From IMG/VR virus record IMGVR_UViG_3300027021_000002, positions 3,572-67,571 of that record: a DNA stretch of 64,000 nt. One strand, written 5' to 3'. Every line of letters begins with the position of its first letter. Positions within the stretch are counted from its first letter, which is position 1. Below are positions 1 through 64,000 of this stretch, in pieces. The position numbers were made by a program, and so were the translations under genes. Below the pieces are notes generated by a model. That model saw only the letters and a list, made by a program, of their open reading frames with translations. It did no database searches and was not told the DNA's origin. This stretch comes from a virus.

Positions 1-363
1 AAGCCAAACACCAGTAATAAGAGTGTTTGCTGGAAATACTAACCCGGTAAAATCTTGCTGATCCGCACTAGCAACAATGGTGATAGCTTCAGACTTGAAT
101 TTACGAACAGCACCATTTACGGACGCATCGGCAACAGCGTTTATTTCGTCACCAGTGGCTAATATCTCTGTTTCGGACCCAGACGCACCAAGAGATAACG
201 AGGCGGTCTTTAGGGCATCAATGGCACCATTTTCATCAAGAACCACAGCCTTAGACGCGGTTGCCTCGCCAGCAGTCACCCCGTCTAGCACATTAAGCTC
301 TTCTGGAGAAGGAGCAATCGCAGTAGCACCTCTAACGAGGTTAAAAAGTTCATTAAAAGCCAT
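1..363 (-). CDS. Virion structural protein, probably tail-associated (C-terminus runs off the window edge)
   Basis: Not in the ORF track because there is no stop in the window. ATG at 363 with RBS AAGGAAAGGAG; translates MAFNELFNLVRGATAIAPSPEELNVLDGVTAGEATASKAVVLDENG..., a motif common in phage tail/structural proteins; lies in the morphogenesis operon. Confidence 0.6.
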   Translation of the reverse strand, partial: MAFNELFNLVRGATAIAPSPEELNVLDGVTAGEATASKAVVLDENGAIDALKTASLSLGASGSETEILATGDEINAVADASVNGAVRKFKSEAITIVASADQQDFTGLVFPANTLITGVWL

Positions 364-382
364 TTATTAATTACTCCTTTCC

Positions 383-649
383 TTATTCAACGTTCTGTAC
401 AATAATTGTTGCTTCAAAACCAAGGGCATCAGACAATATAATTTTGTTTGTATCATCAGTCGAAATTGTGTAATCCAAACCCTCAAACAACATACATCCA
501 GTGGAACGCTCTCTCACGTCCAGCATACAGCCCTCAATAGGGTGGGCACATGTAATATTTACATCGGCGGCACCGACAGTAAATATCTCGCGCCATATAG
601 AACCATGATATCTAGTATTATCTTTATTGCTTGTTCTTGTTACAGCCAT
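383..649 (-). CDS. Hypothetical protein in tail module
   Basis: 88 aa, RBS ACAGGAGG, co-oriented between tail genes. Confidence 0.6.
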   Translation of the reverse strand: MAVTRTSNKDNTRYHGSIWREIFTVGAADVNITCAHPIEGCMLDVRERSTGCMLFEGLDYTISTDDTNKIILSDALGFEATIIVQNVE

Positions 650-667
650 AAGTTAAACTCCTCCTGT

Positions 668-1678
668 CTACGCAGTCACAGTCAGGTTGCAAACACCGGT
701 ATAGGTGTTAGATCCAACTGTCAGAGATCCGGTAATCGTACAGCTACCAGCACCAACAAGGGTAATAACACCAGTACTGGCACCAACCGTAGCAACCGCT
801 TCGTCATCAGACGAGTAGGTAACTCCTGTGGGATTAATGATGTCGTCCTTGCTACTACCCCGATAGCCGTGAGCGGTCAACGTAAGGGTGTCACCATCAG
901 AAATATCAAGCGTATCGCTGTCGGGAGATAACCACAAATCACTAATTTCGGAATATATATCAGAAGAATCTAAAATTATTGTGATGTACGCATAGTTACC
1001 ACTATCATCGGCAAGAGCAGATCCAGAAAAGCTTGTTGTGAACGGATTGTTCATATCGATTGTATAGGACGCATTACCATCAAGTTGTAATCTAGGAATA
1101 TTAATCTGAACGCTACCAACCTTAATTTGTCCATGGTCATCATCAAACAGATCGGCATCAATAGTGCAATCATAAGCACCGGGGAAGGAAGATGCACCAA
1201 TTGTAATGTAGTCAACCGTAGCTTTCGCATAGGTATATATCACATTAACCGTGTTGTTTGCCCACGATGCATATGTAACTACATCTCCAACCGGAGCAAC
1301 ATTTACCATACTATCGCCATATTCAATAGCAACAGTAGAACTGTTTGGCGTTTCTGCAAGGGTGTACTCGCCAGAAGAGCCAAGCGTAACATTGCTTTCC
1401 ACTTTGGTGACAGTACGTGTTCCATTCTGAACCGTTGTGCCATTATTGAGTGCAATAGCAGTCGGATTCCACTTACAATCCTCAGCACTTAAAGTAAATT
1501 CCTTTTGATATCCATATTTGTACCGTGTAGGTGCGTTTTTACCACCACGAATAATCTGCTGCTGAACACTTTCCTCTATACCAGTGTTCATAAGAGTAGT
1601 GGAACGCATTACCCATTGCGTAGTAGATATATTACGCAATGTAAGATCTCCAGCAGAGATAATAAACTTATCAGCCAT
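668..1678 (-). CDS. Major tail (tube) protein with C-terminal Ig-like domain
   Basis: 336 aa, Thr/Ser/Gly-rich beta protein; tube-like N-terminal part; C-terminal 'VTYSSDDEAVATVGASTGVITLVGAGSCTIT' Big_2 pattern; position after head-tail genes. Confidence 0.75.
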   Translation of the reverse strand: MADKFIISAGDLTLRNISTTQWVMRSTTLMNTGIEESVQQQIIRGGKNAPTRYKYGYQKEFTLSAEDCKWNPTAIALNNGTTVQNGTRTVTKVESNVTLGSSGEYTLAETPNSSTVAIEYGDSMVNVAPVGDVVTYASWANNTVNVIYTYAKATVDYITIGASSFPGAYDCTIDADLFDDDHGQIKVGSVQINIPRLQLDGNASYTIDMNNPFTTSFSGSALADDSGNYAYITIILDSSDIYSEISDLWLSPDSDTLDISDGDTLTLTAHGYRGSSKDDIINPTGVTYSSDDEAVATVGASTGVITLVGAGSCTITGSLTVGSNTYTGVCNLTVTA

Positions 1679-1694
1679 ATCTTACAAAACTCCT

Positions 1695-2441
1695 TTATTT
1701 TTTGATTTTTGCTTCAATATCTCTAAGATTTGCAGTCAAATGGTCGTACCACTTTCGATCCGGTATATGCGAACACCAGCTAGGAACCTTTTCGCTCTCA
1801 CCAGCCTTCCAAGCCGGATAAGACCATACCTCTGATTGCTTAATTACTTGAAGACGTGCAAATTCTTGCGTAAATTGAAATAGTGTTAATTGTTCAATTT
1901 CATCATAGGGAATATGCATCAAACATCTATATGCAATAATCATCTCTGAGAAGGTCGCATGTTTGCCAAATTTGCCTTCCCAAGCCTTACGCGCTTTTTC
2001 CAGATTCTTTTCAAAATCTTCAGAAGTGTTATCGTCAAACTCGATTTTATTTTGCCGGAAAACTATCTCGCGAATCTTATTAAAAGATGAATTATAAATT
2101 TTAATATCATCAAACCACAAAAACAATTGTTTATTCTCGTCTACGCCAAGTTTAATTTGCTTGATATCTCTACATAGAAATTTAAGAAAATCAAAAAACG
2201 TGTCAAAGATACTTTCGTCCTTAGTGTAGTGGGCATGATATCCAATGTGCATAAGTAAAAATGGTAAGTAACCCATCTTTCTATCGTTTGGATTCTCAGA
2301 CCAATTTTTTCGTTGCGTAAAAAAGTTTAGCCCCTGATAAAACTTATCGCGATCCATAATGCTAACTGGATAAATATTAATGCCTTTGTATATTTGTGGT
2401 TTCCCAAATACGTCGGCTAAGTCATCATAAACAAAAGCCAT
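1695..2441 (-). CDS. Conserved morphogenesis protein, possible tail assembly chaperone
   Basis: 248 aa between tail completion and tail tube genes; function from synteny only. Confidence 0.45.
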   Translation of the reverse strand: MAFVYDDLADVFGKPQIYKGINIYPVSIMDRDKFYQGLNFFTQRKNWSENPNDRKMGYLPFLLMHIGYHAHYTKDESIFDTFFDFLKFLCRDIKQIKLGVDENKQLFLWFDDIKIYNSSFNKIREIVFRQNKIEFDDNTSEDFEKNLEKARKAWEGKFGKHATFSEMIIAYRCLMHIPYDEIEQLTLFQFTQEFARLQVIKQSEVWSYPAWKAGESEKVPSWCSHIPDRKWYDHLTANLRDIEAKIKK

Positions 2442-2442
2442 A

Positions 2443-2988
2443 TTACGTAGACCGTATTAACATAGCAAACGTCCCGCCAACCCACTTTTCACCGCTCAGC
2501 CATACCTGATGTCGATAATTACACGCAGCATCTGGAGCAAAATACAGTTTACCAACGCCGTCAACATATTGCTCATTTAATGCTTTCATAATTTCTATCA
2601 AAATAGCTTCGTGACGGTTTTGGGTTGGAAAAGATGTCGTAGAATTTTTCCCGTATATTGATACAATATCCAGATGTGTCACAATCTGAAACCAGATATA
2701 CATATTTGCAAGCTGACGATTTTCTTGCCTTACATTATCTATAAACATATGAATCTCAGTTTTTGTTGTATCTTCAATTTGACCAGTCACGGAATTATAA
2801 AAAACACGGCGATTATCACCAAGAGGGGAGACCATATTAATTAGTTGTATTGGTGTCACGTTATCCCGTTCATAAGGATTGTTATAGTCATAATAAATAA
2901 GCTTTAACAAATCCTGATTCTGCATACTAAACAACTTGCTACGCACGCCAGATGTGATGTCAGGCAATATATCTAAACTAATAGCCAT
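2443..2988 (-). CDS. Putative tail completion/terminator protein
   Basis: 181 aa, alpha/beta pattern and synteny downstream of head closure protein. Confidence 0.45.
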   Translation of the reverse strand: MAISLDILPDITSGVRSKLFSMQNQDLLKLIYYDYNNPYERDNVTPIQLINMVSPLGDNRRVFYNSVTGQIEDTTKTEIHMFIDNVRQENRQLANMYIWFQIVTHLDIVSIYGKNSTTSFPTQNRHEAILIEIMKALNEQYVDGVGKLYFAPDAACNYRHQVWLSGEKWVGGTFAMLIRST

Positions 2989-3000
2989 TAAGCCACCACC

Positions 3001-4233
3001 TTAAAATAAGGTTTGTATACGTATGCTATATAAAACAGAGTGACCCTCTGTATCTTCGATTTGTATTTCGGCATTACCAACATTAACAGGAGATAATACA
3101 AACACGGTTCCGCTTGTAATACTAAGGTCTACATAAGAAGATCCGCTTGTTAACGTTGGGGTAAACGTCGTTGTTACCACAGTCCCATTATTTAGCTCTT
3201 GAACAGTAAGCACGCCATCTTGGTCCATGTCTTCATATAAAGTAATGATGCGATTTTCATTATCCACTATAGCGCCAACTGGATTCACAAGACTAATCAC
3301 AAAATTGTCTGAAGCTACCGCCGCAACCTCAACATTAACCGTCGAAAAAACTAGCGGGTTAGATGAAAGGCTAATTTTAATACTGGTAGAACCATTGGCG
3401 ATACCAGTTATCACACCATCATCACTTACCGTCGCCACAGATGTGCTATTACTCAGATATGTAACGCTTTCAGTAGATACGTTTCCATTATTTTTAACCA
3501 CAACGTCAAGAGTAACAGTGCCACCCACAGTCATCGATACGGGGCTATTCAGTACCTCGATAGACCATACGTTATCAACCCAAGAATTGTATGCAATACC
3601 GTTTACGAAATCATCTTCAGAAGAAATGTTTTCAGTTATATTCATGTTATAAACAACTGACAGATTATTTTTGCCGCCTACACGACTAAACCCAGTAACT
3701 TCGAACACCTGTCCCCACAAAATGAATCGTGTACCTTTTCGAATATCACTATTGTACTGAGTGAATACACGAATTGTATCATCAATGGCCCACAATACTT
3801 TGCCTTCGCTCAAATCTCCACCAGTACTATCTGTAATAACGCAGGGGAGAGTATGCAAAGTACCATATTGGTCTTTCCATTTAAGCAAAGAATCCGAACA
3901 TTGCTTAATAAGACCCTTAGTGTTTACATCGTATTGACTATCAACATTCCACACAATCCAATAATCGTCGGTAGATTTCCAGTGAATAATGTCACCCTTA
4001 TAAAGCGAATCACCCGGATAGGCAAGTAGCTTTTTCTGCGGTATGTCGCCACGATAAGCGTGATCATTAATTATCTGTACGTCGTACTGAGTTGTGTAAT
4101 CGAAGTTCTTGTAGACCTTATAGTAACTAGGTGAGTCACTATCAAAAGTAGCACTCCACACCTCATTACCAGAGTTATAATTACCCATTGCAGTTTGCCG
4201 ACGAATATAAGCTGTTCTATCATTACCACTCAT
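3001..4233 (-). CDS. Head-closure (head-tail joining) protein fused to Ig-like domains
   Basis: N-terminal beta-barrel repeats ('LYKGDIIHWK...YWIVW', 'IRKGTRFILWGQVFEV'); 'VTYLSNSTSVATVSDDGVITGIANGSTSI' Big_2 motif; synteny. Confidence 0.6.
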   Translation of the reverse strand: MSGNDRTAYIRRQTAMGNYNSGNEVWSATFDSDSPSYYKVYKNFDYTTQYDVQIINDHAYRGDIPQKKLLAYPGDSLYKGDIIHWKSTDDYWIVWNVDSQYDVNTKGLIKQCSDSLLKWKDQYGTLHTLPCVITDSTGGDLSEGKVLWAIDDTIRVFTQYNSDIRKGTRFILWGQVFEVTGFSRVGGKNNLSVVYNMNITENISSEDDFVNGIAYNSWVDNVWSIEVLNSPVSMTVGGTVTLDVVVKNNGNVSTESVTYLSNSTSVATVSDDGVITGIANGSTSIKISLSSNPLVFSTVNVEVAAVASDNFVISLVNPVGAIVDNENRIITLYEDMDQDGVLTVQELNNGTVVTTTFTPTLTSGSSYVDLSITSGTVFVLSPVNVGNAEIQIEDTEGHSVLYSIRIQTLF

Positions 4234-4900
4234 TTACTGAATCCTCATACGAATAGTCGGCTCCACCAAACAACTTCTCAAGATCATTCGGATCGTCGGC
4301 ATACTGGTAATCAGAAATTAGAGTACGAATATAATTTTTCTGCTCAATAATGGCATTACGAATTTCTTTCATCTTTTCAGCAGGAGAGAAGACCTTAAAG
4401 TCGGGACTAAATAACGAAGTGCGCATTTTTTGCACATCATGTAATTCTTGCTGAAGCATAGGTAAAACCATGATTTGTGCCAATATATCTATCTCTGAAT
4501 AATTAAGATCTGCGGCAAACTCGCCAATATCAAATGTCGCCACAAATATTGTTTGCCCATTAGTCACCGGAGAATCAAATGTGATACTAGCACCGCTACG
4601 AATATAATCTTCCGTTTCTGTCCCTGCGACAGTAATATACGTTGACGTTTCATCGGTGGGCGGAGTAGGGGAGAGGGTATAAGAATCCGTTCCATCTCCA
4701 GTCAAAGTATATTCTGTGCTCGAAAACGCGGTAAAATCGGTAAGATCTTTATAACACGCTGTGCGGAATGTACTTATCGCCTTCTTTAAATATACAAAAA
4801 CATCTTCGTAATATTGATAAGAAGGAAGTGTGGCAAAATAAGCATCGTCGGTAATCGAAAGTAAAAATAGTTCGTAAATATTTGAAAAAGAGGTCGCCAT
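4223..4900 (-). CDS. Putative head-tail adaptor (connector) protein
   Basis: 225 aa helical protein beginning MATSFSNIYELFL, with a beta insertion; SPbeta-like synteny after the capsid gene. Confidence 0.5.
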   Translation of the reverse strand: MATSFSNIYELFLLSITDDAYFATLPSYQYYEDVFVYLKKAISTFRTACYKDLTDFTAFSSTEYTLTGDGTDSYTLSPTPPTDETSTYITVAGTETEDYIRSGASITFDSPVTNGQTIFVATFDIGEFAADLNYSEIDILAQIMVLPMLQQELHDVQKMRTSLFSPDFKVFSPAEKMKEIRNAIIEQKNYIRTLISDYQYADDPNDLEKLFGGADYSYEDSVNEW

Positions 4901-4919
4901 TCATGGCACCCCCTTACTA

Positions 4920-5606
4920 TTATTTAGATTTCATCTTTTGAGCCAAATCGTAAATTTCATAACCCTTATTAAACTTACATACCTGATTGATTACATTTTG
5001 TATTTCCATTCTGGTACATCTGGCGTCGCCACTATTGATGCCTTGTACACAATGATAAATCACGGCAGATTTCAACGTATCAGGCATAGATTCGAATTTC
5101 TTTTTGAATCCTTCAGGTTCAAGATCGAACAGTTTATCAACGCTATCCCGTCCGACATCATGTTTTTTGTAATATCTATCATAATTCAACTTCTTAATAA
5201 CTTCATCATCAAGAATTAGAATACCAAGCTCTTTGAAATACTTACTAAATGGACTAGTGTTAACCACTCTTTGTAACTCTGGGAAAGAAATTGTCAACGT
5301 TTCGTTTGCCCCCGCAAATTGACCAACCTCAATCTTGTTTTCACCAGATCCAAAATATAGAGGAGTTTCACCTTTCATTATTTGTACAAGTTCAACCATC
5401 CGATTTGTCCAGTCAATTGTTCCCTTTGGTTGCTGTACAACTACTTTTTGTTCAGGAGCTTTTGGAGCGGATTCAGCCACAACCTCTGTTTGGGCAATAG
5501 CTTCTTTTGCCTCTCTTAACTCTTTTAATTCTTTTCTAAGATCCCTTAACTCCTTCGCTAACTCTTCTCTTGTTTTATAATTAGACTTCTTTTTAGCAGT
5601 AGCCAT
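4920..5606 (-). CDS. Hypothetical morphogenesis protein downstream of major capsid
   Basis: ATG 5606 with RBS GGAG is preferred over the track start at 5624; N-terminal coiled coil. Confidence 0.55.
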   Translation of the reverse strand: MATAKKKSNYKTREELAKELRDLRKELKELREAKEAIAQTEVVAESAPKAPEQKVVVQQPKGTIDWTNRMVELVQIMKGETPLYFGSGENKIEVGQFAGANETLTISFPELQRVVNTSPFSKYFKELGILILDDEVIKKLNYDRYYKKHDVGRDSVDKLFDLEPEGFKKKFESMPDTLKSAVIYHCVQGINSGDARCTRMEIQNVINQVCKFNKGYEIYDLAQKMKSK

Positions 5607-5633
5607 ATTTTTCTCCAATCTCAATATTTAATA

Positions 5634-5665
5634 GAGGTGGGACATGCAAATACACATCCCACCTC
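5634..5665 (-). terminator. Stem-loop after major capsid gene (terminator/attenuator)
   Basis: 9-bp perfect stem GAGGTGGGA/TCCCACCTC, extended by G-U pairs on the minus strand and followed by only a weak U-tract. Confidence 0.55.
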
Positions 5666-5672
5666 AGCAGAT

Positions 5673-6806
5673 TTAAGCAATCTGCATAATCCCATAAATA
5701 GTCCCAGTGGCAATCTGAATGTCGTAGTACATCGTAACGGAGTACGCACGATTCTTACCAGCGTTATCATTCTCACTGGCTTCAACAATCTGAGTCTCAC
5801 CCTCCATGGCAACCTTGACGGGCTTATCGCCTAAGTTGGGCAGGAACAGAAGTTTATTCGAAGGAAGCACGAAGTCAAAGTCAGATTCAGGTTTTACGGC
5901 CTGGGGTAACAGAACCACAGGAACACCAAACGGACTCTGGATGTAGCCAACACCAAGATACTCAGAACCATTCTGCATGGCAAAATATTGATTCGCGGGA
6001 ATCACTTTGCCCAAAGCAGTCTTAGTACCATAAACAATGGCATCACTCACGTTGTTAGCAGCAGCAACACGCTCCGCTAATTCGGTGAAGTTAGACTGAG
6101 TATAGGCATTGACCTTCCAAGGAGTAGCCAACGAAGAAAAGGCACCAAACATGGTATTCGCGGCAGTCTGGCTGATATCGGTCAAGAAAGACTTGGTGAT
6201 TCGAGCGATCTGCTGTCCCCAGTTGACATCCCCACGCACCAGCGAATAGAAGTCAACAGAAATGTTGGCCTGATGCGCTTCGGGTGTTAGGGTAATGTCT
6301 TCGTTGTAGTGCTCTTCAAGAGACGCACGATTCTTATTACGAGAAATCTTCGCAATGGTATAATTAGCGCGAGACCCGATGTGGAAAGTGGGTGTATCGC
6401 CCCAACCAACATTCATAACCTCGGCATAAGGAAGATAATTCTCAACCTCAGAACGAGACATTAGGTTGTCGATTATAATACTAACGATGCTAAACAAACG
6501 GGTGCGGAAAGAATCGAACTGCATACACTGCATCACAGAATATGTGTCCCGATCAGCCTCACCAATATTAGCAAACTTATAGCAAGAATTAATCAGTTCC
6601 TTATGGAAACGCCGATTTTTATCGGCATAAGTTAATTTCTTACCGTCTTGATCTTCCTGAACGAAACCGCCATACCGATTAAACTCACCATGCTGATTCT
6701 CATTCTCGAAAAGATACTGCTTGGCTAAATCAGTACCCATATCAACAAGGTTTTTATTGCTAGGATCTTTGGCAAAAATAGCCATACGATTTAAAACATT
6801 ACTCAT
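5673..6806 (-). CDS. Major capsid protein (HK97 fold, SPbeta-like)
   Basis: 377 aa, strongly biased codons, strong RBS AAGGAGTG, position after scaffold/decoration genes and before a stem-loop. Confidence 0.8.
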   Translation of the reverse strand: MSNVLNRMAIFAKDPSNKNLVDMGTDLAKQYLFENENQHGEFNRYGGFVQEDQDGKKLTYADKNRRFHKELINSCYKFANIGEADRDTYSVMQCMQFDSFRTRLFSIVSIIIDNLMSRSEVENYLPYAEVMNVGWGDTPTFHIGSRANYTIAKISRNKNRASLEEHYNEDITLTPEAHQANISVDFYSLVRGDVNWGQQIARITKSFLTDISQTAANTMFGAFSSLATPWKVNAYTQSNFTELAERVAAANNVSDAIVYGTKTALGKVIPANQYFAMQNGSEYLGVGYIQSPFGVPVVLLPQAVKPESDFDFVLPSNKLLFLPNLGDKPVKVAMEGETQIVEASENDNAGKNRAYSVTMYYDIQIATGTIYGIMQIA

Positions 6807-6825
6807 TATTTATCACACTCCTTGC

Positions 6826-7365
6826 TTAAACTACACGCCGTGCTACAAGAGCATCTACGTAAGAGCCACCAACGGCAAACTTCACGCTAACGTTCTCAAT
6901 GATAAACACACAGCCAACGCCTTCAGGAGCAGTAGCGGAGGTAGCAAGATCGTACTCTCCATCACGAGGAATGAGATATGTGCCAACCGCAATTTCCTCA
7001 CCAGAATCGGTAGTGTCAATTGCGCTTTGATTGATTTTAAAGCGTTTTCCAATTGGGAAACGATGAGCAGTAACTATAGTCCCGGCAGGATAAGTAATGT
7101 CACCAGGATCGGTAACTCCACCAGTTTTCTGACCAAACGAATTGATGTATGGCTCGGAAGTGTCTATAATAACCAGATCTGCTTCGGTAGGGGTTGCACC
7201 CTCAACGCCGGTTGGCTCGGTCACATCATACAAGTCATTCTGTCCAGTTGCTAATGCAGAGATGGAACAAATGTATCCTTTATCCAATACATCGTCGTCG
7301 TTTTTAACAGAAACAACATTATAGTCATTGGGCTCAATTTCTAAGATCTTAAAATAATTAGCCAT
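6826..7365 (-). CDS. Putative capsid decoration/cement protein
   Basis: 179 aa beta-rich protein between protease/scaffold and capsid genes. Confidence 0.5.
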   Translation of the reverse strand: MANYFKILEIEPNDYNVVSVKNDDDVLDKGYICSISALATGQNDLYDVTEPTGVEGATPTEADLVIIDTSEPYINSFGQKTGGVTDPGDITYPAGTIVTAHRFPIGKRFKINQSAIDTTDSGEEIAVGTYLIPRDGEYDLATSATAPEGVGCVFIIENVSVKFAVGGSYVDALVARRVV

Positions 7366-7380
7366 TAAATTTTAGCCTCC

Positions 7381-8793
7381 TTAATTACTTTCGCCCGGAT
7401 AAGGGCTACCATTATTAATTTTTTCTTGCTTATCGGGTTTGTCTTCAGGTTTAGCGCCAGCATCCATAAAATTCAGATTACTGTCCCTGTTTTGAAGAAT
7501 TGAAGGATCTTCCTTAACCTTTTTACTAAACAAAAGATTTAGTTCGCGCTTCACACCATCGAGATCCATGTTGGCTTCAAACTTGGTAATAACCTCACTC
7601 GCTTCGTCCTCAGAAACTGTACGTTTTACCCAATTATCACTCTCATAAATTTCCTTGGCCTTAGCCGCATAGTTCTCTTTCTCAACCACACTATATTTCT
7701 CTTTAACGTCGGCAAGTTCTTCCTTGACGGTTTCTAGCTCACTCTGCATGGTATTGAAATTATCTTGTAGAGTATTAAACTTTTCCTCTTCCGTTTCTAA
7801 AGTCGCCTTGAAGTCTTCAGTTTGTTCGTCACAAATTTCATTGATTGCGGCAAAGGCACTCTGTTTATATCCTTCTGTAACCTCTTCCACAAAAACAGGT
7901 GACATCATGTATTTGCGCGATTGCTCAAAATCAATAGTAGCCTCGCCCTCTTCGATAGAGTAGGGGAAAGCTAACCTATCACTTTTAAACCAGTTCATTG
8001 TATAAACATAAGAATCGCTATAATCTTCGATCCAATATCTTGACTCGTAATCTTCCTTGGAATACTTATTATCGACTGCTTTTTGCAAAAGTTCCCGCAG
8101 TTGATTAGCTGTCATATCAAAGTTTTGTTTCGCATATTCCTCATGATTAAAAATGTCCAACTTCGCATCCTCCTCCTTAATAGATTTTTTGAATTGCTCT
8201 ACCGTCTGCAAAAACGCATCTGGCATTGTGGTATACATTTGCACCTTTGCGTCCTCGAAAGCGGGAGGAGCAGTGCCAAGCATACAAAGACCAATAAATA
8301 CAGCCTGAGTAATATAAAAAAGATCATCGTCTTTATCAACGTGACCTTCTTGTACCCAGATCTCCATACTCTGCTGTATATCGTGATCTTGAAATATCTT
8401 TATAATTTCTGGATATCTACCAGTCCATAAAAAAGCATCACATGAAAGGTATTCCTTTTCTTCTCCATTTTCATCGGTAAGCTTTTCCCATCGCACATTG
8501 GCAAGTGTGGGGTCTTTCGGTACGAAACCATATGCCTGTGTTTCATAGTCGATTTCCCAACCGCCGCTCTTACGACGCAATACCTCGCCATGGTCAGTAA
8601 AATTACCTTCATCGATCTTACCCACGAGGGCACACCCGAACAACGTCTCGGACATTGTTTCGAGGGTTTCCCTATCGATATATGAGCGATTTTGATTTTT
8701 ACCCGGATAGCAGATATTAATTGATACCTTTGACAAGGTATCGCTTTCGGCGGAAAAGTTATTAATGAAACCGGAAAGTTTAGCTACATTCAA
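7381..8793 (-). CDS. Prohead protease / scaffold fusion
   Basis: N-terminal protease-like region ('YPGKNQNRSYI', 'DHG', 'QSMEI', 'FIGLCMLG...PPAFEDA') with a long acidic coiled-coil C-terminus; follows portal. Confidence 0.65.
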   Translation of the reverse strand: MNVAKLSGFINNFSAESDTLSKVSINICYPGKNQNRSYIDRETLETMSETLFGCALVGKIDEGNFTDHGEVLRRKSGGWEIDYETQAYGFVPKDPTLANVRWEKLTDENGEEKEYLSCDAFLWTGRYPEIIKIFQDHDIQQSMEIWVQEGHVDKDDDLFYITQAVFIGLCMLGTAPPAFEDAKVQMYTTMPDAFLQTVEQFKKSIKEEDAKLDIFNHEEYAKQNFDMTANQLRELLQKAVDNKYSKEDYESRYWIEDYSDSYVYTMNWFKSDRLAFPYSIEEGEATIDFEQSRKYMMSPVFVEEVTEGYKQSAFAAINEICDEQTEDFKATLETEEEKFNTLQDNFNTMQSELETVKEELADVKEKYSVVEKENYAAKAKEIYESDNWVKRTVSEDEASEVITKFEANMDLDGVKRELNLLFSKKVKEDPSILQNRDSNLNFMDAGAKPEDKPDKQEKINNGSPYPGESN

Positions 8794-8809
8794 ATTCTAA
8801 CTCACCGCC

Positions 8810-8998
8810 TTATAAAGCCATAAATCTGGCTGGTATAACATTTTTATTTTCTTGTGTAAATTTCTCAAAAGAATCGTCCGGGCTGTGGATGAGCCATGTT
8901 TTCTTTCCGCTTATTGTTTTTTCTTCAACAACAGAACAGCCCTGAGCTACCAGTCTATTTTTCTCTTTTTCATCAACACAAAGATATAAATTAGACAT
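8810..8998 (-). CDS. Small hypothetical protein
   Basis: 62 aa, overlaps the portal stop codon, RBS GGAGG. Confidence 0.6.
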   Translation of the reverse strand: MSNLYLCVDEKEKNRLVAQGCSVVEEKTISGKKTWLIHSPDDSFEKFTQENKNVIPARFMAL

Positions 8999-10515
8999 TA
9001 CAAAGCCTCCCCTCCGCTACCAGCCCCGCCGCCGCGCATATCAACACCACTATCACCAAGATCGTCTATTGGTTGAGATGGCCTTCCGGTGTCTCCGCTC
9101 TGTGTTTGCTGCCACATGCTTGAAGGGGGTATCATTTTGGATTTTATTCCGGTTATCGCTTCGTCGGCAGACATGTATTCAAGATCCCATGGGTTATATC
9201 CGTCCATGCCGGATAGTTTTTGAGCCGGGAACCCTTGCGCAACCAATTCTTTCTCGGTCTTTATATCATCTTGATTTGTGTAAAGATTTCCGTAGAACTG
9301 CACATAGAATTTGTGGGTTCTTGAAATGCGAGATAAGAAGAAATTTATAAAACGCTCAAATTGTATATATAACTGCCGTACATACCCATAATCCGATATG
9401 TTAGAATATTTAAGCGCAATCGCATTACCGCTCTGTTCACCATATTGTTCTCCGCCAACGCCGCTTTCACGCCAATACTCATCAACACCACTAGGGATAA
9501 TGCTTTTATCGCCAGATGGTTTAGAAAGCTGAAACATTTCTGGTTCAAACGGTGATGCTACGGTGTGGGCACCAGCAGGTAAAGCAGCTTCAATCGCAGA
9601 CGCGATAGCGGCGGCTTTGTCTGGTCCCATAATCGGATGATCTTCTTTGTCTAGCGGAATCTTCTGATAAAGAATGGCAAACACATCAAGAATAGCACGA
9701 GCCTTCATGATGTTCTTATATTCAACGATCTGAATCGCATCACCAAACACGCCAGCAAGTGGGGGAATAGTCGCCGCGTTCGTATCATCAAACTTAAACA
9801 CAAATGCTGATTCTGGCGGCATCGGATACCAAGTATCAAATGATTTCCCCGGATCTTCTTTACGCAATTTCATCACTTCGTCATACCAGTCGGCAAACTC
9901 AGGAGCATACATCGAAAGATACTTCTTACCATATCGATCAAAGAAACTCATGTCGAATGAATAAGTGAATCCCAAATCAGTACGGCCCGTAATCTTGCAA
10001 TAATCTATTGGCATTTCCTGAAGCGCGATATAATCTTTTGATTCTCGCACATATATAAACTTAACTCCATCAAGCATGACACTCTTGGTTACGTCTTGAA
10101 ATTGTCCTTTTGGGTTAAGCTTTTTTAAATAATCAAAACATCGTTCCTTGGCACGCACATAACTTTTAATCTGATCTTGTTCACTAGGTGGGCGAGTGAG
10201 TGGGCGCATATCGTAGTTATATAAAAGTATTTTTGTAAAATGATCTAGTGTTCGGTTGTAGGGCATGATGGCATATTCAAGATATCGTGAAATGTCCATC
10301 AACTTTTGCTCATTCCGATATGGAGACTTCATCATAATGGCTATTTCATCAACCGAATATGCTGTCGCAGAATTGTTAATCCCTTTCATCATTTCGTTGC
10401 TGATAATAGGGTCTCGCATAATTCGTTTTGAAAGAACACCTTGTGCTTGCTGAATAGCATAAGCTACTGTTTCGGCGTAATTATTCCATGCCACTTCTTT
10501 TTTTTCTTCAGCCAT
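8998..10515 (-). CDS. Portal protein
   Basis: 505 aa directly after large terminase; C-terminal 'GRP' tail typical of portals; RBS GGGGGTG. Confidence 0.75.
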   Translation of the reverse strand: MAEEKKEVAWNNYAETVAYAIQQAQGVLSKRIMRDPIISNEMMKGINNSATAYSVDEIAIMMKSPYRNEQKLMDISRYLEYAIMPYNRTLDHFTKILLYNYDMRPLTRPPSEQDQIKSYVRAKERCFDYLKKLNPKGQFQDVTKSVMLDGVKFIYVRESKDYIALQEMPIDYCKITGRTDLGFTYSFDMSFFDRYGKKYLSMYAPEFADWYDEVMKLRKEDPGKSFDTWYPMPPESAFVFKFDDTNAATIPPLAGVFGDAIQIVEYKNIMKARAILDVFAILYQKIPLDKEDHPIMGPDKAAAIASAIEAALPAGAHTVASPFEPEMFQLSKPSGDKSIIPSGVDEYWRESGVGGEQYGEQSGNAIALKYSNISDYGYVRQLYIQFERFINFFLSRISRTHKFYVQFYGNLYTNQDDIKTEKELVAQGFPAQKLSGMDGYNPWDLEYMSADEAITGIKSKMIPPSSMWQQTQSGDTGRPSQPIDDLGDSGVDMRGGGAGSGGEAL

Positions 10516-10526
10516 CTATTCACCCC

Positions 10527-12287
10527 CTAAAAATGGGCCTTCTGTAAACTTGCTTTCCCAGAACCAACATGAACAAATTTCGACCAGTCGTATTCTTCTT
10601 TTCGTTTTTTATTTTCACGTTCTTTTAAGTAAATCCAATAGAGGCCATAAACGATAGCTGAAAATTTATCTTTTGGTATGGCGCGTGATATTTGTTTTAC
10701 GTCAGTCTTATTACCACTTTGTTTATATTCTAGATTCATAACTTCTTCGCAAAACAAATCTACGGCAAGATATGGACGAAGTTGTTCATTAAGCTTTTCA
10801 GAATCCATTCCGCGTCTTTTTAAAAGATCAACTTTTGCGTCAGAAGCGGTGCGTAACATTTTTAACTTTCCGCCATTAATATTCTGTACAAACACATTGT
10901 ACATAGCACTATTCTGATGTTCTTTACTATGCGCAACTATGTTATAAATCATAGGAATTGAATTTGGAACTTTGTATTTATCAAAACGGTCATCATTAAC
11001 AACTGAATATATTGGATTCTCGTCTATATCAAGAATTAATTCATCAACAAGACCACGACCAATACCGTTAGCATCTATGACAAGTATAGTCGCCTTATAC
11101 AATGCAACCATTTGTTTTATGAATAATGCTTGCTCACGAAAATGAGTACCTTCTATGCCATATAGATTAACTAATGACTTGCTATACTCCCCATTTCCTT
11201 TTGGAACAATTTTGATGACACCAAGAGCAGAGTTGGCGTTCAGAACACCTTCAGCACGAGCGACATCATAGCAAAGTACATATTCTGCATCTTTGCCACT
11301 TGCCCTCTCTTCCGCTTCCTTTAGTGTCCGGCATCGCTGCAACTTATCTAAGTCGATTAATGAGTTTTCGGAAGATCCGGTCCAAACCGATTCGTACTCA
11401 CGAGCGAACAAAAGAGGATTGTACGACTCGTCTTCCTGTTGCTCCATAACGTATTCAAGATCTAGCAATTCCACGTCGCAGGGTAGCTCATATCCAGCCC
11501 CAATAGCCAAAGCTGATTTGCCAGCAGCCATATCGTTATATACGTCTTTAAGTTTTGAAAATCCAAATGACTGACGTGTCCCAGCAGTAGTCATGTACAT
11601 TTCACGTTTATGTATTTCGTATGGGTCATATCCTCCACACATAGCAATTCGTCTATCAGCCATCAGAGGAATAATGACACTGTTGACCATATTTCCATCC
11701 GTGTGTTCGTCGGCTACCTCTTCGATGAGTCCGCCATGACGACGACCACCACGAGTAGCATCTTTCTGCTGTACAACATCCATACGAGATCCATTACGGA
11801 ACACAAGTCGAATATAGTCTTTTGGTTCCCGATAATCTGTTATCTCGTTTTTTAGAATGGGGAAGTGAGACCATATATCTTCGAGTTTTTCTTGCCCCAT
11901 TTTAGCTGCCTGTTCTTTGCCAGGGGCACAAATGAATAATTTAATTCCTGGATAAAAGATGCAAAGCAAATACATCGCTAATATACAAATATAAGTTTTT
12001 GATGTACCACGGGTAGCAACAATAAATACTCGGCGGAAACGGAATATGATTCGCAAAAATAAACGTTGATAAAAGAAAAGACGAATTTTACAACTATCGT
12101 CTCGAATAAAATCTAAAAAATAGTCAGGATAACTTCGCCACAAAGCACAATATTTGCGCCAAACGGGTTCCATCTCTTCGAAGTTTTTATACCGTTTATC
12201 CTGAAGCGTACCCCTTTGTTCTTTATACTCTCGGCGCAAATTATCTTTTTTAAGCTCTGGACGTACATAATTTTTATACGAGGCCAT
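10527..12287 (-). CDS. terL: Terminase large subunit
   Basis: Adenine-binding 'LFFYQ', Walker A 'ATRGTSKT', Walker B 'LIEEV', RNase H-like nuclease 'YDVAR...VIDANG...KDKFSA'. Start could be 12287 or 12302. Confidence 0.9.
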   Translation of the reverse strand: MASYKNYVRPELKKDNLRREYKEQRGTLQDKRYKNFEEMEPVWRKYCALWRSYPDYFLDFIRDDSCKIRLFFYQRLFLRIIFRFRRVFIVATRGTSKTYICILAMYLLCIFYPGIKLFICAPGKEQAAKMGQEKLEDIWSHFPILKNEITDYREPKDYIRLVFRNGSRMDVVQQKDATRGGRRHGGLIEEVADEHTDGNMVNSVIIPLMADRRIAMCGGYDPYEIHKREMYMTTAGTRQSFGFSKLKDVYNDMAAGKSALAIGAGYELPCDVELLDLEYVMEQQEDESYNPLLFAREYESVWTGSSENSLIDLDKLQRCRTLKEAEERASGKDAEYVLCYDVARAEGVLNANSALGVIKIVPKGNGEYSKSLVNLYGIEGTHFREQALFIKQMVALYKATILVIDANGIGRGLVDELILDIDENPIYSVVNDDRFDKYKVPNSIPMIYNIVAHSKEHQNSAMYNVFVQNINGGKLKMLRTASDAKVDLLKRRGMDSEKLNEQLRPYLAVDLFCEEVMNLEYKQSGNKTDVKQISRAIPKDKFSAIVYGLYWIYLKERENKKRKEEYDWSKFVHVGSGKASLQKAHF

Positions 12288-13158
12288 TTTCATCTTCCTC
12301 AACTTCTAAATCAACTGGAGAAGAAGTGACCGTTGGCTTATTCATGAGTTTTAATGTATAGTTAATAATGTGCATAATCGCACGATCAACAATGTCCTTA
12401 AATTCTTTAACTGGTTCTGGTTTAATATATCCGCGTTTTTCAACTTCGGCATAGATATCAGAGAAAGAACGGATACCTGCCGCATCGTTACTGCTTGTTT
12501 GATCCATAGGACGCAGTTTGCCAGCAGTCAACGCCTTGTCTAACGCAATACTCATTTTTTGAATTGCGCTCTCGTCACCAGTCATAATGATGCTCTTGTA
12601 CTTGAGCGTTAACATACAAATAATTTTCAGATTTTCTTGTTCTTGTGGAGTACTGATGTTATTAGCGTCGGAATATCGATTCCATAAATCCTCAAGCTGC
12701 GCATACTGGTCATCTGTATATTCTGGACCCCATTTAGCAATCATTTCGGGATCTCGTTGCTCTACAAAATTTGGATTAACACCAGTTGGTAATTGTATAT
12801 CTGTGTATAGTGGATCACTATCTCTAAAACTAAGACTACCCTCGATGCGAGATCCGTTTGAACTAAGAAATTTCATGTATGCGGCAAATGGATGTAGTTT
12901 ATCTGATTTTGTTAATTCGGTTTGCGCCTGTTTAAAATAGACTTCTTTAAACGCAAGACCAAGCTCACAACATGTGGCATGAATCGCAACGCGCATATCT
13001 TCGCAAGACTCGTAATAAAAATCATATATCCCCATCACACAATCTTTGCAAATAGGCATACGACCCTCACGACTGTATGGGCCATCATATTTATAAAAGC
13101 CTCGAACTTCATCGAGACTTTTGTGACAACGTAAACATTCCTGTTTGACTGGTGCCAT
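12274..13158 (-). CDS. Putative terminase small subunit (Cys-rich N-terminus)
   Basis: Overlaps the terL start; CxxC...CxxC zinc-finger-like N-terminus with helical C-terminus. Function from synteny. Confidence 0.5.
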   Translation of the reverse strand: MAPVKQECLRCHKSLDEVRGFYKYDGPYSREGRMPICKDCVMGIYDFYYESCEDMRVAIHATCCELGLAFKEVYFKQAQTELTKSDKLHPFAAYMKFLSSNGSRIEGSLSFRDSDPLYTDIQLPTGVNPNFVEQRDPEMIAKWGPEYTDDQYAQLEDLWNRYSDANNISTPQEQENLKIICMLTLKYKSIIMTGDESAIQKMSIALDKALTAGKLRPMDQTSSNDAAGIRSFSDIYAEVEKRGYIKPEPVKEFKDIVDRAIMHIINYTLKLMNKPTVTSSPVDLEVEEDENGLV

Positions 13159-13191
13159 TAAAACACCCCTTAAATTTCAATTGTAAATATG

Positions 13192-13267
13192 TGGATCTGG
13201 CGGCAAGAATCGAACTCGCAACGAACGGATTACAAAACCGTCATTCTGCCTATTGAATTACGCCAGA
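13192..13267 (-). tRNA. tRNA-Thr(UGU)
   Basis: 76-nt cloverleaf: acceptor TCTGGCG/CGCCAGA, anticodon loop TT-TGT-AA, T-loop TTCGATT, U73, encoded CCA; U31-U39 mismatch. Confidence 0.9.
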
Positions 13268-13275
13268 ACAAAATA

Positions 13276-13348
13276 GAACGCCCATATCTTATCGAATTGA
13301 GCGTCCGCAAACAGGTAGCCAAGTATCTTATCGAAATTCGGCTACCTG
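13276..13348 (-). promoter_or_regulatory. Tandem stem-loops sharing loop motif TTCGATAAGATA
   Basis: Stems CAGGTAGCC/GGCTACCTG and GGACGCTCA/TGGGCGTTC (G-U pairs on the minus strand) with an identical 12-nt loop core. Confidence 0.7.
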
Positions 13349-13358
13349 AAAATTAAAC

Positions 13359-14624
13359 TTAATCAGGAAGTACTACCTTACGCCGATAAGTAATACCTTT
13401 ACCTTCCTCGACGATGAATACTGTTTGCGAGGGTTTTGTATCTGCTTGCAGTCGCTTCAATGCTAATCGATTAGTTCCAACAATACTACCGTTGACGATA
13501 ATTCCACCAGCAGTAGTACCAACATCCTTTTCTTGATACTCATGCCAATGACCACTAACCATTGCATAAATCGGTTGTCCACGTTCTGCGAACATGTGTG
13601 CATATTTATAAAAACCATTCGACAAAGATGTCTTACGCATCCCTTCGCCATGAAGACATAGAAAATTAAAGCCAAGCACGTTGTGTACCGTCATAAAGCT
13701 TTCGGCAATATCATAATTGACAAGCCCACAAGAATCGTCACGATAATGATATAACTCCAACAACGTTTTTGCCCGGTCATACACAAGAAAATCAAAGTTG
13801 GCGTCTTCATGAGAATCATAGCCATCGAGTCCGTGATTGCCAGGAACCGCAACGACCTCTAACTCAGAAATGCCGCCCCGATATAAACCTTCCACAAAAC
13901 GAGCATGGGCTTCAGATGATGCGTAGATTTGATTGCGAATATGAGTTTCGAGATAATTACGCTGAGACTTATAGATCCTACCATTGCCCTCTACCGAATC
14001 CCCAAGTTCAAACACCACGGCATTATTAATTTTTAACTCATGTGCCATATTGATTATTTCTTGGGTTAGGAATTGATCTCTGCGTAAAAATGTATCCAGG
14101 TCATATCTATTAAAACCGGACGTATCCGAATCAGTGACCAGTTCCCCGACTTGCCCGTCAGAATGAAGGATGCACAGGGTGCGCCGGGGCTTTTTATCAA
14201 CAGGCTTGATAATGCTATACGGTGCTAGACGCGGTATGGGAGAGGTAGTTTCACACAAACATTGTGCAATGTATTTCGTGCGATTTAAACTACGCTTTTC
14301 TTGGTTAAGCTTTGCGCGTTCGTCTCTGACCGCCTGAGAAAGCATTTCAAGCTCTTGTTTTTGTTTGTTAATTTCTTCAAGCACGACACTATTACTAACG
14401 CCTTCGCGCTGACAATCTTCATGGCCCTCTACATATGCGTTCCACCATTTGCGATAAGTGCTTTCGTCACGTTTGCTCTCATCGGTTTCGGCATTCAGAA
14501 GAGAGGCTATTTGTTTCCAGGATAGTTCGTATATATCTTTATTGCGACATATACGAATTTTATATGCCTTAAACGTCTCAGACGGTTCTCGGTTATAATT
14601 AAATTTCATCTCAATGTTTACCAC
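13359..14624 (-). CDS. Calcineurin-like metallophosphoesterase with N-terminal HTH/coiled coil
   Basis: Motifs 'HSDGQ', 'LGDSVEG', 'PGNHG', 'LHGE', 'SGHWH'. Confidence 0.8.
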   Translation of the reverse strand: MVNIEMKFNYNREPSETFKAYKIRICRNKDIYELSWKQIASLLNAETDESKRDESTYRKWWNAYVEGHEDCQREGVSNSVVLEEINKQKQELEMLSQAVRDERAKLNQEKRSLNRTKYIAQCLCETTSPIPRLAPYSIIKPVDKKPRRTLCILHSDGQVGELVTDSDTSGFNRYDLDTFLRRDQFLTQEIINMAHELKINNAVVFELGDSVEGNGRIYKSQRNYLETHIRNQIYASSEAHARFVEGLYRGGISELEVVAVPGNHGLDGYDSHEDANFDFLVYDRAKTLLELYHYRDDSCGLVNYDIAESFMTVHNVLGFNFLCLHGEGMRKTSLSNGFYKYAHMFAERGQPIYAMVSGHWHEYQEKDVGTTAGGIIVNGSIVGTNRLALKRLQADTKPSQTVFIVEEGKGITYRRKVVLPD

Positions 14625-14630
14625 ATAGGA

Positions 14631-15854
14631 TTATGCGGTTTGTCTCCTCTCACACAACAAACTTTGTGACATCCGTATAACTTTAATTTTCTTATAACTA
14701 ACCGTTATCTTTTCGCCACTTAGTTTTCCAAGACTAAAATATCCATTATTTCTTCTTCCCAAAATAAAATATTTATTATTATTAAATAATACTTTATCAA
14801 ATAGCTTATATCCAAAAACATATTTAGTAGCTTTATTTGCCTTGCGATATCCACCTTTTAAAATAGTATCTTTATGAAGGCGTCTATTTTGATTACGTAT
14901 CTTTTTTATATAAAACCACACATTATTTGGTTTTACAGATACATTACCACCAATACACAGCGCATCAATACGATGTGATTTGGGTAAATTATGTTTTATT
15001 CTAACGGTTTTCGTAATATACCCATAAGTTAAGTTTACGTCTAAATATAGGTCTTTTAGCTTGTTATAAAATGCACGGCGCATGACCCCCATAAAAGCCG
15101 CATCACGAAACGATTTCCCGCGTTTTAAATTGAGTTTTAGTTCACCTCGATGATATGCTTTATGACACTCTTTACAAAGTGTAATAAGGTTATCAGGTGC
15201 GTTCCCACCAGTACTACAGCTTTCAATATGGTGCACGTTGAGAATATTGTTCTTACAACCCTTCTTACCATGGCATCTATGTCCATCACGCCACAAAACA
15301 TATTCTCGTACATTCCAAAACTCTAATTGATCACCTTGCTGATATTCTTCACCTTGTATATCTGGATTCTTAATTTTTTGAATATCAAAACTTGCTACTT
15401 CAACTATTATTTTTGACACAGGAAGTATTTTATGTATATCAGCAACCACTTTTAAATGAGTATTAATCTTGTGTTGTATAGACGGGGCAAACCAGCCTTT
15501 TTCTTTTTTCCTATTTAAAAATCTAGCTTGACGATATCTGGTTTTGCGACTTCTACGATTACGACGGTATGCTTTTCTTTGTGCTAAAAGCTTAACAATA
15601 TCATTCCTTAGCTCTACTTCAGCAGAAAATAGTTCTTCTTTTTCAGTAGTAGCAAATAGCCCAACTATCTTACTACCAGCATCCACACCTAAATTAATTT
15701 CTTGTTTCGTTTCGCCAGTCGCATATTGCAACTGAATTGTAAAAGGCTCCTTTTTAACTACTTTTGCCTTACCATCACGCAATAGCCTTCTTGCTTTTGC
15801 TGGCGTGGTAGGCATGAGTGGTTCGCCTCTTTGATTTAATACGTATACTCGCAA
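14631..15854 (-). CDS. iscB: IscB RNA-guided endonuclease (OMEGA system)
   Basis: N-terminal 'PLMPT' domain, RuvC-I 'GVDAG', Arg-rich bridge helix, RuvC-II 'IVEVASF', HNH 'VHHI...NLITLCKECH', RuvC-III 'HRIDALCI'; TTG start with RBS AAGGAG. Confidence 0.95.
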   Translation of the reverse strand: MRVYVLNQRGEPLMPTTPAKARRLLRDGKAKVVKKEPFTIQLQYATGETKQEINLGVDAGSKIVGLFATTEKEELFSAEVELRNDIVKLLAQRKAYRRNRRSRKTRYRQARFLNRKKEKGWFAPSIQHKINTHLKVVADIHKILPVSKIIVEVASFDIQKIKNPDIQGEEYQQGDQLEFWNVREYVLWRDGHRCHGKKGCKNNILNVHHIESCSTGGNAPDNLITLCKECHKAYHRGELKLNLKRGKSFRDAAFMGVMRRAFYNKLKDLYLDVNLTYGYITKTVRIKHNLPKSHRIDALCIGGNVSVKPNNVWFYIKKIRNQNRRLHKDTILKGGYRKANKATKYVFGYKLFDKVLFNNNKYFILGRRNNGYFSLGKLSGEKITVSYKKIKVIRMSQSLLCERRQTA

Positions 15855-15861
15855 GTTACGT

Positions 15862-16085
15862 TCTCCTTTGCAGAAGTTGGTTGTTCTTCGCCAATGTTAT
15901 CGTGTGGTTTTATATGATAGCAACACTGTTCCTACTCCTCAGAACTGTTTAATCACTATCCTTAGAGCTACAGACTAGAACGCGCATCCGTAGGTAACTA
16001 TATATTCACACATAACGTAGTCAGTTAAGACTTAGGCTAATCAGCTAAAAATAAATTTCACAAATTAATGTCGAGTAGCTAATCA
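15862..16085 (-). ncRNA. omegaRNA (HEARO-type) scaffold of IscB
   Basis: Minus strand carries the hallmark blocks GATTAGCCTAAGTC...GACTACGTT...TACCTACGGATG...CTAGTCTGTAGCTCTAAGG...GATTAAACAGTTCTGA...GGAACAGTG...AACATTGGCGAAG immediately upstream of iscB. Confidence 0.88.
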
Positions 16086-16327
16086 ATTAAATCCTCATCT
16101 GTTGTATCCTCAAAAAATGGATAACTATATTCACCCTTGCTTATTCCATATTGGTTAAGAGGAACGTTATGGTCATAATATTTTTTATTACTACGTCTAA
16201 TTTGCGCATCAGAACGATGTAATTCTTTATATATCATTTTTGCTTGTTTTACGCAAAGATCTATTGACCAATCCGGGTGTTCTAAGTGATACATTTCAGT
16301 AATTTCTTCAACTGTTTGATATGTCAT
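16079..16327 (-). CDS. Hypothetical protein
   Basis: 82 aa, RBS GAAGGGG; its 3' end abuts the omegaRNA. Confidence 0.6.
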   Translation of the reverse strand: MTYQTVEEITEMYHLEHPDWSIDLCVKQAKMIYKELHRSDAQIRRSNKKYYDHNVPLNQYGISKGEYSYPFFEDTTDEDLID

Positions 16328-16356
16328 TATTTATCCCTTCACTTATATACAGACGT

Positions 16357-16890
16357 TTATAAAGAATTTGTTCTCATTTTTTGCATTAAATATGCCGAAA
16401 AGATGTGACTATTCCTGATTTTAAGGATAATTTCTTTGATTTGTCTGTGAATATTTGATTTTACCGTATTTTTCTTTTTTGCAATTTGATCTAATGTCAT
16501 GTTATAAATAAAGTATGCGGACAATAAATATTTCTGATCATCATTACATATAGATTCAATTGCGCTGTGTAATGTTTGTCTAAAATCAACATCATAAATA
16601 ATTTCGTGAGGAGGTCTTATGCTAGGCGGTTTACCATCGGGAACAATACCTTCGAGATTGCGCCGATCTTCTATATATTTCCGATATCTGCGGATACGTC
16701 GCAATGTATACTTGCGCTGTTCGAGAGGAAGGTATGATTCTAATTCATAAATCACATCGTGCGTATCACGAATCATACTGTTAATAATTCTGACGGATCG
16801 GACATCGTTTTGGCCTTGATATTTTCTTTTTGCTTTAAAGAGACTGCTGAGTGTGCGGCGATATTGATTATATAATTCCAGGTTCGTCAT
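16357..16890 (-). CDS. Putative late transcription regulator with sigma-70 region 4-type HTH
   Basis: C-terminal 'MTLDQIAKKKNTVKSNIHRQIKEII' HTH; located at the head of the morphogenesis operon (ArpU/RinA-like position). Confidence 0.6.
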   Translation of the reverse strand: MTNLELYNQYRRTLSSLFKAKRKYQGQNDVRSVRIINSMIRDTHDVIYELESYLPLEQRKYTLRRIRRYRKYIEDRRNLEGIVPDGKPPSIRPPHEIIYDVDFRQTLHSAIESICNDDQKYLLSAYFIYNMTLDQIAKKKNTVKSNIHRQIKEIILKIRNSHIFSAYLMQKMRTNSL

Positions 16891-17200
16891 GAATGATTAC
16901 TTCCACCATTTCATCGATATAGTTTTTTAAAGCGTTAGTTAAATTAGCACCGTTGATATAGTAATATTCTTGATCGTCGTAGTATTTAACAAGAATAGTC
17001 CCGCTAGAATTAAATACTTCCTGTTTGTTTTGGTCAAGGACTTGAATTTGATATCGATCCCGACAATCAGAACGACTCCACAGCGCATCATCAAGATCAT
17101 GAATTTGCATTGGTCGGTGAAGCTTGAATGTTTTGAATAGTGCGTCGCAGTTTTGTGACAAGAGGCGATTAGTGTATTTCAGTTTTCCACTGAGGTGCAT
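16868..17200 (-). CDS. Hypothetical protein
   Basis: 110 aa, RBS GAAAGGA. Confidence 0.6.
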   Translation of the reverse strand: MHLSGKLKYTNRLLSQNCDALFKTFKLHRPMQIHDLDDALWSRSDCRDRYQIQVLDQNKQEVFNSSGTILVKYYDDQEYYYINGANLTNALKNYIDEMVEVIIHDEPGII

Positions 17201-17402
17201 GATAGTTATTTTCCTTTCAATTCATAGTAATCAAGTAGGGTTTAGCTGAGAGTAAAAAATTTATGTAGAAATTTTGACCATACCCCTCCAGTAAGGTAAA
17301 ACCCTTCGGAAAGTATTTTCGATCCTTTTCCCAATATTGTTTAGTTGGATTCTGAGCTTAGAATGGACGCTAGGCAGTTTTGGTGGGGGATGAGTGTCAA
17401 AA

Positions 17403-17924
17403 TCACGCCACCTCCTCTTCGGACTCTTCAAAAGCAATGTTGATAAAGTATTTATTTTGATTGTTTCGGATTATAATTACAAAACCAATTGACAGATCTG
17501 TTGGTAAGGTTGATTCGGGTATAAGGTTTACCCATTTTAATTTTGGTAATTTAATCTGTTTCTCATCAAGGCGAATACTGTTATTATTATTGATGGTTCG
17601 ATAATGCTGAATCGGATCTGCTTTTCTTTTCCGTTTGGGAAACCCGGTCTCTTTAGCAAAGAATTTGTCAAGATCTTTTCTGACATCCCACCAAACAGCA
17701 TTCAACGCTACGTTGTCCGCATCCTTTGTATTATCTAACAATGGTTTATAAACCGAATACGGATTAATAATACACTTACCAGAATTATTAAACTCTTTCT
17801 GTTCATCTTCCAACATTCGATTATAAACAAATCTTTTATAAGCTAGTGTTTGATTGATAATTCTCTTTTGATCTGTGTCGGGATATAAATTACACCGCAC
17901 AAATCGATATTGTTTCTTAGACAA
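17403..17924 (-). CDS. TnpB-derived protein consisting of the N-terminal HTH/REC/WED region only (no RuvC)
   Basis: Aligns by eye with the N-terminal half of the TnpB at 46614 ('RFVYNRMLE', 'GFPKRK', 'IRLDEKQIKLPKLKWV', 'KYFINI'); stops where RuvC-I would begin; intact RBS GGAGG plus TTG. Confidence 0.8.
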   Translation of the reverse strand: MSKKQYRFVRCNLYPDTDQKRIINQTLAYKRFVYNRMLEDEQKEFNNSGKCIINPYSVYKPLLDNTKDADNVALNAVWWDVRKDLDKFFAKETGFPKRKRKADPIQHYRTINNNNSIRLDEKQIKLPKLKWVNLIPESTLPTDLSIGFVIIIRNNQNKYFINIAFEESEEEVA

Positions 17925-17971
17925 AATAGTCCCTCCGAATTTTATACTATATATAACGTTTCTTTTCCCTC

Positions 17972-18330
17972 GTTAGTAGTAATACTCATTACATTCGTAT
18001 TACTACTAACTCGTAAACTTAGTATTCATTACATTCATACTAAGTTTAATTAAAGGTAACTACATATATATTATAATTTGCTATCACAAATTATGGGTTA
18101 ATGTCTCTCGACGAGACATTTGAAATCGTATTCTTCGAATACAATTTCGTTTAAAGATATTGGGAATGTGTTAAGAACGTGCGCTTCGCGCCTGTTACAA
18201 GAAAAAGTATATTGATATTGTTAAGGTTTGGTGATAGACATAAATGCTGCGGAATGAATTGGGTTAGTGAGGGGAATATCGTAATTGCTCGACGCAATTA
18301 CTCTTAAAAGCTTACTCCGTGCGCTTTTAA
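17972..18330. repeat. Array of at least 8 inverted repeats with shared loops
   Basis: 14-bp and 12-bp stems both with loop TCATTACATTC (17972-18010, 18014-18048); two 8-bp stems with loop TCGAC (18100-18120, 18281-18301); TTC-loop hairpins (18122-18148, 18181-18191); others at 18073-18094 and 18304-18330. Confidence 0.85.
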
Positions 18331-18357
18331 TTAATATAAGTCCCAACTCCTGATACC

Positions 18358-18386
18358 ACTATACCATAAAAATTTAATTTTGTCAA
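18358..18386 (-). promoter_or_regulatory. Leftward sigma-A promoter
   Basis: TTGACA-17-TATAGT with extended TG, on the minus strand. Confidence 0.8.
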
Positions 18387-18395
18387 GGATTTTTG

Positions 18396-18424
18396 TTGAC
18401 TTTTTATTTGGGATAGGATATACT
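18396..18424 (+). promoter_or_regulatory. Rightward sigma-A promoter of the recombinase gene
   Basis: TTGACT-17-TATACT, followed by RBS GGAGG and ATG 18444; back-to-back with the leftward promoter. Confidence 0.8.
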
Positions 18425-18443
18425 GAGACAGGAGGTAATAATA

Positions 18444-19520
18444 ATGGCGATGGAAAATGTTGTAAGTATTCGTAATGGGAAAGAAAAGAGAAGCTTTGTT
18501 TCGTGTTATGATCAATGGATGGGAGTACGTAAACAGAAGAGTTATAATACGTTTCGTGCTTATCGAAAGACGTTTAATGATTTCTTTGGTTTTAAATTAA
18601 ATAAATTACCGGAGGAAGTAACTTGGGATGATTTGATTGATATCACCAATGATGACTTTGAGGATTTTCGTCAACATCTACTTGCAACTGGAAATGTCCA
18701 AGTGATTACAACTAAGTATGCTTTAGCTCATTTGTCCTGGTTATGGAAGAAGATAGCGGTTAGGGATAGTCGTATTAATCCATTAACTCCTAAATTAGAT
18801 CCACTACCAGATAAAGATAGAAATCCATTGCAACTGGGAAGTGATTCGCTTGATGAAAGAGAGATTAGGTTGTTAATTGATTATGCGAAGACGGTAGATT
18901 TCCATCCTGAGATACAAGCTTTGTTTTTTGAGTTTGCGGCGATAGTTCCATTACGTATCAGTGCGTTGCGCAAGGTGTCGTGGAATAACTTGATGCAGCA
19001 GATGAATTACAAAGAAGGTAAAATGGTGTGGGTGGTAGGAATTTATGATAAGACAAGGTGGCACTATCACCGAATTTCTGATGATTTGTATGATCGGCTG
19101 CAAATACTAAAATCTATTTGCCATAGGGGGGTTGGGTTTAAAGATCAAGACGAAGATCCAATATTCTATATTTCTAAAGAAAAGCTGATGGAAACCATTG
19201 ATGGTTTTAAAGAGAAATATGGGATCGACAAAAAGATTACCTTTCATTCACTAAAGAAATGTTCAATTGGATTGGCGATGGAGCAGTATGGCGGGGATTT
19301 GCGCAAAGTGTTAGATCATTCACAGCACAATGGACCGGAGATGGTTATTCGGTACGCTAAAGAACAGGATGTGCTGAATGGGACGATGGCGACCGTGTTT
19401 GAAGATAGAGATAAGGCTAGGGATAAGGTGTTTGGTTTGTCTAAAGAGGATTTGGTAGCGGCGATGTCGAAGTGTAGTTATAGTGTAATTGCCCAGGTTG
19501 CACAACAGGTAAATGGCTAG
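18444..19520 (+). CDS. Tyrosine recombinase (phage integrase family)
   Basis: N-terminal core-binding domain; catalytic-type residues R ('PLRISAL'), K ('YDKT'), 'FHSLKK' (HxxK in place of HxxR), 'QH...VIRY' with the nucleophile Tyr. Confidence 0.85.
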   Translation: MAMENVVSIRNGKEKRSFVSCYDQWMGVRKQKSYNTFRAYRKTFNDFFGFKLNKLPEEVTWDDLIDITNDDFEDFRQHLLATGNVQVITTKYALAHLSWLWKKIAVRDSRINPLTPKLDPLPDKDRNPLQLGSDSLDEREIRLLIDYAKTVDFHPEIQALFFEFAAIVPLRISALRKVSWNNLMQQMNYKEGKMVWVVGIYDKTRWHYHRISDDLYDRLQILKSICHRGVGFKDQDEDPIFYISKEKLMETIDGFKEKYGIDKKITFHSLKKCSIGLAMEQYGGDLRKVLDHSQHNGPEMVIRYAKEQDVLNGTMATVFEDRDKARDKVFGLSKEDLVAAMSKCSYSVIAQVAQQVNG

Positions 19521-19575
19521 GATCGATTCTGAGGCGTTTTTCTAACTAATTAATAAGGAGAAAACGAACGGAACT

Positions 19576-19616
19576 ACCCCTACTAAGGCAATCACCTTAG
19601 TGTGGGGTTTATTTTT
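19576..19616 (+). terminator. Intrinsic terminator after the recombinase gene
   Basis: ACCCC-T-ACTAAGG/CCTTAGT-GT-GGGGT stem followed by TTATTTTT. Confidence 0.7.
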
Positions 19617-20212
19617 AAAATTCATTGTAATTAGTTTACTGAGAGTTAAAGTCTAGTAGTTTGGTAGGAAATAAGGGTGTATCATATCTAATTCTCATTT
19701 GTATCAGTGATCAGAAATACAACTCGTAATTATCTACGTCAATTACATTACTTTTATTTATAATTATTGTGGTTTTGGCAATTTGGCGAGATCCTTTTAT
19801 TTTGCTGCGGTCAAACAGGTAAATTGGGTGTTAATAGGGGTAATTCGTGTTGTCAAAATGGGAGGGGGAGTGGAGTATGTAGATTAGAAATGGCTACAAG
19901 CGTTGATGTGTAAAGGAAATTTGATGACGAATTGAACTCAATTTTGGTCGTCCTAGCGATGATGATGTACTCAGGCCATTTCTATGGAAATAAAAGCAAT
20001 TTTTATCAAAAAGTAGGGGGAGGGTAGGAAAGACCGATATTTCGGGATATTTTCGCATCGGTGACAAATCACTTTGTCAATGATACTGTCAGTAAAATGG
20101 TAAATATGGAAATAAATATATAAATGATGATCATCCAGGCGTTTTTATTTTTCGATATTATTTGTCATAATCCCCATAACAGGCCGAAAATTTATGATGG
20201 GATTTTAAATTC

Positions 20213-20299
20213 TTAATCCAATCTTAATAATCTTAATATCTACCTTAACAATATTAATATACACCTTAAATAAATTAAACCTGGCCTAAACAAATCTAA
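20213..20299 (+). repeat. Helically phased (T/C)TAA repeats in G-poor DNA
   Basis: YTAA starts at 20213, 20224, 20233, 20245, 20254, 20266, 20275, 20286, 20296 (mean spacing 10.4 bp); no G on the plus strand from 20202 to 20282. Confidence 0.75.
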
Positions 20300-20477
20300 A
20301 CATCCCGGCACAAACACACCCATACCATTACACATAGTATACAATACTAGATGATAAAGTATGCAAAACAACGTTATCAAGTATACATATATCACAATCT
20401 GCCTACTATTATATCATATCTCCCAATGCTTCACAATCTCCCCTAAAATCCTTTATAAAAATTAATGAAAATAATGC

Positions 20478-20506
20478 TTGACAGTCAACTATTCTTCCGT
20501 TATAAT
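20478..20506 (+). promoter_or_regulatory. Consensus sigma-A early promoter
   Basis: Perfect TTGACA-17-TATAAT upstream of the first early ORF. Confidence 0.9.
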
Positions 20507-23500
20507 GAGACATAGTAAAGGTTTAATAATCAATAGGAGGTATCATGATGGATCATATAGTTATCAATCTGAATCAAGGCAAGTTGGACATATTGGAAGA
20601 CGTGGAGTATTATCTCTCACCGAAAAGTCAAGCCACAACAGATAAGATTATGGATGAGATATGGGACAACTTGACCAAAGATTTTTACATGGATGAATGC
20701 TATCAAATCTTTGCCCGTGGTGTCTATTTGGGGCAAGCAAGGCGATAGAATAACCGGGGTTATACTCCCCGGTATGCGTCTCATACTGCATGTGGGGCGT
20801 GTACCGGACAGTATAATAGGAAGGAGCGCACACCATGAAAAAGTTAGCTATAATCATTATAGGAGTTAGCACCATAGCGTTATACGCGCTTGGATTGCTT
20901 TACATTATTCAATTGTGCATAGCTTGAAACAATTAAATCGAACGTTTTAATGCTTTGAACGTGATATAATCAAATTGATATAAGGAGGCAAATACAATGA
21001 CTATTAAGCGAGTACCAGTCAGACCTATTAGAGACGAAGAGCCAACGTTAAATATCCCTAAGAAATACCAGCACATGATAGATGATTGGTATTATGATGC
21101 AGACGGATACTGGATACAATTAAAACCTGGATATATTGACGGTGGTACGGGTATTAATTTAATCCACGAAGACACGCAAAAACGAGCATTGCAAGCCATA
21201 AGGGAGGTAAAACAATCATGAAAAACAATTGTCCAAACTGCGGTTGCTCTACACATGAGAACATTAATGAATCTTTTAGGTGTCCGTCCTGCGGGTGGAT
21301 TCCAGGCCATCAATGCGACAGGTGTGAGGGATACACACTGAATGATACCGGGTATCTTGTGTGTGATGAATGCGGTTATGAGATTTGTTCCGGTTGTGTT
21401 CGCAAAATGAGATTAGAACACGTCACAAAATGCCCTCATTGTGGTAATGATCACTTTTTAGAACATACCATGATGCTTTGCGAACTTCTTCCTATACTTG
21501 ATACGAATATGAATATTGAGGTATGGAGTGATGATAAATTAATAGCATCCGGCTTAGTAAGAGATTTTGACTCGTCTAATTGGGCGTATGTTATCCAATC
21601 ACCTATTACATACAACGGAGAACATGGTATAATCGTTTTTATAGGTGATAATTAACAAATAGAAAGGAGGACGCAAGCAGGGTTATTCCCTGCATTGAGG
21701 GTCACACAATGGCCTTCAGTGGAAGGAATGAAACGATAGGAGGGTATCACAATGGACGAATTGAAAACCTGTAGCTGGTGTAATGAAGAGTATGAAGAAA
21801 GTGAATTAAAGCAGACCAGTCACGGCCTACTCTGCCATACCTGCATACTGGCAATCAAGAGCAGAGGAGAGAAAATAACAATCACGGAATAACAGACCAT
21901 TGTTGAGGGTTTAAGGATTAAACCGAAACAATCACAGGAAGGAGGTTAGACTATGATAGCAGGTGTTATATGTTTATCAATTGCCTTTGTACTATTCTCT
22001 ATATGTCTTGTAACGTGGTTTATTGGGCGTTATGATGAAATTATATGGGGCGTCGGTAGTCTATCCGTACTATCCTTTGTAATTGCCGCATTATCATTAT
22101 TTGATGTGTCTATATGGATATTTAATATATCTATTATTATAGTAGCTGGTACACTTTTAATCATGTGGCTAAACCCTAAACAGGAGGCGTAATAATGGGA
22201 GTAAGAAACGAACATAACCGGGTAAAATCTGAACCCATCGAAAAGGACTTTGATACAGTCTTGAAAAAGGCAAAGGTGTATTATCGCCCTTGCAAACAGT
22301 TTCTTATCTATACTGTCCATATTGGGGAAAGCGTATGGTATGCGGCAGGATACGCCACAACAGACCATAAGCCCCTACCGGACACAACAAAGAAATATGC
22401 TTTTATCAATGGAAGATGGAAAGAGACGCCACACACGGACATAGACGGATATCATAACACGATTATGGAACCCGGTATTGACTTCTGTAAATCTTGTATG
22501 AGTACCAATCTATGGGGGCCAATGGAGGAAGACGGGAAATGGAATACATACTGCAACCAATGCGGAATGAAGCAATAACAGACTTGCAGCGTGGACAATT
22601 GACGATGGTTTTACAAGGTAAAACAGAGTCAAAAGCAATAAAAACCCGATTTTATTATATGGTATAATATTAATCATAGGAGGATAACAAAAATGCTAGT
22701 ACATTTAAACGGTGAGGAATATTTTACAGTAAAAATATCTAGTCTCAGAATGTGGGACGATAAAGAGGAAATAGCAAGGGCGAAAGCTGAAGCAAAAGCG
22801 GCAGGGTTTAACCCGTCAACCATTCAACGTATGACTGAACATAACGAATGTTTTTATACATTCAGTAAATAATCAATAACAGCAAGCAATAAAAATTTAA
22901 TTATTGGCAGGAATAACAAAAGCCATGGCGAATATAATAATATCGGTTGTAATTGCTTGAATAACAAGCGTTATGATAAAATTGAAACTATTGGAGGTAT
23001 TGACCATGAGAGACTATATTGAAGTAGAAAGCGCAATACGCGCAATACCGGGCATTATAACAGTAACCCCATACAGGACTAACAACCTAATAACTCCCTG
23101 GGTGACTGGCTTTATTCCTCTTGTGGATGGTATAGAGGCGGAGATTACATATGGGACAGCTTTCGGCGGCGGTTATTCGGTAGGGTTTACCCTGTTCAAA
23201 AATCAAAAATTAATGCCCATCGAAGACCGCGAAGCATATGACAAGTGTTTTATGGACTACGAAATAAAACAAATCGCAGCATATGCCGAAACGGTCAAAG
23301 AACAGTTAAAGAAAGCGGAGGTATAACACTATGGAATTTTGGGAATTGAAAGAAAAAATCGAAAACAAAGGCGGCGAGTCTCACTTTTTTGATCACGACA
23401 CACTAAAGTTTTTCGGGGAGCGGCTTTCGGATATGCGGGTATTGAAAGATACTGTAAACATAACCGATTATAGCGGGGACGTTCACGAATGTTATGTGAT

Positions 23501-24862
23501 ATCTGTTACCCGCAGAAAAAATGCTTTCGGGCCTTGCAAGCCGTATAGATTCTATCACTATTTCGATGTGAACACATACCAGCACATAACAAGACCCTAG
23601 TTATTAAATAAATTAAGGAGGATTAGAACCATGTTTAAAAAGGAATTTACTGAAGAAGAAACAAAGAAGCTAGAACGCGCTATAAACCGTTATGCGTTCG
23701 GGCCAGACTTCCGCATTACACACGGTAAAACGGAGCATGACAGGCTTGATACCTTTGGGTGTCCCTATACCTCATCCGGTGAGTTTGCCGGACTATGGAA
23801 CACGAACACAGAAACCCTGAACCATAACGGGGATCGCCTGGACGGTTTTGTCATGGATGAACATGGATCCATGTACGCGCTTTATACCGTGTATGACGAA
23901 GCGGGAGCAGAGGCGGGATCAAGTACAATCAATCTGAAAACGGGAGAGTATAGCAGAGTATGAAGAAGGACAAGGGCGGCTGTATGAATGCCAGGGATCG
24001 CAAAATGCAAAGCGTTTTATACTGTTATCGCAAAGGTAAAACGGTATCAGTTAAAACCGATTGCGCTCGGTGTGAGTTGCGCGACAAATATTAAACCCCG
24101 TAGGGGTATCAATAACGGACATTAAATGGAGTTATCAGGAGGTAATACAATGGAACCCATAACAGAGGCACACAAAGAAGTTATAGAAAAGAATTTAAAC
24201 GGATATATTGCTAACTTTGAAACCCCATACATTGTATATGATGGTGGTGGCATCGGTCAGGCGGTAGCCTGGGGAGATCATGAAAGATTTTATGTCTACC
24301 GTAACAAGTCAGAATATGATAACGGCGGGGAGTATGTGCAGTATTGCTATGATATCTCCTACCTGGACGGATGGCTTTATGGAGCAGTCCAGGCCGCTTG
24401 TGGACAGTTACGGAAGAGATAACAAACTATATCAATAACGGACATTTTACAGTAGTAAAATGGAGTTATCACGAAAGGAGGGAACCAAAATGACTATTCC
24501 ATATGGCGAAGTCCAGGTAATCACGAAAGAGGACGGGAATAACAGACTGTGCGCCCGTATCTATGACGGAGGCAAGGACGTTACAGAGTTTTTCGATGGT
24601 GTCCTGGGGCGGTATAATAAGCGTGATGGCCTTGTGATCACTGGTAAAAATGAGGTTGACCGCTTTTACCGTGATACCCGCCCGGCTATTCGTAAAGTCA
24701 TTGGCGTTGCGGTAGCATAACGGTAAAAATTTAATTAAGGGGTGATGATACGAATAACACGGCATAACGGGCGGTAGTATGTGACCGCTATCGCCCGGAT
24801 TAGTTTTGTGTTAAGGGTCTATAGGGCTTTTAATGGAGAACTAAACAAAAGGAGGTAAAATT

Positions 24863-25135
24863 ATGACCGTAAAAGAGGCAAAAGAAACCAGGGGCAAACT
24901 TACCTATTTACCGCCAAAACAAAACCCCTTATCCGCGCTTTGTAAAGCGTGTGACGATGAATTTATCAATACTATCCTGTCCCTGCATCCGTGTAAATGC
25001 GGGGAGCATAACGGCGTTACAATGGACACAAACGGGTATAAATGGCGTGTTGTCTGTTCCTCTTGTGATAACGATACATATTTATCATCGAGCTATCACG
25101 AAGCCGCACAGACATGGAATGATTGGAACGTATAA
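24863..25135 (+). CDS. Lar-like (restriction alleviation family) zinc-ribbon protein
   Basis: 'LHPCKCG...RVVCSSC...EAAQTWN' pattern. Confidence 0.55.
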   Translation: MTVKEAKETRGKLTYLPPKQNPLSALCKACDDEFINTILSLHPCKCGEHNGVTMDTNGYKWRVVCSSCDNDTYLSSSYHEAAQTWNDWNV

Positions 25136-25236
25136 CAGACAATTAAAAAGCGCGTTTCATCTATTTGATGAATCAAGCGACAATTTAGCATTTTACCCGT
25201 TTATATAACGGGAATTAATAAGGAGGATAACAGAGT

Positions 25237-25755
25237 ATGAAAACACTAGCAGAACTAAAGCGGGACGCAAAGAGTGGAAACTATGAGGGCGAAATGATCC
25301 AACGTTTTGGATCTTCGGATATCCCGGAACGGTTGCGGGGTAGGCGCAAGCTGATTGATGCCAATACAGTAAGCATATCATTTTTGAATCAGGACGGGAA
25401 GAAGTCAGAATGTCGCATTGATGCCGCTTCCCTGGTGGAGTATAACGGGGACACGCTAACCATTTATAATCCCGGCTTGCGTGAATTGACTGAAGAAGAA
25501 CAGCGCATTATGGACGAATGGAAACGCATAACAGAAACCCCTGAATACCAGCAGAGGGCAGAAATTGATATGTATTCTGATGGGAGCAGTACATATTGGC
25601 AGCAAAAATCATTCTTTGAAAAATCGTCTTGTCCCTGGCTTTTTGGTACTGACAAGATAGCCGGGAAAAAGTACGATTATCGAAGCGGAAAAGTATACGA
25701 TAACAAGGTGAAGGGTGACATAATCCTACAGTACAAAATTTACAAAGTAGTATAA
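25237..25755 (+). CDS. Conserved phage hypothetical protein
   Basis: 172 aa, RBS AAGGAGG. Confidence 0.65.
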   Translation: MKTLAELKRDAKSGNYEGEMIQRFGSSDIPERLRGRRKLIDANTVSISFLNQDGKKSECRIDAASLVEYNGDTLTIYNPGLRELTEEEQRIMDEWKRITETPEYQQRAEIDMYSDGSSTYWQQKSFFEKSSCPWLFGTDKIAGKKYDYRSGKVYDNKVKGDIILQYKIYKVV

Positions 25756-26074
25756 CAGAAAGGACATAACAGACCATGCCTAAAGACTTTGAGAAAGCTG
25801 TACTCCCATTCAGGAAAGAGATTAACAGGCTTGAAACGTCCGTTATTGAAATAACAGAAGCCAACAAGACATTGACCCAAGAGAATCAAGCCCTACAGAC
25901 ACAAAACGCGCAACTTAAAGACTGGGTTAATAGACTACTTGAATATACCAATATGTCAGAGGAAGACATAAAAGCATCAATAGCAAAGGATAAAGCAATC
26001 GTTGACAGCGCGAAGACTTTTAATTCCTTAATGTCTATTATGGGAAGAATTTAAAATTATTTTTTGAAAAGTAC

Positions 26075-26121
26075 TTGACATACAACTAAAATAGGAATAT
26101 CATAAACACAGTAAGAGTTTA
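26075..26121 (+). promoter_or_regulatory. Sigma-A promoter with overlapping TAAAC-N9-GTTTA element
   Basis: TTGACA-17-TATCAT, then AAACACAGTAAGAGTTTA. Confidence 0.8.
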
Positions 26122-26144
26122 ATTTTAATAGGAGGTATAACGCA

Positions 26145-26477
26145 ATGTCAGAATTAGCTTTCAAACGCCGTTCAACTTCTATACTCAATAACAGTAACGA
26201 TGATCACATTAATACCTATGTCGCTATTGCCACAAGTGAGGGTAGGCCCATCACCAGCATACAGCAGTATACAAGCCGTGTTGGGCAGTTTGCCCGATGG
26301 CTTGATCGCGACTTGTTGACTGTTACCCTAGAGGATATCGAAAATTGGGCCAATGAGGGCAACGCATACAAGAAGAACCACATAACGGCCTTTTACAAGA
26401 CGTTTTTAACACATAACGTCAATGACTTCCAGGACAACATTGATAAAGACTTGCTTATTTACTTGGCGGTGCATTGA
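26145..26477 (+). CDS. Stand-alone integrase core-binding (SAM-like) domain protein, copy 1
   Basis: 'TSIQQYTSRVGQFARWLDRDLLTVTLEDIENW' resembles recombinase N-terminal helices; no catalytic domain; paralog of 31377-31691. Confidence 0.6.
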   Translation: MSELAFKRRSTSILNNSNDDHINTYVAIATSEGRPITSIQQYTSRVGQFARWLDRDLLTVTLEDIENWANEGNAYKKNHITAFYKTFLTHNVNDFQDNIDKDLLIYLAVH

Positions 26478-27172
26478 CAGTAAATATTTAATAAAGGAGG
26501 GTATAACAATGACCACCATAACAAAGAAAGACCTTGAATTTATTATCGGGGAACTTGACAGGGGGGCGTATGATGCGCGTGAGGCCATGAGAAACCCGGC
26601 GCATACCGTAGACCTTCCCCTCTTGCAGCTTCGCGCAGAAACGCTTGTAGCGAATGCCAACAAGCTACAGATGGCGGTTGAGCGCATGGATCGGAGTATT
26701 ATTATTGATTATCCCAATACCAAGCCAGAACCCGCACAACCTATCATTATAACAGTGCGCGGCGGTGTGGCTTGGTTGGAGGACGATACTAACCCGCAGG
26801 GCGTCCCTATCTCTATTCGTGACTATGACATTGAAGGACGTGATCCTGACACGCTGAAGGATTTACCCGTTGACGATGAGGGCAACTCATATGAGGAAAG
26901 GGGTAATGTATAATGTCTGAACTATTTGAAAAGCTGGAAAAGGCCAAGAATGCGGTAAAAGCAACACTTGAAAATGAGGCCACAATGGTTGATTTTCACG
27001 GCATCGTATACTGGGCGGGAGAAGTGGAACGGCTAAGGAAAGAAATCAAGGATCGTCTATAACAACCAATTAACGGACGTTTGCAACGCAAACGGAGTTA
27101 ACACAAATGAATCGGTAATTTTAATTAACAGGGATTGAGTTAACACTTTAAGTATTAGAAAGGAGTTTAATA

Positions 27173-27358
27173 ATGGATCATACCTACAAATATACAATTT
27201 ATGATGCTAATGACAATGCTTTTGACGGAGTTATTACTGCGTCAAGCCATGAGGATGGGGCTATGAAAATACGTAAAGCATATCATGAGTTTTCTCCGTG
27301 GTTTGAGATTGCAAGTATTGATATCGAACGCAAAGATATGAGTGCGCAGGAGGCATAA
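27173..27358 (+). CDS. Small hypothetical protein, paralog pair member 1
   Basis: 'YKYTIYD...GV..ASSH.D...KIR.AY.EF.PWFEI.SIDI' shared with 28267-28470. Confidence 0.7.
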   Translation: MDHTYKYTIYDANDNAFDGVITASSHEDGAMKIRKAYHEFSPWFEIASIDIERKDMSAQEA

Positions 27359-28266
27359 CAGCATGGAATATTGGGCAATGGTGGAGAAGCTAAAAGCTGA
27401 CGGGGTAACGCTCAAACAAATAGGCAAGGAATTGAACTATAGGAATAATGCCGCTCCTGGTTGTCGATGGGACGATAACTTGTACCAGTATACTACAGAA
27501 GAACTTGAACAGATCGAACAGGATATGCTTGAAACTGAAAGTTATTAAGGGAGGTATTTAACAATGAGTGTACATTGCAATATGTGTGATTGGGACGGAG
27601 AGGAAAATGACCTGATCAAAGTCCTAGAGACAGAAGGAGCAGACGGAGGTATAACACATGAAGAGTACACGTATGGGCGATTTGATGAAACAACACAGGA
27701 AGTAATTGATGCCTGTCCGAATTGCCTAACAGATGAGTATTTGACGGATACGGAGGCATAACAGCATGAAAAAGGAAGTAAAGCCCGGTGAACTCCTATA
27801 CGGGTCAGTAATGGACGTTTTACAGGGCAAGCCAGAACAAGAGACACAGGAAACGGCAAGGCGGGTTTGGGTCTCTATGCCAGAACTTGACACGGCAGAA
27901 CTGACAAGAAAAATAAAGGAGGTAATTAACAATGATCAAAACTAATGCGGAAGTAGAAGCAATGGATAACGGCGAAAACAGTTGGTTGGTATGTTGGTGT
28001 GGATACGGGAGTACTTTCTATTTGCCCAATACACTGACGGTTATGAGGAATGATGAGTTAATGCTTGTTGATGATGATGTGGAGGCTTGCAAAGAGGCCG
28101 AAAAAGATGGCATTTCTCTCATCTATGGGATGCCGAGAGTACCAGGTGGGGTATATGTAGACACAGAGGAAAACCGCGCCCTTATTCTGAAATCACTTGA
28201 AGAAAACCCGGAGTTTAAGAACTATCCAGAATATAAGATCGCATAACAGAAAGGAGAGATTAACAA

Positions 28267-28470
28267 ATGAATTATCCTTACAAGTACACAATCTATGATA
28301 CCGATGGCAATTGTCGCGAGGGGGTTGTTGTTGCGTCAAGTCATGACGATGCAGATAGAAAGATACGCGAAGCATATCTTGAATTTGCGCCATGGTTTGA
28401 GATTGAAAGTATCGACATTAAAACGGACAGTATAAGCGCGTTTGTTTATGAAATATCACCGGAGGTGTAA
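28267..28470 (+). CDS. Small hypothetical protein, paralog pair member 2
   Basis: Clearly paralogous to 27173-27358. Confidence 0.7.
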   Translation: MNYPYKYTIYDTDGNCREGVVVASSHDDADRKIREAYLEFAPWFEIESIDIKTDSISAFVYEISPEV

Positions 28471-31312
28471 TAATGGGCGTGATGGTATATTTCAAGGGGC
28501 CAAAGGATAAACGGTTTACCCCGATGGATATTAAGACAGGAGAACTACACAACCGCCTTATGTATGCCCCTATTTATGCCGACAGGATGATCCAGGACAT
28601 TAAAGAATGGATCGATCATAACAGGCAATGTGCTCCTGGATGCAGTTTGCAGATCAGGGAACCGGGTGGACGGGTGTTATATTAAGAGAAAGGAGATTCA
28701 ATAATGATTGAACCAAATGATATCCCGGAATTGTGGTACACAACTAAATCAGGACGAAAAAAGGTTATAAACTTCACAGGAGAAACCAAAGAAGACGCTA
28801 TCATTCAAGGAATAGCTTTTGTGGCGCGGAATTATAAGAATATAACACCAACTGCCGGAAGCGGATATTTATTGAAAGCATACAGGCAGTTTGTAAATGA
28901 AGCCACCACATAACAGACCAATAAAATGCACTTTTCATTACTGGGTGGTATAATGTGGTTATCACAGAAAGGACGGTAAATCATGAAACGAGTAATAGCG
29001 ATAACTTATGATGATGGATGTCCAGAAAGTAAATACCTTATTGACAGAGAGAATGAACAGTATGCCTATATTACAAGTGGTTGGGACGGGCAGAAAATGC
29101 GTTACGATAAAGTAAATAATCAGCTTGAGATTATGAAGCGTAGCGGAGAATATCAGGCAACGACGGATTGTATTATCCAGATTGATATTATCGATTAGTA
29201 GACTATAACAGAAAGGAGACATGTGATTATGAAAGCGATATTGGAACTCTCGTTCGATGATGAGAAAGGCATAACGTGTGAAATGTGTATGCTCTCTACT
29301 CACCAGGGAGCCACTGGTTTACACAACGTATGCACGGGGCTTGGAATGCGTCCTATATGCCCGGAGGAAGGATGCAGAAAAGATTGTCCGTTGAAGGTTG
29401 TATCCGATTAGTATAACAGAAAGGAGATACGCGGTTATGAAAAATTTATTGATGTTTAATCCTAGAAAATTTGAAGAGGTACACACCGTTGAATTGGGTG
29501 TGTATGAAGTAAAGAAAGAATCTTTATCATATCGAACTGATTCAGGTGATTTTGAAGATTGCGAATACAACAAAGAAAATCGTGAGAAATATCCAGACGC
29601 AATCTATAACGTATTCTTCGATGACGCAGACGGAGAGGAATCATGCTTGGAAGTGTGGCCCGATGATTACGCGAAAATGTGGTTGGAACTAATTGAGAAA
29701 AAATACGAAACTATAACAGACTTAGTTTATAAGGCTTATACGGATTCGATATACAGTAATTTGAATTCTCGACATCTGGTAATTATTAATAAGAGTGGAG
29801 AAGTCGATTATCGGATAGATTCGCGGGATAAAATACCTAACGATGTACAGAGCGGAGCGGCCATAATTGTATACAATGTTAATGGGCAGAATATTAGTCC
29901 AGATTATTTAAAATATTTTCAATATGAATGGGGGATTCCAGATTGCGCAGAGGAATTGTTGGCAAGGTATAACAATGAGTATAAGACGGATTTTATGGAT
30001 GTCGCGAAGGTTAATCAAGAGAATTTGATGTATGTATTACATCGGTATTTCCCTGAATGGATAGAAGAAATTCGATCATTAGAGATTGAATTTTGGGTAG
30101 AAGATTTTGATATTTATGAGGCGCTAGAAGAATTATTTGATTTAATGAAAGGAGAAATTTAATAATGGACAGGGTACAGGTGTTACAAAAATGTAATAAC
30201 AAAAGCGGATTCACTAAGCGTATATTTCTTGGTGTATTTGCAGACGAGTACAGCGTAAAGGAGTACACAAACAGACACCCGCTTGATAAAGGGAAGCATT
30301 ATGATGAATGGTACGAAAATCTCCCATATACAGTAGAAAAATATGAACAGGAGGGCTAACTATGATTCTAGCAATCGGTAAAATTAAAACCTATAGTAAC
30401 GACACCCGCACACCCGTAAAGTTTAATTATGACATAATAACGGGCATAACAGCCGCGATTGACAATAACGGCAATGTGCTTGCTGATTTCACTTGCCCGG
30501 ATGAAACACACGCCCTAAAGCATTGGCGCGAGACTAAGCATGTGTCTATTGATCAGGTATGCGCATGATGAATCATTATGATTGGCTTAGAGAAAATCTT
30601 CCTCATATCCTTGATAACTTATCTATTAATCCGTCATGGTCTGAAGGGCTTATAACGGGCCACGGTGATAAGTGTGACGGGTATAAGGAAAGATGGGAGC
30701 AACACGGCATACCTTTTCCTCATGGCGTAGCATATTACTTGCTGACCAGGATCGAGCCTTGGTCTGAAGAGGTTAGACAGACAAAGGATGGTTGGGTAGA
30801 TCCCGGTGAATGGGTGCTTGATAACTATAACAGGTTTGAGATTATCTTGCCGGAGGTATCATAATGTTGACTAAGTTACCCATCTATAAACCCGCAAGAT
30901 CCTATAACAGACTGATTAGGCGTGTTTGTGGATCAGCAGCACTTATAACACTTGCTTATGGCCTATGGTGGTTGTGGGGCGTATGGGTATACGATTAAGA
31001 ACACAGAAAACTAATTCAATTGGATGTTGTTTTGAAGCAGAATTAGAAAGGAGAACGTAACAGTGAAGAAGGGGCCACTGCCAATAATAGAATTTGAGGG
31101 TGTAACTTATAAATTGCGCAATCATAACATAACGGTGCCGGACTTTACGGCTATGAGCCATTTACATGTGATGGTGTGGCTTAATCAGAATACTATTGCA
31201 AAAGGACGTTTTAAAGAAAAGGTAGTATTGCCTAATTTAGATATTTCTCTAAAATGAAAGATTAAATTCATTAACGGAAATACCCGTAGGGGATTGAGTT
31301 AACATCTCATTG

Positions 31313-31341
31313 TTGACATTCTAAAACAATCATGTTACTAT
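31313..31341 (+). promoter_or_regulatory. Sigma-A promoter
   Basis: TTGACA-17-TACTAT with extended TG. Confidence 0.8.
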
Positions 31342-31376
31342 AAAGGTACAATTTAATAAACAAGGAGAGTGAGAAT

Positions 31377-31691
31377 GTGAGTAGAACCAGAATTAAACTT
31401 GACAACGGGAACGATGAGCATATTAAAAAATTCATCGAGATATCAGAGCAGGAGGGAAAGCCCAGGTCTAGTATCGCCCAATACACTAGCCGGATGGGTC
31501 AGTTTGCCAGATGGCTAGGACGTGATGTGTTGACCGCCACCAAAGACGATTTAACTAACTGGATGGATAAGGGGAACGATTTTAAGAAGAATCATATAAC
31601 GGCTTTTTACAAGACGTTTTTAACAAATAACGTTGCAGGATTTCAGGATCGGATTGATCGTAGCTTGTTGTTGTACTTGGTAGTACATTGA
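31377..31691 (+). CDS. Stand-alone integrase core-binding (SAM-like) domain protein, copy 2
   Basis: 'SSIAQYTSRMGQFARWLGRDVLTATKDDLTNW...KKNHITAFYKTFLT' nearly identical in pattern to 26145-26477. Confidence 0.6.
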   Translation: MSRTRIKLDNGNDEHIKKFIEISEQEGKPRSSIAQYTSRMGQFARWLGRDVLTATKDDLTNWMDKGNDFKKNHITAFYKTFLTNNVAGFQDRIDRSLLLYLVVH

Positions 31692-32263
31692 TGAGACAAA
31701 ATAAAACGCCATTAAGGCGATGTTGTGTAGACGGATGTAATAAGGAATATTACGCCAGAGGTTATTGTGCCACACACTATGCGAGGTATCGTAAGCACGG
31801 TGATCCAAATATAGTCCTTCCGAGAAATAATGGGGGTGGAAGAAGACCAAAACCACCGACAAAATGTTTGGTAGAGGGATGTGATAGATTGGGCAAAACG
31901 CTTGGTCTTTGTAGCAAACACTACCAAAGATATCGAAGGTATGGCGATCCGAATGTAGTTAAAGAGTTAAAATATTCAAATCGTGTACCACGTAAACCAC
32001 GAATTTGTGTTATCGATGGGTGTAATGAGCCACATCATGCCAATGGATACTGTACTAGACATTATAACAGATATAGAAAGTATGGTGATACCAATGTGGG
32101 GGAAAGGAGAGGGCCACTACCAGACGATAAAAATGACGTAATTGTTTCTTTACACGAAAACGGGAAGACATACAGAGAGATTGGAGACATGTTTGGAATA
32201 TCAAGGCAGAGAGCGCAACAGATATTCAAAAAGATTTTAAGGAAGGGGTATAGCAATGGATAA
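31688..32263 (+). CDS. DNA-binding protein: three CxxxGC...CxxHY zinc-type repeats plus C-terminal HTH
   Basis: Three 'C.V/I.GC....A/.G.C..HY.R.R..GD' repeats and 'KTYREIGDMFGISRQRAQQI' HTH; no HNH catalytic motif. Confidence 0.75.
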   Translation: MMRQNKTPLRRCCVDGCNKEYYARGYCATHYARYRKHGDPNIVLPRNNGGGRRPKPPTKCLVEGCDRLGKTLGLCSKHYQRYRRYGDPNVVKELKYSNRVPRKPRICVIDGCNEPHHANGYCTRHYNRYRKYGDTNVGERRGPLPDDKNDVIVSLHENGKTYREIGDMFGISRQRAQQIFKKILRKGYSNG

Positions 32264-32877
32264 GGTGGTAATTTGCATGGACGGTAATAACATAACAGAT
32301 GTGAGGGGTTTACGCCCTGGGACACCCGTTGAGATCCGAAACTACGATATAACGGGCGCAATGAAGCAACATATAGCTAATCGTGATCACACGATTTCTA
32401 TTGAGTATGACGAGCAGGGAAGGGCTTATATAAAGTCCGAGTATGATTTGGTCAAGGTGGGATAAAAGGAGGGTTTTAATTATGAGTGCGAATACGATGT
32501 GTGCGCTTGGGTATCGGATGATAGAGGCGCAACAAAATAGAATGCGATTTGAGGCTATGATACCGATTATGTCCTATAGAGATTTTGTATGGTCCCTAAA
32601 ACGTAGCATGGAAATGAGGATTAACGTATATCGTTCTTGGTGTTGCGATAATGGTATACAGGCAGAAATTAATTATGATGATCTTTCAGATATTAAAACG
32701 ATGTTAGGAAAGACAGATAATAGAGATTGCGGCATCATTCTTGACGCTGAAAAGTTACATGTATTAGAACAATGGGAAAAAGATCATGTTGAGGAATTGG
32801 TTGCGGCAATAAAGATAAAATGATGAATTTATTGCTAACGCAATTGTGGTAAAATGGTAAAGAAAGGAGTATTATTT

Positions 32878-34395
32878 ATGAATTTCATTAAAAAACACTG
32901 GTATATCATAACATTACTATTGATTTTTGCCGCAGGTGTATTCGTTCGGGTGTATGACTTTGGTAATACTCCTTATGGACTGAACCAAGACGAAGCAAGC
33001 CTTGGGTATGACGCATGGGCCGACATAACATACGGTATGGACAGAAACGGAGATCATAACCCAATTTATGCAGAAGCGTGGAATAGTGGACAAAACATGC
33101 TGTACAATTATTTGATTCGTCCGTTGATTGCTAGGTTTGGTTTGAGCGCTTTTGTAATCAGATTTCCCATGATGTTGTCCGGCATAATCACTCTTTTACT
33201 TTTCTATTTATTTATGAGGGAATTATTTAGTAAGCATACCGCTCTGTTAGGAGTATTCATGCTTGCTATTTGCCCATGGCATATAATGCTATCACGTTGG
33301 GCCATAGAATCAAACTTTGTAATAATGTTAGCGGTACTAGCGATGCTGTTCTTTGCCAAAGCATGGAAGAAAGAAATATGGTTTATACCAGCAATGCTTG
33401 TAGCCTCTCTATTTATGTATGCGTATTCTGTCACTCTTGTCTTTCTGACTATCTTTATACCTAGCATAGTAATCTATGTGTTCGTAAAAAAGATAGTTTC
33501 ATTAAAATATATCTTATTGGGAATTGGTGTCTTCTTAGTTGTATCAATACCTATGGTTATATTTTTAATAGTTAACAAGCTAGAATTGGAAACGTGTAAA
33601 TTCTTATGCTTTACTATTCCGAATTTTGCTTGGTTGCGTTATGCTACAGAAATGTTTAAAGAAGGAAACGGGCTTCTTGAGGTTTTGTCAGACAACATTT
33701 GGCGTACAAAAGATATCTTTATAAAGATGGAGGATGGAAGAATTTCTAACGCCACAAGGTATGGCGCAATTTATAAATTCCTAATTCCTTTTATTATAAT
33801 TGGAATACTTAGGATAATAAATTTGGTACGAGATAAGAAAGAGTATATTGTAATTCCGGCCCTATGGATGTTTGCCGCGATATTGCACATATTCCTTATA
33901 GATATTAATATTACCCGTATTAATATTAGCCTGATACCGTTTATTATTGCGATAACACTTGGACTAGAGTATTTGTTTAAAAGGGTGAGAGGGCTATCCT
34001 ATATAACTATAACGGTATGTATATTGGCGTTTTTGTCTTTTACCGGATACTATTTTAACAACTATAACAAAGATGCTCAGAATATGTTTTATGGTGGCTT
34101 TGACGATGCGGTTAGGTGCGCCGATGAATACACTGAACATAGTGGCGGAGTAGTATACCTATCTTCATGCGTTCACGAATCATACGTGATGGCTGCATAT
34201 GCGATTCAGATGCCACCGGAGCTATTTGAGGATAATAGGGGAACTAGATTTGTGCAGGGTATTCCTAAAGACATAATGCCTCAAAGTGGAGACGCTTTTA
34301 TTATTAAATATGATGAAAGTGTGCCAGAATATCTTGATCCTTCTAGGTGTTATGTGTGTGGATCTGATACCTATACGGTATATATGATACCATAG
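32878..34395 (+). CDS. Polytopic membrane glycosyltransferase, GT-C fold (ArnT/PMT, GT39-like)
   Basis: 'LNQDEASLGYDA' loop after TM1, about 11-13 TM segments, 'PWHIMLSRWAIE' motif; ATG 32878 with RBS GAAAGGAG. Confidence 0.85.
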   Translation: MNFIKKHWYIITLLLIFAAGVFVRVYDFGNTPYGLNQDEASLGYDAWADITYGMDRNGDHNPIYAEAWNSGQNMLYNYLIRPLIARFGLSAFVIRFPMMLSGIITLLLFYLFMRELFSKHTALLGVFMLAICPWHIMLSRWAIESNFVIMLAVLAMLFFAKAWKKEIWFIPAMLVASLFMYAYSVTLVFLTIFIPSIVIYVFVKKIVSLKYILLGIGVFLVVSIPMVIFLIVNKLELETCKFLCFTIPNFAWLRYATEMFKEGNGLLEVLSDNIWRTKDIFIKMEDGRISNATRYGAIYKFLIPFIIIGILRIINLVRDKKEYIVIPALWMFAAILHIFLIDINITRINISLIPFIIAITLGLEYLFKRVRGLSYITITVCILAFLSFTGYYFNNYNKDAQNMFYGGFDDAVRCADEYTEHSGGVVYLSSCVHESYVMAAYAIQMPPELFEDNRGTRFVQGIPKDIMPQSGDAFIIKYDESVPEYLDPSRCYVCGSDTYTVYMIP

Positions 34396-37239
34396 TTGAA
34401 ACAGGGATTTCATCGAAGCAATAACGGAAACTTGCAAAGCAAGTTGAGTTATCAGTAACGGAAAGGAGAAAGGTTATGAATAACGGAAAGAGGCTTTACC
34501 AGGGAGGCATTTGGTCGAAAGATAGTTTTAGGCTTGAGGGTTTTACTGAACAGGATGCGGAAATCTATCGTGTTATGGTTGACTATGACTTCTATAACAG
34601 AGTAGAAAAGATGGGTTTTGAGGGTGCTGTTACTTGGTATTATGAGCCGAGCGAAGGTTTCTTAATGGTAGACGCAGACAAGATTGACGATGGGGAATGG
34701 TTGGCTGAAATGATGATGGAGGTGCGAAGTGATCAGCTTGGTCAGTTTAAGTATCTCAAAGCTATTGGACGTGTCGGACGTTACATTGAAATATGCCTTG
34801 CGCTTGCGAGGATGACGCAAGACGATGTAGTACATCGTAACTGGGACGAACATCTTGTAGATAACGGGTGGGATGATTGGGTGGTTGCTGGAAACAAACA
34901 CGAAATTGATCTTGATCCGGCAAGCTTTCTCACTCAAGATGGTGGTCTTAATATTGAATGGGCAGAGGGGCTTGAAGAGGAAGAAGTACTAGCGAAGGGA
35001 CCGAGCAGATACTTACAGGCTGTCACCGATAAGCAAATGATGATAGCACAGCTAGACATTGACGAATATTTAAAGCAGATGGACTATAAAAAGTTTAAAG
35101 TAGATAAATAACACACCCGCCACCGATCAGTAGAAAGGAGAATAACATGCTAATAACAGATGAAATTCGTCAAGCTATAAAGAGCGGCTATAAAATAGAT
35201 ATTGTTATCAACATGGAATTTGAGAAGAATAAACGAGCCGTAATTGTTGGCTTGTATGAGAGTGACGGGCAGGAATGTTTAATTGTGCGTGATGCAGAGT
35301 CATGGGTGGATGACAAAGCAGTTAAAAAGGATGCGACACACAAAGAAAATCCCGGTAATTTATTTCATTGGAATGAGACTATACAAAAACTAACCGAATA
35401 GATGAAACGTATATTTTAATTAGAAAGGAGTTGCCATTATGATATTACATAGCTTTGCGATTTATCGCGGTGAAAGCAATGTGGAATTTACACGTGGATA
35501 TCTTTACGAGGTAGGCATAGATAGGAGTAAAACATTATGGATAACTAATAATCTTGGCGTAGAGGCAATACACTCAATGACGGATATTGATTTTGTATTC
35601 TTATTCAATGTATCAGAAGAAGATGCTTTGACATTTAAGAGTGTATTACGAAAACAAGAAGAAGAACCCGCCACCCCAGATGAGATCCGGCAGGAGATTA
35701 AAGACTCCATGGAAGAAGGAGACTACTTGGGTGCGGTTGTCCTTCAGCATGAAATTGATGCGATAACGGACGCTGAATGAAAGGGGTGTGGAAGAATGTT
35801 AAAAAGAGTACCAATATTTAATTTAAAAGTTCGTTTATTCCGAGAGGATGGCACTAGCTATATTTCTTCTTTTTTAGTTCATGCAGATGATTATATTGTT
35901 GCAAGGAGCGTACTTGAAACATACTTGAACGAGAATAAGGCAGATACGCTACTAAAATACGATAGGGTGGATTGCATCTGGAACGAGGGTAGCGAATACG
36001 TGGTAATGGATGTTGGCGAAAACCAAGAGCAGGAGACTCCGCAGCCGTTAACCTTAGAGCAACTAGAAAAGCGAATTGGAAAGCCGGTATGCACAGTAAC
36101 AAAAGAGATATATCGCAAAGGGAAGGAGCCGTTTAATTGGACAATACTCCAAAGGGTGTCTGATGATTTCATATATCATGCATATGGCGTAATAAGGTAT
36201 GATTGCGCAGACTTTTATGATTATGAACCAGTTAAGAACTGATGGATAAAATATGTATTTCAAGAACAGAAAGGAGAATATTATGAGTAAAACAAAGGAA
36301 TTTCACTTGGGAGATATTTTGAGTGTTACAACCGGACGTTTGGTATCACATGACGGAATGGTAGGTGTTAGTAATGTATTGGAATTTATGCTTGATTCAA
36401 GCGTGTTTGATGTAATGTTTAAGATAGCGGCAGAGACATGTACTCCGCATATATTTGAACAGCACCCAGAGTTGATTAATATAGACGCCTCAGAAGTCAC
36501 AACGGATAACTGGGAAGAATGGCTTAACGAACAGATTGAACAATACGGCGAAACGCTATCTGTTGCAGCTATAAGGAGTTAATTATGAGTAAGGATAACT
36601 TTATCCCCGGTGAAATGACGCGTTGTATTGACCAAGGAATTTGCCCTCATTGTGGAGAGAAATTTGATGCAGAGAGGGCCATAAATTATGATATATCAAT
36701 TATGCCGCAATATGATGATTGTCCTCATTGTGGAAAAGAAGTTGAAATATTTGCTTCTGTTGAATACCATTGTTCAGTGCCAGAGGAGGATTAAGATGGA
36801 CGAGTTGACCAACACACAACGGAGAGCATTTAATGCTATCAAAGATGCTTATCGTCCCGTTTTCACGCAATGGAAAGAGTGTTGGCAGGTACAGACAGAG
36901 CAAGGAGATGTATATGTCAATGAAAAGACAATTGACGATCTTGTACAACTTGGCTTTATATCTATTACCCATACCAAAGATGGCTATACTGCGAACGTAC
37001 TATGTCTTAGATGAAAGAATATTTTTAATAAAGAAAGGAGAAATAGGCACATGGTTGATAATAAAGTATGGGAATACTGGTATCGTCGGGATATCAAGAT
37101 CGCAGAGAGTGTTATGATGGGAATTAAGGGCGATAATCCTATACGCCAGATGTATGCAGAGAAGATCAAAGACTTGCGGGAAAAGATTGCAAACTTGAAA
37201 GTAGCGTAGTAAAAATTTAATAAAAGATTGGTGAAACCC

Positions 37240-37268
37240 TTGACAAAGTATTCGTTTAGGCGTATACT
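37240..37268 (+). promoter_or_regulatory. Sigma-A promoter
   Basis: TTGACA-17-TATACT. Confidence 0.8.
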
Positions 37269-37821
37269 TAAAATTGGGAAGGGGTGGTGTAACAATGACT
37301 GAAAAAGAAATGAGAATAATGCAGCTTCGTACAGAGCTAGATGCGCTTAAACAACGTATAGTAATGGACGAAGAGGGAATCAAACGGGATCAGCAAGCTG
37401 TTTGGGAAAAAAGATGGCGTGTTGATGAAATTGAAATGGAATTGAGTGAGCTTAGGGGAGGTATATAAATGGATGGCGATGAGGCAAACAGTTAGTTAAA
37501 AGCAGAATTTCATTAACGGAGAGAAAGGAGACTAAGATATGAGTGTAATTGATAAGACAAAATTTTATGTTGAAGAACGGCAAAAGCAAGCACACTCTTC
37601 TATCGACAAACTTTTGAATGCGATTTCTGAGCAATCAAGATTATTGCGCAAAATAGCTGTGGTAGATGACGGTGATTATAATGCTGCTTTTAATCGGGTT
37701 AAAGGCGTTCTTACTCAAATCAATGGATACTTTGGAGAGATCGAAACGTGGAAGATAGTATTAGATGAGGCAATGCGCACTAAGAACGCTACTGATGCCT
37801 TTGAGCGCAATGGTGTCACCA

Positions 37822-38007
37822 ATGCCTAACTACATCACAGTAAAGCAAGCAGCTAAAAGGTGGGGAGTAACCCCCAGGCGCGTACAGCAATACCTGAAGG
37901 ATGGACGTATCGAGGGAGCATACAAACTGTCTCCGCGAGTGTGGTTGATTCCTGAAGACGCGGAGTGTCCTGCGAAAGAGACCGGGAGACCGAAGGAGGA
38001 GAAATGA
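37822..38007 (+). CDS. Excisionase-like winged HTH protein
   Basis: 'YITVKQAAKRWGVTPRRVQQYLKDGRIEGAYK...WLIPED'; ATG at 37822. Confidence 0.8.
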   Translation: MPNYITVKQAAKRWGVTPRRVQQYLKDGRIEGAYKLSPRVWLIPEDAECPAKETGRPKEEK

Positions 38008-40910
38008 TGGATATAGTAGTTTCTATTGCCACGGCTGTATCAGCATGGATTATCTTGTGGGAAGAGCGCAAACAAAATAAACTATTTGTAACGATTGTTT
38101 TGTCATGCGTGACACTATCTGCGTGTTTGGTAATAGTAACAACTACCATAACGATGTAATAAAATGCTGGTTTTATTTTAGAGAGGAGAAAGGTATGAAT
38201 ATTGGAGGAAATTTTGTATTCTATGCTGGGGAAGACAATGATCACTTTGCTCATGAGAACGTGTATTCAATTGAGGGATGGGTATTTAACGAAGACCATG
38301 AGCATTTTGTAAACATCATAGATAAAAATAATAAACCATACCAGACCACATTGAACGATGCTGATTTTGTATTCTTTTTTAACGCAAACTATAAAGCAAT
38401 GCAACAGTATTTATGGATGATTGGCACACAGAGGAAAGCAATGTTGGAACACGCAAAGAAAACGATGAATTAATATTTCAATAAAGTGAGGAGGGGTAGA
38501 ATGCTACCAGATAGAATCAAAAAGAACGCAAAAGACTATAGGGCATTGCTCGTCGGAGCAAAGATAAAGTATTTAAATAATGAGGAAATGCTAGAAAGTC
38601 TTGATGCTGGTATTGCTGTGCTTGATCACTTAGCAGACGACTTGTTTATTGATCTGCCGTGTAGATTAGGCGAAACGGTTTATAAAATATGCCCGAAATG
38701 TAATGATAAGCATGATGGAAGTTGTGAAAATTGTGCATGGAGAGATTGTCCAAAGCCATGTGATGTAAAACCACAGGCCGACAGAGAAAATATGATAGTA
38801 CCACAGACATTTACTCTATCATGTATCAAGCTATGGAAAGATCTTTGGGGTAGCGTCATATTTAAAGATCCACAAGAAGCCGCAAAAGTACTGGCACAGA
38901 TAAAATGATGCATTTAAGTAAGATAGAAAGGATGGATGATTATGATTTGGGTTTTATATTATAAAGGTAATTTTGCGCATCCTGTTCGGATTGTATCAAA
39001 TACAATTATTAGTTTGCGCTGTCAGGTTGAGGGCCAAAAGGATTCTCCTATTATTGAATCTGCCGTGCTGGAGGGGTGGGATGGAGACACCGGAGAGATC
39101 CAAACACGTTGGCCTCTGTATACGTGCTGTGGTAATGAAGCCGAGCGGCTTGAGCAGTTTATGAATCTCACAGATTATCTTATCAACGGTCATGTGCCAA
39201 TGTCAGACGGTAAACCGTTTTGTGTTGATAGAGTGCCATCAACTGATGAGTATATAGAGAATCATAATAAGGGTATCTGGGGTGATTGTGATTCGTATGT
39301 AGGAAAGGTGTTTAGTTGATATGGAACTCCAAGAGAAAATCGATAAAGCTAGTACGTGCATATCGCATACAGAATATAACTCTTGCAAAAGAGATGGGTA
39401 TCCTCCATTCGATTGTGAAAATTGTGATCAGTATAAGCATGTTGATGTATATCGGCTCGAACAACTAATAGAGCGACAGAAGAAACATATTAATGGCATT
39501 CAGCATGATATCAATATGAAGCAATTAGAGGCACAATCAGCAAACGATTGGATAGATTACCACACTAAGCGTAGGGAAGAGCAAAACATCATTTTAGATC
39601 GTATGCTGGAGGACTATGGTAAACCTTTATTTCGAGAAGAGTTTACTGATTGTGAAAGTGTAATATATTGCATATTGCCAGATGAACGAGTGCTAATTAC
39701 TACAAGGCAATTTTATTTGGAGTTGGCTGTTATTCGTACAGATGACGGGATCGTGTTGCAACAAAAAGAATTACGGTATCAGCACAAGAGGCCACGCACC
39801 ACAGAGGGCGTAGATAGCTTGACAGGGCGTGCTCAAAAAGTCTTGGAGAAAATTGATACTTTATTGAAATAACGTTTTTAAGTAAGAAAGGAGGATACTA
39901 TGCCACGATGGGATCATGAAATCAGGGGATTTAAAGATATACTGCATACAGAATCTACGGATTATTTGTGCGATGTTTTGCACAGTAGGCTTAATCGTAT
40001 TGTAGAATATGAGCGTAAATTCAAGAATTGGGACGAGAGTGTAATAGATGACCTTGATAATGTGTCTGATAATTTTCGTCTTGTCGGAGAAATTGCAAAA
40101 GGGAATTTGGAACTTGCCGAGTTTTATCCAGATTTAAACAGTGTCACAGAGGCGTTTGATGAGAATCTTACCTATCTATATGACATAGCAGATACTAAGC
40201 GACCAGATCCGCAGTTTCCCACAGATTGGTCTGCGCAGCATGGGCTTATCTGGGTAGGGTGAAAGGAGTAGCTATGAAACAGACAGAAATGGAGTATCTA
40301 AGGAGTAACCTTGATGCTGGCGGGAAGAACTTTATTGAAGCTATCGAGGCTCACGGGATGGACGTGTTTGATTGGTTCGGATTGCTTTTATGCTGGAATA
40401 GAATAAGCGTGTATGATCAAGATATTCTCAAACAAATGTGGATTGGTGTGGAGGAATAAATATGGATGCATTATTCACAAGTTTTTTGCTGTTGTTTTTT
40501 GGTTTTATGCTTTTTTGTATGGCTTTAGCGTGTTTGATTAAATTTAAGAAAACGCAATATAAAGAATGGCGAATTGGTATATTCGTTTTAAGTGGATGTG
40601 GGTTGTTATGTATATTGTGTGCTATTCCATTTATTTTAAACTATATTAGTATTGTCAATAACCTTTAATAAAAATATCTTTTCAATAAAGAAGGTGAGGT
40701 AGGTATGAAATATTGGGAAGTCATGGAGCAAGCTAAAAACAATCCTGGCCTAAAAGCCAAGCGTCCTCATTGGACAGGACATATTCAGTGGTGGTTTAAT
40801 AAGATATACGCATTTAGGTATTTCAATTATGGCGCACCAGAAAATTATATTTATAAGCCAACAGTAGAAGATATTGATGCAAATGATTGGATATTTGTTG
40901 AATAAAACAC

Positions 40911-40957
40911 TTGCATTACAATTACGACTATGGTATGATAAACACAGTAAAAGTTTA
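40911..40957 (+). promoter_or_regulatory. Sigma-A promoter of tRNA cluster with TAAAC-N9-GTTTA element
   Basis: TTGCAT-17-TATGAT (extended TG), then AAACACAGTAAAAGTTTA. Confidence 0.75.
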
Positions 40958-40962
40958 ATAAT

Positions 40963-41032
40963 GTGGGGATGGCGAAATAAACGCGTCCGCGATCAGGATA
41001 TGTGCTGGGTTTGAGTCCCGCTCCCCACACCA
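40963..41032 (+). pseudogene. Degenerate tRNA-like element (70 nt, loop centre GAT)
   Basis: 7-bp acceptor GTGGGGA/TCCCCAC plus ACCA; D-loop lacks GG, C at position 33, T-loop TTTGAGT, bulged T-stem. Confidence 0.6.
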
Positions 41033-41033
41033 T

Positions 41034-41109
41034 GCGTCCTTAACTCAGTTGGTAGAGTAGCGGCCTTTTAAGTCGCAGGGCGGAGGTTCGATCCCTCCAG
41101 GGCGCACCA
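41034..41109 (+). tRNA. tRNA-Lys(UUU)
   Basis: Canonical 76-nt cloverleaf, loop CT-TTT-AA, encoded CCA. Confidence 0.95.
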
Positions 41110-41114
41110 GTTAT

Positions 41115-41191
41115 CCGGGTGTAGCGCAGTTTGGTAGCGCACATGCTTTGGGAGCATGGGGTCAGAAGTTCGAGCCTTCTCACCCGGACCA
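41115..41191 (+). tRNA. tRNA-Pro(UGG)
   Basis: Acceptor CCGGGTG/CACCCGG, anticodon arm CATGC-TTTGGGA-GCATG, encoded CCA. Confidence 0.95.
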
Positions 41192-41459
41192 AGGGCCGCA
41201 ACCCGTCGAGGCACTTATTAAATTTACGGGACGTTGCCAAGCTGTTAGGGAGGATATCTTAGGCAAACGGGGATATCCTCCAAACCAGCAAAACTAAGGA
41301 GGCAGTTATGGAAGTCTTATTTAATATTTTTATGATTATTGTTTATGTGTTTCTTGGGGCAATATTATTGATAGTGGCTTTATGGGTGATTGGATTTATC
41401 TTGAACATAATCTTTTTTATTATGTCTCTATTCGTTAAATGAAACGGCGGTTTTAATTT

Positions 41460-41942
41460 ATGAACATTTTCTGGCTAGATGATGACATGGACAAATGCGT
41501 TCAGTATTATACTGATCGCCACATAGTTAAGATGATCACCGAAACCGCCCAAATACTTTGTAGTGTATACTACTATACTGAACAGGACGAAATGGCTCAT
41601 TACAATCTCACTCACAAGAATCATCCTTGCTGTGTATGGGCTAGAGAATCGCTTAACAATTGGTTGTGGCTACGGGATCTTGGCCTGAAGATGTACGAGG
41701 AGTATCGTTATCGCTACCAGAAGCCACAGCATAAGTCAGGAGAGGTTATAAAACATCTGGTTACACCTAACCTACCCCGTAAGGGAATTACGCCTAGACC
41801 GCTTTGTATGCCGCTAGAATGCAAGACAGAAGATGTGGTTCAAAGTTATCGGAATTACTACAATCAGTGTAAACGACACATCTTTAGTTGGAAGAATAGA
41901 GATATACCATATTGGATAGAAGGGTTGAATTTAGTTGGCTGA
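41460..41942 (+). CDS. Pyrimidine-dimer DNA glycosylase-like protein (DenV/Pyr_excise family)
   Basis: 'MNIFWLD...DRHIVKMITETAQIL', 'THKNHPCCVWARES', 'VQSYRNYY' family motifs. Confidence 0.85.
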   Translation: MNIFWLDDDMDKCVQYYTDRHIVKMITETAQILCSVYYYTEQDEMAHYNLTHKNHPCCVWARESLNNWLWLRDLGLKMYEEYRYRYQKPQHKSGEVIKHLVTPNLPRKGITPRPLCMPLECKTEDVVQSYRNYYNQCKRHIFSWKNRDIPYWIEGLNLVG

Positions 41943-44310
41943 AGTATTAAATGGGAAGTGTTGCGAAGAGTGTGCTTGTAGAACGTGTACAAATAACAAG
42001 GTGTATGGGGGAGATTGTACTTACTGTTCTGATACATGTGATAAAACCGGGTATTTACCATTGCCGCAATGTCGGGACTATAATGAGATAGAGGAGGAGA
42101 TAGCATGACGAATCAGTGGAATATAATATTTCAAAAAGAAGGGACTACAGCACAGTTTAGATTTGATGGGACTGTATCCGATTTTCTTTTTAGGCTGTGC
42201 GGATCTCTATTACAAAAGCCGTATGATCCTATGGCACAGTATAACGCTAATGATATTGATGTTATAAAAGAAAAGGTAAGGCAGTTTATTGAAAAATGAA
42301 TTTTAAGTAAAGGAGGAATGATTATGGATGGGTTGCACATAGAAGGATATCTTGACACAGACTATCATGGTTGTCTTGCTGTGAACGGTACGGCTTTATG
42401 GGAAAGGGTCGCTGATTTTGCCGATGAGCATGGCGTATGTGTGGAGCATAACAAAGGGCTTGGTGGGACAAAAGCATTTATTCAGAATGTTAATCTTAGA
42501 ATATATACCACAGAAGATAAGTGTGAATTAGAAGAGGCAGAGGTTGCGTTACTTGCAGAGCTGGACGGTTTCGTAGAAATAGAGACAGAGCTTACAGGAT
42601 ATTCTGAATACACGATAACGGGTCTTAACTTAGAAGAATTCTCAATCGGAGGACATAATCTTGAATCGGAATTATGGAGTAAAATTGGAGATTATATTCA
42701 TTTTGTAATGGAGGTAAAATAGTAACTATGCCCTTTAAAGTAATCAACCCTATAAAATTAACAATCGCAATAGGAATTGCTTTACTTTTGATCCTTAGTG
42801 GTGCTGTATGGAGCGGTATGGCTACCCAGGCTAAGTATAATGATGATTGTGAGATGGTCTACAAGGCTGAGGTCACAACCTATAACGGGCATATGGCGGT
42901 GGCTCACTATGAGGTTCCGGTAATTACAGGAGGAAATTAATAATGAGTGAAATAATAAAGAAATCTATGATTCGGCTCATAACAGCATGTATAGTTGCCG
43001 GGACGCTTATTTTGTTGCGTGATTCTGTTTTATATCTTGTTATTGTTACACTGCTTTCGTATATCACTGGTGTCTGGGTAGCGGAAACAATCTATAACAA
43101 TTGAAATCAAACTTTTAATAAAGGAGGATGTTATGAGCGTAATTTATACGGGATTCAAAGACAAGAATTTGAACGATGTTTATACTGGACATAAGCTGTT
43201 GTGTGACAATGGAATTGTCTATTATGTTGGGGAACAGGCAGACGCTTGTATTGTTACCAGGGGTCAATTGCGATTTTATATTGAGGACGTGAATGATCCC
43301 GATAATTGCCAATGGATGTGTGACATAAACGATACGATCTTGGACGATTGTGTGATTATTAATTGAAATCGAGCTTTTAATAAACGGAAGGAGAGAATAA
43401 TTATGCAGTTCAAAACAATCAAATCGGAAATGGATAATCTTGATATAGCTATAGAAAGATGGGTCGCATTAAAACAGGATATGAAAACGCCAGTAGAAAC
43501 TAAGTTTATTATCGTTCTTGGGACAGAAGTCAAAGACGTTACTTACGTTACGGTGTTGGTTGGTTACGAATATATTAACTAGATGAAATCAAGTATTCAT
43601 GTAAGGAGAGAGTATGTTTAGCTTAGTAGATCTGCCACGGTGCGATAATTATTACGTAATCGAAGATGTTAAAAAGAAACAATATTTGGTGTGTGAAGAT
43701 ATTACGCATGATATGAAAGATGTATTTGGTAGCGATATTGTAAAGATGGCTTTGTGTGTTACGTATTGCATTAATAAAGATGACATAACGGATGATATTA
43801 GTTTAGAAGTTGCCGTTAAAGGCAAACAAATTAGCACTGGTGTAAGTTCTCGTGTGGACAGAGCGGTTGATTACTATACCGAAGCGGTTACATTGAATAT
43901 AGCAGGTAATATGATATTTATACAATTTACAAATAACAATGTAAGCAGAATCGATGCTTCTGGCGTATGTAATTGTTGTAACAAAATTACAATGTATAAC
44001 GCTATGAGTATACCGAAGGCTGGACTATATAAATGAATCAAACTTTTCAATAAAGAAAGGAGACTAATTATGGGAAAGATTATTATTGTAACTGTGGGGA
44101 TTCTTGCTAGTATTGGGTTGTTTCTATGGCTGGGGATAACAGGGTTGGTATCGTTGATTGATTGCATCAAGGAACCGTCAGTAGCAAGTGGAGTATGGGC
44201 GTGGGCAATTGGTCGAATCGCACTTGCGCTCACAATCTCTTGGCTACCGGCATGGATTGCCTCTATTATCGCCATGTGGATTGATTGTGATTAAAGAAAG
44301 GAGACCAATT

Positions 44311-44517
44311 ATGAATAACAATATGAAATTACTACGGGACAAAGAAAATCTTACTGGTACCAAACTGGCGCGGAAAGTGGGCGTCACGCCTTCCATGATC
44401 TATATGGTGGAGAACGGGCAGAAGAACCCCAGCATTATGCTTGGGTATCAGATAGCACAAGCACTGAATAGTAGTGTCGAGGACGTGTTCTTTAATTCTA
44501 AACTATGTCTTAAATAG
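44311..44517 (+). CDS. XRE-family HTH regulator
   Basis: 'LTGTKLARKVGVTPSMIYMVENGQKNPSI...IAQAL'. Confidence 0.85.
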   Translation: MNNNMKLLRDKENLTGTKLARKVGVTPSMIYMVENGQKNPSIMLGYQIAQALNSSVEDVFFNSKLCLK

Positions 44518-45165
44518 ATAAATACATAATTTTATTGAGGTGAATAATGAACGGAGTCGAAAAACTATTTCAGAAACTAAAAGAAGAAAAGTGTATTGAG
44601 TTACTTGTTGATATGTTTAGTGAGGGCGAGTGTCCCTCTCAATATGGCCTACATGATGTGATGTATGTCCAACCAGATGGTAGGCGCGGTTGGTGCGAAA
44701 ACGAGTCCGAAGAGTGTGATGAATGCTGGCGTTCAGCTCTAAAGAAGACAGATTATTGAAAACTATCTTTCAATAAAGGAGGAAGGACAAGTGTTTAAAA
44801 CTGGTATAGCTGGTGGAGATCGAACCATATGGCTACAGAGCAATCGTGTTATAGATGGAAGATATTTAAAATATCAGTTTCGTGTACACGATGGAGTTAT
44901 TGAGATATTAATTCAAGATATTGCTGGTTATCGTCATTGGTTTGAAATGACAAAAGAGAGATGTAAATATTATAAGTTCGGAGTAGACCGAATAAATAAA
45001 ACGTTTGCATTAGAAGAAATAAAAAACTATTTTGGATATGTTGATGATCCTAAAGTTAGAAGTGTGTCGAGTTTTAGTTCGTTAGCTGATATAGTAATTG
45101 ACCCATATAATGCGGTTTATTAAAGGGTTCAAAACTAGACTAAATACATTAATTATGGAGGACAG

Positions 45166-45240
45166 ATGGTAGAAATCATACTACCTATTATATTTGCGAT
45201 TGTTGCTATTACGTGTTTCAACCCAAAGAAAAAGAAGTGA
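45166..45240 (+). CDS. 24-aa hydrophobic peptide with polybasic tail
   Basis: RBS GGAGG; MVEIILPIIFAIVAITCFNPKKKK; not in the ORF track. Confidence 0.55.
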   Translation: MVEIILPIIFAIVAITCFNPKKKK

Positions 45241-45977
45241 TCCGGCCCGTTTTAGGGTAATCCGGCCCAGGTGTAGGCCGGACAGAAAGGTGGAGGGAAA
45301 TTGTATTGTATAGATGATAAAACCGTTGATACGACAGTGTTTTTGACAGTTGATGAGTTCGATCAAGAGGTCAGAAAAGTCATGCGAGAAGAGAAATGTG
45401 ACTATATCCGGGCCGCTATGTTGAGGGCTTGGAGGTATATGGTGTCTATTAAGAGTAGCGTTAGCGATCCCCTTTCTGAAGCACATAAGGTATGTGTCGG
45501 AGCTGCCATATCGAAGTGGAGAGCGGGTGACGCCAAGTGGTACAAAGGTATGAGACAGCTAACAACTCAATTTATGGAATGGGGGTACAGGTATGGATGA
45601 AATGAACGATAAAGATTGGTACACAATGTTGTTGCGCACCATGGAATGCAAGGGGACAGAAGAAGAGAGTGCCGCAGAGTGTATACATATTATGAATTTA
45701 TACGGATGTCCGACAGAGTATAAAGGGAAAATAGCTAGAATCTTGGATGTATATTATTACGTCGATATTGTGATGCAAACTTTAATTAAGGTAAATATAG
45801 AAAACGGAATGGAGCAGGGGATACCATTCGAGAAGGTTTTAAACGAGACATTAGAGGCGACGCGTACCACAAAAGCAGACTATGACGATGTTAAGGAAGC
45901 AATGAAATATATCGTGTTCCCAGATGATATACAAAGTGTGATACGCACAGCGTTGAAATCGTAAATTCATCGAAGGA

Positions 45978-46214
45978 GTGCCAGAATTGATTTACACAGA
46001 TCTAACTCACCTTGTAACAGATGGACCGATAGAGGAACTTCATGAGTTTGCACAGGGTATCGGGCTGAAGCGAGAATGGTTCCAGGATCACGACAGACAT
46101 CCGCATTATGACCTAATTGGATTTAAGAAGGGGTTAGCGGTTAGGGCTGGGGCTGAAGTAATTTCGAGTAAGGAGGTTGTGAGGATATTAAATGGACTTA
46201 GAAAAAGCAATTGA
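45978..46214 (+). CDS. DUF4031-like protein
   Basis: 'HLVTD...ELHEFAQGIGLKREWFQ....PHYDL' pattern. Confidence 0.75.
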   Translation: MPELIYTDLTHLVTDGPIEELHEFAQGIGLKREWFQDHDRHPHYDLIGFKKGLAVRAGAEVISSKEVVRILNGLRKSN

Positions 46215-46617
46215 AATAGCTGTCAAGGCTCATAGTGGACAAGTTGATAAGGGTGGGCAACCGTACATCCTTCATCCCTTGCGTGTTATGATGAAGATGA
46301 ATAATGATAGGGACAGGATTGTCGCGGTGCTGCATGATGTATTGGAAGACACGGATGTGACAATGGCTAGTTTGTCGGATCTAGGCTTCAGCGCAGATAT
46401 TTTAGGTCCACTTGCTATACTAACCAGATGTCCCGGCGAAGATTATATGAAGTATATTGCATGGGTGGCCCAAAATATAACCGCCAAACGAGTGAAACTG
46501 GCAGACTTAGATGATAATATGGATCTCGGGAGGCTGCATATAGTCGAGGATAAGGATTGGGCACGTTGGCAGAAGTATCGGAAAGCCAAGGAGTATTTGG
46601 AGGAAGTAGAGAAATGA
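46192..46617 (+). CDS. HD-domain phosphohydrolase, small alarmone hydrolase (Mesh1/SpoT-HD)-like
   Basis: 'AHSGQVDKGGQPYILHPLRV', 'AVLHDVLED', 'VKLADLDDN'. Confidence 0.85.
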   Translation: MDLEKAIEIAVKAHSGQVDKGGQPYILHPLRVMMKMNNDRDRIVAVLHDVLEDTDVTMASLSDLGFSADILGPLAILTRCPGEDYMKYIAWVAQNITAKRVKLADLDDNMDLGRLHIVEDKDWARWQKYRKAKEYLEEVEK

Positions 46618-47738
46618 AAAGGTATAAGGCATACAAATTTAAGTTACTTCCTAATCAAAAACAGGCCGAATACTTTGATAGAGCATTTGGCGCAGTACGT
46701 TTTGTATTTAATAAAATGCTAGAAGAACGTATAGAAATGGAAGAGTTATATTTTGATGATCCTGAAATATATAGACAACATGAGTTTAAGACTTATACAC
46801 AGATAAAACACGAAAATCCATGGCTTTACGAAATTGATAATCAGGCTTTGGCAAATGCGAAGTTGAATTTAACAAATGCCTATGTACGATTCCGTGACCA
46901 ACCGAATAATGGATATCCAAAATTTAAATCAAAGAAAAGATGTATGTCTTATACAACCAATAACAATACGTTTGGAAAAATCCGTATTGATGGCAAATAT
47001 ATCCAATTACCTAAGATTAAGTGGGTGAAGCTAATTCAACATCGAGAGTTACCAGCAGACGGACGTATTTTTAAATGTACCGTTTCTAAGTCTGCCACTA
47101 ATAAATATTATGTTAGTATATTAATTGAAAGAGATGTTGAGGAAATACAATATAAGGTTGATAAAGAAAAATCAATCGGTCTTGATATGGGATTAAAGAC
47201 TTTCTATACCGATAGCCAAGGCGTGAAGGTTAACAGCCCAATAGACTATTCTTATATAGATCAGAAGCTTTCTCGCGTCAATAGACAAATAAGCAAATGT
47301 GAAGTTGGAAGTAAAAATCGTGATAAGCTTCAATTAAAAGCAAATAAGCTTCATGAGAAGCTTACCAATCAACGCAAAGACTTTTTGCACAAGAAGGCTA
47401 GACAAATCGCAGATGAATATGATGTAGCGTGTATAGAGGGTCTTAGCGTAAAAGAAATGGGCCAACATTATGGATACGGAAAGATGGTTCAGAATAATAG
47501 TTGGGGTGTATTTGTTGAAATTTTGGGACACAAGCTTGAAGAGCGAGGTAAAAAATTAATTAAGGCTGATAAGTATTATCCTTCTTCGCAAACGTGTCAC
47601 AAATGTGGAAGGATTAATAAGGACCTAAAACTTAAAGACCGTATATGGATTTGTCCGTGTGGCGAAACGTTAGACCGCGACATCAACGCTGCAATCAACA
47701 TCCGTAATGAAGGGCTTAGACTACTGGCAACAAGCTAA
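46614..47738 (+). CDS. tnpB: TnpB RNA-guided endonuclease (IS605/IS607 type), solo
   Basis: HTH start 'YKAYKFKLLP'; RuvC 'GLDMG', 'IEGL', zinc finger 'CHKCG...CPCG', 'DRDINAAINI'. True start ATG 46614 overlaps the HD gene stop; no tnpA nearby. Confidence 0.93.
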   Translation: MKRYKAYKFKLLPNQKQAEYFDRAFGAVRFVFNKMLEERIEMEELYFDDPEIYRQHEFKTYTQIKHENPWLYEIDNQALANAKLNLTNAYVRFRDQPNNGYPKFKSKKRCMSYTTNNNTFGKIRIDGKYIQLPKIKWVKLIQHRELPADGRIFKCTVSKSATNKYYVSILIERDVEEIQYKVDKEKSIGLDMGLKTFYTDSQGVKVNSPIDYSYIDQKLSRVNRQISKCEVGSKNRDKLQLKANKLHEKLTNQRKDFLHKKARQIADEYDVACIEGLSVKEMGQHYGYGKMVQNNSWGVFVEILGHKLEERGKKLIKADKYYPSSQTCHKCGRINKDLKLKDRIWICPCGETLDRDINAAINIRNEGLRLLATS

Positions 47739-47744
47739 ATTGAA

Positions 47745-47839
47745 ATATGAACCTAGGGGTACTGGGGGATAGCCTATTGATACTTGGTGATTTGCGCCAT
47801 TGAGTAGGAAGCATGGCAACTTAGTTGCCGGTATGCCAC
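47745..47839 (+). ncRNA. TnpB reRNA/omegaRNA scaffold and right end
   Basis: Typical 'AACC...GGGGATAGCC...GGAAGC-hairpin' layout; terminal hairpin GCATGGCAAC-TTA-GTTGCCGGTATGC ending CCAC; putative guide starts at 47840. Confidence 0.7.
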
Positions 47840-47879
47840 ACCTGAATTTTAAATTTTAATTTTGTGAAAGGAGATTGTA

Positions 47880-48530
47880 ATGGGGTTAGGCCATTGGGAA
47901 AACGGAGAGCTTTATTATCCGTTCCGTTATGAAGACTCGTTAGACGCAACAGATCCAACTAAGGATTGGCGTAAAGATTGGCCTGGATATAAATATGAGG
48001 TTGGCGATAAGGTGTTGCTAGACCAAGACAGCGAGGTGGCAGAAAAAGCTGGTGCTTTGTATATAGATTCAGAACAAGCATTTACGGTAGAAGAAATATA
48101 TCCAGAACGCACCGATGTGAGATTTGGATTTTATATACTAAAAGAGTTGCCGTATTATTTAATTCCAGAACACTCAGATTGGCAAGCAACAAATAAAAGT
48201 AATTGGAGTTTGCTAAGAATACATGAATGGCATAATAGCGCATACGCATTAATTATGCATAGCATGATTTATACGATGTTGTCTACTGCTATTATGGTGT
48301 TAATTGGTGTATTATCGATTGACAAAGACACAACTATATTTATAGTTTTCGGAACACTATTGGTTTCGCATATTATTATTGACAGTCGTATTCCCGTTAA
48401 GAAAATTATGAAGCTAAAAGGTATGACTGAGGCACAAATAAATGATTATCAAAATTATGGGTTTATGCATATTGGTATTGATCATAGATTGCACGAGGCG
48501 GTACTGGTTGGCTTGGCATTCTTTGTTTGA
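47880..48530 (+). CDS. Two-part protein with C-terminal DUF3307-like membrane domain
   Basis: His-rich TM motifs 'HSMIY', 'SHIIID', 'IDHRLH'. Confidence 0.55.
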   Translation: MGLGHWENGELYYPFRYEDSLDATDPTKDWRKDWPGYKYEVGDKVLLDQDSEVAEKAGALYIDSEQAFTVEEIYPERTDVRFGFYILKELPYYLIPEHSDWQATNKSNWSLLRIHEWHNSAYALIMHSMIYTMLSTAIMVLIGVLSIDKDTTIFIVFGTLLVSHIIIDSRIPVKKIMKLKGMTEAQINDYQNYGFMHIGIDHRLHEAVLVGLAFFV

Positions 48531-48572
48531 TGAAATGTGAGTTTCATCGCTCAGTACGCGGAAGGAGGATAT

Positions 48573-49781
48573 ATGAATAGCTGGAACCCCGTGCTCAACC
48601 TATGTGCGGAAATCAAGGATAAATATCTTCAGTGTTTTCCAGAGCCGGATATTGTTAATTTGGAACACTGGCTGAAGGAACTTGATGATGCGGATTATAA
48701 TAGGATATTCGAGCCACTATCAATTACAAGCTTTAAAGAGTTTGCCTTGATCAAATATAATCTCATTGAGGCCACTGAATTATGGGAGAACCCGGACAGT
48801 ATTTATCGGGAATGTCGTAGTGTTGTAATTAATCTGGACAAGATGGAATTGGTACTTACTCCCTTTAAGAAGTTCTTCAATATTAACGAGTTACCGGAAA
48901 ATTCGTTAGAGCAAATAAAGAAAGAAATTAATAATGCTGATTCTGTTGAGATTACAAATAAATTAGACGGGTCAATGCAGAATGCAACTTGGTACGACGG
49001 ACAAATATTTATGGCTGGAAGTATGGCGTTAGATAGGGATAATTCATGGAGGCTTCAAGATGGACACGGACTGCTAATGAGTAATCCTGCATATGTAGGG
49101 ATGATAAAGAGTTATCCTGGAGCAACATTTACATTTGAATTCACTAGTCCACGCAATCAGATTCTCGTAGCATACGAGAAAGACGAATTAACACTCGTGG
49201 GAATAAGAAATATCTTTGACGGATACCAGTGGTCTTACAAAGAGCTTGCCGAGACAGCAGAGGAATTTGGTGTACCACATGTAGACATAGAGAATCGTTC
49301 ATTAGAAGAGATCCTAGCCTTATCTCATGAGTTGAAGTGTTCTGATAAGGAGGGGTGGGTACTTAACATTGATGGGCATATGGTTAAGTTTAAATGTGAT
49401 GACTATGTAAGTCTCCATAAGATTATTGCTAACCATATTTCTCCGAATACCGTGATACACGCCGTTGCTGACGGTACTATAGATGACTTGCTATCTAAGA
49501 TCCCGACAGCTTATCGATATCGTGTACAGAAACTAATTAATAAGCTAGTGGATTATATGCGCGAAGTACGGGGATCTGTTTGTGCATTATACAATGCTGC
49601 CCCTACAGATGACATAAAAACGTTTATGTGCTGGGTTACAGAGAACGTAGAACCTAAGTATGCGGGATATGTGCGAAACGAATATCTCAAAAAAGACTGG
49701 CATCCATTGCGTAAAGGGTCTGGTGGATACAAGAAGTATCATGAGATATTTGGCGAGTACTATACGGATAGAGGAGAATAG
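48573..49781 (+). CDS. RNA ligase, T4 Rnl1 family
   Basis: 'ECRSVV...PFKKFFNINE', motif I 'KLDGS', 'FEF', 'KEGWV', 'VKFK...Y'; ATG 48573 with RBS GGAGG. Confidence 0.9.
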   Translation: MNSWNPVLNLCAEIKDKYLQCFPEPDIVNLEHWLKELDDADYNRIFEPLSITSFKEFALIKYNLIEATELWENPDSIYRECRSVVINLDKMELVLTPFKKFFNINELPENSLEQIKKEINNADSVEITNKLDGSMQNATWYDGQIFMAGSMALDRDNSWRLQDGHGLLMSNPAYVGMIKSYPGATFTFEFTSPRNQILVAYEKDELTLVGIRNIFDGYQWSYKELAETAEEFGVPHVDIENRSLEEILALSHELKCSDKEGWVLNIDGHMVKFKCDDYVSLHKIIANHISPNTVIHAVADGTIDDLLSKIPTAYRYRVQKLINKLVDYMREVRGSVCALYNAAPTDDIKTFMCWVTENVEPKYAGYVRNEYLKKDWHPLRKGSGGYKKYHEIFGEYYTDRGE

Positions 49782-49782
49782 A

Positions 49783-50679
49783 ATGCTAACGCTGTTTATG
49801 ATGGTCGGGCTTGTGGGTAGCGGGAAATCTTCATATGCCGTACAGCTTGCAGAAGAGGAAAGTGCAACTATCATTTCCTCTGACGCGTTACGCGAAGAGT
49901 TGTTGGGTGACATTGAAGATCAGTCTGAGAATGGCAAGATTTTTAATATCTTGCATCAGAGAATTGTTAATACGCTAAAGAGTGGGCAAAGCGTCATTAT
50001 CGACGCGACGAACATTAAAAGGAAAAATAGGGCCGCAATATTTAATGTATTACATAATAATAAAATTGATTGTCTAAAGGTAGCGGTGTTAGTGGCTACG
50101 CCTTACGGTATCTGCGTGAAAAGAAACAACAGTCGTGAACGAGTAGTTCCGGTTCCTGTTATCGATAGACAGCATAGACAATTTGAGATTCCAGAAATAA
50201 GTGAAGGGTTTAATTATGTGATGGTTAAATGGGATGAGTCGTATAAGGATCATAATATTGAGCATCTATTTAATCGCCTTGATATTGAGCAGGACAACCC
50301 ATATCATACTATGACGATTGGAGACCATTGCCTAGCGACACGCGATGCAATTAAGGATGGAAGACTGAAGGTTGCCGCATGGCTACATGATATTGGGAAA
50401 GAAAAGGCTAAGACATTTACAACCAGGAAAGGTGAACCTACGGATATTGCGCACTACTGGAACCATGAGAATATATCAGCTTACGATAGCTTGTTTTACA
50501 TGAAGAATTTGGGCAGTATGAATGACGAGACCATATTATACTTGGCGAGTTTAATTGGGCATCATATGGATATGCATAATAAGAATGAAAAGTTTCAAAA
50601 TGGACTGAGGGATAGGTTAGGGAATAAGATGTATCGGGATCTCAAAGAACTACACTTAGCAGATGTAGCGGCGAAATAG
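49783..50679 (+). CDS. Polynucleotide kinase (P-loop) fused to HD phosphohydrolase
   Basis: 'GLVGSGKS', 'SSDALR', 'IIDATN', 'RN..R.R.VP'; C-terminal 'H...WLHDIGK...H...HHM...D' HD domain; ATG 49783. Confidence 0.9.
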   Translation: MLTLFMMVGLVGSGKSSYAVQLAEEESATIISSDALREELLGDIEDQSENGKIFNILHQRIVNTLKSGQSVIIDATNIKRKNRAAIFNVLHNNKIDCLKVAVLVATPYGICVKRNNSRERVVPVPVIDRQHRQFEIPEISEGFNYVMVKWDESYKDHNIEHLFNRLDIEQDNPYHTMTIGDHCLATRDAIKDGRLKVAAWLHDIGKEKAKTFTTRKGEPTDIAHYWNHENISAYDSLFYMKNLGSMNDETILYLASLIGHHMDMHNKNEKFQNGLRDRLGNKMYRDLKELHLADVAAK

Positions 50680-50687
50680 GAGGATTT

Positions 50688-51944
50688 ATGAAACTAGAAA
50701 ATATAGGATTTTATAGCTTAGAAGATTATCGTGCCGAACACAGTAATATAGGTTCTCCATTATGGAGAAATGAGTTAATTATTACTTCCCGATGCAATTT
50801 TAACTGTCCGTATTGTAGGGGAACGGATATTAATGGTAAGAAGGGCGATATGCCATTTGAAGATATTAAAAGAGTGATTGATTTTTGGGCAAGCGAAAAT
50901 ATTCAAAATATTCGCTTATCTGGCGGCGAACCTACTATACATCCAGATATTGTTGAGATTGTGCGGTATATCAAGGCTACATGTAACGATATGAAACATA
51001 TTGCTATATCAACTAATGGTTTTAATAATATTGAGCTTTATAAAAATTTAATAATTGAAGGAGTAAATGACTATTCCATTTCGCTTGATGCTTGTTGTTC
51101 TTCTATTGGAGATATGATGTCTGGTGGCGTCAAAGGATCATGGACTCAAGTTGTAGAAAACATCAAAGAGTTGTCTAAGCTTACTTATGTGACCGTTGGT
51201 ATGGTTTTTGATAAGCAGAATGCCAGCGATATGCGTGATGCAATATTATTTGCTCATAGTTTAGGTGTTGCTGATATAAGAATCATATCGGCAGCACAGT
51301 GGAATTCTTTTGAAATATTTAAAAATCTCCAGTTACCAGAAGACATATTAGAATGTCATCCGATTCTTAGATACCGTATTAATAATTTTTCTCAAGAGAA
51401 AAACGTTCGCGGCACGAGAGACCATGATGCTAGAAAATGCGGATTACTCATAGATGATATGGTCGTTAAGGGTAATTATCATTATCCGTGTGTGATTAAG
51501 ATGCGGGAGGGGTGTGACCCTATTGGCAAGATCACCGATGGAACAGTACGCAAGGATCGGTATGAATACTTCTTACATCATGATTGTTATAAGGATGACA
51601 TTTGTAAACAGAATTGTTTGGATGTATGCATTGATTACAATAATAAGTTTCTTAGATACAAAATCAAGAATGAATCTATTATCCCTGAAATTGGAGAAGA
51701 CTCTTTCACGTATGATCGCTGGTGTGCCGGTAGTATACATGATTTCGGCATAGAGCACTTTCGGTATGATAATTTAGAGCAGTATAAAGACAAGTTGATG
51801 GATGGTATATGTGGATATTGCTTTGCAGAAAATTTAAGATGTCGTCCAAAGGAAAATCATGTTGCGGTGCTGTATACTAAAGGAATTGATTACATGTGGT
51901 TTCATATAAGAAACAACGAGTTTGTTGAAATATTTTGTGCTTAG
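50688..51944 (+). CDS. Radical SAM protein with Cys-rich auxiliary region and extra C-terminal domain
   Basis: 'CNFNCPYC' CxxxCxxC, 'SGGEP', 'ISTNG', later 'YPC...C...C...NC..C'. Confidence 0.9.
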   Translation: MKLENIGFYSLEDYRAEHSNIGSPLWRNELIITSRCNFNCPYCRGTDINGKKGDMPFEDIKRVIDFWASENIQNIRLSGGEPTIHPDIVEIVRYIKATCNDMKHIAISTNGFNNIELYKNLIIEGVNDYSISLDACCSSIGDMMSGGVKGSWTQVVENIKELSKLTYVTVGMVFDKQNASDMRDAILFAHSLGVADIRIISAAQWNSFEIFKNLQLPEDILECHPILRYRINNFSQEKNVRGTRDHDARKCGLLIDDMVVKGNYHYPCVIKMREGCDPIGKITDGTVRKDRYEYFLHHDCYKDDICKQNCLDVCIDYNNKFLRYKIKNESIIPEIGEDSFTYDRWCAGSIHDFGIEHFRYDNLEQYKDKLMDGICGYCFAENLRCRPKENHVAVLYTKGIDYMWFHIRNNEFVEIFCA

Positions 51945-51968
51945 ATAAAAGAGTGATTTTAAGTAAGG

Positions 51969-52454
51969 GTGATAGTAATGGGAAAATACACAAGGATGGT
52001 GAATATGCGGGGTTATTTTGCAATTGGAATTGAAAATGGGAAAACTGAAGCCAATATTGGTACTCTATGGCGTTCTGCGTATTTGTTTGGGGCAGCTTAT
52101 ATCTTCACAATCGGAAGACGATATAAAAAGCAATGTTCGGATACACAGAAAACGTGGCGACACATCCCACTATTTCACTACGAGAACTTTGAAGATTTCT
52201 ACTCTAATATTCCGTGTAGCTGTAAGCTTATTGGTATTGAGATGGATGATAGAGCAATTCCTATTAAGCAATATGAGCATCCGCAAAGGGCCATATACCT
52301 TCTTGGTGCAGAAGATAATGGACTTACTTCTGAGGCTATGAGAAAGTGCCACGATATGATTGTGTTACCAGGAGAGTTTTCAATGAATGTTGCAACGGCG
52401 GGATCTATTGTAATGTTTGATCGACAGAATAAGGCTATAGATATTAGTGCGTAA
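51969..52454 (+). CDS. SPOUT (SpoU/TrmH/TrmL-type) RNA 2'-O-methyltransferase
   Basis: 'NIGTLWRSA', 'LLGAEDNGL', 'SMNVATAGSIVMFD' trefoil-knot motifs; true start may be a downstream ATG. Confidence 0.9.
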   Translation: MIVMGKYTRMVNMRGYFAIGIENGKTEANIGTLWRSAYLFGAAYIFTIGRRYKKQCSDTQKTWRHIPLFHYENFEDFYSNIPCSCKLIGIEMDDRAIPIKQYEHPQRAIYLLGAEDNGLTSEAMRKCHDMIVLPGEFSMNVATAGSIVMFDRQNKAIDISA

Positions 52455-52528
52455 GATGAAATTAGAAATTCATTAACGAGAATGTGTGAAGACACATCTA
52501 GTTAACAATTTAATAAAGGAGATTAATT

Positions 52529-52834
52529 ATGAGTTTAAAACCATGCCCCTGGTGTCAAGAATCGCCCATTATTCTTTTGTGTACCGAAGAGGGGGATATA
52601 AAAAGTGAATCGTATCTGGAAGATCCATATTCTGGGGTTGGATATGCCCTTTCTCACCCGGTTGATGATTGTCCTATTGGAACGCATCAGAATGAATTTC
52701 TTGGTACTACAATCTATGACGCTTACAAAGAAGCTGAAGACGCGTGGAATAAAGGAGTTTGTAGTCATACTGATGAAGAATGGGACGATCTTATGGAGCA
52801 ACAGTGGGAAGATATGATGGGTGAGGATTTATGA
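52529..52834 (+). CDS. Lar-family restriction alleviation-like protein
   Basis: 'LKPCPWC...EAEDAWN'. Confidence 0.65.
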   Translation: MSLKPCPWCQESPIILLCTEEGDIKSESYLEDPYSGVGYALSHPVDDCPIGTHQNEFLGTTIYDAYKEAEDAWNKGVCSHTDEEWDDLMEQQWEDMMGEDL

Positions 52835-53310
52835 CAGACAAAATCGATTATTACATGATATATCAACATGAGTGGAGAAAAATACCGGATGACGTAGGGG
52901 TAGAAGCTTATGCCCAAAAGCTTTTGCAAAATGACCCGTACAGTCAAGGAGTAGGATATCTGAAAATGCAATATGTCTTAGACGACGACGGTACAGGTAT
53001 TGGGTGTTTTTGTTATCTTGTGCATGACTTTCCTGGGCTGATACCACAGATCACATCGGAAAAAGCGAAAGAGATAAAGGCTTTAGTTAAGATAAATTAA
53101 AGAATTTAATAAAAGGTGGGGAAAATTATGGGACACGTTGACAACGCATTATTCCATACTGTAAAGGCCATAGAGGAATGTCAGGGTATAATGGATAGAA
53201 CTATGGCTACTGATTTCGACGAAGCCCAGGCTGTGTATGCGAGGTATCTAAGCCTGTGTGAGATTGCCCTACAGCTTCAGCTATGCATTCAAGATATTGG
53301 CCCGAAAGAG

Positions 53311-53355
53311 TTGACAAATTAGTCGAATAGGTAATATAATTACAGTAAGAGTTTA
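53311..53355 (+). promoter_or_regulatory. Sigma-A promoter with the shared downstream element
   Basis: TTGACA-18-TATAAT overlapping TAATT-ACAGTAAGA-GTTTA. Confidence 0.7.
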
Positions 53356-53874
53356 ATAATAGAAAGGAGAAATTATGAACAATACATTAAAAACGATTTT
53401 ATTTTCCTTGGTGTATTTTATTTATTGTATTGTGATTGGGTTTTTAATTTCGGGTGGCATTCTTTATATACTTGGCATATTTCAAATTATCGTAACAGGA
53501 TTCTTCTTTGGGTGGTTGATTGGTATTGCTGCTGGTATTTTTGTAGTTGTTACTGGTAATTTGCTTATTTTAAAGCACATGTATTGAAATGCAAGATTTA
53601 ATAAAGAGGTAGAGATGAGAACAGATACTCCGATTACACAAGAGTATGTTAAAGAATTAAATAAATTATTGGATGACGCCCTGGTACAATGCGGACATAA
53701 GATTATTATGAAGTGGAATGAAAATCCGATTAAAATTGTTCCATGGAAGTATATTTACATGAAGCCAAAATTTATCCCTACAATATGTCAGGTATATGTG
53801 GAAAATGATCCAAGATTAACAAAATGGAAGAAAATAAAAAGATGGGTGCAAAAGATGTGGAGGAGGATGAAATT

Positions 53875-54090
53875 ATGAGCAAAGTGCCAAGGTGTCCGGT
53901 GTGTGGAGATAAGATAAAAATATACGAAATGGAAGAGGGTGGCTGCTTTGACGGGTATAATCCTGGCTGTATAAAATGTGATTATATGTTAGAAGTATTT
54001 TCTTTGACAAGATCAGAGGCTAAAAGCGAGTGGATAAAACATAATTTAAATGGTATTCAATTAGCAATTTATAAATCGATGATTAGATAA
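53875..54090 (+). CDS. Lar-like zinc-ribbon protein
   Basis: 'PRCPVCG...GCIKC...EAKSEW'; ATG 53875. Confidence 0.5.
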   Translation: MSKVPRCPVCGDKIKIYEMEEGGCFDGYNPGCIKCDYMLEVFSLTRSEAKSEWIKHNLNGIQLAIYKSMIR

Positions 54091-56308
54091 AATACTATTT
54101 TTAATAAAGGAAAGAGAAGATGAGCTGTAGGTATGAAGAAATAATAACCGAAATTGGAAGCGAGGCATACCCGGACGAAAACGGCGATCCGGTTCCTATG
54201 CCCGTCGAGATTCCTATCGGATCATATTGTCACCTGAAACAAGAATATAGCCCGGATTGTTCAAAGTGTGAGTTATGGAAGGAGGAGTCTTATCAATGAA
54301 ACGCAAAGACTTATTAGCTATTCCGAAAAGAGATAAAGAAGAAGTGCTACATGGAGTGGGATGTGTATATGTTATCCCGTCCCGCAGAAAACACGAGAGT
54401 GGCTATGCCTGTATGGATTTTGTGGCTGTGATCAGAGAAGATCAATCAATGATAGGGTTCGGCGGTGGTTGTGACGACATTTCGCTTAACGGAAATAAAT
54501 TCCGTATAGAGTGTGATTTTGAGTCAAAGTGTCTAAGTATTTGGAATAGTCATGGGACATTTACTGTATCAAAAGATCTGTCTTCGATTAAATTTATGGA
54601 GGAGAATTAACAATGTATTTAATTTTTATTTGTCGCAAATGCGGACACAACCTTTATGTAAAAGATACTCCTAACTTTCTAAAGAGGCTTGGCGAGATTG
54701 CAGTAATGGAATGTCCAAACTGTGGCGAAGAAGGTTATGAGAATTGGATATTAAGTAATGTGGCGCATAACTTTCCGGGAGAGGACTAGTTATGAGTAGC
54801 CTGAGTCTATGCAAATGCAGTGGTAAAGCAATACTGAAAGAGGGGTAATTAACAAAATGAAAGATGTAGATTATACGGCTATAAGTGGTACTGGCACCCT
54901 TGATCTTAGCAATATAAAGGGTACTGAATGTGAATTGCCAATACGCAAGTTATTGGATCTTGTTGATGATCTTGCATATATCGTGAAGAGATTAGCCGTA
55001 GCCTATGGGGTTACATTGGTCATTGCTATTGCGGCGTTTATTGCATTGTTAATTTGGTTATAGAAGGAGAATTGTAATGAAGTGTCCATATAGAACTATC
55101 GAAAACTATTACAAGAACGAAGATGTATATAGGACTAGCCAAGCAACGCTAAAAAGAGAACATCTAACACAAATAGTACCTTGTGTAAAAGAAGAAGCAC
55201 ATTTTGTTACAAATGATTTCGCTGACTGCTTACAAACTGAATGTGTCGCTTATCAAAACGGAGAATGTACACGGCTTAGATAAAAGCTGGATTTTAAGTA
55301 AAGGAGAAAGTTATGCATGACGTCAAAAAATATTTAGATAATTATGTGAGTAGTGATAATGATATTGATACAAGTCTTTACGCTCGATTGCTTGCATGGG
55401 AAATAAGCGAAGTATTTTCTTCTGATCGCTTGGTTGAACTCCTTGAGGCAGAAAAAGAAAATAGGATTTATATTAAGAAGACAAAATCAGACAACCCATT
55501 TTGGCAACAAAATCTTGATATGATGTTTGAATCGGGGCAAAATCTTTAATAAAAGTGCTAATTTAATAAAGGGGAGGAATTGTTTTGGGGCGATTAGAAT
55601 TGCGGTATTTTTTAGACGACGTTGAATGTAAAGAAGGTGATATTTTTTGTATTAATTTTTCTACACCCTACGGAGTCAGTTACGATGTGTGCACATTAAT
55701 TCATAAAGACGGAGTGTGGAAGTTTGCCGGAGAAGATGCGCTAGGTGAATTTAATTATAGGGCAGATGATGTTTGTATCCAAGATGTAAAAAGAGCTTAG
55801 ATGAAAGTGAGATTTTAAGTAAAGAAGGATAAGAAAATGAGCAGAAAATATATTGATGATTTAGGTGTTAAGTTTGAAGATACACCGCAGGGCTATAATA
55901 CGGACAGTAAAAAAGAAACAAGGTGGGGCAAATGGGAAGAAGAGCGTCAAACATATGGGTTTGATGAAAGAGAGACATGGTGTTTAGATTTAAACCTTGC
56001 TCTTTGGATGTATGAAAGATTGATGATGTATTTAGAAATAGCTTGGATAGATTTAGAATACCACACATTTGAATATAATGGAGAGACGTTAACGGAGCGA
56101 CAATGTATTGATAAAATGCTTGAGGGATTTAAGCTATTGATTTTAGATCATGGTGTTGTAATAGACGAAGAAAAATCAGCAAAAGTAGATGACGCTTTTA
56201 AGATATTAGGTATTTGTCATCATGCTTTATGGTGGTAAATAAAACAGACAATTCATCAAAGTGTTATTTGACTTGAATGCGGACAAAAATTAATAAGGAA
56301 GGAGAACA

Positions 56309-56503
56309 ATGCGAGTAAAGAGTTGTGTGAAAGATGAGATGGAGAGAGTGGGTCTGAATATAAGAAGCCTGACAGCCAGGACTACATCGGCAGAAAGCAC
56401 GGTGGGTAACGTGGTTCGCGGTACTTATCAGCCTAGCTTACCGCTTGCGTTAGAGATATCATACGCATTAGGAAAATCCGTAAATGATTTGTTCCAACTG
56501 TAA
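56309..56503 (+). CDS. XRE-family HTH regulator
   Basis: 'NIRSLTARTTSAESTVGNVVRGTYQPSLPLALEISYALG..V.DLF'. Confidence 0.8.
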   Translation: MRVKSCVKDEMERVGLNIRSLTARTTSAESTVGNVVRGTYQPSLPLALEISYALGKSVNDLFQL

Positions 56504-56537
56504 AATAAAAATATTTCGGGAAATAATTAAATTTTTC

Positions 56538-56566
56538 TTGACATTGAATAATACTTCCATTATAAT
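56538..56566 (+). promoter_or_regulatory. Consensus sigma-A promoter of the repressor operon
   Basis: Perfect TTGACA-17-TATAAT; RBS AAGGAGGTG before TTG 56591. Confidence 0.9.
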
Positions 56567-56590
56567 AAAATAGCTAAAGGAGGTGTTGCG

Positions 56591-57841
56591 TTGAAACGGG
56601 ATCGAGGTCAATTAGAAAATATCATACTTGCGTGTTGGCAAGAAAACGAAAAAAATCGCGTCGGACATGATGCGCTTAGAAGTTATCTCTGGGATAAGTT
56701 CAAAATAGAGCCTGGGCATATATCTTCGCTAATTTCTGGTGCCAAGCGTATTGAGGGCGTGAGTGATCAATACTTGTGTGCGCTGGCGATGGCAACATAT
56801 GAGGTGTTTGGCTGTCAGGGAAGCAATCCGAAAGAATTCTTTACTGATGCGGAACTACAAAAAGTAAAGGAGACATCTTTTGAACCAACAAATTCATTAA
56901 ATGGAGATCTTAAGTTTGATGACGTTTCTTATGTTTGCAATGATCATTATTTTACTACCATATCGTCTCAATATTTAAGAGCCTTATTAGATGAGGGAAG
57001 ATTAATTTATCGTCCAGAAACTCAGCGAGGAACTATTACAAAACGCCAAGGTGACGCGATTATTCAAAAGGTGAGAATAAATCGTAATAATGTTACTGAG
57101 ATCGCTAATGATATCGAAGAAAATAAATATGAGCCAACTACTCTAACCATGAATGTGGTTAAGGGGAGTGGCGAGATGGTTTATGACGCTCGTAGCAGAA
57201 CTTTGATTGTTAGCAAGGGAGCAGAGTGTAATTTGATTGATGGGTTGCATCGCACATATGGTGTTATTCAGGCCATGATAGAGAATCCTGAAATCAAGCA
57301 GCCGTGGGAGTTTAGAATAGTTAATTGGTCAATTGAAAAGGCTAAGGCTTTTATTTTCCAGGAGGATCATAAGACGCCTCTTACCAAAGAAGTGCGCGTT
57401 TCGATGGATCAGCATGACCTTTCAACACAAATTGTAAGTATGCTTAATCAGGAAATGCATAATGAGATGCAGGGGCGAATCGCAACTGACATTCGTAGCA
57501 TAACTAAAGGGAAAGCCTATACGCTTTTCAGTATGATGGTGGATTCTGTTCGCAAGTTTTTGAAACCTCAATATCAAAAAGATGTTGAATCTATGACTAA
57601 AAGGCTTATTAGCTTTTATAACGCTCTGATTCCTATTATTAATAACAAAGACGACCTAATGAAGTATTATCTGTTTTATGGGTATACACAATTGGCATCG
57701 ATTCTTCCATCTTTAGATAATCTTGAAGAAGTGATAATAGCATTGGATCACAACCCAATTGAGAATTATGGTCAAAAGACATCTTTGGCTACTAAACATA
57801 AAAAGACCATAGAGAGGTGGATTAACAATGCCGTGGTATAA
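56591..57841 (+). CDS. DGQHR/DndB(ParB-like)-domain protein, SPbeta YopQ/SroE-like
   Basis: 'QRG', 'PTTLTMN', 'LIDGLHR', 'FIFQED' ParB/DndB-type motifs; directly upstream of a YopR-like gene as in SPbeta-like phages. Confidence 0.7.
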   Translation: MKRDRGQLENIILACWQENEKNRVGHDALRSYLWDKFKIEPGHISSLISGAKRIEGVSDQYLCALAMATYEVFGCQGSNPKEFFTDAELQKVKETSFEPTNSLNGDLKFDDVSYVCNDHYFTTISSQYLRALLDEGRLIYRPETQRGTITKRQGDAIIQKVRINRNNVTEIANDIEENKYEPTTLTMNVVKGSGEMVYDARSRTLIVSKGAECNLIDGLHRTYGVIQAMIENPEIKQPWEFRIVNWSIEKAKAFIFQEDHKTPLTKEVRVSMDQHDLSTQIVSMLNQEMHNEMQGRIATDIRSITKGKAYTLFSMMVDSVRKFLKPQYQKDVESMTKRLISFYNALIPIINNKDDLMKYYLFYGYTQLASILPSLDNLEEVIIALDHNPIENYGQKTSLATKHKKTIERWINNAVV

Positions 57842-58778
57842 TGAAGATCGCAAGAGGAAGTTTTTAAAAAGCAGCGACTTTTCAAGTGCTCAGAAAAAGG
57901 CTTACAAATTTCTGTTCAAGGCTTGCTATCCCACAGAACAAGCTTTTGATTCAGACGTGTCCGAATTTAGTACAACCGAATTTGAGAGCTTACTAAGTAG
58001 TTTTTTATCCACGTCATTAGAAAGCCTGAAAATGCGCACTAGTCTTATTCGTAGTTATATTGACTTTTGCATTAATAATGGATATGCGGAAACAAAAGAA
58101 GGTGATCCGCTACATATTAATGTTGCCGATGCTTATGTCGCAGAAGTCCTGGAGAAATTTGTGAGACCGGACGCTGAGGAAAAAAGATTTTTAGTTGGCA
58201 GGGATTTGGATAAGTTTATTGAATTTTGTAATAACCCACAGGATGCAGTTATCATTCAGTTGCTCCGCGAAGGTATTCGTGGTAGAAAACTAGAAGAGCT
58301 TAGTAATCTTCGTAGACAAGATGTGAATTTTAGTGACAATATAGTAACTCTGCGCCATGAAGATGGTAATAAAAGAGTATTGTCTGTTAGCCCTAAAACC
58401 ATAGAGCTAATTCAGGACGCCATAAATCAAAAGAAATATTACTTTAAAAACGGAGAAGCGACAGGGTACCTGAAAGAAATCAACTTAGAAGAATCTGATT
58501 ATATACTTCGTCCTGCCCATCGTCATGATGCTGACAAGTTCTTAAACCAAATTGGAATTAGTCGTCGTATTAAGGCAATGGCGAAATTGTATGGCAACTC
58601 TTTTATTACCGCCCATACTTTATTTGTAAGCGGCCAAATTGAATATGGAAGAATGCTGAAGGAAAGGGATGGAATTGATGAGTTGTATAAGAAGCACTAT
58701 TTGGAGATCTGTGAACGCTTTGGTTTGGCACCTACACAGGCTAACGCTGTTAAGTATGCTATCCAAAAACATTTGTAA
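57828..58778 (+). CDS. Recombinase-fold repressor, SPbeta YopR (MrpR/SroF)-like
   Basis: N-terminus 'YNEDRKRKFL', 'NPQDAVIIQLLREGI', 'SFITAHTLFVSGQIEY', 'RFG'; lacks the HxxR arginine and a clear catalytic H/Y pair. Confidence 0.75.
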   Translation: MPWYNEDRKRKFLKSSDFSSAQKKAYKFLFKACYPTEQAFDSDVSEFSTTEFESLLSSFLSTSLESLKMRTSLIRSYIDFCINNGYAETKEGDPLHINVADAYVAEVLEKFVRPDAEEKRFLVGRDLDKFIEFCNNPQDAVIIQLLREGIRGRKLEELSNLRRQDVNFSDNIVTLRHEDGNKRVLSVSPKTIELIQDAINQKKYYFKNGEATGYLKEINLEESDYILRPAHRHDADKFLNQIGISRRIKAMAKLYGNSFITAHTLFVSGQIEYGRMLKERDGIDELYKKHYLEICERFGLAPTQANAVKYAIQKHL

Positions 58779-58860
58779 CTAATTCCTCCAATATTACCCA
58801 AACAGGAAAAATTTAATAATCACAGAGTTATTTTAATTGTGTGAAATTATGTGAAAACAG

Positions 58861-58910
58861 TGGACAACCTATGGGGATTGTATTAGAATATCAATACGAA
58901 CATATGTTCT
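58861..58910 (+). promoter_or_regulatory. Sigma-A promoter with LexA (Bacillota SOS/Cheo) box at the start site
   Basis: TGGACA-17-TAGAAT (58861-58889), then C-GAAC-ATAT-GTTC (58897-58909). Confidence 0.8.
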
Positions 58911-58952
58911 CCTTGTCGGAGAATCAAAATAAAATAGAAACGGGGTGTGACT

Positions 58953-59153
58953 ATGGCGAACGGCGTAGTCAACGTGGTCAGAACTTGGCACAGCATTAGT
59001 TACTTGCAGAGTAATGTAGACGAAGGGGGTGATCCGATTGATCAGATTGTAAAGGAAGGTAATGTAATTGGGAAGTATATTATATGTCCAGGTTTGTTCG
59101 GGAATAAGTTCTTTGTGTGGGATGGACAAGAATGTAGGTATATGCCGTTATAA
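58953..59153 (+). CDS. Small SOS-regulated protein, candidate antirepressor
   Basis: 66 aa, RBS GGGGTG, only gene between the SOS box and the next promoter; function inferred. Confidence 0.5.
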   Translation: MANGVVNVVRTWHSISYLQSNVDEGGDPIDQIVKEGNVIGKYIICPGLFGNKFFVWDGQECRYMPL

Positions 59154-59247
59154 TAAATATAAAAAAAGAGAGAGGGACTTTTATTGTTTATCATGTGTAA
59201 TATTGAAAAAATACTTATCGGGGGATTAAGGCTTGGGCGAATTGGGG

Positions 59248-59294
59248 TTGCAAAAAACAAATTCGTTTGATATAATAAACATAGTAAAAGTTAA
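59248..59294 (+). promoter_or_regulatory. Sigma-A promoter of second tRNA cluster with shared element
   Basis: TTGCAA-17-TATAAT, then AAACATAGTAAAAGTTAA. Confidence 0.8.
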
Positions 59295-59304
59295 ATAACT
59301 AAGC

Positions 59305-59388
59305 GTCGGAGTGATGGAATGGCAGACGTGGGGGACTTAAAATCCCCTGGAGAAATCCGTGTGGGTTCGACTCCCACCTCCGATACCA
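59305..59388 (+). tRNA. tRNA-Leu(UAA)
   Basis: Class II cloverleaf with variable arm, GGGGA-CTTAAAA-TCCCC, A73, CCA. Confidence 0.93.
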
Positions 59389-59463
59389 TGGGGCGTCGCC
59401 AAGCGGTAAGGCACAGGACTTTGACTCCTGCACGCGTAGGTTCGAATCCTACCGCCCCAGCCA
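59389..59463 (+). tRNA. tRNA-Gln(UUG)
   Basis: T1-A72, CAGGA-CTTTGAC-TCCTG, G73, CCA. Confidence 0.95.
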
Positions 59464-59475
59464 AAAGGAGAAAAC

Positions 59476-62400
59476 ATGTTAGGCAAACATGGTGTAAATA
59501 AGATCAAAGAAGAGTTGGTAAAGGCTATTGATGGCAAATTGTATGCCATATATGTGGCACAAGAAGGAATGCTTTTTATATTAGACTTAATGGAATCAGA
59601 CAGCTTTTACGATGTGTCGCACGCTGTGTCAGACGTTTTATTCCATGCTACGGATGTTGACTTTATGTACAACGTGTTAGAGAAAAATGATTGGTATCAA
59701 GATATTGTTACTTATTTTTCTATGGAAAAGATATATCAAAAATGAAATGGAATTTTTAATAAAGGGGAGTAATATGATGGACAAACCTGTTCAAGATGAT
59801 ATTATTGATACTATGATGAATGTGGGAGTTCCGGCTGAGAAGATTTTTAATATGATGCAATTAATGCGTAATTGCCCCGAAGCGTTCCCGAAGAGTTTTT
59901 CTAATAAGCAAGCTAGAGAATCATTTATGAGTGGGATTTGTGGAGATTATTATAAAAAATCATAGACAATAAGAAATTAATAATTATGCAGATAAATGTA
60001 TACAAACTAATGCATAAACATGCATAACAGAAAGGAGATTGAAAATGAAAAGATTAACCGAAATGAGTCGAGATGAATTATTAGATATGACGGATCAGCA
60101 GCGTGAGGAATTAGCGGATCTTGAGTGTGCATATGAGGGAATACCTCTTCTGCCAGAAAGACCACAAGAAGCGGAGATCAATTACCCCGAAAGAGATGTA
60201 ACTATTTATGCGGTAGACGGTCATAACTTTACCGATGACGAAGAGGCAATTGGATATTGTACTTTTGTAAATAATCTCACATCCTTAGTCAAGATTGATT
60301 ATGACTGGGGCTTAGGATCTGGCGACTTTAAATATGTAAGTCGTCAGGAGCCGCCCAAAAGAGAACTTGAGAAAAAGAGCGTGTATAGTAATGATGCATA
60401 TGCAGAGCTAAAGGCAGAACTAAAACGCACCAAGACACAAGAAGAAGTGTATAAAACAAAGGTTAGTGAATACAAAGATGCTCTGGGGAAACGCACTAAG
60501 GTATATGATAAGATCGATTCTGCGGTTCATGATGCATGGGAAGAGAAACGTCGTGAAGACATGCTAGTTCGGGCATATCAAAAGTACCTTACTTTAACCG
60601 AAGATAAGGATATTGCTATAAAGTTGTTAAGGGACGCTTATGATATTACAGAAGCGGAAGAGGCGGCTATTCTAGGGTTGTGTAATTAAAATTTGTTTTT
60701 CAATAAAGAAAGGAGAAAATATTATGTTTTTTGTTGTATTTGGTGTCGCTACTGTGTTATGTATCGCATTGGCTGTGTGGGCCGGAAATAGCCAGTGGTC
60801 ATATGAAAATGATTGTGAGGTATGGATACCATCTGTCGCCGCAACTCTTGCCGTAGGATTCTTTATTACTGTAATTGTTGGAATATTTACTTATACTGGG
60901 AACCTTACATACCCTGCAAAATTTGAGGCAAACAAAGCTGCCGTTGAATATGCGCTAGAAAAGGAGAGTGGCGACGAGACTAAACCAATGGATGGGATAG
61001 AGGACTTCTCCATAACAAAACATCTTATGGAGGTCGCTTCTAGTTGGAACCAAAGTCTCGCGCAAAAGCAATATTGGAACGAAACGTGGCTATGTGATTG
61101 TCTATACCCTGATGAAGTTATGGATCTTGAACCAATCCAGTAAAAGTCAAATAACGGGGCTATATGCCCCACATATGCGGGTGTGATGGAATTGGGATAC
61201 ATACTTGCCTTAGAAGCAAGGTTCTGGGAGTTCGACTCTCCCCACCCGTACCAAAATACCATATATAGTATAACAGACTTATAATACATACAATATATTG
61301 TATAATAACAGCAATAAAATACCCATTTTAAGTAAGGAGGAAATATGAAAGGTAAAGATTTAGACGTGTATTTAAAAGTTGCTAGGTTAGAGGGGGAAGT
61401 TCGTGCAATGAGACTCAAACGTCTACAAGACGAACTCAAAATCGATTTTGCTGGCATTGCAATAACGGACTTGAAAAATCGTGTTAAAACGTTAGAGTGG
61501 AATACAGTGGGAAAGATATGGGAGAAATGTAGCTGGGGGCGTATTGGCATACTATTGGGAGATATGGTTTACGAATATCAATATCCATATATTGATGACG
61601 ATTCTGCTTATGATATTGATAAAATTAAAGATATTAGACTTATTAAGTCTAACGTTGTGGAAATTATATATGACGACAAAAATAAAAGGGAATCTTCAAA
61701 ACAGTTCTTTGTTGATATGGAGCAAAAGAAGTTAATAGAAATAAAGTAATGAAAAGTGGATTTTAAGTAGGGAGTAATTTTATGACTATCCAAGAATTTA
61801 ATCAGCTACCTAAACAAGAACAAGAATATTGCCTTGAGTATATAGAAAAGTTTAATGACATTGTGGATTGGAATGCTATTTCTCCAGATACGGCAATAGA
61901 TGCCTTAAGAGTTATTGGTAGCATGTGCACTGTTGGAGGATTTGATTCTGAACGCCTCACGGCTTTACTAAAAGGCTTATATCCACGTTTAGTGGAATAT
62001 GCGCCAGATGAGTCGGTAAGAGGGACTATAGAGGATGCTATGCAATATTCCGTAGAGACAAAACGATTTGTAGATTTTTGGAATAAAGCATATCAAAGTA
62101 ATTAAAATTGTATTTTTAATAAAGGAGTAGAAATATGACAAAAGCAAAGAGAAAATTAGACCAGATTGTTCGCCAACTAGAAAGGATCGACGAGGCGTTA
62201 GTAACGGATTCGCGTCAGAATTATTGTCACGTTTGCAACCAAACACATCAAAATCTTTTACGAATGATTGACACAATATGCTGGAATGATGGTGACGAGT
62301 TATATGCTAATGGTCAAGGTAGGAGGCACTTTTATAGATATTTCTCAAACCTCAATAAACCGAAAGAGATACAAAATGCGTAACATACTCCCAGATCTTG

Positions 62401-63673
62401 AATCTGCATACAAGATACTCAATACCATTACGTCTATGTATAATCAAACGCTTGGTGCTATGCAGAATTGCGAAGAAGAAGAAAACGACATAAGACATGC
62501 CTTTGAGCTTTGTGATCTGAAGTATGAAGACCGGGCAAAATTAGCTACGAGGCAAAGTCTTGTCCTTAAAGAACGTCGTAAGTATAAAGATATGCTTAAT
62601 GTCATGGAGCCTCTTTATAAGCTTATGCAGGAACAGACCAGTATTGATTTTATGAAACGTATGTCTATTATACTGGGTGAAACACGTAAGGTCGAAAAGA
62701 AACGCGGGTATCGATGCTATAGAAATAGGACCAGTGTTGTTAAAGATGTTCTTAACCGAGACATCCAAACCAATACTGGGACGGAGGGGTAGGATGGATG
62801 GAGCAAAATTATTAAGAAAATACATTCAGGATAAAACTATGCATTATAACCACCTTCGTAATTTATATCTTAATAATCATAGACAAACTCCGTCAACACT
62901 ATATGAGGATGGTTATCTAGCTGGCATATGTCACGCCATAAAGGAAGTAAATAGAGACTTGATCAGAGATAATGAAGATGCAGAAGAAATAGTTAACCAT
63001 AAGATCGGTAGGGGTATCGGATGGTATAGAGTACCCAGTCTTTAATGAAAGTTAAATTTTAAGTAAGAGGTAGAAAAATGCAAGGGACATATGGATATGA
63101 TCACCGTGACAATATTCGCGTCGAAATACACAGAGTATTTGTAACAGAATCAGACGATTGCAAAGAATATAGTTTTTCTGCACAAATATATTTAAATGAA
63201 AATTTGGTTTTCGAAAAAGAAATTAATGAAAGATATAGCATACCCTTTTGGGACATGCGCGATAGTTTAATTGAAGGACTTGCTCGTGATATTGCTTTAG
63301 AACGATGGCTTACTGAAAATAGTTTAGAGCGTAGCAGAAAGACAAACATGCCAATACCACCAGAACCAAAAGTGGTTGTTGAGGATTTTAGTACGAGGGA
63401 GAATAAATGAAAATACAAGATGCGTTTCCACTCCTTGGAGAGACAAAGCTGCCGTGGTATCAAAGGCTATGGTTATTGATTATTCGCAAGACTCGTTTTG
63501 GGGTATCATACAGTCGCGGTACATCAAAGAGTTGCTTAGAAATAATGAATATGTTTGAGCGCCTAAAGCAAAGTGCCAAAACGAGCGAAGAAAGGCAGAT
63601 ATTAGAACAAATGCAAAAAGAATATGGTGAGACTATGCACGATCTAACAATGTCATTCTGGAACAGCTTTTAA
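59476..63673 (+). other. Further hypothetical ORFs separated by junction palindromes
   Basis: About 11 ORFs of 70-216 aa with RBSs; another ORF starting near 63706 runs off the window. Confidence 0.75.
61177..61252 (+). tRNA. Atypical tRNA-Leu(UAG) with short variable loop
   Basis: CTTGC-CTTAGAA-GCAAG anticodon arm, A73, CCA; 76 nt, no long variable arm, acceptor/T helix one pair short. Confidence 0.75.
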
Positions 63674-64000
63674 TAAAACTATAATTTTAAGTAAGGAGAA
63701 CGGTTATGCAAATTGATTTACCATTTGATATTGGGGACACGATATTTGATATTTGTCTTGGTAAAATTGATGAAGAGGTTATAGAGGGTGTCGAAATAAT
63801 AATTCATACATCTGATGGCATATTTACACTACCAGATTTCAAAGGTGTAGTATTTAAAAGTCGTGATGCCGCGCAAGCTGCGTTGAATTGTAAGAAGTGT
63901 ATACAAGAGGGCAAAACAGAAGTATGTCATGATTCTAAAACGGGATTACAGTGTCCAAATTGGTTTTATAGAGAAGCGGCAATTAAAGGAGAGATATTAT

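Follow-up and report, generated by a model that had tools for sequence, protein, structure and literature searches.

Introduction

The closest described relatives of the locus studied here are the TnpB proteins of IS200/IS605 elements and the exaptations that have come from them. In TnpB the WED domain is an OB fold, the cleft between WED and REC grips the TAM duplex at its point of strand separation, and a hairpin stem is held by WED strands 4-5 (PMC10097598). The contacts to the reRNA come mostly from the RuvC lobe, and in the ISDra2 protein WED ends at residue 176 and RuvC starts at residue 185 (PMC10097598). RuvC also serves in the dCas12f-sigmaE system, where sigmaE docks on this domain via a C-terminal extension (PMC12259091). 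Published TnpB exaptations retain at least one of two parts, the RuvC lobe and the guide RNA, and a clade that consists of WED and REC only would mean that the half responsible for recognition can serve a purpose by itself.

The window (the whole stretch of 64,000 nucleotides that was analysed) belongs to a complete phage genome of 125,197 bp with a 127-bp terminal overlap. The genome encodes YonJ_N and YonG_N domains, a DnaB helicase and Pol III alpha, and its terminase is closest to that of Brevibacillus phage Sundance (52%), so the phage is SPbeta-like; we infer a Bacillota host. The WED+REC locus lies where a leftward late cluster and a rightward early cluster diverge. The minimum of the cumulative GC skew coincides with it, which may merely mirror gene orientation. 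In SPbeta the genome opening or pac site lies at the equivalent junction (10.1101/2021.11.22.469490), and we found no paper that places a replication origin in SPbeta-like phages. Our searches detected no phage primase, and no Y1 TnpA is present anywhere in the 125-kb genome.

Results

A TnpB recognition lobe that ends before RuvC

A preliminary description of this DNA had read a 173-aa open reading frame as the HTH/REC/WED half of TnpB, ending cleanly where RuvC would begin, with an intact ribosome-binding site and neither a RuvC remnant nor an reRNA downstream. All of these points held up. The features concerned are the following.

17403..17924, minus strand: RuvC-less TnpB derivative of 173 aa that has only the WED+REC lobe and starts at TTG (from profiles, model, orthologues, selection and clade)
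17932..17937, minus strand: ribosome-binding site GGAGG (from sequence; a GAGG-type site before the TTG start is kept in four orthologues)
46614..47839, plus strand: full-length TnpB outside the family clade, D/E/D triad intact, with an reRNA of its own (listed for comparison)
17310..17395, minus strand: conserved non-coding block 3' of the gene, unstructured

Profile and structure matches agree on what the protein is. Pfam HTH_OrfB_IS605 scores over its cut-off at residues 9-50, NCBIfam IS200_TnpB aligns over profile positions 5-170 of 360 (E 2.6e-27), and residues 2-178 of the 46614 TnpB align with the protein at 30% identity. The AlphaFold model (pLDDT 89) finds the REC/WED part of TnpB as its best PDB match (E 1e-13), with TM scores of 0.78/0.81 to 8ex9_A, the ISDra2 TnpB. 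The WED+REC lobe is present and a RuvC domain with its D/E/D triad is absent; by the ISDra2 domain limits the protein stops within the WED-RuvC linker, about 10 residues short of RuvC-I.

The missing half does not appear elsewhere. A tblastn search with the C-terminal half of the 46614 protein found no RuvC remnant downstream or in the rest of the 125-kb genome (best E 0.6), the 46614 gene itself apart. The reRNA scaffold signature is absent 3' of every RuvC-less allele and present in an independent positive control and in 10/10 reference TnpB 3' ends, the signature being a short simple motif derived from those same 10 ends. Rfam gave no reRNA match downstream of the 173-aa gene. The conserved block at 17310..17395 was considered as an reRNA and rejected, as it is unstructured and also occurs in loci without the gene, which makes it part of the downstream operon.

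Comparison of the alleles with the N-halves of full-length TnpBs shows that the TnpB-conserved residues R31, N35, D70, F89, P96, Y108, L-P-K-L-K-W and Y159 are kept, and the lobes are basic (pI 9.2-10.1). With the REC/WED motifs of full-length TnpB retained, a nucleic-acid-binding role is plausible. The counterparts of the ISDra2 TAM readers K76, F77 and Q80 differ among alleles (N/S/H, V/F/T/L/S and N/H/W).

The 46614 TnpB has no transposase, its start overlaps the upstream stop codon, and its predicted guide matches at most 8 nt elsewhere in the genome. An IscB gene with a HEARO omega-RNA lies at 14631-16083 on the minus strand, between the 82-aa gene and yonJ. As none of the related loci has it, it is a recent insertion. 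The intact TnpB and the IscB, together with the retained TAM-binding lobe, are what can be said for the earlier suggestion that the 173-aa protein is a dominant negative, or for its being a decoy; in either form it would inhibit TnpB/Cas12f nucleases, the 46614 element among them. We know of no dimer in ISDra2-type TnpB that such an inhibitor could poison. The suggestion found no support: the lobe falls in a clade separate from the 46614 protein and is 30% identical to it, it lacks the RuvC lobe that most reRNA contacts require (PMC10097598), the 46614 guide has no match in the locus, and the head of a late operon would be poor timing for counter-defence. We consider an inhibitor very unlikely.

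Alleles, synteny and selection

Six alleles are known in all including that of the window, at 36-62% identity to the window protein. The further alleles are P0004 (62%), P0013 (40%), P0014 (43%; 164 aa from its TTG start) and P0015, which has a 70-aa N-terminal extension, together with a partial allele in L038. The alleles end 4-13 residues past the last WED strand, with tails that are unrelated to one another. In a tree with 60 full-length TnpB N-halves, including that of 46614, the five full alleles group together as a single clade (100/100). When IMG/VR, JGI and GTDB were searched with the protein, its neighbours and the DNA motifs, chance matches, ordinary TnpBs and a single additional variant of the leader came up, and neither a prophage nor a host was among them. 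TnpB-N-like proteins of 174-194 aa also form clusters in the ESM Atlas.

Gene order was read in L003, L004/L033/L034 and L031, the contigs long enough to show neighbours. It runs from the divergent tyrosine-recombinase-like gene through the promoter, a leader of ~430-510 nt, the RuvC-less gene, a 110-aa gene (absent in L031), a sigma-like gene and an 82-93-aa gene to yonJ, yonG and the terminase. The neighbours are the same in all loci long enough, and we see neither the TnpA nor the several insertion sites expected of a mobile element.

Nei-Gojobori dN/dS across pairs is ~0.1-0.45 (window-L001 0.21; L003-L038 0.11), figures that are rough since synonymous sites are near saturation. The window-L001 pN/pS is 0.39 (bootstrap 0.29-0.50), and every pN/pS interval lies below 1. 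The dN/dS of the RuvC-less gene overlaps the range of the adjoining sigma-like and recombinase genes.

These observations bear on whether the gene could be a functionless, decaying IS remnant. TnpB ORFs with the N-half only do often arise by nonsense splits, as in P0160, a chance split taken for contrast, in which the RuvC half follows immediately and tnpA precedes. The gene also evolves faster than most of its neighbours (39% identity between window and L003 against 53-83%) and is missing in L035. However, frame, start and end point are kept in six alleles across near-saturated synonymous divergence, with pN/pS intervals below 1, and monophyly, synteny and the lack of RuvC and tnpA remains speak against decay as well. 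The remnant reading is largely refuted, and we regard it as highly improbable. Domestication had been proposed at the outset, to be judged by a truncation and synteny common to homologues, dN/dS well below 1 and the lack of RuvC remnants, and on each of these it is borne out. As far as comparative sequence evidence goes, the RuvC-less lobe is a selected gene and not a decaying IS, and as a nuclease-dead, immobilised TnpB under selection the family shares one trait of TldR.

Neighbouring genes

17403..17924 is followed leftward by two genes, and a third diverges from it.

16868..17200, minus strand: 110-aa conserved protein, family not assigned; absent in L031
16357..16890, minus strand: sigma-70 region-4 / ECF-like protein, probable late-gene regulator (TIGR02937 at 41.4 bits against a cut-off of 42.9; PHROG sigma-factor matches)
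18444..19520, plus strand: tyrosine-recombinase-like gene, divergent; HxxR motif variable in orthologues

The model of the 110-aa protein is of low confidence (pLDDT 61) and gives weak matches to small beta-barrels (best natural Z 4.9). In the orthologues of the recombinase-like protein HxxR reads HSLK or QSFR, so its catalysis may be altered. The genome has a YopR-like gene elsewhere, at window 57828-58778.

In every long-enough locus the sigma-like gene comes first or second after the lobe, a proximity that invites comparison with dCas12f-sigmaE and would fit an RNA-guided activator acting with the sigma-like protein. Against such an activator, both RuvC and a guide RNA are absent, and L035 retains its sigma-like gene with no lobe present; we find it a very improbable explanation.

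Several short matches were observed around these genes. About 60 nt directly 3' of the recombinase-like gene (window 19540-19620, plus strand) match the block that follows the lobe in L003 (76%, E 6e-7), and the other phages do not have it there. A motif containing AACAGG (window 20170-20190, plus strand) occurs to the right of the recombinase gene in 4/4 loci, at a point where strand composition flips, and resembles the inverted flank of hairpin H3 (18181-18200, minus strand); it is possibly a recombination, terminus or pac signal. Outside the window, genome positions 106065-106083 match the L003 downstream block exactly over 19 nt and adjoin a putative large serine recombinase, and the gap at this place is likely the attP region.

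An eight-hairpin array between promoter and gene

The gene had been described as following a leftward sigma-A promoter and a hairpin leader, and both are found.

18358..18386, minus strand: sigma-A-type promoter, leftward, with -35, 17-nt spacer and extended -10 (TG); 11/12 matches, kept in L001, L003, L004, L031 and L035
18396..18424, plus strand: divergent promoter of the recombinase-like gene, 10/12 matches
17972..18330, minus strand: eight-hairpin array, seven with G...A loops; candidate folded single-stranded-DNA element (from folding, covariation and loops)
18281..18301, minus strand: hairpin H2, GTCGA loop, three compensatory positions
18181..18191, minus strand: hairpin H3, GCGAAGC mini-hairpin; GCGTTAGC instead in L001 and L032
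18122..18148, minus strand: hairpin H4, loop GAA; orthologues GTA, GACA, GAA, GTTA
18100..18120, minus strand: hairpin H5, the second with a GTCGA loop; compensatory changes at two positions
17972..18048, minus strand: long hairpins H7 and H8, 11-nt loops; kept in the gene-less L035

The promoter scan overall was not above chance (9 found against 13 expected), and the leftward site is supported by its conservation in all orthologues. The 430-nt leader folds far beyond its shuffles, with z = -6.4 as RNA and -5.8 as DNA. In the stems 9/31 pairs changed on both sides, unmatched by any shuffle or slid register, a result that comes from four sequences, which also gave the structure itself. Across orthologues 121/124 stem cells are Watson-Crick and 2 are G-T.

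What the structure is made of can be asked from its loops. Seven of the eight array hairpins are closed by G...A, against 8% of background hairpins in the genome, and six G...A-loop hairpins fall in the 430-nt leader against at most two in any other 430-nt stretch. All 15 short loops across orthologues are GAA, GTA, GTTA or GACA, and none is a GNRA or UUCG loop of the RNA kind. These are strand-specific GNA/GNNA mini-hairpins with Watson-Crick stems. For one such hairpin, GCGAAAGC, the RNA form melts at 39 C against 76.5 C for the DNA, ~37 C lower, this being the sole RNA counterpart quoted (PMC13037366). The exchange of GCGAAGC for GCGTTAGC resembles the difference between the mini-hairpins of the G4 and the St-1/alpha3 primase origins (PMC13037366). 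The 11-nt loop of H7/H8 carries a compensatory change in L035. One possible structure for these 11-nt loops combines tandem G.A pairs with two base pairs and a GTA triloop. Given the G...A loops, the near-absence of G-T pairs and the mini-hairpin exchange, we read the array as a single-stranded DNA structure of the minus strand, and consider this fold distinctly more probable than an RNA one. A retron-like origin of the hairpins was rejected, as no reverse transcriptase was found.

The array lies inside the transcribed leader and might fold as RNA, and the partner of the lobe could be the leader RNA: the lobe would then autoregulate, attenuate or antiterminate the late operon, including the sigma-like gene, or the leader would be a substitute scaffold or guide. 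This would agree with the position of the array, which on the strand that is transcribed follows the promoter and precedes the start codon, with its RNA fold (z -6.4 and -4.1), and with the binding of an RNA stem by TnpB WED strands 4-5 (PMC10097598), and the co-loss in L035 described below fits it equally. The two GUCGA pentaloops may recall boxB-type loops. The 0/15 GNRA or UUCG short loops and the almost absent G-U pairs speak against it, and neither a minus-strand terminator for antitermination in the leader nor a conserved guide-target pair across the loci compared (L003, L004, L031) was found. A 20/21-nt match of the leader at ~18207-18227 to window 20242-20262 was rejected as a guide-target pair, having no equivalent in these three loci. 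We hold the leader-RNA reading to be unlikely. The hairpin leader of the preliminary description is thus a real structure, and the part less favoured is its reading as RNA. The nucleic-acid-binding regulator proposed there fares similarly: the kept REC/WED motifs make binding plausible, with folded DNA favoured over an RNA leader as the partner.

Loss of gene and hairpins, and other occupants of the slot

L035 has the promoter, the recombinase and the late operon, and lacks the RuvC-less gene and the GTCGA and GCGAAGC hairpins while keeping H7 and H8. It is nested among gene-bearing phages in the terminase tree (support 100) and the recombinase tree (97), so the absence of the gene is a loss. 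H7 and H8 sit between the two lost parts, thus a single contiguous deletion does not explain the pattern. The co-loss is one event in one lineage, whose intergenic region has wholly decayed to AT-rich sequence; at L035 2260-2800, ~550 nt of extremely AT-rich, TA-repeat-like DNA stand in place of hairpin core and gene. This one lineage without the module makes the module accessory. In L031 the protein is kept and H2 is lost. None of nine ordinary tnpB genes has the hairpin motifs ahead of it.

In phages whose sigma-like genes and downstream DNA are nearly identical, the slot has three different occupants, namely the allele of L001, that of L038 (37% identity between the two) and a RuvC-bearing TnpB end. 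The last is found in L036/L037/L042 at 1-220, upstream of the 110-aa gene, as a degenerate TnpB C-terminus without zinc finger, with the RuvC-II glutamate apparently lost and an reRNA-like 3' end; it looks TldR-like. The L036, L037 and L042 contigs all break at the same place.

Such variety could point to a guide-free binder of duplex DNA, with allele-specific targets at TAM-like words elsewhere (for example in phage-phage exclusion or promoter control) and the array as an independent neighbour. The three slot occupants on near-identical backbones and the TAM-pocket positions that differ by allele suit this well, as does the discordance of trees, the gene tree grouping the window with L001 and L031 and the terminase tree grouping it with L003. 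However, read-out of a 4-5-bp TAM by half a monomer would give low specificity, and the co-loss with the core hairpins would go unexplained. We think a duplex binder improbable.

Discussion

The account that we favour begins with an SPbeta-like phage ancestor whose late operon would have gained an IS200/IS605 tnpB as its first gene. The comparison of alleles shows, at the level of sequence, that the RuvC lobe and reRNA were lost and that WED (the OB fold) and REC were kept under purifying selection. The remaining lobe may now bind folded DNA with no need of a guide, and its likeliest partner would be the hairpin array ahead of its own gene. The array could fold when the minus strand becomes single-stranded, either by supercoil-driven extrusion behind the divergent promoters or in replication, and binding would then stabilise or gate it at the early/late junction. 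For this element we favour a role in strand initiation (of the priming type) or in DNA opening; a part in controlling transcription of the late operon would come a close second. That a guide-free lobe binds the folded array at this junction, as a candidate initiation/opening or late-transcription element, is our tentative preference and falls somewhat short of an even chance. The more specific proposal, in which a TnpB recognition lobe has become a guide-free reader of single-stranded DNA folds together with a co-evolving mini-hairpin array as a replication-priming or genome-opening signal, seems to us rather doubtful.

Several observations count against this account. The TAM-pocket residues vary across alleles while the loops are constant, which is the main objection to the array as a fixed target read by that pocket. 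H7 and H8 persist in L035 without the protein, L031 has the protein but no longer H2, and no phage primase was detected.

Whatever its partner, the RuvC-less lobe is a real, selected variant of TnpB domestication and apparently an undescribed one; in a literature search that covered few subscription papers we found no paper on a RuvC-less TnpB clade. Censuses based on RuvC would be expected to miss a domestication of this kind. The family offers a natural scaffold of 165-173 aa for probing guide-free TnpB recognition, a specific candidate cis-element at the early/late junction of SPbeta-like phages, and natural alleles for comparison (two RuvC-less types, one TldR-like type and one loss). If reading of folded single-stranded DNA proves true, it would be a protein-plus-DNA-structure module derived from TnpB.

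Comparison with known systems

The array resembles the G4/St-1/alpha3 primase origins, ssiA and the N4 vRNAP promoters (PMC13037366) in its GCGAAGC/GCGTTAGC-type mini-hairpins and in GNA loops on one strand. This likeness is one of sequence alone, and the setting differs, with eight hairpins in an array, in a 125-kb dsDNA phage, beside a TnpB-derived lobe.

With dCas12f-sigmaE (PMC12259091) the locus shares a dead TnpB-family protein beside a sigma-like gene. That system needs RuvC for sigma docking, a guide RNA and a Cas12f dimer, whereas none of these was found in the RuvC-less family. Immobilised TnpBs, and inactivated ones next to tyrosine recombinases, are among the clades of Altae-Tran et al. 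2023 (PMC10691335). In the sections consulted, the truncations are RuvC-only or WED+RuvC, the opposite half, and a RuvC-less clade is not described.

TldRs (10.1101/2023.11.30.569447; 10.64898/2026.09.22.753285) are likewise domesticated, non-cutting TnpBs; one of their clades is prophage-borne, and C-terminal erosion has been reported for them. They keep the bilobed body and a downstream gRNA, whereas the RuvC-less family has neither nuclease lobe nor gRNA. With TnpB of IS200/IS605 itself (ISDra2; 8H1J, 8EXA, 8EX9) the family shares the WED+REC fold (TM ~0.8), the core motifs and the architecture of the TAM pocket. It differs in having no RuvC/TNB lobe, reRNA signature or TnpA, and in being fixed at one phage locus under purifying selection.

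Follow-up and report, generated by a model that had tools for sequence, protein, structure and literature searches.

A repeated palindrome with position-specific middles at gene junctions of SPbeta-like phages, possibly joints for module exchange

Overview

We found that an SPbeta-like phage carries many copies of a 16-base palindrome, composed of fixed arms around a six-base middle that differs from copy to copy, and that in most early gene units this palindrome comes after the stop codon. In related phages the middles and their order are retained although the intervening genes are not the same; the palindromes are therefore most likely built-in joints for module swapping. From sequence comparison, we tentatively read them as crossover joints that a protein recognises and whose spacers are position-specific, with the YopP-family recombinase encoded at 18444 as a possible user. 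A first-pass annotation had described an integron-like cassette system; taken as a whole, that interpretation is partly supported.

Motif and placement

The analysed window is a 64,000-nt stretch of virus record IMGVR_UViG_3300027021_000002 (positions 3,572 to 67,571). On its two strands, TRAAA-N6-WTTYA has 78 matches against 6.35 ± 3.5 expected from dinucleotide-preserving shuffles, in which the highest count was 16. The + strand of the window holds 41 sites, 40 of them within 22639-63689, which exceeds the "about 35" first reported, and the full genome (125,197 bp) holds 74, so the array extends well past the window. This strong over-representation is confined to the N6 spacing (74 sites versus 5.2 expected), as spacers of other lengths between 0 and 14 bases gave 2-16 sites in an arm-spacing scan. 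The arms, TRAAA and TTTYA, are inverted and extend weakly into the flanks, and within a genome no N6 occurs twice. We looked for a published description of the palindrome and found no paper. The copies are listed below, with stop codons numbered from motif position 1.

22639-22654, +: palindrome TAAAA-acccga-TTTTA, directly 5' of an extended -10 (TGGTATAAT)
24456-24471, +: degenerate copy TAAAA-tggagt-TATCA, one arm mismatch; SD next
25144-25159, +: site, N6 agcgcg; stop upstream at -11, then promoter region
27108-27123, +: relaxed copy TGAAT-cggtaa-TTTTA
28922-28937, +: site, N6 tgcact; stop -11, then extended -10 promoter
30146-30161, +: site, N6 ggagaa, also the Shine-Dalgarno (SD) of the next gene; possibly hybrid or arisen by chance
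31255-31270, +: site, N6 gattaa; its TGA is the stop; TTAACG fused
32463-32478, +: site, N6 ggaggg, also SD; its TAA is the stop
32816-32831, +: site, N6 tgatga; stop within spacer, +5
34397-34412, +: site, N6 caggga; stop -4, end of 513-aa PMT_2 gene
35403-35418, +: site, N6 cgtata; stop -4, then SD and ATG
36247-36262, +: site, N6 tatgta; stop -7
37012-37027, +: site, N6 gaatat; its TGA is the stop
37497-37512, +: site, N6 gcagaa; TTAACG fused
38160-38175, +: site, N6 tgctgg; stop -3
38901-38916, +: site, N6 tgatgc; stop +5
39865-39880, +: site, N6 taacgt; stop +5
40669-40684, +: site, N6 atatct; stop -3
41440-41455, +: site, N6 cggcgg; its TGA ends a 59-codon frame
42042-42057, +: site, N6 ccgggt; no long frame ends there; promoter-like TATAAT 3'
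42290-42305, +: site, N6 aatgaa; stop +7
43102-43117, +: site, N6 tcaaac; its TGA is the stop
43364-43379, +: site, N6 tcgagc; its TGA is the stop
43584-43599, +: site, N6 tcaagt; stop -4
44034-44049, +: relaxed copy TGAAT-caaact-TTTCA; its TGA is the stop
44519-44534, +: relaxed copy TAAAT-acataa-TTTTA; stop -4
44757-44772, +: site, N6 actatc; its TGA is the stop
45954-45969, +: site, N6 tcgtaa; stop +8
47843-47858, +: relaxed copy TGAAT-tttaaa-TTTTA, 3' of TnpB gene
48531-48546, +: site, N6 tgtgag; left border of Rnl-Pnk/HD-radical SAM block
51946-51961, +: site, N6 gagtga; right border of radical SAM block
52457-52472, +: site, N6 ttagaa; fused to TTAACG; far side of SpoU methylase from 51946
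53093-53108, +: copy TAAAT-taaaga-ATTTA; L144 counterpart TAAAA-taaaga-TTTTA
53585-53600, +: site, N6 tgcaag; its TGA is the stop
54088-54103, +: site, N6 tactat; its TAA is the stop
55281-55296, +: site, N6 gctgga; same N6 in L144 and L007
55550-55565, +: site, N6 gtgcta; same N6 in L007
55802-55817, +: site, N6 gtgaga; same N6 in L144 and L007; three arm variants
56240-56255, +: site, N6 cagaca (cacgca in L144 and L007); final site before XRE-YopQ-MrpR unit
59743-59758, +: site, N6 tggaat; same in L007, tgaaat in L144
60687-60702, +: site, N6 tttgtt
61315-61330, +: site, N6 taccca; preceded by tRNA and promoter, not an ORF; same N6 in L007
61750-61765, +: site, N6 agtgga; stop -3
62103-62118, +: site, N6 ttgtat; its TAA is the stop
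63046-63061, +: site, N6 gttaaa; stop -3
63674-63689, +: site, N6 ctataa; stop -3

In the + strand block, sites lie at 64 of 173 gene junctions. At another 61 junctions the genes overlap or lie ≤15 nt apart, which leaves no room for a site, while junctions with a 16-60 nt gap include 43 with a site and 20 without. Placement at stop codons, proposed earlier, was borne out: among 80 site-orientations with a long-frame stop nearby, 57 have the upstream-frame stop beginning at -4, -3 or 0 relative to motif position 1. Other placement claims of the first-pass annotation also held. The early region is split by the motif into one- or few-gene units, and the structural operon (1-20 kb) has matches at chance level only; no site falls between Rnl, Pnk and radical SAM (a block bracketed by 48531 and 51946) or between YopQ and YopR, and at 31255, 37497 and 52457 the motif and TTAACG are fused.

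Comparison with relatives

The palindrome has survived deep divergence: 41-52 copies per genome were counted in SPbeta and ten relatives (6-10 in shuffles), although these genomes show no nucleotide similarity to this phage. Of 18 sites in the distant relatives L007 and L144, 12 have an exact-N6 partner within the syntenic portion of the window, in the same order, and no exact-N6 match was found between sites of these relatives and the 35 non-syntenic sites. At the partner sites, N6 is identical (72/72) and the arms are 90-92% identical, whereas the 30-nt flanks are at chance (34% and 44% identity). Between the sites at 51946 and 52457, this phage has the SpoU methylase and L144 an unrelated 139-aa protein; in L144, the 51946 site retains 28 identical nt beside unrelated genes. 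Similarly, 32 nt at the 60687 site are 100% identical in L144 (39/40 in L007), even though additional unrelated genes lie upstream there.

Within the SPbeta family, 15 pairs of shared sites enclose unrelated cargo, and at some sites the identity is an island of 16-22 nt between stretches of unrelated DNA. Homology-block ends are concentrated at the motif (19% of 293 ends in the motif-adjacent 1.8% of the genome) and cluster at coordinates -1 to 1 and 16-17 of the motif, such that blocks begin at position 1 and finish at position 16. Breakpoints occur at 18/20 motif junctions versus 32/65 comparable non-motif junctions, and 1829 of 1836 N6 shared across genome pairs are collinear. The alignments thus show, in support of the earlier proposal, that modules of related phages differ at motif sites. 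A Tn916-like tolerance of unequal overlaps, also suggested, finds no support: every junction has a middle of its own, identical and collinear in relatives, and spacer matching therefore seems to matter.

These borders could also be explained by short homologous linkers, as in Botstein's modular theory, with an identical junction of 16-30 nt, made up of motif and SD, as the sole sequence common to differing modules and general or phage homologous recombination acting without a dedicated site-specific enzyme. We consider this unlikely, although several observations favour it. Identity at conserved junctions reaches 28-32 nt with the SD region included, promoter-early stem-loops (PeSLs) act in this way in T4-type phages (PMC2839356, PMC4122927), and laboratory phi3Ts × SPbeta hybrids have crossovers inside long identical blocks, i.e., ordinary homologous recombination, which also speaks against crossover joints. 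In the SPbeta family, most clean insertions and deletions are bordered by a site at one end and by none at the other. This pattern fits a mix of homologous and illegitimate events and is not yielded by conservative two-site recombination alone. However, homology by itself leaves the shared palindromic arms and invariant six-base spacer unexplained, and many SPbeta-family cases share 16-22 nt only. Such lengths are under those usually required for efficient homologous exchange.

The one-sided events also bear on the integron-like array first proposed, in which promoterless cassettes would be captured singly as circles by a recombinase tolerating non-matching overlaps. Small co-oriented genes between recombinase-type sites, with a tyrosine recombinase gene upstream of the array, do recall integron attC/attI arrays with IntI. 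In contrast, attC sites are 57-141 bp, variable in sequence and folded as single strands, and cassettes enter at attI behind one promoter; neither anatomy is seen here, where the sites are 16 bp and sequence-defined and no attI platform exists. Circle integration should leave two copies, yet insertions are usually bordered by a single site, and spacers are position-specific, conserved and collinear. An integron-like array is thus scarcely credible and largely refuted by these comparisons.

DNA site or RNA element

The arm degeneracy is symmetric under reverse complement, and no covariation was found at arm positions 2/15 and 5/12 or in the flanks, where A:C and A:A or T:T arm combinations occur at the frequency predicted by independence. 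RNA folding gave a mean of +1.19 kcal/mol for the arm helix, and site context folded no better than shuffles. Symmetric degeneracy without covariation, together with an unstable RNA helix, argues for duplex DNA bound by a symmetric protein and against folding. An RNA hairpin was ruled out by the helix energy (+1.2 kcal/mol) and by variable arm positions that do not covary. The compensatory TAAAT/ATTTA copy noted at 53093 exists, differing from its L144 counterpart of the same N6 by a single symmetric double change, but compensation is not a general property of the arms.

More broadly, an RNA element between cistrons (hairpin, processing site, or translation termination/re-initiation signal in mRNA) is very improbable. 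Sites do abut stop codons, often 4-6 nt before the next SD, and intercistronic processing sites are known in early phage mRNAs (T7 RNase III sites, T4 RegB). Against this, mismatched arm combinations are not avoided, Rfam returned no match for the site, and sites also lie before promoters, after tRNAs and ahead of terminators. Moreover, an RNA element leaves unexplained the conservation of N6, which is independent of both flanking genes.

Proposed mechanism and candidate proteins

Under the joint reading, each site would be an addressed double-stranded DNA joint between gene modules of SPbeta-like phages, and its constant inverted arms would be read by a paired phage protein; this geometry is compatible with a tyrosine-recombinase core site, as first suggested. 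The six-base middle, different at each junction and kept at the equivalent junction of relatives, may serve as the overlap that has to match, so that strand exchange within the site would be limited to joints that are equivalent in two phage genomes sharing a cell. DNA between two joints could then be exchanged without flanking homology and with gene order preserved, and the differing middles would block deletions among the many sites of one genome. Several points weigh against this reading: at just 5 bp, the strictly conserved arms would be short recombinase binding elements; N6 conservation would depend on selection for exchangeability, an indirect benefit; and contig L151 has a YopP-like gene but shows no motif enrichment across ~10 kb of early genes. 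The candidate proteins are as follows.

18444-19520, +: YopP-family tyrosine recombinase, 358 aa (Pfam Phage_integrase), candidate reader or enzyme
56591-57841, +: YopQ-like DndB/ParB-type protein, alternative candidate binder
57828-58778, +: MrpR (YopR) homologue

The 18444 protein is the likeliest candidate enzyme. It matches SPbeta YopP (22% identity, E 6e-10), a core SPbeta gene product of unknown function (PMC8612738, PMC10516654). Catalytic R171, K203, H268, K/R271, H295 and Y304 are kept in 75 YopP-family members, and R, K, H, K/R, H/W and Y persist across ~25% identity in the YopP-like family. The recombinase named in the first-pass annotation hence belongs to a conserved family with intact catalytic residues, and its use of the sites may be regarded as a candidate role. 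We do not take it for the integrase; elsewhere, the genome carries a SprA-like serine recombinase. Support for the proposed helper proteins is weak: the paralogs at 26145 and 31377 gave sub-threshold SAM-like domain hits, and the 37765-38007 product, thought excisionase-like, is an HTH_17 protein.

Alternatively, the palindrome may be a docking site at gene ends for a DNA-binding protein, paired and either regulatory or architectural in role, that silences or insulates prophage transcription, on the model of cluster A mycobacteriophage stoperators or KorB/ParB-type operators, with YopQ as a ParB/DndB-like reader. This is doubtful. In its favour, symmetric, non-covarying arms one helical turn apart suit HTH or ParB-type dimers, copies are many at gene ends (some before terminators and promoters, others in the - strand late region), YopQ is common to this phage and SPbeta, and stoperators are phage repressor sites scattered through intergenic DNA (PMC9283540, PMC6550527). 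However, a spacer unread by protein should drift, whereas N6 is the best-conserved part of the junction between divergent relatives. Block borders exactly at positions 1 and 16 would require an extra mechanism, such as template-switching hot spots at bound sites or selection for one site per junction. SPbeta MrpR binds SPBRE, an element separate from the palindrome, and its ChAP-seq gave ten SPBRE peaks rather than ~45 palindromes, so the palindrome is not read by the master repressor known for SPbeta.

Comparison with known systems

Returning to crossover joints, their logic is that of heterospecific lox/FRT cassette exchange, in which sites have identical arms and different spacers. Only equal-spacer sites recombine, so that cargo changes places in register and no internal deletions arise; these man-made systems use 13-bp arms and 8-bp spacers, and their mechanism is proven. 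For the palindrome, the exchange logic is suggested by comparative genomics alone. The pdif sites of Acinetobacter plasmids are 28 bp, with 11-bp arms, and are read by host XerC and XerD. They likewise combine inverted arms with a 6-bp centre, and several of them flank discrete accessory modules (dif modules) that occur in different backbones (PMC6449649). The palindrome differs in having 5-bp arms with weak flanks, in being phage-borne at 45-85 copies per genome, and in being ordered by its spacers.

PeSLs are also short repeated intergenic elements in plastic early regions of large phages; gene-content differences between relatives adjoin them, and modular shuffling has been proposed. Unlike the palindrome, they are ~100 bp, comprise a promoter and a terminator hairpin, and are similar enough for mutual recombination, whereas the 16-bp palindrome has neither promoter nor terminator and keeps a unique middle at the same genome position in relatives. 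Stoperators similarly occur as dozens of short copies in temperate-phage intergenic DNA, but are asymmetric, bound by a monomeric immunity repressor, oriented with transcription and devoid of a variable addressed core. SPBRE, the SPbeta MrpR operator (PMC10516654), is a repeated SPbeta-like element bound by a recombinase-fold protein. Its sequence, AAATACAAAWAATATGTATA, read from nine target promoters, differs from the palindrome, and we therefore rejected their identity; it has about ten copies, located at promoters, and its binder MrpR has lost the catalytic residues.

A palindrome with a six-base middle of fixed length recurs across the phage

The first-pass annotation had described a repeated palindrome, TRAAA-N6-WTTYA, with an invariant 6-bp spacer (N6). 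Both observations were confirmed by the enrichment check against shuffled sequence that it had suggested: the window contains 78 two-strand matches, compared with 6.35 ± 3.5 in dinucleotide-preserving shuffles, and a scan of spacer lengths from 0 to 14 revealed enrichment at six bases alone (74 vs 5.2 expected; 2-16 at other lengths). We counted 41 plus-strand sites in the window, 40 of which fall within 22639-63689, and 74 in the whole phage contig (125,197 bp), where 59 of the 74 also match the minus strand. A weight-matrix search added few degenerate copies, and the motif family is thus sharp. The logo of the motif is (T)(W)(R)(W)-TRAAA-nnnnna-TTTYA-W-K-W-A-A-G-G. Each arm has five strict positions; symmetric preferences also show weakly at -3 to 0 and 17-20, where stop codons and Shine-Dalgarno (SD) sequences are a confounding factor. 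We found no description of this palindrome in the published literature.

The reported placement of the sites at or near stop codons was also upheld: in most copies the upstream frame has its stop codon starting at an offset of -4, -3 or 0 from motif position 1, the motif's own TRA serves as the stop codon in 32 cases, and the spacing to the following start codon is more variable than that to the stop codon. Sites occupy 64 of the 173 plus-strand junctions (43 with and 20 without a site at gaps of 16-60 nt), and overlapping or tightly coupled gene pairs leave too little space for one. Solitary sites lie ahead of promoters (22639 and 28922), site 61315 comes after a tRNA and a promoter, and sites also precede terminators downstream of minus-strand late genes. 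Since the motif can stand alone beside promoters, a tRNA or terminators, it is an independent gene-end unit and not part of the ribosome-binding site. Two other arrangements were noted at the junctions:

Window 30146 and 32463: the N6 is itself the SD (ggagaa and ggaggg, respectively) and the start codon lies 4 nt past the site, the most compact form of the junction
Window 25125-25143, 28903-28921 and 61297-61314: another short motif, ATAACAG(A)C(A)A, immediately 5' of the palindrome, as seen at several promoter-proximal junctions

The palindrome has the symmetry of a DNA element

A hairpin or other structured intercistronic RNA was rejected for lack of covariation and of a stable helix. In the flanks and at the arm positions that vary (2/15 and 5/12), A:C, A:A and T:T combinations were as frequent as independent columns predict, and the mean energy of the arm helix was +1.19 kcal/mol. 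Folding of the 36-nt context was no better than that of shuffles (-2.77 vs -2.1 ± 1.9), and an Rfam search gave no match at the sites. An RNA role for the palindromes enters our weighing as one of several rivals that share the probability left beside the enzymatic mechanism discussed below. The arms are degenerate in a way that reverse complementation preserves (R at 2 and Y at 15; W at 5 and W at 12), and this would be the pattern expected from a symmetric protein dimer on duplex DNA; a model in which the palindromes are docking sites takes another part of that remaining weight. A sigma-factor promoter, a NusG pause site and a restriction/modification target were likewise rejected, as none of them agrees with the symmetric arms, the N6 conservation and the gene-end placement.

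The element is shared by the SPbeta family

Pfam and tblastn results identified the query phage as a distant SPbeta-like phage, which encodes MrpR/YopR, YopQ and homologues of SPbeta yonF, yonJ and yorL (putative DNA polymerase). SPbeta carries 44 plus-strand copies (8-10 in shuffles), nearly all of them TAAAA-N6-TTTTA at gene ends, and ten more Spbetavirus genomes carry 41-52 copies each (6-10 in shuffles). Because the element is family-wide although the query has no nucleotide similarity to SPbeta-family phages, it has been retained over deep divergence. Megablast and blastn searches of the phage collection for close relatives of the query gave tRNA matches only, neither MrpR nor a 214-aa protein, used as queries, had a match in genome_contigs, viral_contigs and metagenome_contigs, and a scan of viral_contigs for the motif plus SD pattern returned only single chance matches per contig. 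Three contigs (L004-L006) proved to be identical copies from three samples, with no variation among them. Among other contigs with YopP-like genes, motif counts were 6 vs 1.55 in shuffles (L150) and 5 vs 4.6 (L151), and a third (L152) comprises structural genes only.

Spacers are conserved by position in the query lineage

We further compared the window with two metagenomic relatives, L007 (6.9 kb) and L144 (7.9 kb), whose proteins are 45-83% identical to those of the query. Of their 18 sites, 12 have a partner with identical N6 at 51.9-61.3 kb of the window, with order kept, and three more have a partner differing by one or two bases; none was matched among the 35 query sites outside this syntenic stretch. 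Within the exact-N6 pairs, the spacers were identical in 72/72 positions and the arms in 90-92%, changing within the allowed letters, while the 30-nt flanks were 34% and 44% identical, which is the chance level. With the N6 of a junction termed its address, the genes beside conserved addresses differed as follows:

Sites 51946 (gagtga) and 52457 (ttagaa): this address pair encloses a SpoU methylase in the query and an unrelated 139-aa protein in L144
Site 60687 (tttgtt): retained; L007 and L144 each carry a different extra gene between it and a conserved 216-aa gene

Past the ttagaa site, L144 has a gene (615-947) for a Lar-type restriction-alleviation protein; its window counterpart (52529-52834) has a weak Lar match (E 0.0011).

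Homology breaks at the sites in SPbeta-family genomes

An alignment of relatives had been proposed as a check on the sites as module borders, and it showed that homology-block ends gather at the motif edges. In an unbiased blastn comparison of SPbeta with ten relatives, which yielded 293 distinct block ends, 55 fell in the zone from -12 to +28 around the motifs, which amounts to 1.8% of the genome; the peaks were at motif coordinates -1, 0 and 1 for the starts of blocks and at 16 and 17 for their ends. A breakpoint was present at 31/36 motif junctions vs 62/150 other junctions, and at 18/20 vs 32/65 when only gaps of 16-150 nt were considered. Among junction pairs sharing one flank, the entire site including its N6 went with the shared flank in 170/174 (146/150 unique pairs). 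Over 55 genome pairs, 1829 of 1836 shared N6 were collinear, and for 15 pairs of consecutive addresses the enclosed cargo is unrelated between phages of the family. No N6 was repeated within any genome, where the chance expectation is only ~1, and the reverse-complement second copies in SPR, L3, L6 and Goe12 are intragenic and chance-like. Divergence at orthologous junctions is ~4-5% everywhere, too low to tell arms, N6 and flanks apart.

In several cases identity is confined to the 16-22 nt site, with unrelated DNA on both sides, and isolated identity islands are mostly these sites once multicopy repeats such as SPBRE, the MrpR (YopR) operator of SPbeta, are set aside. A model in which the palindromes act as short-homology linkers likewise holds a part of the weight that the enzymatic mechanism leaves. 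Most non-palindrome islands in the family are explained by a dispersed repeat, TTTAGAATAAAAATAAAATTAG, which is frequently situated 3' of the palindrome and ahead of the next SD, for example in the SPbeta-family genome L003:

L003 13680-13700 (record 113680-113700): copy of the dispersed repeat
L003 32763-32785 (record 132763-132785): copy of the dispersed repeat

Clean insertions and deletions often terminate exactly at position 16 or inside the left arm. Against a two-site model, most inserts in the clean indels among 11 SPbeta-family genomes are bordered by a motif at just one end. In laboratory phi3Ts x SPbeta hybrids all interpretable crossovers fell inside long identical blocks (55 nt to 18 kb), a pattern compatible both with exchange at the sites and with its absence. 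These blocks themselves start and finish at sites.

Comparison with known site systems

The earlier reading of the sites as an integron-like cassette system stood in part: module borders do lie at sites of recombinase-type geometry, but the anatomy of attC and an attI entry site do not appear here, and inserts are mostly not two-sided. Integron attC is an imperfect palindrome of 57-141 bp with R''-L''/L'-R' boxes recognized as a folded strand, whereas the present site has 16 bp, sequence-conserved arms and neither covariation nor a stable fold. Insertion of an integron circle leaves a site on both sides, in contrast to the mostly one-sided clean indels of the SPbeta family. Integrons also admit cassettes at a single attI, next to intI and with a common promoter; no distinct entry site was found here, and the sites are spread over ~90 kb and several promoters, with the gene for a tyrosine recombinase (the 18444 protein) 3 kb ahead of the first site.

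In geometry the site agrees with tyrosine-recombinase core-type sites of the dif, lox and FRT class, which combine inverted arms with a fixed 6-8 bp spacer (here, symmetric arms and enrichment of N6 only) and in which partner sites have a common spacer (here, identical N6 in 12/18 sites and 1829/1836 collinear). Arms of that class comprise ~9-13 bp for specific binding; those here have five strict positions each, next to the weak and confounded preferences in the flanks. As in pdif/dif modules, sites lie on both sides of cargo that varies between backbones (seen for 15 address pairs of the SPbeta family and one of the query lineage), although pdif is a 28-bp XerC/XerD site akin to chromosomal dif and the present site is shorter and has another arm sequence. 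PeSL elements contain a sigma-70-type early promoter and a terminator stem-loop; the 16-bp site has neither, and promoters or terminators adjoin only some copies. Stoperators, to which the immunity repressor binds, are asymmetric and follow the direction of transcription, unlike this symmetric site. SPBRE is a published SPbeta repeat bound by MrpR, a 15-bp motif under ChAP-seq peaks at ~ten promoters (PMC10516654). Identity of the palindrome with SPBRE was rejected, given that SPBRE reads AAATACAAAWAATATGTATA in nine target promoters and differs from the palindrome, and the MrpR peaks in SPbeta do not cover palindromes.

A candidate recombinase

The following genes came into consideration:

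Window 18444-19520 (+): YopP-family tyrosine recombinase (358 aa), the 18444 protein
Window 26145-26477 and 31377-31691: paralogs of 104-110 aa, 61% identical, with only sub-threshold matches to the integrase N-terminal SAM-like domain
Window 37765-38007: HTH_17 protein
Genome 106324-107865 (-), outside the window: SprA-like serine recombinase that shares 25% identity with SPbeta YokA across 500 aa

By Pfam the 18444 protein falls in the Phage_integrase family, and it is distantly homologous to SPbeta YopP, whose gene belongs to the core set and has no known function (PMC8612738, PMC10516654). The YopP-like family has 199 representatives, and in 75 aligned homologues R171, K203 and Y304 are invariant; 74 have H268 and 70 have H295, which is replaced by W in 3. 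A basic residue occupies position 271 throughout (K in 60/75, R in 15/75). Lysine instead of the second arginine is unusual. The catalytic set R-K-H-R-H/W-Y is present in the 18444 protein, and the alignment indicates that the residue pattern of the family is that of an active enzyme, unlike that of MrpR. The SprA-like serine recombinase is probably the true integrase, which leaves the 18444 recombinase without an assigned role; we infer that it is a candidate enzyme for the sites.

A model of addressed joints

Taken together, the sites are best described as addressed joints, the best-supported model for them: the constant arms would be read by a paired protein, the position-specific six-base middle would have to match between partner sites, and related phages could thereby trade modules in register. 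We consider an enzymatic, spacer-matching mechanism plausible at somewhat below even chances. The fuller version, a natural recombinase-mediated cassette exchange in SPbeta-like phages, seems to us rather doubtful; in it, a catalytically intact, dedicated YopP-family enzyme would recombine only 16-bp sites of equal spacer, and co-infecting phages and resident prophages would swap any module in register without homology through 45-85 addressed joints per genome.

It has long been debated how the mosaics of tailed phages come to break right at gene borders, and two views exist: homologous linkers between modules, or random illegitimate recombination followed by selection. The entire family of SPbeta, itself a genetically tractable phage of Bacillus subtilis, has a defined border site, with arms that look suited to a protein and a position-specific middle that is better conserved than the adjacent genes, and this makes the question open to simple experiments. 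If the joints are enzymatic, they would offer a new tool of natural origin for the ordered and multiplexed exchange of cassettes and would explain the circulation of accessory genes among these phages, including many of unknown function.

Other features of the phage

The window also encodes the following:

14631-15854 (-): IscB-type gene (Pfam RRXRR and HNH), directly downstream of the HEARO RNA
15876-16083 (-): full-length HEARO RNA (125.6 bits)
17403-17924 (-): 173-aa protein with the TnpB HTH domain only
46557-47738 (+): full TnpB gene (OrfB_IS605, Cas12f1-like TNB)
41034-41188, 59305-59460 and 61177-61250 (+): five of six tRNA genes, scattered in the early genes, one immediately before site 61315
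13195-13267 (-): the sixth tRNA gene, in the late operon

The IscB-type gene and the HEARO RNA form a predicted RNA-guided nuclease module within the late operon.
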